Made by a program: the position numbers and the translations under genes. Positions 1-64,000 of a stretch of 64,000 nt of DNA are shown here, in pieces. Under the pieces are notes generated by a model. It saw nothing but the letters and a program-made list of their open reading frames with translations, made no database searches and had not been told where the DNA came from. The stretch is from NCBI RefSeq assembly GCF_004010195.1, contig NC_057718.1, positions 96,642,230 to 96,706,229 on the forward strand, read 5' to 3'. Position 1 is the stretch's first letter, and the number at the start of each line of letters is the position of its first letter. The stretch comes from Chiloscyllium plagiosum. Its lineage: Eukaryota.

Positions 1-60
1 GGCAATTAGGAATGGGCAATAAATGCTCGCCTAGCGATCCTGTGATTGAATATAAATAAA
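1..60 (+). mobile_element. 3' tail shared by tRNA-SINE family B and the L2/CR1-group LINE
   Basis: ggcaattaggaatgggcaataaatgct... followed by an A-rich end; the same tail occurs at 3945-4005, 34775-34825(-) and 61365-61440(-). Confidence 0.7.
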
Positions 61-1262
61 ACTTGATATTACACAAACATAAAATTAATTTTTTACAGGT
101 TTCTTAGAACATACTTAAAAATCAAGTCACACCTCATTCAACAAAATGTAACACTTTCAAACATAGCACTAGGGTGGTGAGTTTAACCTGAGAGTCACCG
201 CACTTCAGACAAAGGGGGGGGTTGGGTTTATGACTGATAGCACCAACGGTTCTGAGAAAAAATGGCACAGATAATCACGCTGTACTTCCAATGGATTTCT
301 TTTTTGTCACTTCGGCTGTTTCCCTTCAAATGGGTGTCCCTACCATAAGCACAGAGATCACAGTCAATTTTCCACTTAATTGCATTGAGGGATAATGGCG
401 AGCAAATGCAGAACAACACAAAACTAAAGAGAGAAAGAAAAAAAACCAGTCGCAGCCAAAGATCTGGGGAGCACAGCTCCAATCCTGACTCATAAAGCGA
501 GGTCTGCTTTCTGCTAACTATTAACTGACTTATTGATTTTAGATGTGTATCACACAGTTATAATTTTGTCAGAGGGCAGACCACATAAGTTGTTCTTTTT
601 CTGGTTATTTCATTTAGTCTTATTCCAAAAGTCTGTAAATTGACGACCAGGACAAAAATTATAATTGACATCATCTGTGGGAAATATTTTATAAAACAAC
701 AGGTCCAAATGAGGATTAAAGCCATGTGGTAATAAAATACAACAGTGAAGAATACAGGTCTCAGGATTTCTTGCACAAACAGCTGGGCTATATACTCTGC
801 TGGGTCATTTTTTAAAACACATTTTGCTTGAAATAATTAGTCCCTTTCTCTACACATTGCCACTCAGTGCCAAAAGCCAGTATTCGTGAGACCAAACTGA
901 ACCCAACTCCATCCACACAGGAGCTAGTTACAGTGATCCACAGATTTCCCTAGGGGGGCGATTGCATCGCATCTGACTTCGACTCCAGAAGATCAAGTAG
1001 GTGCTAATGGATTACAGTGTGGTCCGTAATGTGAGGTTGCAATCAAATTTGAGGCATCAATGTAAAGGTTTTTGTTTTGCAAGTTGCCATGAATGTTGAG
1101 CCATTTCAGGGGAAACAAGAAGGTGCAAAATAACTTTTTTTTTTCTTTGCCAGTGTTGCTGATCAGGGTGAAAGTAATGGGAATGGCCACCTTTTCCACA
1201 CAGAGTAGATTTGTGTCAAAGGTTAGGTCTGTGCCCTGCAACTTTAAATAAAAAAAGTGCAT

Positions 1263-1678
1263 TAAGCTGAATAGGCTGTGGTTGTTTTCCCTGAATCATC
1301 AGGGGCTGAGGGGTGCCCTTATCTAAGTTTATAAAACCATAAGGGGCATGGATAAGGTAAATAGACAAGGTCTTTTCCCTGGGAGTTCAGAACTAGAGGG
1401 CATAGGTTTAGGGTGAGAGGGAAAAGGGACCTAAGGGGCAACCTTTTCACGCAGATGGTGGTGCGTGTATGGAATGAGCTGCCAGACGAAGTGGTGGAGG
1501 CTGGTATAATTACAGCATTTAAAAAGGCATCTGGATGGGTGTATGAATAGGAAAAGTTTAGAGGGATATGGAGCAAATGCTGGCAAATTGGACTAGATTC
1601 GTTTAGGATATCTGGTGGGCATGGACGATTTGGACAAAGGGTCTGTTTCCACGCTGTACAGCTCTACAACTCTATGAG
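1263..1678 (+). mobile_element. CR1/HER1-type LINE, 5'-truncated 3' fragment
   Basis: ORF2 C-terminal motifs (VVRVWNELPDEVVEAG) plus 3'UTR and ctcta(t/c)(g/a)a tail. Confidence 0.9.
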
Positions 1679-2077
1679 GCCATGTGCCACTGATTCACCA
1701 GAGGTTCCTCAACACGGCAGATTCCATTTAATTAACAGGCTATTTCTTTTGAAACATGGATTTTAAGCACCTTTCCACTGAGGAGGTGTCTAGAGTAGTT
1801 TCCATTCTTGGGACCCAGCTCAAGAGCCCTCTTGCTGTGCATTCTACAATCCCAGATCCTGTGGATTTTTCATTATCTATTAATTGCGCGATGATGGCAT
1901 GGACCAAAGCAAAACAGGAGTATGTATTGCAAAGATCAGGCAGAGCAGCAAGTCACTTGAAGAGATACCAACTTTGTTTGCGCATTCTGCAGGCAAAATT
2001 ATTTGGTGTAAGTATAGTTTTCAGCCCAGGAACTCCTCAAAAAAGTTCTTAACACTGAGTTAATGCGTCCATGATTG

Positions 2078-2360
2078 GATGGCGCAGTGGCTCAGTAGTT
2101 AGCACTGCTGCCTCACAGCACCAGGGACCTGAGCTCAATTCCATCCTCGGGTGACTGTCTGTTTGGAGTTTGCACATTCTCTCCGTGTCTGCGTGGGCAC
2201 CTCTGGGTCCTCCAGTTTCCTCCCACAATCCAAAGATGTGCAGGTTAGGTGAATTGGCTGTGTTAAATTGCCCATAGAGTCCAGGGATGTGCAAGGTAGG
2301 TGGTTTAGCCATAGGAAATGCAGTGTTATGGAGTAGGTAGATATGGGAGGGTTGCTGTTC
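2078..2360 (+). mobile_element. HE1-type tRNA-derived SINE (V-SINE group)
   Basis: A box tggctcagtag, degenerate B box, central tggagtttgcacattctc...gtgtctgcgtggg domain. Confidence 0.85.
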
Positions 2361-2617
2361 ATTCACAAAGCAGGCATTCTATGATAGCAGCAACTGGCAT
2401 TTATAAATGTCAATACAGCACCCCAGAGCATTGAATGGAAGCTTTATCTGATGACAAATTGATGTTGAACTACATGAAGTGTCTAAGAATTCAGTCAAAG
2501 TGGCAGATTTAATGTAGGGGCTTCAGGGAGGAGAAGGGAGTGGAGTTGTTTTAGGGAAGTGACTCCAGAAGATGGGGTCAAGATGGCCAAAGGTCACAAA
2601 GACAGACAGGTCTTCAG

Positions 2618-2720
2618 CAGCCACAGAAGAGTCATATCGGACTCAAAATATTAACTCTGCTTTCTCTCTCCAGAGGTTCTACCAGACCTGCTGAGTGTTT
2701 CGAGCACTTACTGTTTACTC
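2618..2720 (+). mobile_element. Penelope-like terminal fragment, family C (decayed hammerhead)
   Basis: agaagagtcatatcggactcaaaatattaactctg...accagacctgctgag matches the family C consensus. Confidence 0.65.
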
Positions 2721-3699
2721 TCCGCTGTCTGAGGGCCAGAGGTGTGTACAGTAAACTAAACCACTGAAATGGGTTTTAATTGGATTCATTAGCCTCCCCC
2801 TTTCTCATCTCTGGTTTGCTTTTTTCATTTGTTGCGGCTTCATCTCCACTGGGCAACAAGGGGGTTAACTAACCAGGTTCTTGACCTCTGCTGTGTTTCA
2901 TCGAAGAGTGTAGAGCTTCTTAACACCAAAACAGATGTAAATCTGGCACGTCAGCTTGGTTTCCATGGCAACGCATGCATTGAAATCATAGATATTCCAG
3001 CACAGAAGTCTGCCATTTGGGCCCACCACAATTTCTGTTGGTGTTCTTCCATTCCCAATCCCAGGGCCCTGCTGTTTCTCTCTACCCTTCGATATTTTTC
3101 TCCTCCAAGTGTTTATTTAATTCCCTCTTAAATGTCATGATTGATGAGCTTCAATTGCCACTTAAGTATTACCAGGAGTGCTAATGTATTCCATATTCCA
3201 ATAATCCTTCGCAAAATTAAATCTTCCAACTCCTCCTTTATCCTTCCGGTAATAAACTCAGAGTTCTGCTCCTGTGTTACTGATTAATCTTAGGATGGTT
3301 TACCATCTAAAGCCACTCAACATATTTGGGAACGTTTTAAGGAATGTTCCTTAACCTTATGTTTGATAGTGAAATAATAAATTCATTTCCAATCTGCAGT
3401 CAAAAGTATATTTGTCAGTCTGAGTGGATATTGTCTACCTTCAATGGTTCCAATAGGTCTTTTGGAACAGGGAGAGAGAGGAGTCAATATTCACTGGCAT
3501 CTCTTCCATTCACAGGGCAATTAAACTCCACCGAAAGTGACCTGTTTGAAAAGACATTGACACAAACCATCAAAAGTGGCAACAGGATGCCCTGAAGCAA
3601 TTTTTTAAAAAACCCAGGATTTGAATAGATGTTACAATCAGATTAAATTATATTAAACTTATGTGGTACCCTGGTTGGACCACACTCAACCACAATTCA

Positions 3700-4008
3700 G
3701 TGGGTGGCAATGGGAATGTCACTGGACTACCAAATCCAAGATTCCAGCTCAATGTCCTGAGGACATGGTGGATAGTGAAGATTGAGTTTGATAAAATCAG
3801 GGCTAGAGAGCTGGTGACCATGGTGACTATTGTTATTAAAACCCCTTCTTGATCACTCATGTCCTTTAGGGAAGGAAACCTGCCATTTCTACCTGGTCTG
3901 CTCTGCACTTGACTCCAGACCCACAATAATGTGGTTAATGTGGTCAATTAGGAATGGACAATATATGCTGGTCTAGCCAGCGATACCCTGTGAACAAATA
4001 AATAAAAA
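3700..4008 (+). mobile_element. tRNA-derived SINE family B
   Basis: core tcctttagggaaggaaacctgcc...cctggtctg...gactccagacccac plus LINE-like tail. Confidence 0.8.
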
Positions 4009-4267
4009 CAGTTCTGTTTGGTGGTCATAGAGAATATGAACCATCTGGGGTATGAACAAAAAAAAGGATTCACAAGGATGACAAAGAATTGAGGAACATT
4101 GTTTGACCTTCTTAAGAACATTGGCACCTTCATGAAACCAATAGTGCGTCCTAACAAAGTGCATAACTTTGTAGGAAAAGCAATTTTGTACCTGGAGATC
4201 AGAAGTTGAACAAACCTCTCCAAAATGCAGCTTCATGCTCAGAAACAGTCATAAATCTAAGCAAAAA

Positions 4268-4600
4268 TCATAGAATCCTTACAGTGCAGGAAGAGGTCAT
4301 TTGGCCCATTGAATCCACACTGATTCTTTGAAGAGCATCTCACCCAGACCCAGCCCTATCCCCGTAATCCTGCATTTCCTGTGGCTATTCCACCCAGCCT
4401 ACATGTCTCTGGATACTATAGGGCAATTTTTAGCATGGCCAGTCCAGCTAACTGCAAATCTTTGGACTGTGGGAGGAAACCGGAGCACCCGAAGGAAACC
4501 CACGCAGACACGCAAACTCCACACAGACAATCACCCGGTGGAATCAGACCTGGGCCCCTGGTGTTGTGAGGCAGCAGTGCTAACCACTGAGCCACCGTAC
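4268..4600 (-). mobile_element. HE1-type SINE
   Basis: reverse strand reads ggtggctcagtggttagcactgctgcctcac...ggattctatga. Confidence 0.9.
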
Positions 4601-5044
4601 CGCTCGTGTGGAACAGAGTCAAAATGCTGAACTGAGTCAGAAATCGACTTTTCTGTGCGAAAATGAACGATCTGATCAAAACGTCTCGAGAGTGGACGGT
4701 AATACTTAAAAACGATAGTACACCGCAAGCAAATGCGTAACGGAGTCAGGAAACCAACCTTGCATCAGAAAATCAAAAAGCAACAACATCCTCAGCAACG
4801 TCCAAAATTACAAAAATAATAGTACACCTCAAACCATGCATAACTGAGTGAGAAAATCACCTTTGCACTATTAAATCAAAGGTTTGCGCAAAAATGTGAG
4901 ACTTTGACAAAAATAATAGTGGAACTCAGCAAAATGCATACCTCAGCTGAAAAGTCAACTTTCAGGAAAGCTTGAGCAGGTTAGGTTATGTTTTTCTGGA
5001 AAAGAGAAGATTGAGAAATGACCTGGTTGAGAGTTTTATAAGAA

Positions 5045-5290
5045 CATTGGTGGCAAAGTCACTGGACTAGTGCACCCACAGCCCAGGTTAATGCAGCATG
5101 TACACACGTTCAAAGCCCACCACAGCAGCTTGTGGAATTCGATTCATAATAACATCTAGAGTTTTAAAGCTTGTCTCAATCAATGATGACCAGAAAGCTA
5201 TTCTTGATTTTTATAAAAACTCCATCCTCTGGAAATCTGCGAGCATTACCCGGGCTGGACTATATGTGACTCCCGACACACAACAATGTT
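5045..5290 (+). mobile_element. tRNA SINE family B, decayed
   Basis: gtcactggactag...gttcaaagcccaccacagcagc (B-box-like)...tgtgactcc. Confidence 0.65.
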
Positions 5291-5429
5291 CTTTATTGCT
5301 GTGGAGGGCATTTAGAGTAATTGGAGATCTTGAAAAAAAAGAATGAATTTGTTCAGATAGGTGCGATGAAATTGTTTCCAGTTAAGCGCATGTCTAAAAT
5401 GTCAAACCGCACATATGACAGTCACCAAA

Positions 5430-5728
5430 CAATCCAGGTGAAAGCAGGCCATTTGATTCATCAAGACCTTCCAAAGACCATCCCGCCAGACCCACCCTAT
5501 CCCTGTAACCCCACATTTTGCTTGGCTAATCTACCCATATCTGGACACTCTGGGCAATTTAGCATGGCCAACCCACCTGACCTGCACATCTTTGGACTGA
5601 GGGACGAAACCGGAGCACCCGGAGGAAATCCACGCAGACACGGGGAGAATGTGCAAACTCCACACAGACAGTCACCCGAGGCTGGAATCGAACTTAGGAC
5701 TGTGAGGCAGCAGTGCTAACCACAGAGC
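5430..5728 (-). mobile_element. HE1-type SINE
   Basis: reverse strand has the tRNA head and the conserved central domain. Confidence 0.85.
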
Positions 5729-6271
5729 CAAGATATAGGAACTCAGACAAAATGTCTTTACCCAGAGAATGGTGAGAATGTGGGAGTTGCTACCACAGGG
5801 AGTGGTTGAGGTGAATAGTATAGATGCATTTACAGGACATTTAATGACCAGAGGGAGAAAGAAGCCAAAGGCTATAAGTTCTGTATAATCTGACAGACGT
5901 GTATCACTGCTCTCTTGAAAGCTCATTGCAACCAGAACAAATTAATTAGTTATAGAATGGAAGAACTGGTGTAAGGCATAATCGAGAAAATGCACCACTG
6001 AACACAAATTGGATTTGCTGTATTTTAGATGTCTGTAATTGTGGGTACTTGATGTGTCATTCAGCAGGAATCTTGAGAGGGTGGATGAACATACCAAAGA
6101 CTCCGAGTAAGTAACTCTTTAGAGCTCAGCTTTTGGTGGCAATGTCATAACCTACATATTAAAGGAAAGACGCAAATTAATCTCACAAGCACGTTTAGAT
6201 TCTTTATGACAACAAATTACTTGGAGCAGCAATGACTGCTTTAGCTCCATGTGGCCCCATTCAGCCAGTTG

Positions 6272-6852
6272 TAGAGTCACAGAGACATACAGCATGGAAA
6301 CAGGCCCTTTAGTCCAACCAGTCCGTGCTGAACACAATCCCAAACTAAACCAGTACCACCTGCCTGCTCCTGGCACATATTCCTCCAAACCTTTCCTATT
6401 CATGTACTTATCCAAATATTTTTTAAATGCTGTAATTGTACCCACATCCACCACTTCCTCTGGAATTTCATTCCATCTGTGAACCACACTCTGTTTAAAA
6501 AACTTTGCCCCTCATGTCTTTTATAAATCTTTTTCCTCTCACCTTAAAAATGTGCCCCCTAGTCTTGAAAATACCCCTCCTAGGAAAGAGGCAACCACTG
6601 TTAACTCTATCTGCACCCCTCATTATCTTATAAATTTCTCTGAGGTCGCCTCTCAACCTGCTATGCTCCCAGCCTATCCCGCCTTTCATTATAACTCAAG
6701 CCTTCCATTCCCGGCAACATCTCTGTAAATCTCCTCTGAACCCTCTCCAGCTTACTAATATCATTCGCATAACTGGCCGACCTGAACTGGGTGCAATATT
6801 CCAGAAGAAGCCTCGCCAATGTCCAGTATAACCCCAACATGACATCTCAACT
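6272..6852 (-). mobile_element. CR1/HER1-type LINE 3' fragment
   Basis: ORFs 6152-6487 and 6495-6689 (RLRGDLREIYKIMRG; WNEIPEEVVDVGTITAFKKYLDKYMNRKGLE). Confidence 0.9.
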
Positions 6853-8032
6853 CCAAACTGAGCCCAGCGCTAAGAACTGGATGGTCGCGGTTGCATTCGA
6901 AAGAGATGGAAAGCTGTGGGTGAGAAAACTATTGGTGCAACTATCCTGCAAACTGTCCAAACATGCAAAGCCGACTTGTGACGCATGATGGTTGCTCTCT
7001 TGGGCATATTTTGATTTTATAAGAATATTGGGACGTATGAAGTGTTTGGGGGTGGGATGAATGTTGGTGGTGATGGGTGAAAGTTGGACTTGGCACAGGC
7101 GTGTGAGAAAAAGCTGTTCTACCAATATTTCTATTTCAATCACCATTAAACGATCTCACTGGCTACTGTTGTATTTGATTAATGGCCAACAAGTAGCTTT
7201 AAAATATTGATTGCCTTCACAGCTGGATTAAGTACTTGGCAAAATAAGTCCACTGCCCAGTATATTTTGGATCAACCTGCATTGAAATTCTGCAGTTTGG
7301 CATTGAATAATTCCTTGCACTGACACGTTGCATTACCAAATATTAATATACATATTAATCATAATTCTTTGTTGTTTTTCCCCCGACATCAGCACTCACA
7401 CTTAAATAGAGAACCTGCTGGCACAGGAAATGATGCAAACATTGCAGGAACTGTAACAAAACCACGATCTCAATGGACTTAGTCTCAGCAAACTCAGAAC
7501 AGGTGTTAAAACCAAAGAAAATATATTTCAAGTGAGAACCAAAACCATTCAAAAATATTTTTAAATATGTTTTTCCTTAAGGAAACTTGCTGGCAAAGCC
7601 AGCTTGTGTTGGGTTTTTTTTTAATGCTCTGCTGTAGATTAATTTAAAGCGGTAACGGGATTCAAGGTTAAATAGCGATCCGTTATTCTTGCTGAAGTCA
7701 GATACAAGGACGTGGGGAGCCATTCTGTCTGATGAGCTTAACCCATTATGGAAGGCAACATTGCTGTGCATTTTACATATCCCAGAGCAATGCGCAGATA
7801 ACAAGAGATGTTAAATGTGCAACAGGTTTGCAGATTTGCCTACAAGTGTCTGATAAATACAAAATGCCCACACTCACCTTTACAGTTTGGCTTCTAACGG
7901 CTTCTATGGTATCTGCTTACTTTGCTCTGAGTCAACATCCAGGCTTAACTCAACAAACACAGTGAGCATAGATAAGTTACCAAGCACAGTTACCAAAAAC
8001 ACATAGTCAAACACAAAATAAATGAGCACTTG

Positions 8033-8355
8033 CCAGTGGCTCAGTGGTTAGCAATGCTGCCTCACAGCACCAGGGTTTGATTCCATCCTCTGACTGCTGT
8101 CTATGTAGAGTTGCACATTCTCCCCATATCTGCATGGATTTCCTCCCACAGTCCAAAAATGTGCAGGTTAGGTGGATTGACAATGTTAAGTTCCCAATTA
8201 GTCCAGGGAAGAGCATTATTCCCACAGTGGATTAGCCGTGGGAAATGCAGGGTTATGGGGAGGGGGTGGGGTGTGGTGGGATGCTTTTTGGAAGGTTGAT
8301 GTGGAATCGATGGGCCAAATGACCTGCTTCTATACTGTATGGATTCTATGATTCT
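8033..8355 (+). mobile_element. HE1-type SINE
   Basis: A box tggctcagtgg, B box gtttgattcc, tail ggattctatgattcta. Confidence 0.85.
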
Positions 8356-8431
8356 AATCTGTTGCAAACTCAAATAAGAATAAGCCCCAGCACAACCACA
8401 GTTTTAAAGATAAATAAAATAAAACTGAGGG

Positions 8432-8525
8432 AAGTTACTGAAGAAAGATCACTGGACTCAAAACATTAACTCTATTTTCTATCCCCAGAAGCTGCCAGAC
8501 CTGTTAAGTTTCTCCAGGTTTTTTT
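8432..8525 (+). mobile_element. Penelope-like terminal fragment, family C
   Basis: ctgaagaaagatcactggactcaaaacattaactct...gctgccagacctg. Confidence 0.7.
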
Positions 8526-9064
8526 TGTGCGTTCCACTATTGAAGTGAATCCTGTTTTAAACACCATCCATTAGGAAATGATCCACCTTTCCAACTGATA
8601 AAGATTTTCTGTGTTATATCTTATCGGCAATCAATAATTGAGTTACTTTTCTCCTGACATAGCGACGGAAATCTTGTTGCAGGTTTTATTCTCATAAGAT
8701 TGGGAGGAGGGCACATATGGAATGCATCAAGTTTCCCAACTGCATCACTGTGATATGATGGTGCATGAAAATTGCACGTGTGAGTTTTTAAACATTCGAC
8801 ACTGCAAATCCTGCAATTTCCAGTTGCAAATCTATATGACGTCATCATAATGGATGATGCTTAAGGCAGACTATTAAAGACATGTCTCTTTTCCATTATG
8901 AAGATACGTTGGTACTTTTAATTTCATTTACCACTGAACTGTAAGGTGCATGGTTGCATGCACATGTGTAGAGTGGCTTGAGAATTGAGAGGGAATTTAA
9001 ATCTGACCTCCTTCATGTCTCTCACTTCACAAATCAGACAATCCAGCTGTTTCCTGTAGTCAGC

Positions 9065-9159
9065 GCTGAAAATGTGTTGCTGGAAAAGCGCAGCAGGTCA
9101 GGCAGCATCCAGGGAACAGGAGAATCGACGTTTCGGGCATAAGCCCTTCTTCAGGAAGA
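9065..9159 (-). mobile_element. Penelope-like mini-insertion, family A, with 16-bp TSD
   Basis: gtttcctgtagtcagc at 9049-9064 and 9160-9175 flanks the 95-bp insert. Confidence 0.9.
9124..9157 (-). ncRNA. minimal hammerhead ribozyme motif (family A, intact core)
   Basis: minus strand CUGAAGA-A-GGGC-UUAU-GCCC-GAAA-CGUC; palindromic ACGU stem III; predicted GUC cleavage triplet at 9129-9127. Confidence 0.75.
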
Positions 9160-9244
9160 GTTTCCTGTAGTCAGCCATCTTCGGATTTAGAATAACCAAT
9201 CCTAGACTTACAGTTGAACAATCCTCACCATCATTTTAAAAAAA

Positions 9245-9378
9245 AATCTGAAAGAATTGCTGCTGCTGTAAAACAGAAACAAAGATAAAAATTGCTGGAA
9301 AAGCTCAGCAGGTCTGGCAGCATCTGTGGAGAGAAATCAGTGTTAACGTTTTGGGTCGAGTGACCGTTCCTCAGAACT
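9245..9378 (-). mobile_element. Penelope-like terminal fragment, family C
   Basis: reverse strand gttCTGAGGAacggtcactcgacccAAAAcgttaacac (GAAA mutated to AAAA). Confidence 0.75.
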
Positions 9379-11139
9379 TGTTTCTCATCACTGGACTGTA
9401 GCTTAAACAAAAGATTTAGCAGCGTATTAACAGTAGAATAACTTATTAGATCAAAATTAAACAACAAAGTAAAACTAATTGGTCTATGCTATCAACCCAA
9501 AAATCTTTGTTTTCAGCCCCATTCATACAAAAGACAGACAAACAAACACAGTTCAGGGATAATTAAATAAAAATAAGAACATTGGCAGATTAATTCAATG
9601 GTTTTCATGATGGCTTGCTTCACAGATACCAGTTTATTGACTGATTTTTTTTTTGAAGATGTTTATCAGTTCACTCAGATAGAGGCAGTCATACTTAAAA
9701 CTTCAGTTTCTATTGCCTAAACCTCCAAGAGCTGATAAAGGAGGTTCGGCTGAGAGCTTTCAAATCTTTATGGTGCAGTATCAACAACGAGATTCCTTCT
9801 CCAAGGAACCAAAGTCCAAAACCCAATTCAAACACGGACCACTCTCTGACAGATTGACCATCTCCTCCATGAAGTTGCAGTTATCATTCAATATCTTCCT
9901 TCTACTGGGCATAATGTTTCTTCCAGACTTGCTGGAACCAATTTCCAAGTACTGACCATATTAACTACCAATTTTTGCTATTGTTTAAATGTAATGCTCT
10001 TGCCCAGTGACAAAGCGTCTGAACCTTTTGATCAGGGACCAACTTGCAAATAAATTTAACTTTCATATCTCCAATATTGGAGGGTTACTTGATGTATATC
10101 TTTAATCTTAAGTGCAATGCCCCTCATACTATGTAGATATACTATTGTTGACCATAGTTCATCCTTTGATAATGTAGTGTCACTTGGACCAATGTTTGTG
10201 ATGACGTAGATGTCAAAGTGCCATGATAATATGGTCTGGATTACCCAGTTCCAATTTGAAAACTTTAGGGTTTTCCTCTATTGTAACCCAGTTAATAGAT
10301 GAATCAATTACGACAAGGGCTCTGTTCCCTCCTGTTCTTCAAATAATAAGACGGGAACTTTTATTTCCATCAGAGCTGGCCAGTAGAACATTATTGGCTT
10401 AGCATTTTATAGAGAGTAGGCCTCCAATATTCTGGAAGGATTTTCTCAGTACTACATTGAAGCCAGTCTAGATTATAGTGCTAATGTTTGCCAAGGCTTT
10501 AAGTGTCATTAAGACATTATAAATAATCAAGTTCACTATAAAGTAATACACCTTTATCTGTTTTTTTGCAAACTGAAAGCTTCCTTTAATTGCTTGCAAT
10601 TGGTTAATAAGAAAGGAATAAATTGACTTTCAGTTCAAAAACCCCACTCATTTCCTGCAGCTCTCAGGACTGTGGCTAAACCATGTTTTTCTGTTTGCAA
10701 AATTTACAACCTCTTTATCTCAACCTGTGTTTGAAAAGTACAACGATGGAACATTAAAGACTGGGCTGAAATATTATAGCTCTAAGCATGTCTGACAATT
10801 GTATAAATCAGCCAAGAACACAACTCTTATATCTTTCAATAGCTGAACTTTTCGAACACTGTTATTTAATCAGAGTCAATAAAATGTTGAAAGATTTAAG
10901 CTGGCTAGATTATTTTAAAAGGCATTGCATCCTGCTTGACCTGTTTTATCAGAACATTGTCGCAGTTTCTTTTCAGGACAGAATTCTTTCTCTACCAATT
11001 GTTTGCTCCACACCCCCCTTCTAACTCCTGACCTTTGATAAGTACCTACTCCATGCAGGGATATGGTTCAGTCCATTCCAGTTGCTTGTGATCACTTGCC
11101 CAAAGTTAAAATTTCTACAGTTGCCCACAAATTACTCTC

Positions 11140-11350
11140 TTGTTGGTGGGTTTGTGTTGGAGATTCCCGCACCGTCAAAGTTAATTCAGTGCTGTTTCCT
11201 GCCGGAACTGACACTGTTGTCTTCTTCAGCTTCTCTGCATTGAGGCAGGTCCAACCCACCCTCCAGCCACAAGATAGGGTAAGGAGATGGGCCCAACTCC
11301 TTCTGCCCTTGGGAACAATCTGATCCAACTGTCCAGCCAACTGAGTCATG
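11140..11350 (-). mobile_element. tRNA-derived SINE family C, decayed
   Basis: reverse strand gactcagttggctggacag head; similar to 24610-24810, 36860-37065 and 41890-42080. Confidence 0.5.
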
Positions 11351-11395
11351 ACGCCCCAGCCAGGTTATTGTGCACACACATTTGCATCCATATTA

Positions 11396-12260
11396 TAGAG
11401 TCATGCAGCATGGAAACAGACCCTTCTGCCCAACTCGTCCACGTCGACCAGGTTTCTTAAACTCAACTAGTCCCACTTGGCTCATATCCCTCAAGGGAAA
11501 GTGAGGACTGCAGATGCTGGAGATCAGCGTTGAGAGTGTGTTGCTGGAAAAGCACAGCAGGTCAGGGAGAATCCGAGGAGCAGGAGGATCGACATTTTGG
11601 GAATAAGCTCTTCATCAGGAATGACGGGCTTAAGCCTGATATGTTGACTCTCCTGTTCCTCTAATACAGCCTGACCCGCTATGCTGTTCCAGCACCACAC
11701 TCTCAACTCATATCTCTCCAGACCTTTCCTATCAATATGCTTGTTCAAATGTCTTTATAATCGCACCAGCTTCCACCACTTCCTCCGTCAGGTCATACAC
11801 GTACCATCTTCTGTGTGAAAATGCTGCTCCTAGGGTCCCTTTTAAATCTTTCCCCTCTCATCTTAAATCTATGCTCATTAGTTTTCGACTCCCCTACCCT
11901 GGGAAAAAGAGCTTGATTATTCTTCTTATCCGTACCCCTCCTGCTTTTCTAAACCTCTATAAGGTCACTCCACAGCCTCCCACAGGCTGTAGCCTGTCCT
12001 GATAACTCAAACACCCCAGCCTCAGTAATATTTTCTGCACCCTCTCCAGTTTCATAACATTCTTCCTATAGCAGGGTTACTCGAATTATATGCAATACTC
12101 CAAAAGTGACCTTATCAATATCTTGTAACATGACATCCCAACTCCTGCACTCAATCCTCTGACCAATGAAGGCAGCTGGACCTCATGGAATCTGAGTTCC
12201 CTGACTGGGGCTGTTAATCTGACAAACACCTTCTTCACTACCCCATCATCCTGTGTTAGT
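11396..12260 (-). mobile_element. CR1/HER1-type LINE 3' fragment, interrupted by a PLE insertion
   Basis: tail tgactcta at ~11396-11403; ORF2 remnants such as YKILIRSLLEYCI. Confidence 0.85.
11495..11706. mobile_element. Penelope-like inverted-repeat insertion, family A
   Basis: head-to-head arms; imperfect TSD ctcatatccctcaag / ctcatatctctccag. Confidence 0.8.
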
Positions 12261-12344
12261 AGAGGTTTTAATTTCCTTTTCGTTGCATGCTTGACCAAGA
12301 ATCTCTGTTCTTACCATGTCACATTGGTGCCATATTAGAAAGAT

Positions 12345-12583
12345 TTGCAGACTGCTACTCAACTGAGTTAACCATTCACCAAGTCACCCTTTATTTACAC
12401 ATGAACAGTCCTTGACATTGGTACTGGCTCAATCAGAGTCAGGTACCAGAGTGTCAGTATCTCCAACACTCGTCCTTTTAATCTGTCAGCCAGGGCTCCC
12501 TGATTGCACCAGATTAATGGCCCCAAATTAGGGAACTCAGTTTTTATGGGGTCCAACTAGGTGACCTCATTACAATCACTGCA
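12345..12583 (-). mobile_element. solo LTR
   Basis: reverse strand begins TGcagtgattgtaatgagg; inverted ccctgatt/aatcaggg pair; AATAAA; homologous to 51790-51999. Confidence 0.65.
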
Positions 12584-12614
12584 TCAATCTGCTGGGCCGC
12601 GGTATAAATACACC

Positions 12615-12715
12615 AAGAGCTCTGAAGGAGAGTCATCGCACTTAAAACATTAACTGTTTCTCTCTCCACAGGTGCCGTCAGACCTGCTGAGTTTTTCCAG
12701 CTTTCTCTGTGTCTG
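12615..12715 (+). mobile_element. Penelope-like terminal fragment, family C
   Basis: ctgaaggagagtcatcgcacttaaaacattaactg...cagacctgctgag. Confidence 0.65.
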
Positions 12716-13099
12716 TTGTAAATATGCCTTCCTTGGTCATCCAGTCCTGGTTCAAAGGTGATGATTAGCATCCACTGAACCATAAGATTCCAATTCACTT
12801 GCCAGGCAAATTGGGTTTGGAGAAATACTTTTAGGGAGGAGAGGATCAACTGATAATCAAAAGTGAGGAGATGTAAAGAGGCAGATTTGAAGTAATAACA
12901 CAGAGAACCAATTTTACTGTGTTTACCTCCTCAAAAATGAAAGTTAATTTTTCTATCCCCCTTTGAACCCATTCAAAACCCACCTCCTTGTACACAGGCC
13001 TTTAGTGCTGGCAGTTAGATGACCATAGGGCGACAAGAGAGCCGAGTCTGATCTTGTGCTCGCCCTCACAGACTGACAGAATGGCTGCAACACTGATGG

Positions 13100-14010
13100 G
13101 GGCCATTCAGCCTGTCATATCTGTACTAGCTCTCCAAATGAGCAAACCACCTACCATTCCCCCACCTTCTGCCTGAAAACACTATACCTTGCCTATGTTA
13201 CTTTTGTTCCTGAGATGACACCATGTGGGGCGATATTTCTCTGTACTCCTGTGCTTGAGTATGTGACAATAAACCTAATTCTAAAAACTCTACATTTTTC
13301 CTATTTCTTTAATAATCCAATTCCCTCTGAGGTGCCTTTACTAAGCCATGCAGTTCATTCAAAAGTTTAACCACTCATTGCCTGAAACGTTTCTCCTCAA
13401 ATCACCACTACATATTTTTGCCAATTACCTTCAATCTATGCCCTCTTATTCTCAATCCTTCATCAATTTGTCCCAATCCACTCACCTCATGATTGTCAGA
13501 GCTCCTTTCAACCTGCTCTTTTCCAAGGAACTCTTTTCCAACTTCTCCAACCCATCGGTGTAACTGAAGCCCAACACCACTGTAATTATTCACGTGGATC
13601 TTTGCTGCACTCTTTCTAATGCTTTCATATCTTTCCTAAAGTGTGAATCCCAATGCTCCAGCTGAATCCAAACCAGTGTCTCATAAAATTTGATCATCAC
13701 AGAATTGTTACAATGCATCCTTCATGCCATTATGGTGATATTTGCTTTCCTAATGGTTTAGTGCCATTCTTCAACATTAGCTCCCAGTCTCCTGCACTCA
13801 ATGCTTCTTTCAATGAAGCCTAGGGTACTATCTGCTTCATTTAGGACACAGAACATAGAACAAGAGAGCATGGGAATGGGCCCTTCAGCCCATGATGTTG
13901 TGCCAAACATGACACCAATTGAACTAATCCCTTCTGCCTGCCCTTGGTCAATATCCCTCCATTCCTTGCATATTCCTGTGCATATCTGAAAAGCCCCTTA
14001 AATGCCCTTA
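13100..14010 (-). mobile_element. old CR1 fragments, with a Rex1-like 3' tail at ~13190-13285(+)
   Basis: ORF 13408-13593 (GLRIRGHRLKVIGKNM); gtgacaataaa tail. Confidence 0.6.
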
Positions 14011-15282
14011 GCATCCCTTATTGCCCTCTCAACCAGTCATGCCTCCTTCAATGAATTGTGGCTTAAAGTCACTTAGGCTTGCCTTCCGAGAGATGATCAG
14101 GGCCTGCTTCCAATTCTGAAGAAAGTTTATCAAATTGTGAGTTAAACTCTGTCCATGCACAAGGTGAGTGTGTCTGCCATTTTGACATTTTCACTTCAGG
14201 TTCCCAGCACTCTGCCTTCACTCTTTCTAAACTAAAGGCACCAGGGCTGACTCTCACATCCTAACATTGCCCTGGAATCCAATCAGCTTACTGAGGCTGG
14301 ATTAAGAATGGATTCAGTCATCTTCCCAGTCAGTGTAGCTCAGCCAGTCAGTGAGTGGGCACTCTGAAGCACCGCAGGCAGTTTAACAGATAGCCATCGA
14401 GTCTAAATCACTTGGCATTGCTGCCTGACGTATCTTGTGAAAATGACAGGCTGCCTGGAACTGAACTGGGCTACCATCTCATGCAGCTATTTCAACAATC
14501 GCTTTTTGTGGTGCAACTCGAAAAGATTTAAAAGGTGCAAATAAATTAATGTCGCCTCGAGCACCATATGTCACAACTTTGCAATTTGAAAAGAAAGCTG
14601 AATTGAAAATACCTCAGCTCCTGATAAGTCTGACATGTGTTCACCGAGAGGACAAATGTGGATGCTTTGGACAAACATTAAGCACCGAGGGAAAAGGCAT
14701 TGATTGTAATGACATGCTTCGTGAGCGCAGTTCTGAAGCCAATGCAATGACTGATGTGGCCCAAGCTCTTAACTCCTTGCTCTGGAAAGAAAATGAAGTG
14801 AAAATGCTTAACCAATGTCTCAGTAAGTACCCGTTGGTCCAGTGAGGACATTGGATATTAGGGCACGCTGAGGTATTGTTTGTATACGGTAGATCATTAA
14901 CAGTCAAGCCAAAAGTGCAGGAGCTACACAATGTAACATTTAGCCAGTGGTAATTATGCCTCAATTGCCATAGAGGAATAGAAGTAGGCCATTTGGCCCT
15001 TTAAACCTGGTGCACCATTTATACAAACCATGACCTTCCCTCCAAACATGCATCTCAAATCCCTAACCCTTAACTCCTTTACCTTGGCAAAAAAAAAAAA
15101 TCTCAGTTTTGAAATTTTAAATTGATCGTTCCTCAACAGCTTTCTCAGGGAAGAGTTTTAAGATTTTCACTAACCTGTTTGTTAAGAAGTGCTTTCAGAG
15201 ATCACTCTCTCCTGGTCCAGGTGTGAGTTTAAAGATCCGTCCTTTTATTCTAGAAAAGAGCAAGTAGTTTCTCTCTATCCAA

Positions 15283-15655
15283 AGGTCATGTTGCGGCTGT
15301 ATAGGACATTGGTTAGGCCACTGTTGGAATATTGCGTGCAATTCTGGTCTCCTTCCTATCGGAAAGATGTTGTGAAACTTGAAAGGGTTCAGAAAAGATT
15401 TACAAGGATGTTGCCAGGGTTGGAGGATCTGAACAACAGGGAGAGGCTGAACAGGCTGGGACTGTTTTCCCTGGAGCATCGGAGGCTGAGGGGTGACCTT
15501 ATAGAGGTTTTGGGTATATGAATAGGAAGGGTTTGGAGGGATATGGGCCGGGTGCTGGCAGGTGGGACTAGATTGGATTGGGATATCTGGTCGGCGTATA
15601 CGGGTTGGACCGAAGGGTCTGTTTCCATGCTGTACATCTCTATGACTCTATGACT
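15283..15655 (+). mobile_element. young CR1/HER1 fragment with an internal deletion
   Basis: VMLRLYRTLVRPLLEYCVQFWSPSYRKDVVKLERVQKRFTRMLPGLE...RLRGDLIEV joins directly to the 3' end; tail ctctatgactctatgact. Confidence 0.92.
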
Positions 15656-16434
15656 CAATGCTATCAAATCTTTTGTTGATCATAGAATTATCATCAAAGA
15701 TCACCTCAAATATTTAACAAAAGCAGAAATTGGGCCTTTTGATTGCACGTCTACAGAAATATTTCATGGTAGTCCCATTATAATGACCTCAAGGAAAGGT
15801 TCACTTTAAATGCGTCATGGTGTCTATCATTTCCAATGGCTAGTGAACAGAAAACCCCGACGTTCACCCAGACAGACTTTAACGTACATTATAAGGGACA
15901 ACGAGGAAAAATTAGGAAATTGGAGGCAGCCATTTGGCCCCTTGTGCCTTCCCTGACATTCAACTAGATCATGGCTGATTTTCTATCTCTATGCTTCTTT
16001 TCCAGATTATCCCTGAATGGGTGCCAGCACGGAGCAAGTAGGGAACCTCATAAGAAGGGCATTAACACGCAGGCAGCCGACAGGTATCTAATTCATTGGC
16101 GAGTTCGACCAAAGGGTCTAGTTCCGTTCTGTACAACCACATGACTCTAATTTCCCAACTCAGATAGCTACCTCTAAGGCAAATTGACATTCACAGTCTT
16201 GGCTGAAACGATTTCCGAGAATGATATAGGAATGACGGTGGTCAGTTTTACTCCACAGCGGTTGACTCTTCACTGTCTTCGGTAATGCAAGGGCAAATTG
16301 AGACAGGCAGCAAATGTTACCCTCACCAGTGACACCCATACCCCATTCACGATTCAAAGGAAGAAAACAATCTTGAAGGATACCATTCCCATTCTGCGAG
16401 GCAATACTGATATCCAAACAACACAAATAAACCA

Positions 16435-16830
16435 AGAACACAAGAAACCGGAGTAGCTGTAGGACATTTGCTTCCTCAAGTTGACTCCACTATCATGGCT
16501 GGTCAGCTTGCTGCCTCAACTCCCATTTCCTGTCTGCTATCAGATCCCTCAAGCTAATATCTGACAAACCTCGCCTTGAGTGTTACAGTGGGTGATCCCG
16601 AATCCTCTGGGAAAGGGAATTCCACTGTCCCGTGACCTTCTGAGAGCACATGATTCCTCTTCAGCTCCTTCTTAAAGGAGAAACCCCCTAATTTTAAAAA
16701 CTACTTCATCCCCACGAGGTGAAAGACCTTGTTGGCTTTCAACCTGACAATTCTCCTCAGGATCTTTCACCTTTCAATAAGATAGCCTCTCATTCTTCCA
16801 AATTCCAATGGGTACAGACCCAACCTGTCC
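16435..16830 (-). mobile_element. old CR1 3' fragment
   Basis: decayed 3'UTR and ORF2 C-terminus on the reverse strand. Confidence 0.55.
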
Positions 16831-16914
16831 TCTTAGGATGAGGTAAGGTAAGGCAACAATGTCTATTGAAAAAAAATTAACAAACAAAAACCATGACTAA
16901 TGAACTATTGTAGC

Positions 16915-17447
16915 TTGTAGCTGAAAACAAAAAAAAATGCTGAAGATCACAGCGGGTCAAGCAGCATCGGTGGAGAGGGAGCAAGCTAATGGTTTGAGTC
17001 TTAGATGACCTTTCATAGAGCTGACATGAAGTGTGGAGGGGGCAGCATTTATGCAATGGTGGCAGAGAGAGGTGGAGTGCTGGGGGTGAAAGGGTGTTGA
17101 TAATTCAGATTAAATAATCGGAATGTGAAAATGACAGAACAATGGTGCGTCTAACTGGCAGACTGGAAAGAACAGACAATGTCACTGAAGTAAGAGAGGA
17201 GAGAGGACGTGGTGACAGAGAATATAACAAGTAAAGCTAAAACAAAGGGAAGGAATGGGAGTGGGTTCCCAGTTTGAAGGCGTTGAACTCAATATTAAGT
17301 CCAGAAGGCTGTAAAATGCCCAGTCTGAAGCTGAGATGCTGGTCTTCCAACCTTCACTGTGATTCACTGGAGCATTGCAGCATGCTGAGGACAGACACAT
17401 GCGCAAACGAGCAGCATGCTGTGTTAAAATGATCGACTACCGGAAGA
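16915..17447 (-). mobile_element. Penelope-like element 3' part: GIY-YIG C-terminus plus family-C-like terminus
   Basis: reverse translation LPVVDHFNTACCSFAHVSVLSMLQCSSESQ*RLEDQHLSFRLGILQPSGLNIEFNAF. Confidence 0.8.
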
Positions 17448-17604
17448 TTTATGCAATAGTGTTGGGGTGGAGTGCTGGGGAGAAAGGGTGCTGATTGTGC
17501 GGATATTTTGCTCCGAGCATGTACCTGGTTTTTATCATGCATTAACTTGTTCCGTAGACTCATTCAAGCAGAGAGGATTGGTGTCAGCATCCTTTTATCA
17601 CAAC

Positions 17605-17840
17605 CCTGCATCATATGGAGCTGTCAAGTGAAGTGAAACTTCTCTGATTTGCCTCCCCTGCAGTAATATTCTTTCTAGAGTAAGTAGATCAAACTGTACC
17701 CAATACTTCAGATGCCATCTCACAGCTGTAGCGACATTTCCATTCTTGTATACTTGATTCCCACTTGTAATAAATGCCAACAGTCCATTCACCTTCCTCA
17801 TCCCTTACTGAGTCTGCATACCAACCTTGTCTAATTCATA
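17605..17840 (-). mobile_element. old CR1 ORF2 fragment
   Basis: KVNGLLAFI...VRWHLKYWVQF. Confidence 0.65.
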
Positions 17841-17961
17841 AAAATGGAAAGATCACATGGTCATTATCACAGTGATCATTTGGAGCCTGGTTGTTTGCAC
17901 TTCTGCCATTTAATTATCTTTGGAAATGCAAATAGACAGTTAGATGTCTTTGAACATTTTA

Positions 17962-18260
17962 CATAGAATCCCTACAGGAAACAGGCCCTTCAACCCAGCA
18001 GGTCCACATCAACCCTTCAAAGTATATCTCACCTGGACCCCATTCCCCTATTACTCTACATTTATCCCTGACTAATGCGCCTAACCTACATATCCCTGAG
18101 TACTATGGGCAATTCACCTAACCTGCACATCTTTGGATTGTAGGAGGAAACCCACGCAGACACAAGGAGAATGTGCAAACTCAGACAGCCGCCCAAGGCT
18201 GGAATCAAACCCACGATCCTGGCACTGTGAGGCAGCAGTGCTAACCACTGGGCCACCATG
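17962..18260 (-). mobile_element. HE1-type SINE
   Basis: reverse strand tggcccagtggttagcac head and gggattctatg tail. Confidence 0.85.
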
Positions 18261-19206
18261 CAAACCTCTTAAAAGGCACTATTAAAACAAAAAGCCTGTC
18301 CTTCTGTTTCATAGGAGATATTGAAACAGTCCTGATGGAGTAATTAAGGTGAAACAGTTTCCACTGGCAGCTTCATTGACAGTGACAGGACACAGACAGA
18401 CAATAAGTTGCAAACAATGAAGAGGCAAACTGTTCTTTCTTTCTAAATATAAACACACTGAATTACATCCAGGAATGCACTGCCCGAGAATAAAATTGGA
18501 AATTTGCATAGAATTTTCCCCTGCCTTAAGCAACATGGGTAATGGTAAGGGATTTGGGACAACACATTGAAAATTTTAAAAACTGATTCTCAATATCGAG
18601 ATCTTTCTTTCACTTCTCTCCTTATGGTTTCAAAGGTGAGGTCAGAATCTCAACAATAAATGGTGATCACCTTGTTTTCGTGCATTTGCATCTTACTTAT
18701 AGTCCAGCTCGCTCTTGAGAAACCAGACATCGATATTTCCCAAAGTCAGAACAGTTACTTGTCAGCTGCAGTTTCTTCAGGCCTCCACATTAATGTCCTT
18801 TCAACATCATGGCCTTAAATGGTGTACAGGCAGTGTCCTTCTCCCTCCCCCAGCGACCAAAGTAGGCATTAGCAAATCAACAATTATCCTGGCTCATCCC
18901 AGCCCAACTCAGAATCCATGTTCTCCCTTTCAGGAGTTCAGTTTTGGACCTCAGGGAAACCTTTGACATCATCTTCTTTCCTTTCTGCATAGGAAGACAC
19001 AGCCCACTCACACATCTACACAGGATGCAACTGGCATTCATATTTTCGCTTTCTGAGAGACTGTACGTGAAAGCTCCTAACTTGCAGCATCTGAAAAGGA
19101 GTTAAATGATGTATTAAAGGGTGTTAAATACAGCACCAGCTGCTTCTACTCTGAAAGGTCTCAGCAGCGAGAGAATTTTTCTACTCCTGCCTCATGATTA
19201 TATGAG

Positions 19207-19374
19207 TCAAGATTAGAATGGTGCTGGAAAAGCACAGCAGGTCAGGCAGCATCCTCATTCCTGATGAAGGGTTCCTGCCCGAAATGTCACTTTTCCTGCT
19301 CCTCGGATGCAGCCCGACTTGCTGTGCTTTTCCAGCACCACTCTAATCTTGAGTCTAATCTCCAGCATCACTTT
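19207..19374. mobile_element. Penelope-like inverted-repeat insertion, family A variant, 19-bp TSD
   Basis: tgcctcatg(a/g)ttatatgag at 19188-19206 and 19375-19393; plus-strand CTGATGAagggttcctgcccGAAAtgtc at 19261-19290. Confidence 0.88.
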
Positions 19375-19524
19375 TGCCTCATGGTTATATGAGATGGACG
19401 CACCAAACAGCCCATCAGCACCTTTAATGAGCTGAAGAACAAAACTATGACAGAGAGACTGACATTCAGGTGGTAGGTCATTCAGACAATGAACACAAAG
19501 CCGAGTGTACCAATTTAGCGCAGT

Positions 19525-19785
19525 TAAGAGTCAACCACATTGCTGCAGGTCTGGAGTCACATAGAGTTTAGGCCAGGTAAGGATGGCAATTTCTTTCCTT
19601 AAAGAGCATTAGTGAAGTGAAGCAGATGGGTTTTATCCCTAACAATGGATGGTGGGTCATCATTAGATACAATTTTAGCGAATTCAAGTTGTAACACCTG
19701 CCATGGTGGGATTTGAACTCAAGTAACCTGGAATATTCCCGGATTAACAGTTAAACGATTGTACCGGTACACCATCACCTTCCCC
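19525..19785 (-). mobile_element. tRNA SINE family B
   Basis: aagagtcaaccacattgctg...ggtctggagtcac; B box gttcaaatcc on the reverse strand. Confidence 0.8.
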
Positions 19786-20339
19786 TGCCTCTGTCTGCAG
19801 TCACCTCGTTACCCACTCTACAATTCCCTCCTTAAAACCACTCACTTCTCTGTTGTTCCCTCTTTCTTTCAAGCCCACATCTGAGAACAAGCATCTGTCA
19901 CTCTCACGAGATGAACTTATACTTTGGCTTGGAATCCTTTTGTATCCGACTGTGATTCTGTGAAGCGTCTTGGGATGTTTTCCAACTGCAAAGACGCAAT
20001 GTAAATAAAAGTTATTGTTTATGGATCTTTTACAGGCTATCGACATGCATAATGCCAGAATTGTCTACAGTGGGAACCATCTCATTCCTTCATTCATATT
20101 CAGGCATAAGTGTGAACCAGTGCTTTCTCTTGTCCTTTTGGATACTGTAATCAGCAGATAGTTCAAACTAGGATCAAAGAAATTCTTAATAAGCAAGCTT
20201 CCCTTTATCCATTCCCATGGGTTTGTCACTATGAAGTTGGACTGGAAAAAGAATGATGCACTGAAAAAATATAGCTATTCACTTTTCATTAATACTTACT
20301 CAATGCTGGTCAGTGAAAATATACCTTGTCTGGTGTTTA

Positions 20340-20660
20340 TTTACTCTCGGTCATAGGCATCACTGGCTGGGTCATCATTGATTGCCCACCTCTAATACCA
20401 AGTCATTTGCAAGGGCCATTTCAGATCACAGTTAAGAGTTAACCATATTACTGAGAGCCTGGACTCACACGTAGATCAGACCAGGGAAGGATGACAGATT
20501 TCAGTGAGGCACTGCTGCCTCATCAGCAACACGGACCCACATTTGATTCCACTCTCAGGTGACTGTGTAGAGTTTGCATATTCTCCCTGTGTTTGCATGG
20601 GTTTCTTGTGGGTGCTCTGATTTCCACTCACAGGCCAAAGATGTGTAGGCTAGCTGGATA
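20340..20660. mobile_element. SINE B fragment (-) abutting an HE1 fragment (+)
   Basis: SINE B core to ~20502, then gcactgctgcctc...gagtttgcatattctccc. Confidence 0.7.
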
Positions 20661-22526
20661 ATGTTGTCAAATTATTCTTTCCTTCCTAATAGCACACTAC
20701 CAACACACCATTGTATGGACTACATGAGTGAAAATGTGTCAGACGTCATTTCTTTGGTACACATTAAAAAATATTCCTTCATTTCACACGAAAGGTCATG
20801 ACAAAAGTGTTCACTAGCATCCTTCTAAGGGCTGTATAGAGTCTGTTTGACTTATTGTGGTAAAGGATCACCATTTCCTGGGCTAGCAAGAAGAGTCTCT
20901 TGCAGTTAATAAGGTAAAGTAACGTATTGCTGCATGTCAGTGCACAGTTCAAGGTTGCGTCGATAATGGTAGATATTGTGATCGTGACTTTGAGAAGGAT
21001 CTGGATGTTAGCTCGCACTCTCTCCTTTGAGATCCTTAACTGTTCTGCACCCAAGTCCATATGACACCAGCAGAGCTTATGGCACTCCTCACCATTAACC
21101 CTTTCAGACCTACGGACAACAATTAGCAATTTAACAAATGGTTCAGTAACAGAGTGCACCTATGCATTTGTTGAGTCACCTTATTGTGCAAGTTGTCACA
21201 AAACCCTTGCCACAACAATCGCCCTCCAAAAATAGATTAATTCACGGAAATAGTTGGAGGCATTTGGCCATGACAGTGGTCTACAAGATTGCATCTGTTA
21301 TTGGTAGCAGTATGAGGCATCCAATAAGCAGAATGATGAAAAATGTTCATTAATGCTCACCTTCTCTGTTGGATAATTCCTCCTGCTTCTTATCAGTTCC
21401 TCATTGCTAATCAGAGAATGATGGCTACAATTTTACCTCCAAGTACCATGTAGAAAGTTACATTACTGTTGGCAATAGGTTTGCTTCCACCAAGAGAAAT
21501 CACATCCCATGTGCTTTAAACTTCTGACAAATGACACCTAATCGAGAAAGCCACTCTGACCATACCTGGACCCAGAAGCCACTGGTTACATTGTTATCCA
21601 AAAGGAAAATTTGTGACATTCCCCATTTTTATGGGATTGACAAAATCAAATGTGAGACAGCGCAAACACGATTGGAATGAAAGTTCCTCGTTAAACAAAG
21701 TGATAAGGGGCGCAGATGTTTCATTTCATGGCTTTTGCCTCTAAATCTTACTCTTACCCTGTGAAGGAAATTTGAATCAGCAACAAATATCAAAACAAAA
21801 AAAAAACACTTCAGCCTTTGGAAATGCTGTCTCCAGCGCATAAATCCTTGAGCTAAAAATGCACAGTTCTGCTGAAACAGCCACTTTTGCGTGACTGGAG
21901 GCAGATGAACAAATTCCAGGACACAAACACAACGGTGGAAAAAAACTGCCGATTTTGGCAACTGACCCATTACAAATGACTCAACACCAAACAGGCAGCG
22001 AGTGCTACATGATCTTGTATCAAGAAGCAACGAGGCATTTGCTCAAGTTCATAGTTGGAGATTAAACACGCTCAGGTCAAATGCCTAACAGATTTGCATG
22101 ATTTTGAATGTGCACTAATGCAAGGAAAGAGCAAAAGGTTGGATTCAGAAATGGCCGAACGAGTGGACAGCCTAGCTCATCCATTTAATCGACAAAGCAG
22201 GGAGTCCCAAATTTGTCCCCATTTCAACACTTGGATGCTGTATGGGTGAGTAGTGTGGAGGAAATGAGGACACAACTAATTAGAACAGGAGGGAGGGAGT
22301 GAGGTGGTAGGCATTGCTAACTCGGAGCTCACTACACCGTCAATCCCCCATCTCCACTTTGGGAATCCCTGTCATAAGGTCTCCCCAGTTCCACCTGAAG
22401 TCCATGCTGCATTCACTACTGGAGGTTGACTGGCCACAATTTGTCTCATGGGTTCTCAAGGCAAGGACTGCTTAATCCTTCCCTGGCAATGGCTATCCTA
22501 CTGGAAAAGTGTACTTGTAGACATTC

Positions 22527-23925
22527 ATAGAGTCATACAGCAGGGAAACAGACCCTTCTGTCCAACTCACGCTGACCAAATTTGCCAACTAAACTAGTCC
22601 CACTTGCCTGTGTTTGACCCATATCTTTCTAAGTCTTTCCTATTCATGTATCTGTCCAGATGACTTGTAAATGTTGTAACTGTGCCTGCATCAATCACTT
22701 TCTCTGGCAGTTAATTCACCCTCTGTGTGAAAAAGTTGCCCCTCATGACCTTTTTAAATCTTTCTCCTCTCACCTTAAAAATATGCCCCTAAGTTTTAAA
22801 CCCGCCCACCCTAGGGAAAAGACCTTCGCTACTCACCTTATCTGTGACCGTCAGGTTTGTCTGAACATCTATGAAGTCAACCCTCAACCTTCTGTGCACC
22901 AGTCTATCCTGCCTCTCCTTATAACTCAAACCCTCCAGTCCTGGCAACATTCTGGTAAACCTTTTCTGAATCCTCTCTCGTTTAATAATATCCTTCATAT
23001 AACTGGGCGACCAGAACTGGACACAATATTCCTGAAGAGGTGTCACCTATATTCTGTACAGCCTCAGCATGACGTCCCAACTCCTATACTCAGTAGTCTA
23101 ACCAATAAAGGTAAGTCTAAATGCCTTCTTAAACACCCTGTCTACCAGTGATGCTAGTTTCAAAGAACTATGTACTTGAACCCCTAGGTTTCTCTGTTCA
23201 ACAACACTACCCAGGGGCCAAACGTTAACTACATAAGTCTTGCCATTGCTTGTTTTACCAAAATACAACACCTTGCATTTATCCAAATTAAACTCCATCT
23301 GCCATTCCTCAGCCCAATGGCCCAATTAATCAAGAACCCTTTATAATCTTAGATCACCTTCTTCACTGTCCACGATGCCACCACTTTTGGTGTCATTAGT
23401 TAACTTACTAACCATGCCTCCTGAATTCTCATTCAAATCGTTTATATGAATGAAAATCAAAAGTGGACCCAGCATTGATTCCTGTTGAACACTATTGGTC
23501 ACAGGCCTCCAGTCTGAAAAAAAGCCTTCTGTCTCCTACCATCAGGCCAATTTTGTACTCAATTAGCAAGCTCTCCCTGAATCCAATGTGATCTAATTTT
23601 ACTAATTAGTCCACCATGCAGAATTTTGTCAAAGGTTTTACTAAAGTCTATGTAGACAACATCCACCACTCTGCCCTCATCAATTTCTTTGGTTACATTC
23701 TCAAAAAACTTATTCAAGTTTGTGAGACACGATTCCCATGCACATAACCATGCTGACTATCCCTAATCAGTCTTTCCCTTTCCAAATGTATGTAAATCCT
23801 ATCTCTCAGCATCCCCTCCAACAACTTACCCACCACTGATGTCAGATTCATCGGTCTATAGTTCCCTGGCTTCTCCTTACAGCCTTTCTTAAATAAAGGC
23901 ACAACATCAGCCACCCTCCAACTTT
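22527..23925 (-). mobile_element. CR1/HER1-type LINE, ~1.4 kb, RT domain to 3' end, frameshifted
   Basis: WRVADVVPLFKKGCKEKPGNYRP, WAEEWQMEFNLDKCKV, YCVQFWSPSY; tail tgactctatga. Confidence 0.93.
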
Positions 23926-24609
23926 CATGGCTGTAGATGATATAAATGTCTCTTTTAGGATTGAGGCAAGACTGTGGTCCAATGAGCAGCCAGGAATCCC
24001 ATACACACTTGCTAATCCATTTGGTTCCCATGCACATCAAGTTCCCCTCTCCGCTCAATGTCCCCAATTCTTTTCTCTCCCATCACAGGCTCACCTGAGA
24101 CATGGACTAAGTCTCGGTGTGCTAGTTACCTCTTGCTTCCCTTCTGTTCACCTCTGAATTATCGAACATCTCCACCTCTCATTCTCCTCCATCCTGTCAA
24201 AACCCTTGCCCGTGTCGTCATTTCCTTGACTTCTGATGTTTCTCTTCTCCCTCTACCTTCCAGCTGCATTCAACGAAGACCGAAATGAAAAATCACAGAC
24301 TCCACAGCACATTCTGTGTCATGCTCATCACCATTTTCTTCAAACTCTGGTGACCTTTTATGGCACATATTCAAATCCTCTCATGACTTTATCTCATCCC
24401 GATCTTCCCCAACCATGCGTCCCCCCTGAGTATCATGACCTTTTGTTTTCATTTCCACTGTTCCTGAAGAAGAAAGCACCAGGGTAACCAACGAATGAGA
24501 CACATTGGTCCAACTCATCTTGTATACTTTAAAACTGGATGTCCAATATGGCCAGCATATATACATCCAAATAAAGTTGTTTTTAGTGTCGCATCGCTGC
24601 TCTAATGAT

Positions 24610-24810
24610 CAGTTAGCTCAGTTGGCTGACTGACTGATTTGCAATATGGATGGATGCCCAACAGTATGAGCTCAAATCCCAGCCTGTCTGCAGTTACTGT
24701 GAAGGCTTTTCATTCTCAACCTCCTCCCCGAACCTCAGGCATGATGATCCTTGTGTTATAACCACCACCCATTGCCTTTCTGTAATGAGAGAGTGGGGCT
24801 GTGGTGATTT
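24610..24810 (+). mobile_element. tRNA-derived SINE family C
   Basis: A box tagctcagttgg, B-box-like gctcaaatcc, body ...cattctcaacctcctcccc...aatgagagag. Confidence 0.65.
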
Positions 24811-26764
24811 ACATCGTTAGTTCCCTCCAGGAAGCTCTTCTAGTGGTGGCCATGCTTTCAACCACGATCACGCACTCACTGGAAATTCCTGCCCTAACCT
24901 GATCATCTCCTTCCTGAAGATTCCTAAATCTGTCTCCTTGATCATGCTGAGGCTACCTCTCAATTTATTTGACCCTGTCCTTTCCCCAGTATTCTAACAG
25001 TACAAACATTGCCACTATCATTGGAGGCACTAATATATGTTAACACAATGGTCCTCTTGTGATCCAATGAGGACTCAACACCACTAGAATGTTGTACAAA
25101 TAATAAGAGTATGCCTTCTAATGAAGCTGAAAGGGAAAATCAGGGTCAATAAGTATGGTTCAAATTAGAGGTGGATTGGAGATGATGCAGCAAGATTCAC
25201 TCTTGTCTTCCCAATTTAATGATGTTTTAAGGAAGGTTAGCACAGCAGTAAGATTTTTTCCTCTTCAGCGGAGGATGTTTCATGGTGTTTTCAAAACTTT
25301 GACGGAGTTTGATCAAGAGATTCAGAAAGAATATTATCCTGACCTGAGAAGTCAGTGACAAAGGGGTATCAGCCACTGACAGTGAGTGGAGAATGGAAGA
25401 GAAATGACTTTAGGTAGAGGGTGAGTGAGTATTGCATCCTTTAAAGGAAGCTTATGCCAGTAAGTGAAACAAGGATAGGTACAGAACACTGGATAGAAAG
25501 AGGATTCATCAGGTTACTCTGGGATTGCTTTCGCGAAGAGATCATTGATGGACAATGGGAACTGGCCTCCCCCTGCACTATAGCCTTGCAGATCTTAGTA
25601 CACCTGTTAAATTAGGCTTCCCAAATTCTGGTTTTTGAGACCCAGTCGAATGATAAGCTCGGAGGCAGCAATGGCTCAGTCTGAATGTGAAATGCTACAA
25701 AGTCCCTTTAAATCCTCACTTATCTTCTCTATTGGTAACCTGACCTAAGGGACAGATCTTTGGAGGTCTGATTGCTGCTCCCATAAAAAGCTGTGGAAAT
25801 ATTAAATGCTCTTTTTATATGCACAGAAAATGCTGTCATTTCATCCTTACACAGCACCAATCTCCCATCTCCCTCCCCTCAGGAGCCAACAGTCACCCCA
25901 CCCAAGCTAAGCAGATGAAGGCCATTCCCCTACCCCAGCCCCATCCTGCTATACCATAACACAATAAGTCTTGGATCCCTACCCAAACCTTTCACACAAA
26001 GCCAAGGGGTGTTAAAATGGAATGGCACCAGGAAAATATTTGGGAATCAGTGCTGCAAATGGAACGCGGACGCAAACGGATAGCTGTATAGTCAACCTGG
26101 AGGGGGAAGACCCAAAGGTCAATGGTCATGATGAAAGCAATGTTCTCCTCCTGGCCCCACTTCCTTGTAAAAGAAAAGCACAAATAGAGCCAGCTTTCAA
26201 GCTGAGCTGCAATGATCCTCTGAAGGGCTGCTGGCACAGGGCTTATTGACTTCTGTCTATGTGGAGCATATCTGGGCAGCTCAGAACAGTCTCTACATAC
26301 GGCACCGAAGGCCTATAATGTTCTTACATGGAACAAACAAGCACCTTATCCATCCTTGCTACAACCTCTGCAAAAAATGAGGGAACGAAATTGGAATGTG
26401 GCAATTTTTTGGCCACTACAGCCTCGGATGAAGGAACATCTCATTCACATTGTGCACATTCCAAAATCGTCACGGGGGTGGGAGGGAGAATCGACGTCTT
26501 CAGTCATCTCCTCTCACATGCAATCACACCACCAGCACAGAAAATAAGATGGAGTCCTGATAAAGGGGTCACCTATGGATTCCTCTGATGGATTCATCAT
26601 CCATCAGACTCCTGGTTAAAATGGAGCCCACCACACAGAGTTTGAAAGATCTGAAGGCACCTTTTCAAGACTTCTTTCGTGGAACACGGACATCGCTGTC
26701 AACGCCACCTTTGTTGTCCGTCCTTGATTGCCCTATTGGTACGTTGTTAAACTATTTCCACTGG

Positions 26765-27220
26765 AAATTAAGAGTCACATGTCGGCCAGAACACGGAGGG
26801 ATGGCAGATTTCCTTCCCTCAAAGTGTTTTTAGCAAATTAGATGGGTTTTTGCAACAATTTTTTGTAAAAACTTCATTCATGAGATATAGATGTCTCAGG
26901 TCAGGCTGGCATCTATTGTTCATTCCTAATTACATAGAGGACAATTGAGAGGCAACCATATTACTGTGGGTCTGAAATCATGTGTAGACTAGACCAGATA
27001 AGGATGGCAGATTTCCTACCCTAAAGGGTTTTACCAAACTAAATGGATTTTTGCAACAATAAAACAATCCATCCAGGACCTACAGAGCCAAACGTCCAAT
27101 TACAAAGACTTTATTATGTATCAGTTGAACTCCAGGGGGTGCTGTGGAGTGATTCAAATCCATTTCCTGAGAGCATTAACCTGGCACTACTTGATTACTA
27201 ATCCATTACTACCACATCAC
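26765..27220 (-). mobile_element. two adjacent SINE family B fragments
   Basis: the ggatggcagatttcct(t/a)ccct core occurs twice (~26800 and ~27002). Confidence 0.7.
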
Positions 27221-28459
27221 ATCATCAGTATGAGTCCAGCTGGGGAAACCACTACAATGGGATACCCTGCAATGCTGAACTGTCAGAAGCTCTGACTCTT
27301 GCCTACCAATGAAACAAGGATTGGCCCAAGACATACTATCCCCAAATCTACCCCAAGTTCACCTGGCCCCTGAGCACTGAGGTGCTCTGTTAAGATATGA
27401 AGCAAATGAGATAGTCTCCCAATGGGCCTGCAGTACCCACAGATGTCTTATAGAGGCTGATACATTACCGCACACATTCTAGCCTTTCAGTGCAATGGGG
27501 ATCCCATGTAATAGATCCACCACAACCAATCTCTAACACCATTTTCCTGGGGTGACCATCAGTCTCTTTCCTAGAGATGTGCTTTCTTTTCCTTCCCAAT
27601 TTGTTCAGTTTCCACAACGCATCGTGCATCGGAAAGGCTTGTCCCAATCACTGTGATATCTGTCTTACTGAGATCTCTGAGATAAAGGTGCTAACACCAT
27701 TGCCTGATACTGCAAGGAATATCAATTTTTATGGATAAAGAGTTGGGTGGTGTGATTAAATTTTGCTATTTGTAGTAAGGTGCCAGTACCAAAGCGATGG
27801 GCTGAAAGGCTATATTCCAATCAGATGCATGTGTTTTATTATAAGTGATATAAATACTTTCCTTTTAAAAAGGATAGTTTAAAGGAAGTCCATAAAAAGT
27901 ATATTCTTTAGTTAATAGGGTCAAACTCATTGTAAAATTCTTTATGACAAGTTACATTAATTACACCAGAGTGACCTCCACTTAAACCTTCATAAAGCTG
28001 GAAATTGGAGCATGCAACATAATTCATCCTATTTGCTTGCAGCTAAGTTTCACTTCTAAGTAGCCCATCTGATATACAGGGGTGGATTCTTCATTCCTTT
28101 GTGCCTGTTATGTAGAATGGGGAAGGCTTAAATATGTTTTGGTTTAACTCCTAATGCCAGCTATGTCTACGCAGGACCATTTGAGCATATGTTGTCCTGT
28201 TGTCTCCCAACAGGCTCTGGAATACAGGCAGAAATATTTGATATGCAAACATGCCATGACTTCCTGGATTTTGTCCAATTCACTGATCAAAGTTCTGGAC
28301 AAAAGTGATCCCAATCTGAACAATACGAGGTATGGGAATGCAGGGATACTTGAGAGATGGTGAAATATTTCTTAGGGGTGTCTCTTTTATGTTTTTTTTA
28401 ACACTCTTGTCCTGAGGCTGGAAACAATAGCCTGAAAAAAGTGAAACGAAGATGTTGAA

Positions 28460-28660
28460 ATTCCGAAACAAAAACAGAAATTGCTGGAGAAACTCGTCAG
28501 GTCTGGCAGCGTCTGTGGAGAGAAAACAGAGTTAGTGTTTCCAGTTTGGTCTAACCCTTCTTCAGAACGCTTCTGAAGAAGGGTCACTGGACTTGAAACA
28601 TTAACTCTGTGTTTTTCTCTACTGATGCTGCAAGACCTGCTGAGTTTTGACAATAATGTT
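28460..28660. mobile_element. Penelope-like inverted-repeat insertion, family C
   Basis: arms ...cccttcttcagaa|cgc|ttCTGAAGAagggtcactggacttGAAAcattaactctg. Confidence 0.85.
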
Positions 28661-29067
28661 GGTGTTTGAAAGTAGCACCTTGCATTTATATATCACCACT
28701 TCACAGCTAATGATGGACTTTTGTGTGAATTGTTGCAGGGAAAAGTGAAAGCTTATTTACTCACAGCCAGCACCCACAAGCAAGAATGAAGTAGAAAATC
28801 ACATAACAGTCTTGGTCAAGGAATAAAACATTGACCAGAAATGTGCTGCCGCCTCAAATAGACTCATGCAGAATGGTCTTTCACTTGAATAAATCACCAA
28901 AGATTCCCTCTTTTCTGTGACCTATTAGGTTGGCTTTCAATTCAAAATGGGGCATCACTAATGTCAGATCAATGAGATTTGGACCCTTGGATCTTAATTG
29001 TATGGGCCCCAAACTCCCATTCAAAAGCAATGGGAGATGGGAGCTGTGCAGCAGGCAGAACTGACAT

Positions 29068-29230
29068 GAATAACTGCAGATGCAGGAAATAGGAAACCAA
29101 AGGAGAAATTGCTGGGGAAACACAGCAGGTCTGACATTTGAGTCCAAAAGAACAGTCACATTGAAACTCTGTTTCTCCCTCCTCAGAGGCTGCCAGATCT
29201 GCTGAGTTTCTTCAGCATTCTCTGCTTTTG
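29068..29230. mobile_element. Penelope-like inverted-repeat remnant, family C
   Basis: cagcaggtctg and gctgccagatctgctgag arms. Confidence 0.6.
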
Positions 29231-30869
29231 GAGCAGATACAACATATTGGACTGATATATGTCACTCAAAGAAATCGCCCCTGACATTCAGCTATGTGCT
29301 TGGAAAATCCCTCGATTATGAAGTGGGGAGGTGATGAGGCGATAGTAATGAACAGTGATCCCAGGGTATGGGAAATCTGATCGCCCCAGAGCATAAACTC
29401 CCACACGGAAAGGTCGTAGAACAGAAAAACATGTCCTTTTTGTCCTCAGCTCCACTTCCTGCTGAGGTAGAAAGGGCACAATGGCGGTTCCAGGTCTCTA
29501 GGTAAAGTCACAACCAAACTCCAAAGATGTCATTGGAGCTTCACCTGCATTTATAGATAAAGACTTCATTGGTCCCTCTTGCTTATGCAAGAGGTGAATC
29601 AGAACTTTAGAAGCAGCAGCAAACTCCCACAGTATTAAATCAGCCATTATACATCATTTTTCCACTTTTGTTTTCATTTGTCGTTTGTAATTTCAGAAAA
29701 GGTGTACCAACACATCAGAATTACATATAGAATGTAGAATTAGATAGGGACAGATTCCAATCGCAGATCCGTTATCTGAGCACATAGGTCAAGTCTTTCT
29801 CTGGCACTTCTAAGAAAAAGAAATCAATTTCTGAGTGATATTACTACACACTGCTCGGAGCTGGTGGGACTTAAATGCAGTCCTCCTGGCTTAGAGGTAG
29901 GACATTACCATTGCACCACAGCACCTTTGCAAACAGCTTGCGGATATTTTCCTAATTCTATTAACTGTCTCTGGAGCAGGTCAGAATTCAACCTACCCAC
30001 TGCACCACAACAGCCCCTAGCATCTTGTATAGTTTGCTCTTCAATTCAGGGGACTGGGAGAAAAGTTAATAGTTCCTCATGCTGTTGGTTGGCACCTTTT
30101 TATTTGCTACAACATGATTCATCATTGAGTGTTACCTTCTTCTTTTAGATGTAAATTTACCAATCACACACAAGGATTGGTGTAACAACAGTGTGGGTTA
30201 CTTTTTATTTGCATATGTGACAAGATCGAGCTAATCTCCGCTGGGAGGATAGGCACATTACATTGAGCTCCTATCACTGCTACACAGATTGCCCCCCACA
30301 GGTCACGGGACAAAGACATCACAACACATTGTGGTGAATAATAATTGACAGTGGTTTAAGATGTGCACTCTTAAAGGTACGTGCACATCATATCACAACT
30401 GTGAGTGCATATCTCCCCAAACCATTCACCACCTGAAGCTTCTCAATGAGGTCTCAAAGACAATTCATTCTCCAGATATGTAAGATGTACTAAACAAAGG
30501 TTGAACTGTGTGACTACTTGTGTTCATTGCTCTCTTATATGATTCATATCAGATTCACATTTACATTCACACGTACATGAATTTGAAAGTAGGTCCTGCA
30601 GTGTTTTCCCAGGTGGTCACTCCTAGTACCTTGTGATATCTGCCCCTTCTAAAAGGACGGAATACTGTGTAAGGGCTATTTGAGGTGGTTTGCTCATAGA
30701 AAACATCCTTTATTTTTGCTTTGACTTTGGGTCTATCTACTAATTAGTGCTGGGGAATGGATCATCATAAAGCATCTACAGATAGAGACAGTATTCTAAG
30801 ATAAGAAGAATATTTAGTGTATGAAAGCAAAAGTTAGAACTACATTCGGTCAGACCTAATGGCTAGGAT

Positions 30870-31260
30870 AAAACAAAGAACTGAGGAGATCTGAAACAAA
30901 CAAAGACCTGAAATTAAAACAGAAATCACTGGAAAAACTCAACGGGTCTGGCAGTGTTTGTAGGGAGAGATCAGAGTTAATGTTTCACATTAAGTGGTCC
31001 TTCCTCAGAACTGGAACTTGAACAGTTCTGAGGAAGAACCACTCGACCTGAAATGTTAACTCTGATTTCCCTGCACAGACGCTGCCAGAGCTGCTGAGTT
31101 TCTCCAGGAATTTCAGATCTTTGAAAACCGAAAGGACTGCAGATGCTGTAAATCAGAAGCAAAAGCAGAAATTGCTGATTTACAGCATCCGCAGTTCTTT
31201 AGCTTTTTACAAAGCTGAAATTGCTGGAGAAACTCAGCAGGTTTGGCAGCATCCACTAAC
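30870..31260. mobile_element. cluster of Penelope-like family C termini (inverted pair plus extra arms)
   Basis: ccttcctcagaact / agttCTGAGGAagaaccactcgacctGAAAtgttaactctg. Confidence 0.8.
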
Positions 31261-32139
31261 GCTACTGATTCTGTTTCAGAACTTCTAACGACTAGGACCT
31301 TAGGGAGCTGGTACAGATGCATCTATCCCCTCCAAAAACAAGAGGGGAGCTCCTTGTCTCTCACCAGAGATTGTGTGGAACAGGAGTAAAATGGGTGTAA
31401 ACAAAGTAACATGAGCATTAACCTCTTCAAAACCATTAGTCATGCAACAGATCTCATATAAAATAAACTGCTGCTCTAAAGTTTAATGCAAATGAGCTGC
31501 ACTTCTTTTCTCTGCCAGTTAGGTTACCTGTCTATCACCGACTGAAGTAGATCTTACATTTCCTTTTTCTTTAGTTAGTCCATTATCTGTGGGCTTCAGT
31601 GCGAAGTAATGTACATTAAAAGACATCATTCCAGCCAAGCGAATTTAAACCGGGAACAATAAATTGCAGTTTCCTTCTGCATCTACAGTTAGATCCAACC
31701 CGTGCTTTGATCTAATTTATTGAAGAGATATACTTGAAAAGGAATTTATCAGTTGAAGTAAGTTGCTCTTGATATGGTTTCTGAGGCAACAAAATCTATT
31801 ACTAAGTAATAACTAACAGCAATTCTTTGTAGAAATTTTATTCCTGTAAAAAAACCTACCAACTGAATTATTAACTGGTTTGGCATTGAACAAAGCATAT
31901 GAGAGCCCCACACTGCCAGGAAGGTATGAGAGTTATTTATCGATTCATTTGGCACTGTCAGATTCAAGGGATAAATTAAGAGATTTTGAAAGGGACTGGA
32001 CAATACAATAGGTTAGAACTATATCCTTTAACTGCTGGGACCTGGATAAGAATTAAACCAAAGTCTCCTCTTTTTACTGGCTTGGACGGAACCTCAGAAA
32101 GATGCATTTTATTTTTACCATCCTAGTGAGTGTCATGCA

Positions 32140-33040
32140 TGGTACTGTTGGTCATCTACTTGCTTTGGGTCATCGGTTCAAGTTCCTCTCTGTGCTTGAA
32201 CACATCAGTACAGTACTGAGGGAGTACTGCATTGTTGCTGGTGCCAACTTTTAGATGAGAGTTTACACTAAGGCCCTGTCTATCTGCACAGGTAGATGTA
32301 AAATAGCATTAACAGCCAAGGACATCCCCCTAGCATCCTGGCTGACATTTATCCCTCAATCAACATCACAAAGGAACAGATTATTTGGCCACTATCAGAT
32401 TGCTGTTTGTGGGAGTCTGCTGTGTTTAAATTAGTTGTTCCTTACACTTGAAAGGGTTCAGAAAAGATTTACAAGGATGTTGCCAGGGTTGGAGGATTTG
32501 AGCTATAGGGAGAGGCTGCACAGGCTGGAGCTGTTATCCCTGGAGCGTCGGAGGCTGAGGGGTAACCTTACAGAGGTTGATAAAATCATGAGGGGCATGG
32601 ATAGGGTAAATAGACAAAGTCTTTTCCCTGGGGTCAGGGAGTCCAGAACTAGAGAGTCATAGGTTTAGGGTGAGAGGGGAAAGATATAAAAGAGGCCTAA
32701 GGGGCAACCTTTACACACAGAGAGTGGTATGTGTCTGGAATGAGCTGCCAGAGGAATTGGTGGAGGCTGGTACAATTACAACATTTAAGAGGCATCTGGA
32801 TGGATATATGAATAGCAATGGTTTGGAGGGATATGGACCAGGTGCTGGCAGGTTGGGACTAGATTGGGTTGGGATATCTGGTCGGCATGGACGGGTTGGA
32901 CCGAAGGGTCTGTTTCCATGCTTTACATCTCAATGACTCTATGACTCCAACAGTGGCTACACTTGCAAAAGTAATTCAAAGGTCACAAAGTGCTTTGAGA
33001 TGCCTGGTGGTCATGAAGAAATAAATGCAAGTCTTTTGTG
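32140..33040 (+). mobile_element. DeuSINE (SacSINE1/AmnSINE-like), split by a CR1 insertion
   Basis: Deu-domain-like cagtactgagggagtactgcattg...atttatccctcaatcaacatcac...ttgctgtttgtggga; resumes at caacagtggctacactt...aaatgcaagtctttt. Confidence 0.75.
32447..32947 (+). mobile_element. young CR1/HER1 3' fragment
   Basis: LERVQKRFTRMLPGLEDLSYRERL...WNELPEELVEAGTITTFKRHLDGYMN; tail atgactctatgact. Confidence 0.93.
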
Positions 33041-33190
33041 TATGGCATGGAAATTTAACAATAATTCTATCAAGTGCATGTGGGGGATTGGAAATGTCAC
33101 TGTATTGGGGAAAATGTTCTTTCTTTTCAGGATGCATTCAAGCACATCAACAGGGCAGTGTGGAAGATGTTTGTCTCTTTGTTATAAAGC

Positions 33191-33397
33191 TGGAAATGTG
33201 TTGCTGGAAAAGCGCAGCAGGTCAGGCAGCATCTAGGGAACAGGAGAATCGACGTTTCGGGCATAAGCCCTTCTTCAGGAAGGGCTTATGCCCGAAACGT
33301 CGATTCTCCTGTTCCCTGGATGCTGCCTGACCTGCTGCGCTTTTCCAGCAACACATTTCCAGCTCTGATCTCCAGCATCTGCAGACCTCACTTTCTC
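33191..33397. mobile_element. Penelope-like near-perfect palindromic insertion, family A, 16-bp TSD
   Basis: ctctttgttataaagc at 33175-33190 and 33398-33413; ~85-bp inverted arms; intact hammerhead core on the minus strand at 33251-33278. Confidence 0.92.
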
Positions 33398-34774
33398 CTC
33401 TTTGTTATAAAGCCAATGCAAAATACTTGAAGCCAAATAGTGGAGAGGTATTGCATTTCCCAAAGCTAACATCTATCACCTTAATAGTAGAAGGATGAAA
33501 TAAAATAACACTTGCATTAATATGAATAGAATTTGAGTGATTTACAGAGATCAATTTAGTTAAATTGCAATGTTTTTCTCTCTTAGCCAGTGGAATAGAT
33601 TTTAGAATTTTGTTCAACTTTGCATAGTGTTAGTTGTATATGCTTTGCAGCATCTCTTTACACTGGGAACAAATGCTGCATTCATTAGCTTGTCAAGGAA
33701 GAAGTTTAAGTGAAAAAAAAAGCAATGGATGTTTGCCATGTTTGACAAAAGTAGCACAGAAAGCCATTTTTAAAAAAAAGCCATTGAGACGATTATTTCC
33801 AAAGTCTCAGTTCTATTAGTACCTGTAAATCTATGTATAGTCAAGGCTAAAGTTTGGAAATTCCTGTTGGAGTATTACGGAGGGGTTAATTATAGGTCAC
33901 TAAAAGCTTTTACGAGTTATAAGGTCTGCTGGTTTCTTCACCATGTTGCTGCTTTCTGTCTACAGGATAAATTGCGAGCTGTTTCTCCCACATAGCAGGC
34001 TGAGCCCATGAAAAGCAAGAGGCAGTAATCCTCTTAATTACCTATAAAATTCACTTAGGAGGCAATTTAGCATCTAAATTAGGATCAGGGAAAGCAAGGG
34101 CAGACATTTACTCAGTACAATTGCTGGAGGAGTTGGACATCAGGGAGTGAGAAATGCCAGTTTGCCAAGCAAAATGTTTGAAGCAACAATGAATCAGGAA
34201 CGGGATTCATACATCGAATGGGACTCTCTACCTCTTAGAACTAGCAGGTGCTTAGGTGTGGGAGGACATAGCTCCAATAGGACAGCAATCAAGCGTAGGG
34301 ATGCTGGACATGGCTGATGGAAAATTATTTCACAATGTACAGATAACATCATCCAGGGATACAACAATGCCAGGAAACAGTTCGCAAAAGCTTTCATCCG
34401 GTGACCTAAACTTGTACCTTCCCACATAGGGATCACCAAGGGGCCCCAGAGAAACGCAAAAGGCAGAGTGAGCAGATCACCAATGCCAGGAATTAAGCCT
34501 CAAGGGTGTGAAGAAACGCCACAAGCAACCCAACGATCTCCCATGAGTGGGCAAGATCAGTGAATGCATCTTCAAACAATACATCCTATCATCCGTTACC
34601 TCAGTGAGCTCAGATGCTGCTCAATTCACCCCCTTCCCATCATCCACCTACTAACAGTCTTCATCAGGAAGGATCCCAGAAGCAAAAACTAGTAAACATC
34701 AGAAATGATCCTACAGGTCCAAACTGGAGTTCCATGTTAAGGTATTCAGGATGAGTCTATTTTGTTACTCAATC

Positions 34775-34945
34775 ACAGCATGGGGACATCGCTGACTGGG
34801 CCAGCATTTATTGCCCATCCCTAATTGTTAAGAGTCAACCACATCACTGGGGGTCTGGAGTCACATGTTGACCACACCAGGTAAGGATGGCAGCTTTCTT
34901 CCCTAAAGGGCATTAGTGACCCAGATGGGTTTTTCCTCACAATTG
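34775..34945 (-). mobile_element. tRNA SINE family B, 3' half
   Basis: gccagcatttattgcccatccctaattg...aagagtcaaccacatc...ggtaaggatggcag. Confidence 0.8.
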
Positions 34946-35714
34946 ATAATGCAGAGGGGGAATGATGAGCATGTGTGTACTCTAACAACAAGAAAGAGAT
35001 GGCTCTGGTCATGATCAAAGCTCTTTTGCCAAAGGCATGGCCGGTGGCAAGGCTGAAATCATGGAAGATCTTTATACCCATTCTGACTCCCCACATGACA
35101 CTTTCTCCTCAACTGCAAAAGGTGTAAATGTCAGGCTCTTCCAGCTCATCCCTCCCCCCCTCCCCCTCCCACTCCTATCACCCTCCACAGCACACACCAC
35201 CACCCCCCAAATTAATGGGATATGCCACCAGAAATTCAATGAGTGGCCAAAGTCACCATTTTCAAGGGCTATCACTTGGCAACTTAGACAATGCTCAATT
35301 CACCACACCCCCATCATTCACCCAGCTATCCCACCAGTCAGGATCCCAGAAGAAAAACTCAGTAATCACTGGAAATTATGGTACTGGCTCAATTTGGAGT
35401 TCCACGTGAAGGATTTCGAGGTGAGTTGAGACCATTTCCAGGTTTTACTGGTTTCTCCCCATTCCCTATGATCTGCAGTGTCATACAAGTCACACAACCT
35501 GGCCAAGTGGTGGAGGAAGTCCGTGGAGGAAGTGACAGTGAAGCCATCTCTTGCTTTCCCAACTGCAGCTGCCAACTCAAGCTCTGATGCTGTGAATGTC
35601 TTAGAAGCTAGATGGAAAGTGCTGGGGATCAGTGGGTGGTGAGACATTGGACAGTGCACTGCAGGCAACACAGGGTTTAACTCATTGGAGAGCTTCTCTG
35701 AAAATCAATTTACA

Positions 35715-36040
35715 AAATATTGGCACCGCTGGCAAGAGCAGTATTTATTACCCATCTCTAATTGCCTAGAGGGCAGTTAAGACTCAACCAAATTGGTGTG
35801 AGTCTGAATTCACATACAGGCCTGACTCAGTAAGGACAACAGTTCAGTTCCCTAATGGACATTAGTGAACCAGTTAGATTTTCCGGCAATGGGGTCATGG
35901 TCAGACTCTTAATTTTTTTCTAACATGCTGAATTCAAACTCACACTATCTGCTAGGGTGGGAATTGTATTCAGGTTTCTAGAGCATTACCAAGGTCTCTG
36001 TGTTAATAGTCTAAGCAGTAATACCACTAGGCCATCCCCT
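35715..36040 (-). mobile_element. tRNA SINE family B
   Basis: same tail and core as the other family B copies; head near 36040. Confidence 0.75.
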
Positions 36041-36214
36041 GCCCTCAAGAGAAAGCAACTGAGGACTCAGATTTACAGGAGAAGGTCGATCGTTGGTAAT
36101 GTGTATTCGCCTGCCAGAAAGCTTAGGTTTGACATCAAAGAGCATGGAAGATTCTGGCATTAAACTGATGCAGGGCTTTGTGCAAAGCTTGGAACTTATT
36201 ATTTCTAGTTTGGA

Positions 36215-36662
36215 TGTGATTGCTGGGGTTGGAAGATTTGCACTACGGGAAGAGGCTGAATAGACTGGGGCTGTTTTGCATGGAGTGTCGGAGGCTGAGG
36301 GGTGACCTTATAGAGGTTTATAAAATCATGGGGGGCATGGATAGGGTAAATAAGCAAGGTCTATTCCCCAAGGTGGTGGAGTCCAAAACTAGAGGGCATA
36401 GGTTTCAGGCGAGAGGGGAAAGACTTAAAAGGGACCTTCGGGGCAGGGCGTGGTACGTTAATGGAATGAGCTGCTACAGGAAGTGGTAGAGGCTGGTACA
36501 ATCACAATATTTAAAAGGCATCAAGATGGGTATATGAATAGGAAGGGTTTGGAGGAATATGGGCCACAAACTGGAAAATGAGATAAGATTAATTTAGGAT
36601 ATCTGGTCAGCATGGATGAGTTGGACCGAAGGGTCTGTTTCAGTGCTGTATGACTCTCTGAT
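36215..36662 (+). mobile_element. CR1/HER1 3' fragment
   Basis: RLNRLGLFCMECRRLRGDLIEVYKIMGGMDRVN. Confidence 0.9.
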
Positions 36663-36859
36663 GGCCAATTCCAATCACACCCTTGTGAATCCAACTATGA
36701 TGTAGTGTTTGATTGTCGATGTCTCAGATTCCATTGTAGCAAAAGTAACCTCGATGGAACCTCAGAGTGAAGTCTTATAAAGGAAACCCGCTGCTGCAAC
36801 TGCTAACACAGCCTCAGCATGCCACACTCCGTATCCCTGGTGTGCACCTCATTCTAGCT

Positions 36860-37065
36860 AAATTACCATCGTCCCAGAGAGCTCCTCTCTCTCATTACAG
36901 AGAAATAACCTGCTGCTGAGCTTAGCTGGAGGGTCACCACAAGGGGAGAGTTCAGAACAGCAGGACCTTCTCGGTAACCTCAGCTCGTGCAGGAACCCGA
37001 ACTCATGCTGCCTAGTGTTACTTTGCATTACAAACTAACTGCCCGGCCAATTGAGTGCACTAACC
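36860..37065 (-). mobile_element. tRNA SINE family C
   Basis: gagggtcaccac...ggtaacctcagc...gccaattgag. Confidence 0.6.
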
Positions 37066-37397
37066 CTCCCCACAATAGGCATTTGAAGAAGCAGCACAAA
37101 ACAGGTACCACTGACATTTTCAGATATAAAGCTCCCTCCTGTGACTTTGTAGTGCTCTAAATTATGCACAGTTGTGACTTGAGCTGCAGTTCAACACAAA
37201 ATGCAAACAACTACTTGAGTAAGGCAGATATTCTGTAGTTAAAGCAAAGAATGCTTGAGAAAGTCAGAGGACCTTGCAGCTTCTGTGGAGAGAGCAACAG
37301 AGACCTATGACACTTTGGCAGAATAAATCCCATCAAATTCTTGCTGCAATTAGACAGGGTTCGGTGAGGCTGCACCTGTGTGCGGTTTTGGTTTCCT

Positions 37398-38385
37398 TAT
37401 AGAGTCAGAGAGATATATAATACAGAAACAGAATCTTGGATCCAACCCGTCCATTCCAACCTGATATCCCAACTCAATCTAGTCCCACCTGCCAGCATCC
37501 GGCCCATATCCCTCCAAACTCTTCCTATTCATATACCCATCCAAATGCTTCTTAAATGTTGTAATTGTACCAGCCTCCACCACATCCTCTGGCAGCTCAT
37601 TCCACACACGCACCACTGTCTGCGTGAAAAAGTTGCCCCTTAGGTCTCTTTTATGTCTTTCCCCTCTCACCCTAAACCTATGCCCTCTGGTTCTCAACTC
37701 CCTCACCACAGGAAAAATACTTTGTCTATTTATCCTATTCATGCCCCTCATGATTTCCTAAACCTCTATAAGGTCACCCCTCAGCTTCCGACACTCCAGG
37801 GAAAACAGCCCCAGCCTGTTCAGCCTCTCCCTATAGCTCAAACCCTCCAACCCTGGCACCATCCTTGTAAATCTTTTTTGAACCCTTTCAAGTTTCACAA
37901 CATTTTTCCGATAGGAAGGAGACCAGAATTGCACACAATATTCCAAAAGTGGCCTAACCAATGTCCTGTACATCTGCAACATGACCTCCCAACTCCTGTA
38001 CTCGATATTCTGACCAATAAAGGAAAGCATACCAATGCCTTCTTCACTATCCTATTTACCTGCGACTCCACTTTCAAGGAGCTATGAACCTGCATTCTAA
38101 GGTCTCTTTGTTCAGCAACACTCCCTAGGACCTTACTGTTAAGCGTATAAGTCCTGCTAAGATTTTCTTTCCCAAAATACAGCACCTCACATTTATCTAA
38201 ACTAAACTCCATCTGCCACGTCTCAGCCCATTGGCCCATCTAATCAAGATCATGTTGTAATCTGAGGTAACCATCTTCGCTGTCCACGACACCTCCAATT
38301 TTGATGTCATCTGCAAACTTACTAACTATACCTCTTATGCTCACATCCAAATCATTTATATAAATGATGAAATGTAATGGACCCA
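37398..38385 (-). mobile_element. young CR1/HER1 LINE, RT core to 3' end
   Basis: LGPLHFIIYINDLDVSIRGIVSKFADDIKIGGVVDSEDGYLRLQHDLD; later ORF2 motifs continue to WNELPEDVVEAG. Confidence 0.95.
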
Positions 38386-38875
38386 GTCTGTGGAAAGATA
38401 TTCTGGCAATATATGGAATACAAGGAATTTTTACCAAATTGATTTCCAGGATCGATGAATGAAGAGAGCACAAGTTGATGAAGATTACATTCATTGGAGT
38501 TTAGAGGAATGAGTGGGGATCTCATCGACACCTACAAACTCTAACAGGATTAGAGAGTTAGATGCTGACAGGATGTCCTCGATGGTGAGAATAAAAGACT
38601 GAAATAGGAATCATAGTTTAAAGGTAAGGTTTAAGACAGAGATGAAATTTCTTCACCCAGAGAATGGAGTGAGCTTGTGAAACTCACTCCTACACAAAGT
38701 GGCTAAAACACTGTATTTTTCAAGAAGACGTATTCCAGCTCTTGTGGCTGAAGGAATCAAAGGGATATGGGGGGAGAGGGGGGATTAGGATACTAAGCTC
38801 GATGATCAGACATGATTGTGTAGAATGGTGGAGCAAGCTAGAGGGGTTGAATGGCCTATTCCAGTTCCTATGTTC
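38385..38875 (+). mobile_element. older CR1 subfamily 3' fragment
   Basis: decayed ORF2 C-terminus and 3'UTR ending ttcctatgttcc. Confidence 0.7.
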
Positions 38876-39654
38876 CAGCCTCCCTGAAATTGCTGTAAGT
38901 TCGACATCCTTCAGTGAATTTCACAGGGCTGATGACTGAAGGTGGCTGGATTCTACAAGAATTGGAAGCAACACATCACAAACACAGGGGGCACAGCAAT
39001 AGATACCATCCATATGGAAGCTATCCTCAAGGACACAGTGTGTCAATTAGAGCATAGAACATAGAAAGGTAAAGCACAGAACAGGCCCTTTGGCCCACGA
39101 TGTTGTACTGAGGATTAATCCTAATGTAAAATAAAATAACTTAACCTATGCACCCCTCAATTCACTGCTATCCATGTGCATGTCCAGCAGTCACTAAACT
39201 GTCCCTAATGACTCTGCTTCCACCACCACTGCTGGTAACACATTGCTTCCTGCTGTATCTCAGTTTCCACTGTGATTACAAAACAGTGAAACCCCAGCTC
39301 AATAACAACGAGTTATCCAACAAGTATTACACTTGACCCTTTCCTGCTCTCGTTCATTGTCACCTGCTGATGGAAAATGATTATAATAATTTGCCTGTGC
39401 AGGAAGCCCTACAACATGGAAATAAAATTACAATGGACTACTGCTCCAAGAGCAATTAGAAACATTGTACCACATGAGAGAGAAGTGAAGATGCAACAAT
39501 GTGGTCTCTGAAAGTTGCACGCTGTTGGGTTAAGTAGAGCTCTAAATGTTAGACAGAGATGGGATAGCAAGGACACTTGGGTTTTCACCATGTCCTTCAT
39601 AATACTCCAACATGCTTTATCACCAGGTAGTCACTGCTGTAATGTGGGAAAAAT

Positions 39655-39790
39655 AGTGATGTGGTGGTGCCGGTGTTGGACTGGGGTGGACAAAGTTAAA
39701 AATCACGCTACACCAGGTTACAGTCCAACAGGTTTATTTGGAAGCACTAGCTTTCGAAATGCTGCTCCTTCATCAGGTGGCTGCTGGCAT
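39655..39790 (-). mobile_element. Penelope-like terminal fragment, family B
   Basis: reverse strand cacCTGATGAaggagcagcatttcGAAAGCTAgtgcttcc. Confidence 0.8.
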
Positions 39791-39929
39791 CCATTTGCAC
39801 ACAGCGAGCTCCCACAAGTAGCATTGTGATAACTGTTGTGGTTCGTCTCTCAAATGTATGTCAGAATACCGTGAAGACATATACTCATGCTATCATCAGT
39901 GTAGGGAACCTTGTCTTTGTGCAGCAAGT

Positions 39930-40590
39930 CATTGAAAGTGACCATATTGATACAGCAAGCAGCAAAGAAGGCAACTGGTTTGTTGGTATGTGAGAGAATT
40001 TGAGAACAGGAGCAGGGATGTCTTGCTGAAATTGTACAGGGCCTTGGTGAGGCCACGCTTGGAATATTGTGTGTAATTTTGGTCTCCGTATCTGAGGAAG
40101 GATGTTCTAGCTATAGAAGGACATTGATGCATTGAGCATTTACCACAGTGATTCCTGGGAAGGCAGGTCGGACGTATAAAGAGAGACTGGATCAGTTAGG
40201 ACAATATTCGCTGAAAGTCAGAAGAATGAAGGGTGTTCTCCTGTAAGATTCCAACAGAACCAGACAGGGTAAATGCAGAAAGCATGTGCCTGATGATCAG
40301 AATGTCCGAACTGGGAGTCACAGTCTAAGGATATGGGGTAGGCCATTTAGGGCTGAAATGAGGAGACATTTCTTCACAGGTGAGCCTGTGGAATCATCTG
40401 CTACAGAAAAAGCAGTCGAGGCCTCAAGGAGTTTGATATGTTTCTTTGAGCTAAAAGGATCAAAGGGTATGGGGGAGAATGCAGGAACAGGGTGCTGAAT
40501 TGGATGGTCAGCCATGATCATATTGATTTGCAGAGCAGGCTCAAAGGGTGGAATGGCCCATTCCTGCTCCTATTTTCTATGTTTATATGA
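39930..40590 (+). mobile_element. older CR1 3' fragment
   Basis: LYRALVRPRLEYCV*FWSPYLRKD; tail ctcctattttctatgtttatatg. Confidence 0.85.
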
Positions 40591-40724
40591 TTCTGTAAAG
40601 TTTACAGGCTCCATCTTAACTCAGGCCACTTGAAACATGACATGTTGACAGAAACAGGTTATTTTCTGTCCCCAAATAGACTAATACTCACGCAGATACA
40701 TCTGCGAATGTAAGAAACATAGGC

Positions 40725-41000
40725 ATTGCTGGAGAAACTCAGCAGGCTTGTCAGTATCTGGAGGAAGAAAGCAGAGTTTCGAGTCCAGTAACTCTTCAAC
40801 TGTTCTGATAAAGAATCACCAAATTCGAAACATGAGAGTGGAGTTAAAGTTTCAAGTTGAGTGACTCTTTATCAGAACAGATGAAGAGTTACTGGACTCA
40901 AAACTCTGCTTTCTTCCTACAGATGATGACAGGTCTGCTGAGTTTCTCTAACAATTTCTCTTTTGGCTTCAGATCTCCAGCATCTGCAGTCCTTTGTTTT
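40725..41000. mobile_element. cluster of Penelope-like family C termini
   Basis: ctggagaaactcagcagg and gaagagttactggactc...ctgctgagtttctc arms. Confidence 0.7.
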
Positions 41001-41889
41001 ATTTTATGTGAAAGCAATGCTTGATTGGAACAGTTAGCTGTCATAAGGTCTCCATTGGATTCTTCAATTCTATAATACCCAAAGCTCTTTCTTATGCTAT
41101 GGGAGATAATATAAACATTGCTGTCTCTTGCAATGATACCCTGTTGGAGCCAAATCACAAATAAATAATGGCCAGATAATCTGCCTCAATAAAGTTTGTT
41201 TAGGAATAAATATTGGTTCTTCTTTGCAGTCGTGCAGTGGGATCTGGTACAGCCAATGGAGAAAGCAGTAGAGTCTGCCGTTTAAGATCTCCTTTGTAAA
41301 GGTTGTGCCTGCACTAATGCAGCTCGCACTCTGTACCTGTTCTGGAATGTCACCATTTTGACTCAAGGTTGAGAGTATTATCTACAAAACCACATTCAAA
41401 GGAAGAATGAGTGAATTTGTTAGTGCCTGACCTGTACCATATTTCTCACTTGCAACACACACGCTGCTATGACTAACTAAGTATTTTATAACAACTTGTA
41501 CCACTTTCAAAACATGCAAAGAGTGCACCCTCCTTAACAATATTAGCTCCTTTATCTTCCATAACCACAGATTAAACAACAGGAGGTGTTTAAGAACAGA
41601 GGAATCCATTAGAGTAGAAACATCTTAACAATAAAAGCATTGCTTTGGAACACAGAGAAAGAGTGCAGTAACCACAAAGGAAACTTTTGATAACAGGAGC
41701 CTTCTTAGGATGTGGTCATCAACTAAATTGCACAGACAACCAGGTTTTGAGGTAAAAGCAATCTTAATAATGAGGCAGCATTCCAGACAATCTCATTAGT
41801 TTGTGGATTCTTGTATTTTAATTTTCAGGAGGTTGATAAAGGGATATCTTAAGCCTCTCAAAAAATAGCCCCTAACTAATGAGAACAAT

Positions 41890-42085
41890 CATGGTAAGTA
41901 AAGGTAATATCACCAGAATCCCAATGGTTTAAAGCTGAGGATCGCCACATCTCAGATAAAGGGAGAGATTAAGATGGAGAATCCTTTATGGTAAGCTCAG
42001 TCAGTGAGGGCAAGTGAACCCACGCTGTGAACGCCACTGTGATGAGCAAACCAGCCTTCCGGCCAACTGAACTATCCAAACCCCT
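41890..42085 (-). mobile_element. tRNA SINE family C
   Basis: ctcagtcagtgagggcaagtgaacccacgctg...gcaaaccagccttccggccaactga. Confidence 0.65.
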
Positions 42086-43232
42086 CATAGCAATGCCTTT
42101 CCACAGGTTCAGTCAATGCCTGCAGTCGTCCTCTGGTTCAGTCAGCCTGACAGATGGGCTCTCCCGAAGTGTTTAGCAAATCTGCACACCCAAATCCCTC
42201 CTCTTTTCTCAGAAACAAAAACGAAACAGCCTGCTGACTTACCGAGATACTTTCTCTTCTCCGTTCCAGCATGCAACACAACATGTTAACGGGTGGATGT
42301 TTTTTAAAAACAGGCTTTCAGAAGCACCCAGAGAAAAGTGACAACATGTTCCATCGAACTTCAAAGCACAGCAGAAGCCAGCAAAGGCATGTTCAAAATC
42401 CTACACCTTCTTGTTTGTTTACCCTTAATTTTAACAGTTTATCTTGGGTGTCTGCAGGCCAGCATTACAGTATAATGAAGTTATTGTTTCAATGCCACAG
42501 TGTGGTTTAAGGCTAATTATTTCCTTCCAAGCCTGCACTTATGGGGCTCAGGGCTTTTATGTTAGAGAGGAATGTGGTAATCTAACCTTACACACTTGCA
42601 GCTCTTACAGAGTTCCACTGAAGTACAACTTCATTTTGCTAAGAGGGCTTTGTTCCTCAGAAGACAGCCAGTGCTATCCTGTCTACTCACCTTAAGTATG
42701 TAATGCTTTATGTTATCCTTGGCCAGCTTAATCCCCTACTTCTTTCGAATAAATCTACACCGAAGTCCAACCTGCGTTTGTCATTTGTTGTTTGTTCAGT
42801 CCATTTAGTATGAGACCTTTCCCAAACTAAATGTGTGACAATCAAAATTGCGATGCTGGCAAATTAAATACTTTTCCACTTCTTTTGCATCAATCACTGC
42901 CAGGTCAACCACTTTTTACACTCCCTCAATAATGTGCATTCACCCAAGTCTCAAACACTTCAGAACGAACATATATCTCAAGTTACAAATTTGGAGAAAT
43001 GTTCCATGACAGCGTAAGAGCACCCCCTGTTGCATCAGTGTTGTACATCAGCTACTCAACTGGCTGAGCAATGGAGATTTCAATTAGATCTGTTACATAT
43101 TGAGGAGGATACAGGCCAAGTCTATATAATCAGCTCACATAAATTAACCTTTTACTTCCAGTAAATCTGGGCCCCACCTTATCCAGTTCCTGAATCTGAG
43201 TGCAGTACTCCAGGAGCAATCTAAGCAGAGCT

Positions 43233-43387
43233 TTCGAAGCGACGCTCCTTCATCAGGACAATCACCTGATGAAGGAGTGACGCTCCGAAAGCTAGTGTGC
43301 TTCCAATTAAACCTGTTGGACTATAACCTGGTGTTGTGTGATTTTTAACTTTGTACAGCCCAGTCCAACACCGGCATCTCCAAATCA
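43233..43387. mobile_element. Penelope-like insertion, family B, 11-bp TSD
   Basis: taagcagagct at 43222-43232 and 43388-43398; short inverted arm. Confidence 0.88.
43263..43297 (+). ncRNA. minimal hammerhead ribozyme motif (family B)
   Basis: cac-CUGAUGA-A-GGAGU-GAC-GCUCC-GAAA-GCUA-gug; palindromic AGCU stem III; cac/gug stem I. Confidence 0.75.
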
Positions 43388-43519
43388 TAAGCAGAGCTAT
43401 TACAGCTAGATTACCCAAATCTGAAGGGTGAATCATTTCTTTTCTGCACATTTTGTTATCACAGAGTCTAAACTTGGCTACAAATGCCTTTACTCTAAAA
43501 TGGAGTTCTTTATACGTAC

Positions 43520-43915
43520 CGAAGTAACCGCACACGGGCCAGTTTCCCATCACCAAGTCACCCTTCAGCAAATTTAAAACAGAGTTGAGGGGAAACTACT
43601 TCTCCCCCAAGGGTTGAGAATCTGTGGGACTCGCTACTCCAGAATGTGGTGGGTGCTGGGACAGTGAGTAAATGTAAGAAGGAGTTAAGCATATTTTTTA
43701 ATTGGTAATGGGTTGAAGGGATATGGAGAGAAGGCAGGAAAATGGGGGTGAGGAGCATATCAGCCATGATCGACAGGCAGAGCAGACTCGATTGGCCGAA
43801 TGGCCTAAATCTGCTCCTATACCTTATGAGCTACACATGTACAGTACATGGGCTCTGACCAGCCAGCTCAGAGCCAGTCCCGAGACTGAGGGCACTCTCC
43901 GAATCTTCTGTTTAT
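43520..43915 (-). mobile_element. 3' half of a solo LTR, split by a CR1 3' fragment (43566-43829, +)
   Basis: ttcccatcaccaagtcaccc [CR1] tacacatgtacagtac...cagagccagtccc...aatcttctgtttat; homologous to the 12.4 kb and 51.9 kb LTRs. Confidence 0.7.
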
Positions 43916-45655
43916 TTTATTTTCTCTTCTTTTCATTTTTTTCTTCTCTTTTTTCCCCACATTGCCGCCTAACTGCGGTAGCGCCTATTTTATACCCCGC
44001 ACCCATGTTGTGTATGTGCAGGTGTGAGACACAGTGAAATCTTCTGGTTTTATTTACTCCTGTTTTTTTCTCTTTTTTTCCTGTTCTTTTTTAAATCTTT
44101 TTTTCTTTCTTTTTTTAAATTGCCCCCACACTACCACCTAACTGAAGTAGAGCTTATTTTTCTCCCCAGCACCCATGTTGTGTGTATGTGCAGGTGTGAG
44201 ACAAGCCGTACCCTTCACATGAAAGGGCAATGCTGTGTGATCAAACAGTGAAGGGGAGGGCAAATCTTCTGTTTATCTTTTTTTTCTCGTTGTTGATCAG
44301 AGTTGAAAAGCACAGCAGGCCAGGCAGCATCCCAGAAGCAGAAGAACCAATAACCTCTTCAACTCTTCATTCCTGATGAAGGGCTTATGTTCCAAATGTT
44401 GACTCTCCTGCTCCTCAGATGCTACCCGACCATCCGTGCCCCTCAAGCACCATCCTTTTATGATATAGGCATTTAGTCCAGAGTCAGTCCCCTTCCCCTC
44501 TGACACAATCAGGAGGAGAGTCCTTGTATACACATACCCTGGTCCAGCTCCCTCAGAGCCAGCTCCTCAGAGTAAACAGAACCTCTGACACTCCTTTTTT
44601 TTAGCACCCATGTTTTTTCTTTTTTCTTTTTCTTTTTTCTTTTTCTTTTTTTCTTTCTCCTTATTTTTTTGAAAAAATTTTTATTTAACCCCCACATTAC
44701 CGCCTAACTGCGGTAGTGCTTATTTTTTCCCCAGCACCCACATTGTGTGTGTGCAGGTGTGAGACACAGTGAGAGACACAAGGTGCACGAATCTTTATTC
44801 AAATTTCCACCACCAGGAAGAAAGGAAAATACCCGGGTAGCCAGTGACAAGCCATGCCCTTCACATCAAAGGGCAGTGCTGTGTGATCAAAATAGTAAAG
44901 GGGAGGGCAAATCTTCTGTTTATTTTTTTTTCCTGTTTATTATTTTATTAAACAAATTACAACAACAGTTTACAGGGGAGGGCAAATCTTCTGTTTATCT
45001 TTTTTTTCTCGTTTTTGATCAGAGTTGAGAGTGTGGTGCTGGAAAAGCACAGCAGGCCAGGCAGCATCCCAGAAGCAGAAGAACCAATAACCTCTTCATC
45101 TCTTCATTCCTGATGAAGGGCTTATGTTCCAAATGTTGACTCTCCTGCTCCTCAGATGCTACACGACCATCCGTGCCCCTCAAGCACCATCCTTTTATGA
45201 TATGGGCAGTTAGTCCAGAGTCAGTCCCCTTCCCCTCTGACACAATCAGGAGGAGAGTCCTTGTATACACATACCCTGGTCCAGCTCCCTCAGAGCCAGC
45301 TCCTCAGAGTAAACAGAACCTCTGACACTCCTTTTTTTTAGCACCCATGTTTTTTCTTTTTTCTTTTTCTTTTTTCTTTTTCTTTTTTTCTTTCTCCTTA
45401 TTTTTTTGAAAAAATTTTTATTTAACCCCCACATTACCGCCTAACTGCGGTAGTGCTTATTTTTTCCCCAGCACCCACATTGTGTGTGTGCAGGTGTGAG
45501 ACACAGTGAGAGACACAAGGTGCACGAATCTTTATTCAAATTTCCACCACCAGGAAGAAAGGAAAATACCCGGGTAGCCAGTGACAAGCCATGCCCTTCA
45601 CATCAAAGGGCAGTGCTGTGTGATCAAAATAGTAAAGGGGAGGGCAAATCTTCTG
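43916..45655 (-). mobile_element. stacked copies of a poly(A)-tailed element with a 3' hairpin (non-LTR 3' ends)
   Basis: four copies of ca(c/t)t(a/g)cc(g/a)cctaactg(c/a)(g/a)gtag...gcaggtgtgagaca at ~43960, 44128, 44693 and 45430, each preceded by a T-tract on the plus strand. Confidence 0.7.
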
Positions 45656-45711
45656 TTTATTTTTTTTTCCTGTTTATTATTTTATTAAACAAATTACAAC
45701 AACAGTTTACA
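44253..45711 (+). repeat. near-identical tandem duplication (722 bp + 737 bp)
   Basis: unit 1 is 44253-44974 and unit 2 is 44975-45711; paired ORFs offset by 737; unit 1 lacks ~15 nt in the PLE arm. Confidence 0.95.
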
Positions 45712-45923
45712 ACAAACTGTTACATTTACAGCTGCATACAAGAGACAGCAATTTTACAAGGGAGAGAAGCAGCAAAGCCAGGCCCCAAACCCTACCATTC
45801 AAACAATTTACAGGGACATGAAGACAAACCTCAAATCCCACCTTCTGTTTATTTTATTTTTCTTTTGCCTTTTTAACAGAATAACTTTATTTGTAAAACA
45901 TTTCAGAGTTGCAGCCCAGTTTA

Positions 45924-46097
<174 letters not shown>

Positions 46098-46099
46098 CT

Positions 46100-46201
46100 A
46101 CCTTCTGTCAGCCAGGGCTCCCTGATTGGTTCAGGTTAACAACCCCTATCAGGCATCTCACAATCAATGAGATACACCTGGCCCTCATTCCAATCACTGC
46201 A
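46100..46201 (-). mobile_element. 5' half of a solo LTR
   Basis: ctgtcagccagggctccctgattgg...caatcactgca (reverse strand starts TG). Confidence 0.7.
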
Positions 46202-46639
46202 GATAGCAATTAATTTTGTGCTGAATCGTTATAATGAAGATAAAATCATCAGAGAGATACTGAGGGTGGAATTAGTCAAATAGCTGAGCTTAGGCTTGCA
46301 CGTAGCAAATCTCCTGATGGATTCAGAACCTTCCAAGATGTGTAAGGAGTCAGAAGCAATGTGGACTCATTAACATCAAGGCAGCCAGTACCAATTACAT
46401 TTTAGACTCCAGCGTGCTGGTCAGCGAAAATGCAATACTCTCTCCACCAGACCAGAATACATTCAGGAACATCTACCTTGGCTCAGTAGTTGTTGTCCCC
46501 TCAGATGAGAAGGATTTGCATTTCCAATCAAACCTAGGTTGGCATGTCAGTATGTTAAAACGCTTCAAAAAATAGCAGGGGAGAAAGGAGAAGAAAGCTA
46601 AACGTGTCGGATTAGGTCGAAGGTACATTTTTCTTTAAC

Positions 46640-46955
46640 ATTCATTCTCAGGACATGAACATCACTTACCAGTATTTATTGCCCAGACGGCAGTTGAGAA
46701 TCAACCACATTGCTCTGGGTCTGGAGTCACATGTCAGCCATCCAGGTAAGGATGTCAGACTTGCTTCCCTAAAGGACATTACTGAACCAAATGGGTTTTT
46801 CCACAAAAATCATCAACAGTTTTGTGGTCATCATTAGACCTTTAACCCCAGATTTTTATTGAATGTAAATGCCACCATCAGGATTTGAACCCAGGTCCAC
46901 AGAATGTCATCCTGGCGCCTCTAGGTTAAGTAATAGCACCATTAGGACGTGACCT
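46640..46955 (-). mobile_element. tRNA SINE family B
   Basis: tail, core and B box (reverse strand gggttcaaatcc). Confidence 0.8.
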
Positions 46956-47279
46956 CAGTATGGTACAGCAATACTAGTTGAGTCAAATGGTCTGTTTTAT
47001 GCTAAATATATTTCCAATGTGATACTGAATTCTGTGCTATTTTCTGATTTGGAGGAAATATGAAATGAAGGCTTTCTGCACTCCCTTAGACAGAGTCCAA
47101 ACAAAGTCCATAGCTCTGGTCAAAGAGGAGCAAAGGACTCCCTCCATTATCCCCCCAATGTGTGTGCACCACTTGCTATATTCTCCAACATAACAACAAG
47201 GGCTACACTTCAAAAGTAGCGGCACTGCCTTGGGATCAACCTGAAGTCAAGAAAACCATTCAATAACTGCAAGCTTTAA

Positions 47280-47640
47280 TGATTTGGAGATGCCGGTATC
47301 GGACTGGGGTGTACAAAGTTACAAATCACACAACACCAGGTTATAGTCCAACAGGTTTATTTGGAAGCACTAGCTTCCGGAGCACTGCTCCTTCATCAGA
47401 TGGTAGTGGTCCATAAACACCTGATGAAGGAAAAGCGCTCCAAAAGCTAGCACTTCCAAATAAAACCTGTTGGACAATAACCTGGAGTTGTGTGATTTTT
47501 AAGGAGAAAGTGAGGACTGCAGATGCTGGAGATCAGAGTGAAAATGTGTTGCTGGAAAAGCGCAGCAGGTCAGGCAGCATCCAGGGAACAGGAGAATCGA
47601 CGTTTCGGGCATAAGCCCTTCTTCAGGATTTTTAACCCAG
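47280..47640. mobile_element. family B PLE inverted repeat with a nested family A insertion (47503-47626)
   Basis: inner TSD gatttttaa at 47494-47502 and 47627-47635; intact family A hammerhead core on the minus strand at 47599-47626. Confidence 0.88.
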
Positions 47641-47919
47641 TTAATGATGATTAACAGTTAACTACCTGGCTTTGTTTACATTTTGGACAAAAACAGATTG
47701 CCTCTGACTGGCTACGTCGTTACCCTGAAAAGTGAATCAGCGATGGCTGTCCCATATTTTCTGGAGTGGACACTTTCTAAAGTGGAACTAGAAACTTGTG
47801 TAACATTGTTTAAAAGGCATTGCTCAAGCTGAACCCTGGCAGCTATCTTCACTTTCCTCCCAAGTGGCAAACCTGCACCAATATAATTTTTTTCAATAAT
47901 CTGGAGTAGTAGCCAATGA

Positions 47920-48018
47920 AGAGTCCAGAGAGTGTTGCTGGAAAAACACATCAAGTCAGGCAGCATCTAAGGAGCAGGGAAGTTGATGTTTTGGGCATAA
48001 ATCCTTCATCGGGAATGA
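47920..48018 (-). mobile_element. Penelope-like family A terminal fragment
   Basis: gagtgttgctggaaaaacac...ttttgggcataaatccttcatcgggaatg. Confidence 0.75.
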
Positions 48019-48269
48019 GTCCAGTGAAGTTAGTGAAACACAATCTGGCTGTATTCTCTTTATAGGTGATATCAGAATCAGAGGTGGGTTGCTTCCCTCT
48101 GAATCTATTAGTTAACTCCAAATAAATTTATTGAAGGCTAAGATTAAAGCAGAGTGTAGTCCCTATTGACTTTAATTCCAGTTGCAACTTCATGGAAGAT
48201 CTGGTATTTTTTAATAGAAAGGTTATAGTTTTACAGCAAAACAATTACATTGGTATCTCAAAGAAAATC

Positions 48270-48628
48270 TCAGAAAGTGGTAGTAGAGGGTTGTTTTTCA
48301 GACTGGAGGCCTGTGACCAGTGGACTGCCACAAGGATCGCTACTGGGTCCATTGCTTTTTCTCACTTATATAAATGATTTGGATGTGAACATAGGAGGTA
48401 TAGTTAGCACGTGTGCAGATGACACCAAAATCGGAGGTGTAGTGGACAGCGAAGAAGGTTACCTCAGAGTACAACAGGATCTGGATCAGATGGGCCAATG
48501 GGCACAGGAGTGGCAGAGGGAGTTTAATTTAGATAAATGTGAGGTGCTGCATTTTGGTAAAGCTAATCAGGGCAAAACTTATATACTTAATAAGTTGCCA
48601 AACAAAGAGACCTTGGAGTGCAGGTTCA
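48270..48628 (+). mobile_element. CR1 reverse transcriptase fragment
   Basis: WRPVTSGLPQGSLLGPLLFLTYINDLDVNIGGIVSTCADDTKIGGVVDSEEG. Confidence 0.93.
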
Positions 48629-48892
48629 TACTTCCTCCAACCAACGTTTTCATGTTTGAGAACAGAGTGCCAAACAGTCCACCCTTTGATAAGATTGTTG
48701 ATGGGCAACCTAGCTAGACCTGCTTCCTCGCCCATCTTCTTGACAGGCCGGTGCTAATGTGATACCTGGACTGGCATGTCCGTCAAACAGTCCCACGTGG
48801 AGGATGTGCCCGCACATAATCTCTGATGGAACCAATGCAAGACTGTACAATGGGTGCGGTTCCAATGGATTGTGAGCCGTGAAATAGCAAGT

Positions 48893-49253
48893 GACAGAAA
48901 GTGAGGACTGCAGATGCTGGAGAGTCAGAGTCGAGAGTATGGAGCTGGAAGAGCACAGCAGGTCAGGCAGCGTCCGAGGAGCAGGAGAGTCGACATTTCC
49001 GGCATAAATCCGTCATCAGGAATCATCAGCTTCAGCCCGAAACATTGACTGTCCTGCTCCTCGGATGCTGCCTGACCAGCTGTGCTTTTCCAGTGCCACA
49101 CTTTGACTTTGAAATAGCAGGAGACAGTGAGGTCTGCAGATGCTGGAGATCACAGTTGAGAGTGTGTTGCCGGAAAAGCACAGCAGGTCAGGCAGCATCC
49201 AAGGAGCAGGAAAATCAACGTTGCGGGCTGGAGACCTTCATCAGGAATCTATT
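48893..49253. mobile_element. two adjacent family A PLE insertions at one site
   Basis: target motif g(a/g)aatagca(a/g)g occurs three times (~48881, ~49111, ~49255). Confidence 0.8.
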
Positions 49254-50526
49254 TGGAATAGCAGGTCCCAGGCTTGTACTACTGTCAGTGGGAAATGTAG
49301 AGATTTTCCTTTAATATGTTCACAGGTAGTGGGTGTCCCTGACCAAGCCAACGCCCGTCACTAACTAACTTTGAGAGAGTAGTGGTGAACCACTTTCCTA
49401 AACCAATCAGGGGGTAGATATAATCAACTGTTAGTAAAGGAGTTCCCATATCGTGATGCAGTTCTCTATCCACAACTCAGGAACAAAGGTTAAACTGGGG
49501 GAAACTATGGCCTAAATCCCTAGATTTGATGCATACATCTGCTGTGGTTTCAGAACCCGCTCAGAGATTACCTGCTTCGGGGCATATAACTTGTTACTTT
49601 TATGGCCTGTCCACACTGACTTGTGGTTTAATGTGTTTCATTAACGCAGTATGCTTTATATAACATCATTCGTTGGCCTCTATTTAGACCCAGCTTCCCT
49701 GCAGGGTGTCTTTTAGTTTCAATCATCGCACGCCCCACAGCGCGTTTCAACAGTAAAAACCATTTCCAAGTATGCCACAAACCATCGCTGAGATTTTCCC
49801 AGCTGCATTTCGTTTCCTCAGAAATGTGTAGGAGACAAATCACTCTCAGCTGAAATGTTCTCCAAAATGACTGTGTAACTAATGGCTGAACTGTAAACTG
49901 GTTAATGCAATCAATGTGCCATCTGCACTGTCAGAGGAACACACCACTAATAGTAGTTTGATGAGACTTCAGAGAGCAGCGATAATGTACCAATGATGAA
50001 CACTTCAGACAAAGCAGCTGTGCTTTCAACAGACATATTTTTTCTGCCGTATAACAGAAATGCTAGAAGAACTCAGCAGTGTTCAATTGTTCTGTGTTTG
50101 ATTGTGCAAGACTGGTGATTGATCCATGTATGTCTGCACGATTGATTAGGTCTGGGTGCTCACTCAGAGTTGAAGTCAACAGAGAAATAGCTGGAAGCCA
50201 GGGCTGAGCTGAAAAGGGTGACATTTTGTGGTTGCAGAGATATTTAAACCTCTGCAAATTAAATTGTTGCACACTAAGAAGCGAGTGACATAACTCCATT
50301 GCTGTGATGTCAAGAAGATATAAAACCATCTATTGATATACAATATTCAGCAGTCAAGGCAACATGTGTGGAGGGGCACCAGAATTAATCGCCCCAAGAT
50401 TTGTGGGGAATGAGACACACCAGATTATGCATTTGGGTATTCCCTAAGAACACCTTTCTCTCATAGTTTCTCAACATTTAATGCCAGGATGAGATTAAAG
50501 TGCATTGTTCCTACATTCCAATGTTT

Positions 50527-51303
50527 GGAGAAAGTGAGGACTGCAGATCCTGAAGATCAGAGTCAAGAGAGTGGTGCTGGAAAAGCACAGCAGGTCAGGC
50601 AGCATCCGAGGAGCAGGAGAATCGATATTTCGGGCATAAGCCCTTCATCAACAATGAGGCTTGTGGGCCGAGGGGCTGAGAGATAAATGGGAGGGGGATG
50701 GGGTTGGGTGATGGTAGCTGAGAATGTGATAGATGGATGGAGGTGAGGGAGATGGTGATAGGTCAGAGAGGAGGGTGAATTAGATAGATAGGAAAGGTGA
50801 TGGACAGTTCAGGAGGGCAGTGCTAAATTGGAGGCTTGGGACTGGGTTAACATGTGGGGAGAAAAAATGGAGAAACTGGTGAAATCCACATTAGTCCCAT
50901 ATGGTTGTGAGGCGTTCTTCCTCCAGGCGTCGGGTGGTAAGGGTTTGGCAATGGAGGAGGCCCAGGACCTGCATTTCCTTGGTGGAGTGGGAGGGGGGAG
51001 TTGAAGTATTCAGCCACAGGCCAGTGGGGTTGGTTGGTGTGGGTATCCCAGGGATGTTCTCTGAAACGATCTGCAAGTTCGCGTCCTATCCTGCTGTTGT
51101 AGAGGAGACTACATTGGGTGCAATGGATACAGTAGATGACATTGGCAGAGGTACGGGTTAATTTATGTACAATGTGGGAGGACCCTTTGGTGCTTGGACG
51201 GTGGTGAGAGGAGAGGTGTGGCCGCAAGATTTGCAATTTCCTGCAGTGGCAAGGGAAGGTGCCGGGAGTGGGGTGTGGGCTGGTGGGGGGGCATGGATCT
51301 GTG
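50527..51303 (-). mobile_element. Penelope-like element 3' part: GIY-YIG endonuclease remnant, 3'UTR and family A terminus
   Basis: TSANVIYCIHCTQCSLLY...GRELADRFREH...PVAEYFNSP, then SHSTKEMQVLGLLHCQTLTTRRLEEERL, followed by a degenerate hammerhead in sense. Confidence 0.9.
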
Positions 51304-51732
51304 CTGTTAGTGTGTAGGGGGGTCATGAGTAACATCCTGCCGAAAGTCAATAATAGGTTCCTTGGTTTTGCCAGCATTGAGAGCTAGGTTGTTCTCAATG
51401 CACCATTTTTCCTGGTCTTCCACCTCCTGTCTGTAGTCTGTTTCATCACCATCTGAGATTTGACCAACTATTGTGGTGTCATCAGCAAACTTGTAAATGG
51501 CATTAGTCTGGTATTTGGTGACACAGTCACGGGTATACAGTGGGTACAGTAGGAGCTGAGTACACACCCCTGGGGTGGCTCCAGTGTTGAGTGATAGTGA
51601 GGATGAAATATTGTCCCCAATCTTCACTGATTGTGGCCTGTGGGTCAGGAAACTGAGGATCCAGTTGCAGAGAGTGGGGCTTAGTCCGAGATCACTAAGT
51701 TTTGTAATCAGTCTCGAGGGGATAATGTTTCT
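51304..51732 (-). mobile_element. Rex1/Babar-type LINE RT fragment
   Basis: [32 protein letters not shown]...[26 protein letters not shown]...[22 protein letters not shown]. Confidence 0.85.
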
Positions 51733-51789
51733 GAAGTTTCCGATTTATACGGAAATGTTCAGGGGGTCCCAGGTTGGAATGAGGTTCAG

Positions 51790-51999
51790 GGGGTCCCAGG
51801 TGGACCTCAAAAATATGAGTTCTCTGATTGGGGCTGTTAACCTGATCCAATCAGGGAGTCCTGGCTGACAGATATAAACAGGAGTGTCAGGTGTTCTGCT
51901 CACTCTAGGAGCTGGCTGTGAGGGAGCTGGGTGGGTGTCACGTACTATGTAAGTATAACTAAATGGTGACGAGGTATCAGCCTTTGTGGAGCTATTTCA
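51790..51999 (+). mobile_element. solo LTR (5'-truncated) with uninterrupted TATA site
   Basis: ctgattgg...ccaatcaggg, gatataaacaggagtgtcag, ends ...gctatttCA. Confidence 0.7.
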
Positions 52000-52371
52000 C
52001 AAGGAGTAGGGGAAATGCCCAGTGGAAGATTCAAATACCCTGCTGATCCTTTCGAGGGCGCTACAATTGGGATTTTGTAGATTCTACGCCTGTCTAGGGT
52101 AATGAATGTCTGGACATCAGAAGATCTGACCACTTGTAATTAATAAACAGCCACTTTGGCTAATACAGAACAAGACGTTTTCCTTACAAATCATATGAAG
52201 AACAGTCGTTCCTGCTAACTACATACTCTACTGTAGTGAAGATATTCATAGAGATCGATACTTGTAGCAGTGATTGTAGAGCCTGGGATGAGTTGATATG
52301 TTTGATAAATTACACTTCACTGCTGTATTTGGGTTTCAAAGCAACAATTTAAATTTTCACACGAGTGCATG

Positions 52372-52391
52372 GTGCTCCACCTAGTGGCGGG
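52372..52391 (-). promoter_or_regulatory. CTCF-like binding motif
   Basis: reverse strand CCGCCACTAGGTGGAGCAC closely matches the CTCF core; lies in non-repetitive DNA. Confidence 0.5.
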
Positions 52392-52759
52392 CATTAGCAG
52401 GCTCGATATTTTCACATCAACCTGTCAATAATTCTATAGCTTACCCATGTTAACGCAGTGATGTTGCACGATATGTATATTCAATTGCGTGCAACCTGGA
52501 CAGGAGTCAGTTCACAGGCGTGGTCTGAGACCTCACTCCTGATCGTTTGTAATCCATCTCTTCAGAGACGACGTGACCCAACTCTGGAACCAGGTGGGAA
52601 TTCAGTTGAGACCTTTTGGCTCACACGTAAGGACACTGCCGTCCTACCCTTAAAGAATGCAGCTTAAAGTAAGTATCATTGTTGAGACTGTGAGTTGAGA
52701 TAGGCCTTGGTTCGTTGAGATGTTTGCATTTGTTGATGCTATTGCTGCAGAAATATACA

Positions 52760-53212
52760 GTGGGAAAAAGTTGCCCCTTAAGTCCTTTTTAAATCTTTCC
52801 CCTCTCACCCTAAACCTATGCCCTCTAGGTTTGGACTTCCCTACCCTGGGAAAAAGACCTTGACTATTTACCCTATCCATGCCCTTCATGATTTTATAAA
52901 CTCCTTATAAGGTCACCCCTCAGCCTCTATCAATCCAGGGAAAACAGCCACAGCCTGTCCAGCCTTTTCCTATAGCTCAAACCCTCTAAACTTGGCAACA
53001 TCCTTGTAAATCTTTTCAGAACCTTTTCAAGCTTAACAGCATCTTTCGTATGGCAGGGAGAGCAGAACTGAACAGAATATTCCAAAAGTGGCCTCACCAA
53101 TGTCACAACATGACCTCCCAACCCCTATACTCAAGGAACTGACCTACAAACGCAAGCATACAAAAGGCCTTCCTCACTACCCTGTCTACCTGTAACTCTG
53201 TTTTCAAGAAAC
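52760..53212 (-). mobile_element. CR1/HER1 ORF2 fragment
   Basis: LVRPLLEYSVQFCSP...MKGMDRVNSQGLFPRVGKSKPRGHRFRVRGERFKKDLRGNFF. Confidence 0.9.
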
Positions 53213-53449
53213 AAGACATGATTCAGAGATGTTTCTCATCAAGGACAGAGGCAGGGAAGGAGGGACAAGGAAGGGGAGAAGAAAGAATAAAAAGAAAGGG
53301 ATGTGATAGCCAGGTGAGTCGGACTGCAAGTGATGATAGTGTGAGGCTCCAGAAGATGACAACAGAACAAATAAAAGAACCCAAGACAGATCTAGAGGAG
53401 CTGTGAAGGTCAGCAGCAGCAGCAGATCCATTATCAGTTTTAAAAAGAA

Positions 53450-53612
53450 GAGATTGCTGGAGAAACTCAGCAGGGGTCTGACAGCATCTGTCGAGAGAGA
53501 AGCAAGAGTTAATCTTTCTGAAGAAGGGTCACTAGACTCGAAAAGTTATCTCTAGTTTCTCTCTCCACAGACATTGTCACACCTGCTGAGTTTGTCCAGA
53601 AATTTCTGTTTT
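53450..53612. mobile_element. Penelope-like inverted repeat, family C
   Basis: CTGAAGAagggtcactagactcGAAAagtt between inverted ctcagcagg / cctgctgag arms. Confidence 0.8.
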
Positions 53613-53804
53613 AAGTAATTCTTTGTTCTATTTATTTATAACTACAAATATGTCCATAAAATGAACCTGTGACAGAGACAGCAGTGAATGCACTAGTTCT
53701 CAGTGTTCGTATAAAGGTTGCTTATTTGTAGTACACAAACTGCTAGGTACTAGGGTAGGTTTTACCTTCTACAGTTAACAGCCACCTTTCTGTAAGACCG
53801 AACC

Positions 53805-54110
53805 CACAACGTTAACTCTGCTTCTCTCTACACAGATGCTGCCAGACCTGCAGAGTTTCTCCAGCCATTTCTTCTCTTTATTTCGGATTACCAGCATCCA
53901 CAGTTCCTTTAACGTGAACTAGATTCCACTGTCTGAGAAAACGGCGGTGGAGATTATGATCTGAAATCATTGAGTCTGGAGGGCTGTACCAAAAGTTGGA
54001 TGGCTGTGCCTGAAGCTTCTATTGAACTTCATTGGAACAGCACTCAGTGACTGAGAGGAAGGTTAGAGTGCTCTCGGGTTGGAGAATTAAAGTGACAAGC
54101 AAGTGAATGC
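53805..54110. mobile_element. family C terminus (+) and decayed PLE body (-)
   Basis: aacgttaactctg...gatgctgccagacctg; attgagtctggagggctgt resembles the coding sequence for LQPSGLN. Confidence 0.6.
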
Positions 54111-54584
54111 TCAGTATCAGGCCTGTTTGCTTTAAGTCTTAATAGAAATCAAAGCCCATTTCCTTAATGCAATAAAAGTAAAAGATTGCCCCCTTGTGAA
54201 TGTTCCACATCTCAGCTCATTCCCAGTCTGTTCCCTCGGTATATTTTATATTACAGGCAGCTGTCATGAAGCAGGGAGTGAATATAGTTTCCAGAGAGAC
54301 AGCAGCAGTATATACACAGATGGAAGAACAATGAGACTGGTTGCTTTTGGGCAGTTCAGAAACCTGACCACCTTGGGCAAGACAAACAATGGTGTACATG
54401 ATAAGTGACAGGACCTCAGGAAGCTCTGAGGATCAGAGAGACCTTGTTGTCCATGCTCTCCAGTCCCTTAGGTTGGCGGGACAGATAAATAAAGTGCTGA
54501 AGAAGGCATTTGGGATACTTGCCTTATTTGTCAAGGCATAGAGTTCAAGAGCTGGGAGTTTATGGTTGAATTGTACAAAACTTC

Positions 54585-55265
54585 AGAACAGAAACAGGAA
54601 TTGCTGAAAAGGCTCAGCAGGTCTGGCAGAATCTGTGAAGACAAATCAGAGTTAACATTTCAGGTCCAGGGTGACCCTTCCTCAGAACTGATGGTAGCGA
54701 GGAAAACATTGGTTTATCTGCAGAAGGTAGGATGGGGCGGGGGGGGGGGGGTAAGGAGTAAATGATAGGCGATTGGGGATAGGGCCCAAAGACAGAGAAG
54801 AACTGTTGGACTGACAAAGGAGTGGTTAACCATCTGACTAGGAGAGTGAATAGCTATTAATGGTGACTGTTGGTGGCTAACAATGTGTTGTGTGTAATGG
54901 CAGACTATGTGACCACAAGTCAATACGTGTGGCGCTGGAAAAGCACAGCAGATCAGGTAGCATCCAAAGAGCAGGTGAGTTGATATTTCGGGCATAAGCT
55001 CTTCATCATGAAGGGCTTATGCCCGAAACATCAACTCTGCTGCTCCTTGGATGCTGCCTGACCTGCTGTGCTTGACCAGCCCCACACGTATCGACCCTGA
55101 CTCTCCAGCATCTGCAGTCCTCACTTTCTCCTAATGTGATCACAAGGCCTGGTGTGTGAGGGCCTGGGGCATAGGAGTGTTCAAGCCCTATAATTATTGA
55201 GCTTGATATTGAGTGCGGTGGGCTGTACGGTCCCCAAGCAGAAAATGGGGTAATGTTCTTCCCAT
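54585..55265 (-). mobile_element. Penelope-like family C element, interrupted by a family A inverted insertion (~54919-55131)
   Basis: family C terminus at 54585-54690; TSD atgtga(c/t)cacaag around the insert; GIY-YIG tail remnant at ~55195-55262. Confidence 0.75.
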
Positions 55266-55447
55266 TGTGCTGATCATTATCCATTCTTTAGTTCACTGAC
55301 TAGGACATACAGCATAGTTGCATTATTGCTTGCTATTACATGTCACAGTGTCTATTAATTTTTGTGACCAAAATTAGCTAACCTGCTAGATTGGGTCCAT
55401 CAATAGAAGACAGGGGAGATTTTCTAACAGTCACTTACACAGCAGCA

Positions 55448-55631
55448 CAGGAAGTCCCCAGGTTACAACCGAATTCCGTTTTTTTCCACTGTTCGTAAGC
55501 CGAATTTGTGTGTAAGTTGGAACAGAAACGGGTTAATTAGTCCACCTGTTCGTTAGGACGAAACATTGTACGTAACTCAGATTTTTAAAAATGAGAAGCC
55601 AGAGGTCAGATGGTAAGTACTGATGTTCCTG
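55448..55631. mobile_element. Tigger/pogo-like MITE remnant
   Basis: left end caggaagtccccaggttacaac...gttcgtaagccgaatttg; right end ...ttcctg followed by TA. Confidence 0.55.
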
Positions 55632-56151
55632 TACATCAATACCATCTAAATGATAATAATTATATTTCTCCCAACTCAAAAGGTTTGATCGCTACTGTTC
55701 TGAAATGTGGCCTCAAGAGACACCTTCCTTCATTAGGATCAATTGTTGACATTAAGAGCAGAAGAACAAGTTTCAAGTTGAATTGGAAGAACAATTAAGC
55801 AGTCAATTACAGTGATTTCCAGTTCTCTCCACGTTCTCAGTTGTCCAAAGAAGCCAGCCAAGCATTTCCAACCAAAGATCCGTGAGACCAGGAGTACCAG
55901 AACACTAATAGACAGGAGAGGTGAGACCTGTGAGTGCTCCATGCCCATGTTGTAACTCAAACCGCCAAAGGAAAAAGGTATTTTTCTTCAAAAATTAATT
56001 AAGCGCTTCTCCATGCACAGATAGTAATCCATCAATTGTAAGTGTGTGAACGCCTTGTGTGAACATTGCATCCAGTAGGTTAGATTAATACTAAATTATG
56101 GGAAACACAAGGTCAATAAGAAATGACACACTCTGGAAAATTCCGCGCTGA

Positions 56152-56503
56152 CCGACACGGTGGCTCAGTGGTTAGCACTGCTGCCTCACAGTGCCAGGGA
56201 CTCAGGCTTGATTCCAGCTTCAGGGGAATGTCTGTGTGGAGTTTGCACATTCTCCCCATGTCTAAGTGGGTTTCCTTGAGGTGCTCTGGTTTCCTCCAAC
56301 AATCCAAAGATGTGCTGGTTAGGTGGATTGGTCAAAGTTAAATTGTCCCATAGTGTTCAGGGATGTGTAGGTTAGGTGCATTAGTCAGGGGTAAATGTAA
56401 AGTAATAGGGTAGGGGAGTGGGTCTGCATGGGATACTCTTTGGAGGGTTGGTGTGGACTTGTTGTGCCAAATGGCCTATTTCTACAATGTAGGGATTCTA
56501 TGA
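56152..56503 (+). mobile_element. full-length HE1-type SINE
   Basis: A box tggctcagtgg at 56161, B-box-like gcttgattcc, central domain, CR1-like tail gggattctatga. Confidence 0.92.
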
Positions 56504-58144
56504 CCCCTCAGGCTATCAAAACCAGTCCAGGAAATTAGGCAGACCAAGTGTTAACCCATAACAAACTTCTATATGATCCCACCTCTGCCGCAGCCAAGAA
56601 TTGGTTTAGGTTCTTTATGAAAAAATCAGAACCCACCACAACAGCAGAGGATATATATACCAGAGGCTCACTACTCCATGGGTAAAGAAAGAAAAATCCT
56701 ATTGCTACTACCGTATAATTCAAACTTAAACCCGCAGGCCAAGCACAATGCATTAAGACCAAAAACAACAAATGCTGGTGATCACAGCTGCTCAGGCAGC
56801 ATCTTTGGAGAAAGAGCAAGCTAACATTTCCAGTCCAGATGCTGTGATCTCCAGCACTTGTTGCTTTCAATACAGCTTCCAGTATCAGCAGTGATATGTG
56901 CCTACAATCCATTAAGGACTGGAATTCTCTCTCAGTCACTTCTGTTGGACAGGACACTGACTAGTGAGACCATCTGTCTCTTACCAGCTCTGAGGGGAAT
57001 GTTTTCTTCAGGAGAGATGTTTTCCCGAGCTGGACCCCTCACAGATTTGGGGTGATTCAGTCTTCTGAAAGCGGAAATGTGCTTAAAGCGGTAAACTCAC
57101 GGTATTCCTCAGAATAATGTTTGCAACATAAGGTGCAGATTTAACCATACGAGCAAAGGCACACAGGAAAAGTAATGGCAAAGAAAAAGTAAATGTTAAA
57201 ACCTGGGATTTAACAGTTAGGTTCAGCTGTGACTGATTCACAGAGAGCTGCTGTCCTATTTCTAACTGCAGCAATTCCATTTCTGATAATAGAACCCAGA
57301 GAATGTGAGGCTCAGCCTCATTTATTAGCATTTGTTAAAATGGGACCAAAGTATGTAGCAATTTACAGAAAGATTATTATGCCGTGGGGTTGGGGAGGGT
57401 GGGTTGTGGAGAAACATTAATCATTTGACCAGTCACCTGCACTTGTCTCAGACAGAGTTAGAGTGGTGTAATTAGCTTGTGAAATACCAGGCACCAGGAA
57501 ATCATGAGAAAATAAAATGCATTTAGCAATAATAAGGAGACCAATCACGTCCATCAGATCAATACATCAAAAAGTGAACAAAGTGCAGCAGTTGGTTAGC
57601 AAGTGGAGTTCTGGTGATAACACAGAACAATTTAACATCTCACTTTACGTTGGTGTGCATGTGAAGGCGTTATAATTTTAATATAGCACTTTACATTTTT
57701 ATTGCAACATTATGCCTTAATTTGTTCTGACTTTCCCGGCATTTGGACCGGTGCTGATTTTCTTTCACTCAGCTGTACAAGGTGGGAGAGGAAACATAGC
57801 TTTCATTAATGTATTATGACTGGGATAAGATTTTAAAAGCATGCTGAAAAGAGAAACACATTGCAAAAACTTTTCATCTTGAACTCATCAGGATAAATGC
57901 AACAATGCCAAATTACAAAAAAAAGTATGCCAATGTATACCACAGGTCAAAAGGATGCTAACTGGTTGGCAAGTCAACTCTGATTGTTCAAGGGATTGCC
58001 ATGGGGAAAGAAATTGAGTATGTAGGCTCTCCAATCTCCTAAATAATGCAAAATAGGCAAGAGATTGAACCCAATCCTTAGGTTTGAAGAGAATAGGGCC
58101 CTGCAATTAGATGTTTGTCACTCACAGCAAGTATAAAGTTAGAT

Positions 58145-58430
58145 TTGATTCCCTACAGTGTGGAAACAGGCCCTTCAGCCCAACAAGTCCACACCGAAGC
58201 GCAACCCACCCAGACCCATTCCCCTACATTTTCCCCTGCCCGTAACACTACAGGCAATTTAGCATGGCCAATTCACCTAACCTGCACAAGTTGGACTGTG
58301 GGAGTAAACCCACGCAGACATGGGGAGAATGTGCAAACTCCACACAGTCAGTCGCCTGAGGTGGGAATTGAACCCAGGTCTCTAGCACTATGAGGCAGCA
58401 GTGCTAACCACTGTGCCACCATGCTGCCCG
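58145..58430 (-). mobile_element. HE1-type SINE
   Basis: reverse strand gggcagcatggtggcacagtggttagcactg...ggttcaattcc. Confidence 0.9.
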
Positions 58431-58766
58431 CAAAACGAACCAAATAACAACTGATTCTTTTAGATTGGTTGTTAATGTACCTATTAACACATTTGGGATT
58501 ATTCAGTCAGTGTTGCTATAACATGGAGTTACTTCCAGCATGGAATGTTTTGCTTTGAGTTTTACAAGAGTTTTTTTTTAAATTATAGTCCATACTCTGC
58601 CCAGAGAGATGTGGTGTTTTTTTGTTGAGGTTTGTCCCAAGCAGGGCATGACACAGGACTCGGTGCTCTATAGTCTGTTCCCTGGGACACACACTAAGAA
58701 ACGCAGAGGACCATCAACTCAGTGAAATGTGCTTTTTGGTCCACCACTGTCTTCCAGTGTAAAGAG

Positions 58767-58964
58767 GAGAAAGTGAGGACTGCAGATGCTGGAGATCAGA
58801 GTTGAGAGTGTGGTGCTGGAAAAGCACAGCAGGTTAGGCAGCTTCCGAGGAGCAGGAGAGTAGACGTTGCATTCCTGATGAAGGGCTTATGCCCGAAATG
58901 TTGATTCTTTTGCTCCTCAGATGCTGCCTGACCTGCTGTGCTTTTTCAGCACCACACTCTCAAC
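58767..58964. mobile_element. Penelope-like inverted-repeat insertion, family A, 14-bp TSD
   Basis: tccagtgtaaagag at 58753-58766 and 58965-58978; plus-strand CTGATGAagggcttatgcccGAAAtgtt. Confidence 0.9.
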
Positions 58965-59496
58965 TCCAGTGTAAAGAGTTGAACAAGACCAAGCAAACTG
59001 GCACATTCCAAGGTGCAGGACCAACCACTGAGAGACGCTCGGGGCAGCCACCACCAAGGCGCAGAGGGGAGGAAGACCACCATCTCAGGTCTTTCTACTG
59101 AAGTATAATGAGGATCTGTTCAGTTATCAGACCCAGTCATTGCCTCAATGTACGTAAATGTAGTCCTGCATGAATAAGAAATGCCTTTGGTTTTGCAACT
59201 GCAGAGAATGTAAACTTCAAATGCTTGTTTTTCTTGATATGCAAAGAAAATACAGAACTGCTTTAGTATCTGTGAATGTTGATAAAGGTATTTTGTGAGT
59301 GAAGTATTTTTTGCAACTTTTAAAAAAACTTGCAAACATCCAAAGGAACATGCTATTTGATTTGAACAGATTCTCACTGAGACATTTGACCTACATATCT
59401 GAAATCTAACCAGCACTGATATTGCTGAATTATGTGGTAGACATAATTTGGGATTGACTGCATCACCTTACTGATGGAGGAAGCCACTTGCGTAAC

Positions 59497-59845
59497 TTTA
59501 TTTTTATTCACTTGTGGGAGTCTGGCTAGCCAGGATTTATTGTTCGTCCCTAGTTGCCTTTGAACTGAGCAGCTTGCTTGGCCATTTCAGAGGGCGATTG
59601 AGTGTCAACCCCATTGCTGTGGGTCTGGAGTCACAGATGGGCCAGACCAGGTAAGGATAGCAGATTTCTCTCCCTGGAGGACATTAGTGAAACAGATGGA
59701 GTTTTTCCGACAATGCATTCACAGTCATCAGTAGGTTTTTAATTCCAGATTATTATTGAATTCAAATTCCACCAGCTGCCCTGAACATTATTTGAATTTC
59801 TGGATTAATAGTCTGACAATAATACCATGAAGCCACTGCCTCCAC
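59497..59845 (-). mobile_element. near full-length tRNA SINE family B
   Basis: reverse-strand head ggaggcagtggcttcatgg, core, and LINE-like tail with A-rich end. Confidence 0.85.
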
Positions 59846-60414
59846 TGCTGGCAATATAAAATGTAGCATTTGCTCAGAGCACAGCAGAGGGACTGCGGGG
59901 AGAGTTCTTTGTGTTGTGAGGAATGGAATTTACCTGAAGGCCATCCATTTGTCCTACTTACAAAATCAATAAAGTCCATCAGGTGCTGGCACACTTCATG
60001 AGTGAAAATTTGCAACATTAATTATTTTACTGTTCTTTATATAAAAGACACTTTAAAATCCACAGATCTACTTTTGTTCATACTGAAGCAAAAAAAACGT
60101 GCTATTGATTTCAGTTGATCCAAGCACCAATGAAACTTTGTAGGGCTTTCTATGGCACATTAACAAAACAATGGCCACATTTTATTCTTTACCAGCTTAT
60201 AACCACTGTGTGCTTAGAATGATACAGCTGGCTGAGCTGAGCTATATTAAAAAAATCAATTTTTCATCAACCTGTTCTCAGATGCTATTATGCACCATTG
60301 GAACGAGTGGGACGTGACCCTAGATCTCTTGGTTATCAAGGTAGAGATGCTACCACAATGTTATAAGAGTCCCAGCTTGATACACTTTGCATGCTCTGCA
60401 CACTGTAGATAAGC

Positions 60415-60490
60415 ACCGTATATACTCGAGTCAAAGTTGAATTTTTTAGACTATTTGAAGGGTTAAGTTTATACAGTCGACCAATAAATG
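60415..60490 (+). mobile_element. Tc2/pogo-like terminal inverted repeat remnant
   Basis: ccgtatatactcgagt resembles Tc2-group termini; no partner end found. Confidence 0.4.
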
Positions 60491-61364
60491 GAAGCTACTT
60501 TGGAGTGGCTGCAATTCATGCTACAGCCCAAAATATCATTATCATTAGTAAAAGCCCAATTGATCGCTAAACAAATAAAGAAAATAAAACACAATGAATT
60601 GCAGTAATTCCACAAATGCGACAGAGGAACTGAGCTCAGCTGAGCTGTACACAAAGGGAGGTTGCCACCTGTCTCTGACTTGATGTGTCTTAAAAGTTTG
60701 TACCAAAATCTTCCATTTCCCTCCATTTTCTGTCATCTACTACGATTTTAGCTTTTCAAACAACATTTTATACTTCTATTTCTGATAAAAATGTCTGAGA
60801 ACAGCCTAGCTGGGCAGGCCATTAAACCCTTTTGCCAGCCCCACGTCATTGCGGAACCAACAAAGGCAGAAAGAAATATCCCTTTCTCAGAGTTGCCATC
60901 AACCGGAGTGAAGGTCTTGTTGCCGCGTAGAGGTCTTCCTTGTCTTTGGCGTCCAGGTATTCCAAAGGCCAGGTAGGTGGTCTGGTCCAAGAGTGGTGGT
61001 CTTGGCCTCAAGTGGCCATCTTTATCAGTGGAGAATTCCGGCCTAATATCCAGCAGCCCAGCGTGGTGGCCTCATCCTGGCTACATCTTCAAGGTATCCC
61101 ATCATTCCTAAGTGGGTTTTCCCCAAGCCCAGGAGCCATTAGCTTAACTGTGATGAACTTTGTCTTAATTTTACTTCTTTTCATTATTATGTATGACCTC
61201 TGTCATTGATGTAGGGTGATTTATAAAACTTTTCACTGTATTTTTCATGTAAAAGTACAATAAATTTCTACTCTACTCCATTCTATTCTCCCTAACCTGA
61301 CAAGCACAAAGTGAACCTAACAGCCCACTGTTCCTGAGAACGCAAATAGTTCACTTCAAGAAAG

Positions 61365-61690
61365 CTTTATTTCATTTGTTCAAGGAATGCAAGTCTTGCT
61401 GATCTGGGTCCAGCATTTATTACACATCCCCAATTGCGCTGAAGAAGGTGATGATGGGCAACTTTCTTGAACCACCGCAGTCCTTGACGTGTAGAGACGC
61501 CTACAGTGCTGTTAGGGAGGGAGTTCCAGGATTTTACTCCAACAACAGCAAAGAAACGGCAAGCTATTTCCAAGTCGGGATAATGAGTGGCTTGGAGGGG
61601 AACCTGGAAGTGATGGTGTTCCCATGTGTCTGCTGCCCTTGTCCTCTTGGTGGTATAGGTTTGGAAGGTGCTGTCAGAGGAACCTATTGC
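61365..61690 (-). mobile_element. L2/CR1-group LINE 3' end, distinct from HER1
   Basis: KSWNSLPNSTVGVSTRQGLRWFKKVAHHHLLQ followed by the tail shared with SINE B. Confidence 0.75.
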
Positions 61691-61799
61691 CAGTCGTGAG
61701 ACTTGAGTCTCTTCATTCACTCTGGCCCAGACAAGTCAATTATGAGATGAATGGAATCCCACCAAAGGACTTCAGTTAGACATCAACGATATCACTAAA

Positions 61800-62272
61800 G
61801 CTGGAGAGGATACAGATGAGATTTACCAGGATGTTGCCGGATATGGAAGGTTTCATTATAAAGGAAGGCTGGATGTGCTGGGACTTTGTTGCTGGAGTGT
61901 AGGAGGTTGAGAGGCAACCTGGTAGAAGTTTATGGAATAATGAGATAGGGTTGATAGCCGCTGTCTTTACCCTAGGGTTTCAAGACTTGGAGGCACATTT
62001 TTAAGGTGAGAGGAGATAAATTTTAAAAAGACTTGAGGGGCAAATCTTTTACGAAGAGGGCGGTTCATGTGTGGCTGAGCTTCCTGAGGAAGTGGTGGTT
62101 GCGGGTACAATTACAATGTTTAAAAGACATTTGGATAAGTTCATGAATAGGAAAGGTTTGGAGGGATATGGGCCAAGTGCAGGCAGGTGGGACTCGCTGA
62201 GTTTGGGATTATGGTCAGCATGGACTGGTTGGACCGAAGGGTCTGTTTCTGTGCTCTATAATTCTATGACTC
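61800..62272 (+). mobile_element. CR1/HER1 3' fragment
   Basis: ELPEEVVVAGTITMFKRHLDKFMNRKGLEGYGP; tail ctatgactct. Confidence 0.9.
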
Positions 62273-63064
62273 TTTCAACATTTATTTGGTTAATTCAGAT
62301 ACAGAAAAATAAAACAGCACCAATGCTCCTATGGACTGTTCAACACTTACAATAAACATTTTGAAATATGAAGTAGGTGGGAATTTATATAATTGCCCCA
62401 AAGGTAACCCAATGCTGACTAGTTTCTTGTCACCCCATGCTGACTGTATTTCCTTGTCACCCAATGTTAACTGTAGTTTTTCTATCACTCTTTATCATTG
62501 ACTGCAGCAACTAGCAATCCAGACTGTGAGAGCCAGTGAATCCTGAACTAAGTTGATTTGTGAATGAAGGAACGGCTACATGTGGGAAATCTCTTTTACA
62601 CACTGAGTGGTTAGGATCTGGAATGCACTGGCTGACAGTGAGGTGGAGGTAAATCCAACTTGGGCCATTAGAGGAGAATTGGACAGTTATCTGATGAGAA
62701 AATATCTGATGAGAAGGGAAAAGACAGGGGAGTGGGTTAAGACAAGTTGCACTGACAGAAAGCCAGCAAGGACCCAAGAGATCGAAGAGAGCGGAAGGTA
62801 TATATTATCTCAGATTTTATGATGAAAACTAATGGATTTGGGAAGTTTAACTCTGTCTCTGTTTCTCCAACGATGCTGCCAGACTTACGGACCAGAGTTT
62901 CTCGCATTTTCTGATTAAACATTAAAAAATATTACTATATTTATGTTTTGTAAGTGCTACTTGGACAATTAAGACTCCAATTTGCCATGCAGAAAGGGTG
63001 AATACCTTTCTGGTAAGATGGGCAGTCTCTATATTACTTAAGGGCTCAAAATACACTACTTGTA

Positions 63065-63368
63065 CCTTTTGCCCAGGGTGGGGGGAGCCCACAACTAGAG
63101 GGCATAGGTTTAGGGTAAGAAGGAAAAGATTTAAAAGAGACCTAAGGGGCAATATTTACACACAGAGGGTGGTACGTGTATGGAATGAGCTGCCAGAGGA
63201 CATGGTGGAAGCTGGTAAAATTACAACATTTAAAAGACATCTGGATGGGTATATGAATAGGAAGGGTTTAGAGGGGTATGAGCCAAGTGCTGGCAAATAG
63301 GACCAGATTAGGTTAGGATATCTGGTCAGCATGGACGCATTGGTCTATTTCCATTCTGCATGACTCTA
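63065..63368 (+). mobile_element. CR1/HER1 3' fragment
   Basis: TRGHRFRVRRKRFKRDLRGNIYTQRVVRVWNELPEDMVEAG. Confidence 0.9.
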
Positions 63369-63504
63369 TCTGAGGCATGCATTCACCTGTGCATACAGAG
63401 ACAAGTGACCTATCCCTGGCCTGTGGCCACCTTGGCAAAGCATTGTCATGCCCAAATTTCTGGACCTGTGTGTTAATGCCTCTTGTGTAAATAGATTTCT
63501 ATAG

Positions 63505-63680
63505 TTAAAAATCACACAACACCAGATTTAGTTCCAACAAGTTTATTTGGAAACACTAGCTTTCAGAGCTCCACAGTGCTCCGAAAGCTAGTGCTTCCAA
63601 ATAAACCTGTTGGACTATAACCTGGTGTTGTGTGATTTTTGATTTTCTCCACCCCAGTCCAATACCAGCTCCTCCAAATC
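63505..63680. mobile_element. Penelope-like inverted repeat, family B
   Basis: arms aaaaatcacacaacaccag / ctggtgttgtgtgattttt; centre ctagctttc...gctccgaaagctag; CUGAUGA deleted. Confidence 0.85.
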
Positions 63681-63809
63681 ATAGAATTCTGTAATACACT
63701 GTGCGGTATGTATATATTATCCAAAATACTCTTACCATTGGTTAAAAGACAGCAGGTGAGCAACATCTCTCTCTTTAGGTCGCTGCTCAGGTTTTGTTAA
63801 AAAACTCTT

Positions 63810-64000
63810 TCACAACGCGGGCTTCACTTGTTAGGTCAGCATCACCCATCCCTGTTGAACATGGTGGTGAGCTGCCTTCTTAAATGGCTGCAGTCTGTCT
63901 GAAGTGTGTCAGTATACACACAGTGCTGTGAGGGAGGGAGTTCCAGGATTTTGACCAGCGTCTCTGACAGAACGCAGATAGATTTCCAAGTCATGATGGT
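63810..64000 (-). mobile_element. L2/CR1-group LINE 3' end
   Basis: tggtggtgagctgccttct...gggagttccaggattttgacc, homologous to 61365-61690. Confidence 0.7.

What the first reader, a model, noticed from the sequence alone, without database searches (positions are those of the whole stretch)
2618..63680. Three families of Penelope-derived short elements, each carrying a minimal hammerhead ribozyme
Seen: about 25-30 short repeats fall into three families with different flanks but the same core layout. Family A is CUGA(U/A)GA-A-GGGC-UUAU-GCCC-GAAA-CGUC. Family B is CUGAUGA-A-GGAGC-nnn-GCUCC-GAAA-GCU(A/C). Family C is CUGA(A/G)GA-A-GGGUC-ACUn-GACYC-GAAA-CGUU. Stem II differs in sequence but pairs in all three, and the stem III position is a 4-nt palindrome (ACGU or AGCU). 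Established: Penelope-like elements carry minimal hammerheads whose palindromic stem III favours cleavage as dimers. Inference: this genome carries three parallel ribozyme-bearing PLE lineages at high copy number. ACGU versus AGCU stems could form separate dimerisation classes (A and C compatible, B not).
Basis: partly seen in the sequence, partly recalled or inferred. Interest (0 to 1): 0.85.

Follow-up and report, generated by a model that had tools for sequence, protein, structure and literature searches.

The report
Penelope retroelement ends with minimal hammerheads
These repeats are short end-pieces of Penelope-like jumping genes in a likely shark genome, carrying a known kind of minimal hammerhead motif that is predicted, not shown, to cut RNA; most copies begin right at the motif's front edge, which likely marks where the element's RNA starts.

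Summary
The repeats are real: 31 loci in the window (13 A, 4 B, 14 C), 16 of them head-to-head pairs. They are not independent short elements. Each family is the pLTR/tail end of a GIY-YIG Penelope-like retrotransposon (RT also found for A and B; Neptune-type linker). Motif, fold-back pattern and both ACGU and AGCU palindromes were described in 2014. Corrections: A and C are sister families (69% identical); only 5 of 52 window arms have an intact core, none of C; fold-back pairs bury the core in long hairpins; stem I is also intermolecular in a double hammerhead, so A and C are at best one-way compatible. Extra result: 5' ends pile up at the hammerhead's 5' edge, not at its cut site. In subfamily A3, ends at -4 (1,794) outnumber -3 (1,204) and -5 (643); -4 is the A of an initiator-like motif and is preceded by excess G (26 of 50, 26% expected), a likely cap signature. 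The copies are likely run-off cDNAs of uncleaved, capped RNA. The scan noted these elements and the clustering before, on other DNA. Cleavage is untested. New member of a known kind.

The parts
50510..51317 (-). Long family A copy: GIY-YIG endonuclease remnant (50994-51317), 3' UTR, decayed hammerhead core at about 50650, tail
   Evidence: tblastn 51% to the L073 RT+EN frame, E 3.5e-24; core 330 nt after the query end; profile hit 50777-50510
9025..9157 (-). Family A single arm, intact core 9154-9127, 5' end 3 nt before CUGA
33184..33420 (.). Family A head-to-head pair, intact core 33278-33251(-), tail on one arm only, 16-bp target duplication read from the flanks; folds as one hairpin (-194 kcal/mol)
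47493..47628 (-). Family A single arm with tail, intact core 47626-47599, inserted into an arm of a B pair with a 9-bp target duplication
11473..11713 (.). Family A head-to-head pair, decayed
19180..19370 (.). Family A head-to-head pair, decayed
44305..45206 (.). Two family A pairs (44305-44467, 45015-45206) inside a 737-bp local duplication
   Evidence: (D16)
47929..49248 (.). Family A single arm 47929-48019(-), pair 48880-49112 (10-bp target duplication), single arm 49101-49248(-)
54927..55148 (.). Family A head-to-head pair, inserted upstream of the long C copy
58749..58975 (.). Family A head-to-head pair
43223..43399 (.). Family B head-to-head pair, cores 43266-43294(+) and 43256-43228(-), target duplication of at least 9 bp
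39649..39780 (-). Family B single arm with tail; core passes only with two G-U pairs in stem II
47269..47502 (.). Family B head-to-head pair, interrupted at one end by the A insertion
63477..63694 (.). Family B head-to-head pair joined inside stem II; both arms lack CUGAUGA
54577..54839 (-). Long family C copy with upstream 3' UTR, decayed core at 54685
28448..31253 (.). Family C pairs 28448-28666, 29064-29244, 30870-31120 and a fragment 31211-31253; cores decayed
40711..41005 (.). Family C single arm 40711-40797(-) and pair 40841-41005
53444..53912 (.). Family C pair 53444-53615 and single arm 53798-53912(+)
2626..12723 (.). Four C-type single arms: 2626-2717(+), 8438-8519(+), 9233-9379(-), 12612-12723(+); decayed
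56752..56838 (-). C-type single arm, weak (score 25)
16909..17443 (-).
   Evidence: tblastn 39%, E 8e-6; sequence read

Best explanation
The repeats are short, mostly decayed insertions of the pLTR/tail end of several GIY-YIG Penelope-like retrotransposons of likely Neptune type, and their minimal hammerhead is predicted to act only in the RNA of the source elements, likely as a dimer. Shown: each family lies downstream of endonuclease coding sequence; 3' ends fall in two groups about 35-45 nt apart (the tail); B's tail runs into an ATG and reading frame; about half the loci are head-to-head pairs; 5' ends pile up in or just before stem I. Inferred mechanism: the element's RNA is capped and starts at the first base of stem I (position -4, the A of an initiator-like TCAWTC or TCAGTT context in A and C). 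The element's protein nicks the target and starts reverse transcription inside the RNA near the pLTR-ORF junction (as shown in vitro for the anole element). About 95 or 140 nt later it reaches the cap and adds a C, giving a short cDNA that is joined by microhomology to the target or to a second cDNA on the other strand, which gives the fold-back pairs. The template is uncleaved RNA. Longer copies would come from read-through RNA that reaches the downstream pLTR. Odds: Penelope-end identity about 0.95; hammerhead under selection in source elements about 0.85; cap run-off origin of the 5' ends about 0.6.
For: Coding link: 20 of 30; 23 of 30; 3 of 6. L073: 527-aa frame with RT (Pfam RVT_1 E 2.9e-6), CxxxxCxxC linker and GIY-YIG (E 0.013), then an A core; L120: 480-aa frame then a B core; the two proteins are 29% identical. 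Tail: bimodal 3' ends; 17 of 52 distinct B tail ends continue with ATG, 2 into the same reading frame. Covariation across six lineages: stem I AUUC/GAUU (A1), AUUC/GAAU (A3), CAC/GUG (B), AGUU/AACU (C), GCA/UGC (F); C3-G8 replaced by U3-A8 in D (1,029 exact copies); G10.1-C11.1 kept in all. 5' ends within -15..+4 of C3: A 55 of 101, B 20 of 46, C 20 of 49; end rate per nt 0.033-0.039 there, against 0.0025-0.0087 at the cut site and 0.0025-0.006 further upstream. A3 genome-wide: 12,076 cores, 4,677 reach -12; match ends at -3, -4, -5 in 1,204, 1,794, 643. Letter before -4 in the first 100 listed: G 40; 40 of 64 without two recurrent fold-back junctions; 26 of 50 after also dropping 14 G rows that the partner arm can explain (expected 26%, p 9e-5); G before -5 19 of 100, before -3 13 of 100. 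An extra 5' G is the cap mark of full-length L1 insertions (PMC11702581, one passage). Uncleaved RNA is the main substrate in vitro for the anole element (PMC11167929).
Against: No cleavage, cap or start site was measured. Both Pfam scores lie below the curated cut-offs; the clade was judged from the linker motif, no tree was built. The G test covers one subfamily, the first 100 of 1,794 rows, tallied by hand, with rows dropped by judgement; a target preference for G before ATT would give the same excess. Held loci do not repeat it: A1-type T 7, G 3 among 10 non-C letters (long copies of other subfamilies are among them), C-type G 2 of 4. The peak at -4 is only 1.5 times that at -3. B has no initiator match at -4 and its ends spread from 0 to -21. 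RNA reads lie on both strands and show no pile of molecule ends (poly(A) single-cell data, a weak test). The main A subfamily has a U-U mismatch in stem I, and the double-hammerhead fold is 5-14 kcal/mol above the predicted minimum in the A1, A3, B and C homodimers (A1 -10.5 vs -24.1, A3 -14.3 vs -19.5, B -17.7 vs -32.7, C -17.9 vs -29.0). In C the core is better kept than the flank (4.3% vs 10.2%, p 0.003), which could be selection on copies, though subfamily mixing explains it as well.
Confidence: 0.75

Rival explanations
1. Same elements, but the 5' pile-up marks where reverse transcriptase falls off: once it has copied through the protein-bound hammerhead region it loses its grip on the RNA, and junctions then form at short microhomologies. 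The RNA itself starts further upstream.
For: Ends are spread over 0 to -9 in A and 0 to -21 in B rather than at one base. Recurrent microhomology junctions are common (36 of 100 rows at -4, 30 of 100 at -3). The anole protein binds the region that holds the hammerhead and prefers ATT targets.
Against: It does not predict a G excess only at -4 (26 of 50 vs 19 of 100 and 13 of 70), nor the initiator-like context there in both A and C. Target duplications read here share no GATT end.
Confidence: 0.25
2. The short repeats are non-autonomous SINE- or retrozyme-like elements of their own: short masters are transcribed, self-cleave and are copied in trans.
For: Very high copy number; some identical junctions recur (three A copies with one junction; window 43266 and L018).
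Against: Most junctions differ. The same junction recurs in different subfamilies (A1 and A3), as microhomology would give. There is a continuum up to RT-bearing copies, no tandem arrays of the unit, and no 5' ends at the cut site.
Confidence: 0.07
3. One reading: dispersed copies are working ribozymes that pair in trans by their stem III palindrome, giving an A+C class and a B class.
For: Stem III palindromes differ as stated, and B mismatches A and C there. Family sequence is present in RNA reads (1,711 reads laid from one run). C's enzyme strand could pair with A1's substrate strand through four pairs, two of them G-U.
Against: Stem I is intermolecular too, and A on C mismatches next to the cut. 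C is old: 232 exact cores, none intact in the window. Only 37 of 72 A, 7 of 29 B and 10 of 24 C arms keep all 11 catalytic letters; non-CpG decay of core vs flank is 4.0 vs 5.6% (p 0.10) in A and 5.4 vs 7.5% (p 0.25) in B, and core CpGs decay 16-41%. Pairs fold into long hairpins. Published dimers cleave poorly even in cis.
Confidence: 0.06

Closest known systems
Minimal hammerheads (min-HHR) in pLTRs of metazoan Penelope-like elements (Cervera and De la Pena 2014, PMC4209133)
   Same: CUGANGA, one extra base before G10.1, G10.1-C11.1, GAAA, 2-nt palindromic insert, short helix I; several families per genome; single motifs from truncated copies and pairs on opposite strands; U3-A8 variant; AGCU cores in Schistosoma and painted turtle (supplement Fig. 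S3).
   Different: No shark row in the supplement part read (term search of file 2: 0; file 1 not searchable). Counts here (at least 65,598 exact cores in five patterns) exceed the 4,000-9,000 given for coelacanth and Xenopus. Helix II is 4-5 bp, shorter than the 7-8 bp of many listed motifs.
EN+ Penelope-like elements, Neptune group (Craig et al. 2021, PMC8557442; Arkhipova et al. 2013, PMC3846280)
   Same: RT with DKG motif, Zn-finger-like linker, C-terminal GIY-YIG; heavy 5' truncation; adjacent inverted copy; 30-40 nt tail at one end; target duplications; initiator-like motif noted in a rotifer pLTR.
   Different: The passages read do not report 5' ends clustering at the hammerhead edge or an extra G. 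Clade membership here rests on motifs, not a tree.
Poseidon element of the green anole, PAc (Frangieh et al. 2024, PMC11167929)
   Same: Reverse transcription starts inside the RNA at two sites that define the tail, near the pLTR-ORF junction; both target strands are cut and extended; uncleaved RNA is the substrate; hammerhead cleaves only with protein.
   Different: In PAc the ORF starts inside the hammerhead; in family B it starts right after the tail. PAc is Penelope/Poseidon clade.
Small hammerhead variants that cleave as dimers (Lunse, Weinberg, Breaker, RNA Biol, PMID 27858507)
   Same: Short palindromic stem III, association with Penelope-like elements, dimer cleavage (from the review PMC6765202 and the title; paper not held).
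   Different: Could not check whether shark motifs or heterodimers were covered.
Non-LTR retrozymes (bioRxiv 10.64898/2026.07.22.740005)
   Same: Type I hammerheads related to PLE pLTRs; found in one chondrichthyan.
   Different: Defined as head-to-tail tandem arrays; the window's copies are dispersed or head-to-head.

Membership tests
Metazoan PLE minimal hammerhead | Catalytic core CUGANGA and GAAA around a paired stem II closed by G10.1-C11.1, with one extra base after A9 | tested here: met
   27 descriptor hits in 524 kb, 0 in 5 controls; six lineages. Met by 5 of 52 window arms, none of C
Metazoan PLE minimal hammerhead | Palindromic 15.1-16.1 tetramer followed by an NUH cut triplet | tested here: met
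   ACGU with GUC (A, D) or GUU (C), AGCU with CUA (B)
Metazoan PLE minimal hammerhead | Short stem I around the cut site | tested here: met
   4 pairs in A3 and C, 3 in B and F; only 2 pairs, U-U, 1 pair in A1; D seen as AGCU on each side in 3 of 4 and 2 of 4 copies
Metazoan PLE minimal hammerhead | Lies in the pLTR of an RT+GIY-YIG element | tested here: met
   RT seen for A and B, only GIY-YIG remnants for C
Metazoan PLE minimal hammerhead | Self-cleavage as a dimer or with protein | not testable with these tools
   No assay; reads show no pile of molecule ends, a weak test
Rfam hammerhead families | Match to a curated covariance model | tested here: not met
   No hammerhead family among 14 matches at E<=5
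EN+ PLE, Neptune group | Single ORF with RT and C-terminal GIY-YIG | tested here: met
   L073 527 aa, L120 480 aa natural frames; Pfam hits below curated cut-offs; 540 homologues at E<=1e-30, most listed ones with RVT_1
EN+ PLE, Neptune group | CX2-5CxxC linker between RT and EN; DKG motif | tested here: met
   Read in L073 and L114-L120 translations; shared with Nematis
EN+ PLE, Neptune group | Placement in the RT tree with named Neptune elements | not tested
   No named reference set fetched
EN+ PLE, Neptune group | Inverted 5'-truncated partner, 30-40 nt tail at one end, target duplication | tested here: met
   16 of 31 loci paired; exact duplications of 9-10 bp found at 3 of 31 loci (controls: 8 of 500 reach 9 bp), one more of 16 bp read by eye
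Non-LTR retrozyme | Head-to-tail tandem array with a hammerhead in each unit | tested here: not met
   None of 11 tandem-repeat rows is such a unit
Independent SINE-like element | One fixed 5' structure inherited from a short master | tested here: not met
   Varied junctions among 49 A and 32 B arms; continuum to coding copies

The most novel reading that the evidence does not exclude
The Penelope transcript begins at the first base of hammerhead stem I, so self-cleavage would cut off a capped leader of about 32 nt: a self-decapping switch that sorts the RNA between capped template or mRNA and an uncapped, possibly circularised form. The roughly one million short genomic copies would then be cap run-off cDNAs, a strong-stop-like product that maps the start site and the two RT start sites at single-base resolution, and stem I would act as a lineage-specific lock against cleavage by sister families.
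Probability: 0.35. Interest if true: 0.65.

Novelty: new member of a known kind. Interest (0 to 1): 0.36.

Why it matters
As a ribozyme find it is ordinary: this motif class in this place was described in 2014. It matters only through an open question, what the hammerhead does for Penelope elements, given that catalytic mutants still insert in vitro (PMC11167929). This genome holds tens of thousands of near-identical young copies whose ends record the RNA that was copied: uncleaved, and likely capped at stem I. That gives a base-precise prediction for CAGE and for the existing in vitro system. It also gives a natural panel of cores (ACGU or AGCU, C3-G8 or U3-A8, five stem I variants) for dimer-specificity assays.

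Tried and rejected
Rfam scan: no hammerhead family. Pfam on the window's GIY-YIG remnant: no hit at E<=0.1; three other frames are LINE-type RT fragments. Formal pair counting: MAFFT shifted family B by one column, so covariation was read from the anchored table instead. Splice-acceptor explanation of the 5' ends: rejected, the letters upstream of the junctions share no common exon. Cleaved RNA as template: rejected, 3 of 91 A, 1 of 40 B and 4 of 46 C arms start at +24..+33. Sequencing runs: no RNA holder listed. One raw RNA run laid 1,711 reads on both strands, the other none; loose ends peak before -4 in three runs, but long copies of another subfamily that differ from -5 on contribute, so this is not counted as support; two contig sets are only guessed to be RNA. 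The dimer energies with D use a mutated copy and are not interpreted. The count of A3 copies reaching -24 and an equal-length downstream control were not obtained. In one search, two A arms scored as ending at -8 are long copies with a point change, so 31 rather than 33 of 49 end within 9 nt. No intact full-length element with both pLTRs was recovered. Searches for prior print on sharks, on truncated palindromic copies (67) and on start site with hammerhead (91) gave no paper describing these families or the 5' clustering; the library lacks most subscription journals, Repbase and Dfam were not searchable, and the Lunse paper is not held. tRNA scan empty.


Full report
Observation. Exact genome-wide counts are 34,462 for A, 17,799 for B and 232 for C, with 0 for the reversed patterns, in a 3.56-Gb assembly. 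Profiles built from natural copies find 52 arms in the window, 36 loci, 31 at score >=25 (13 A, 4 B, 14 C), 16 of them head-to-head pairs. In 524 kb of sampled DNA (window, 6 neighbouring and 40 fixed-position 10-kb tiles) there are 202 arms at that score, which scales roughly to 1.4 million in the genome (my extrapolation). A strict minimal-hammerhead descriptor gives 27 hits in that sample and 0 in five Markov controls; 5 are in the window, none of family C. Rfam finds no hammerhead. A and C are sister families (68.7% over 131 nt); B shares only the core.

What the repeats belong to. A frame at 50850-51383(-) holds a GIY-YIG-like stretch 330 nt upstream of an A core. Searching the genome with it and examining the 30 loci returned of 150 scored, 20 have an A core 129-367 nt downstream. 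One natural copy has a 527-aa frame with RT, a Cys linker and GIY-YIG, followed by an A core; the Pfam scores are below the curated cut-offs (27.6 vs 29.6 and 16.3 vs 22.6 bits). Its nearest named relatives are from carpet sharks (81-85% and 60-66%) and rays (55-57%), then unnamed or invertebrate proteins at 41-51%, so the host is likely a carpet shark. For B, 23 of 30 loci with the endonuclease C-terminus have a B core downstream, and a 480-aa RT-linker-EN frame precedes one. The A and B proteins are 29% identical. For C, 3 of 6 loci fetched of 531 matches have a same-strand GIY-YIG remnant about 250-270 nt upstream, and one has it inverted. The linker points to the Neptune or Nematis groups (PMC8557442, passages); no tree was made. 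The 3' ends are bimodal in all three families, the tail signature. Of 52 distinct B tail ends 17 continue with ATG and 2 run into the same reading frame, so the copied RNA spanned the pLTR-ORF junction, as in the anole element (PMC11167929, parts 1-2 of 4).

Is the motif a hammerhead under selection? Across lineages, yes: stem I, stem II, the 15.2-16.2 pair and even the 3-8 core pair change on both sides while pairing is kept. Within copies, mostly no. Non-CpG departures from the column's commonest letter, with columns above 20% dropped as subfamily markers, are 4.0% core vs 5.6% flank in 72 A arms (p 0.10), 5.4 vs 7.5% in 29 B arms (p 0.25) and 4.3 vs 10.2% in 24 C arms (p 0.003). Without dropping, the flank figures are 10.3, 8.4 and 14.3% (core 4.0, 5.4, 7.0%) and A is significant too, which reflects subfamily differences outside the core. 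Core CpG letters depart in 16-41% of arms (A, B) and about half (C). Fold-back pairs fold into long hairpins that bury the core.

Dimer classes. In the double hammerhead both stem III and stem I are intermolecular (follows from type I topology). A on C has a mismatch at the pair next to the cut; C on A1 can form four pairs, two of them G-U. A1 and A3 are compatible. Evaluated double-hammerhead energies are A1-A1 -10.5, C-C -17.9, A1-C -8.4, A1-B -1.9 kcal/mol, all above the predicted minimum folds; these are rough. ACGU, AGCU and AUAU cores, the U3-A8 variant and 6-8 families per genome are in Cervera and De la Pena 2014 (PMC4209133; main text parts 1-2 of 4, supplement file 2 part 2 of 3; file 1 could not be searched).

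Where copies begin. Arms start mostly within -15..+4 of C3 (A 55 of 101, B 20 of 46, C 20 of 49), at 0.033-0.039 per nt, against 0.0025-0.0087 at the cut site and 0.0025-0.006 further upstream. Base-level mapping agrees: 31 of 49 A arms end 0-9 nt upstream and 12 reach 39 or more; B ends spread from 0 to -21 with 14 of 32 long (these sets include loci chosen for an exact core). Genome-wide, A3 has 12,076 exact cores and 4,677 matches reaching -12 with a pattern of equal length. Matches ending at -3, -4 and -5 number 1,204, 1,794 and 643 (each with the same filter letter upstream). Position -4 is the first base of stem I and the A of a pyrimidine-A initiator-like context in A and C (consensus recalled). 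In the first 100 rows at -4 the preceding letter is G in 40; 36 rows are two recurrent fold-back junctions; after dropping these and 14 G rows that the partner arm can explain, G is 26 of 50 (expected 26%, p 9e-5), against 19 of 100 at -5 and 13 of 70 at -3 (hand tallies). An extra 5' G marks capped full-length L1 insertions (PMC11702581, one passage). Drosophila Penelope has an internal promoter with an initiator in its pLTR (PMC2377424, passages), and a rotifer pLTR has an initiator-like motif (PMC3846280, passages). Against: held loci of A1 and C do not show the excess in very small samples, B does not fit -4, a target preference for G is not excluded, and RNA reads show both strands and no pile of ends.

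Mechanism and verdict. Most likely a capped RNA starting at stem I is reverse-transcribed from internal sites near the pLTR-ORF junction, uncleaved, and runs off at the cap; one cDNA gives a single arm, two give a fold-back pair. The ribozyme would matter in source-element RNA, where two pLTRs in one transcript, or the element's protein, could assemble it. The identity of the repeats and of the motif is a known kind. The start-site reading is my inference (about 0.6) and was not found in the searches listed. Other papers seen: PMC6155905 and PMC6765202 (passages), bioRxiv 10.64898/2026.07.22.740005 (part 1 of 5 and passages, supplements closed, which may name its chondrichthyan families), PMC12602865 (term search, no hits), PMC10018344 (one passage, not relevant); the Lunse paper was not held. 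The scan's own notes report these elements, the fold-back pattern and the 5' clustering on other DNA (looked up); look-ups for the cap idea and for this place were empty. Interest 0.36; new member of a known kind.

Noticed in passing
L146:7010-7050(+), L157, L161; genome-wide: Subfamily D with UUGACAA instead of CUGANGA (U3-A8 pair) and stem I AGCU/AGCU; 505+524 exact cores.
   Followed up: partly
L147:9095-9138(-), L075, L131, L137: Another Penelope-like family (F) with its own hammerhead (3-bp stem II, 12-nt loop, stem I GCA/UGC); absent from the window.
   Followed up: partly
   Followed up: partly
L118, minus-strand position about 3440: B tail followed directly by ATG and a reading frame that then joins RT sequence; the same start is seen in a second copy.
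   Followed up: partly
G000 C1, listing: Many long A3 head-to-head pairs have cores about 200-280 bp apart, perhaps a second preferred 5' breakpoint.
   Followed up: no
window 44305-45341: 737-bp direct duplication, 99% identical over 300 nt, with T-rich tracts; recent duplication or assembly artefact.
   Followed up: no
window 51310-51744(-), 48229-48714(+), 23717-24082(-): LINE-type reverse transcriptase fragments (Pfam RVT_1 E 2e-5, 5e-10, 0.002); dispersed families D4-D9, D14, D15 look like 3' parts of LINEs.
   Followed up: no
window 19523, 26944, 34827, 35776, 46693, 59597: A further dispersed 93-nt repeat family (D13), not identified.
   Followed up: no
L162:8592-8629(-): A-type core with a compensatory stem II (GAGC/GCUC); single copy seen.
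   Followed up: no
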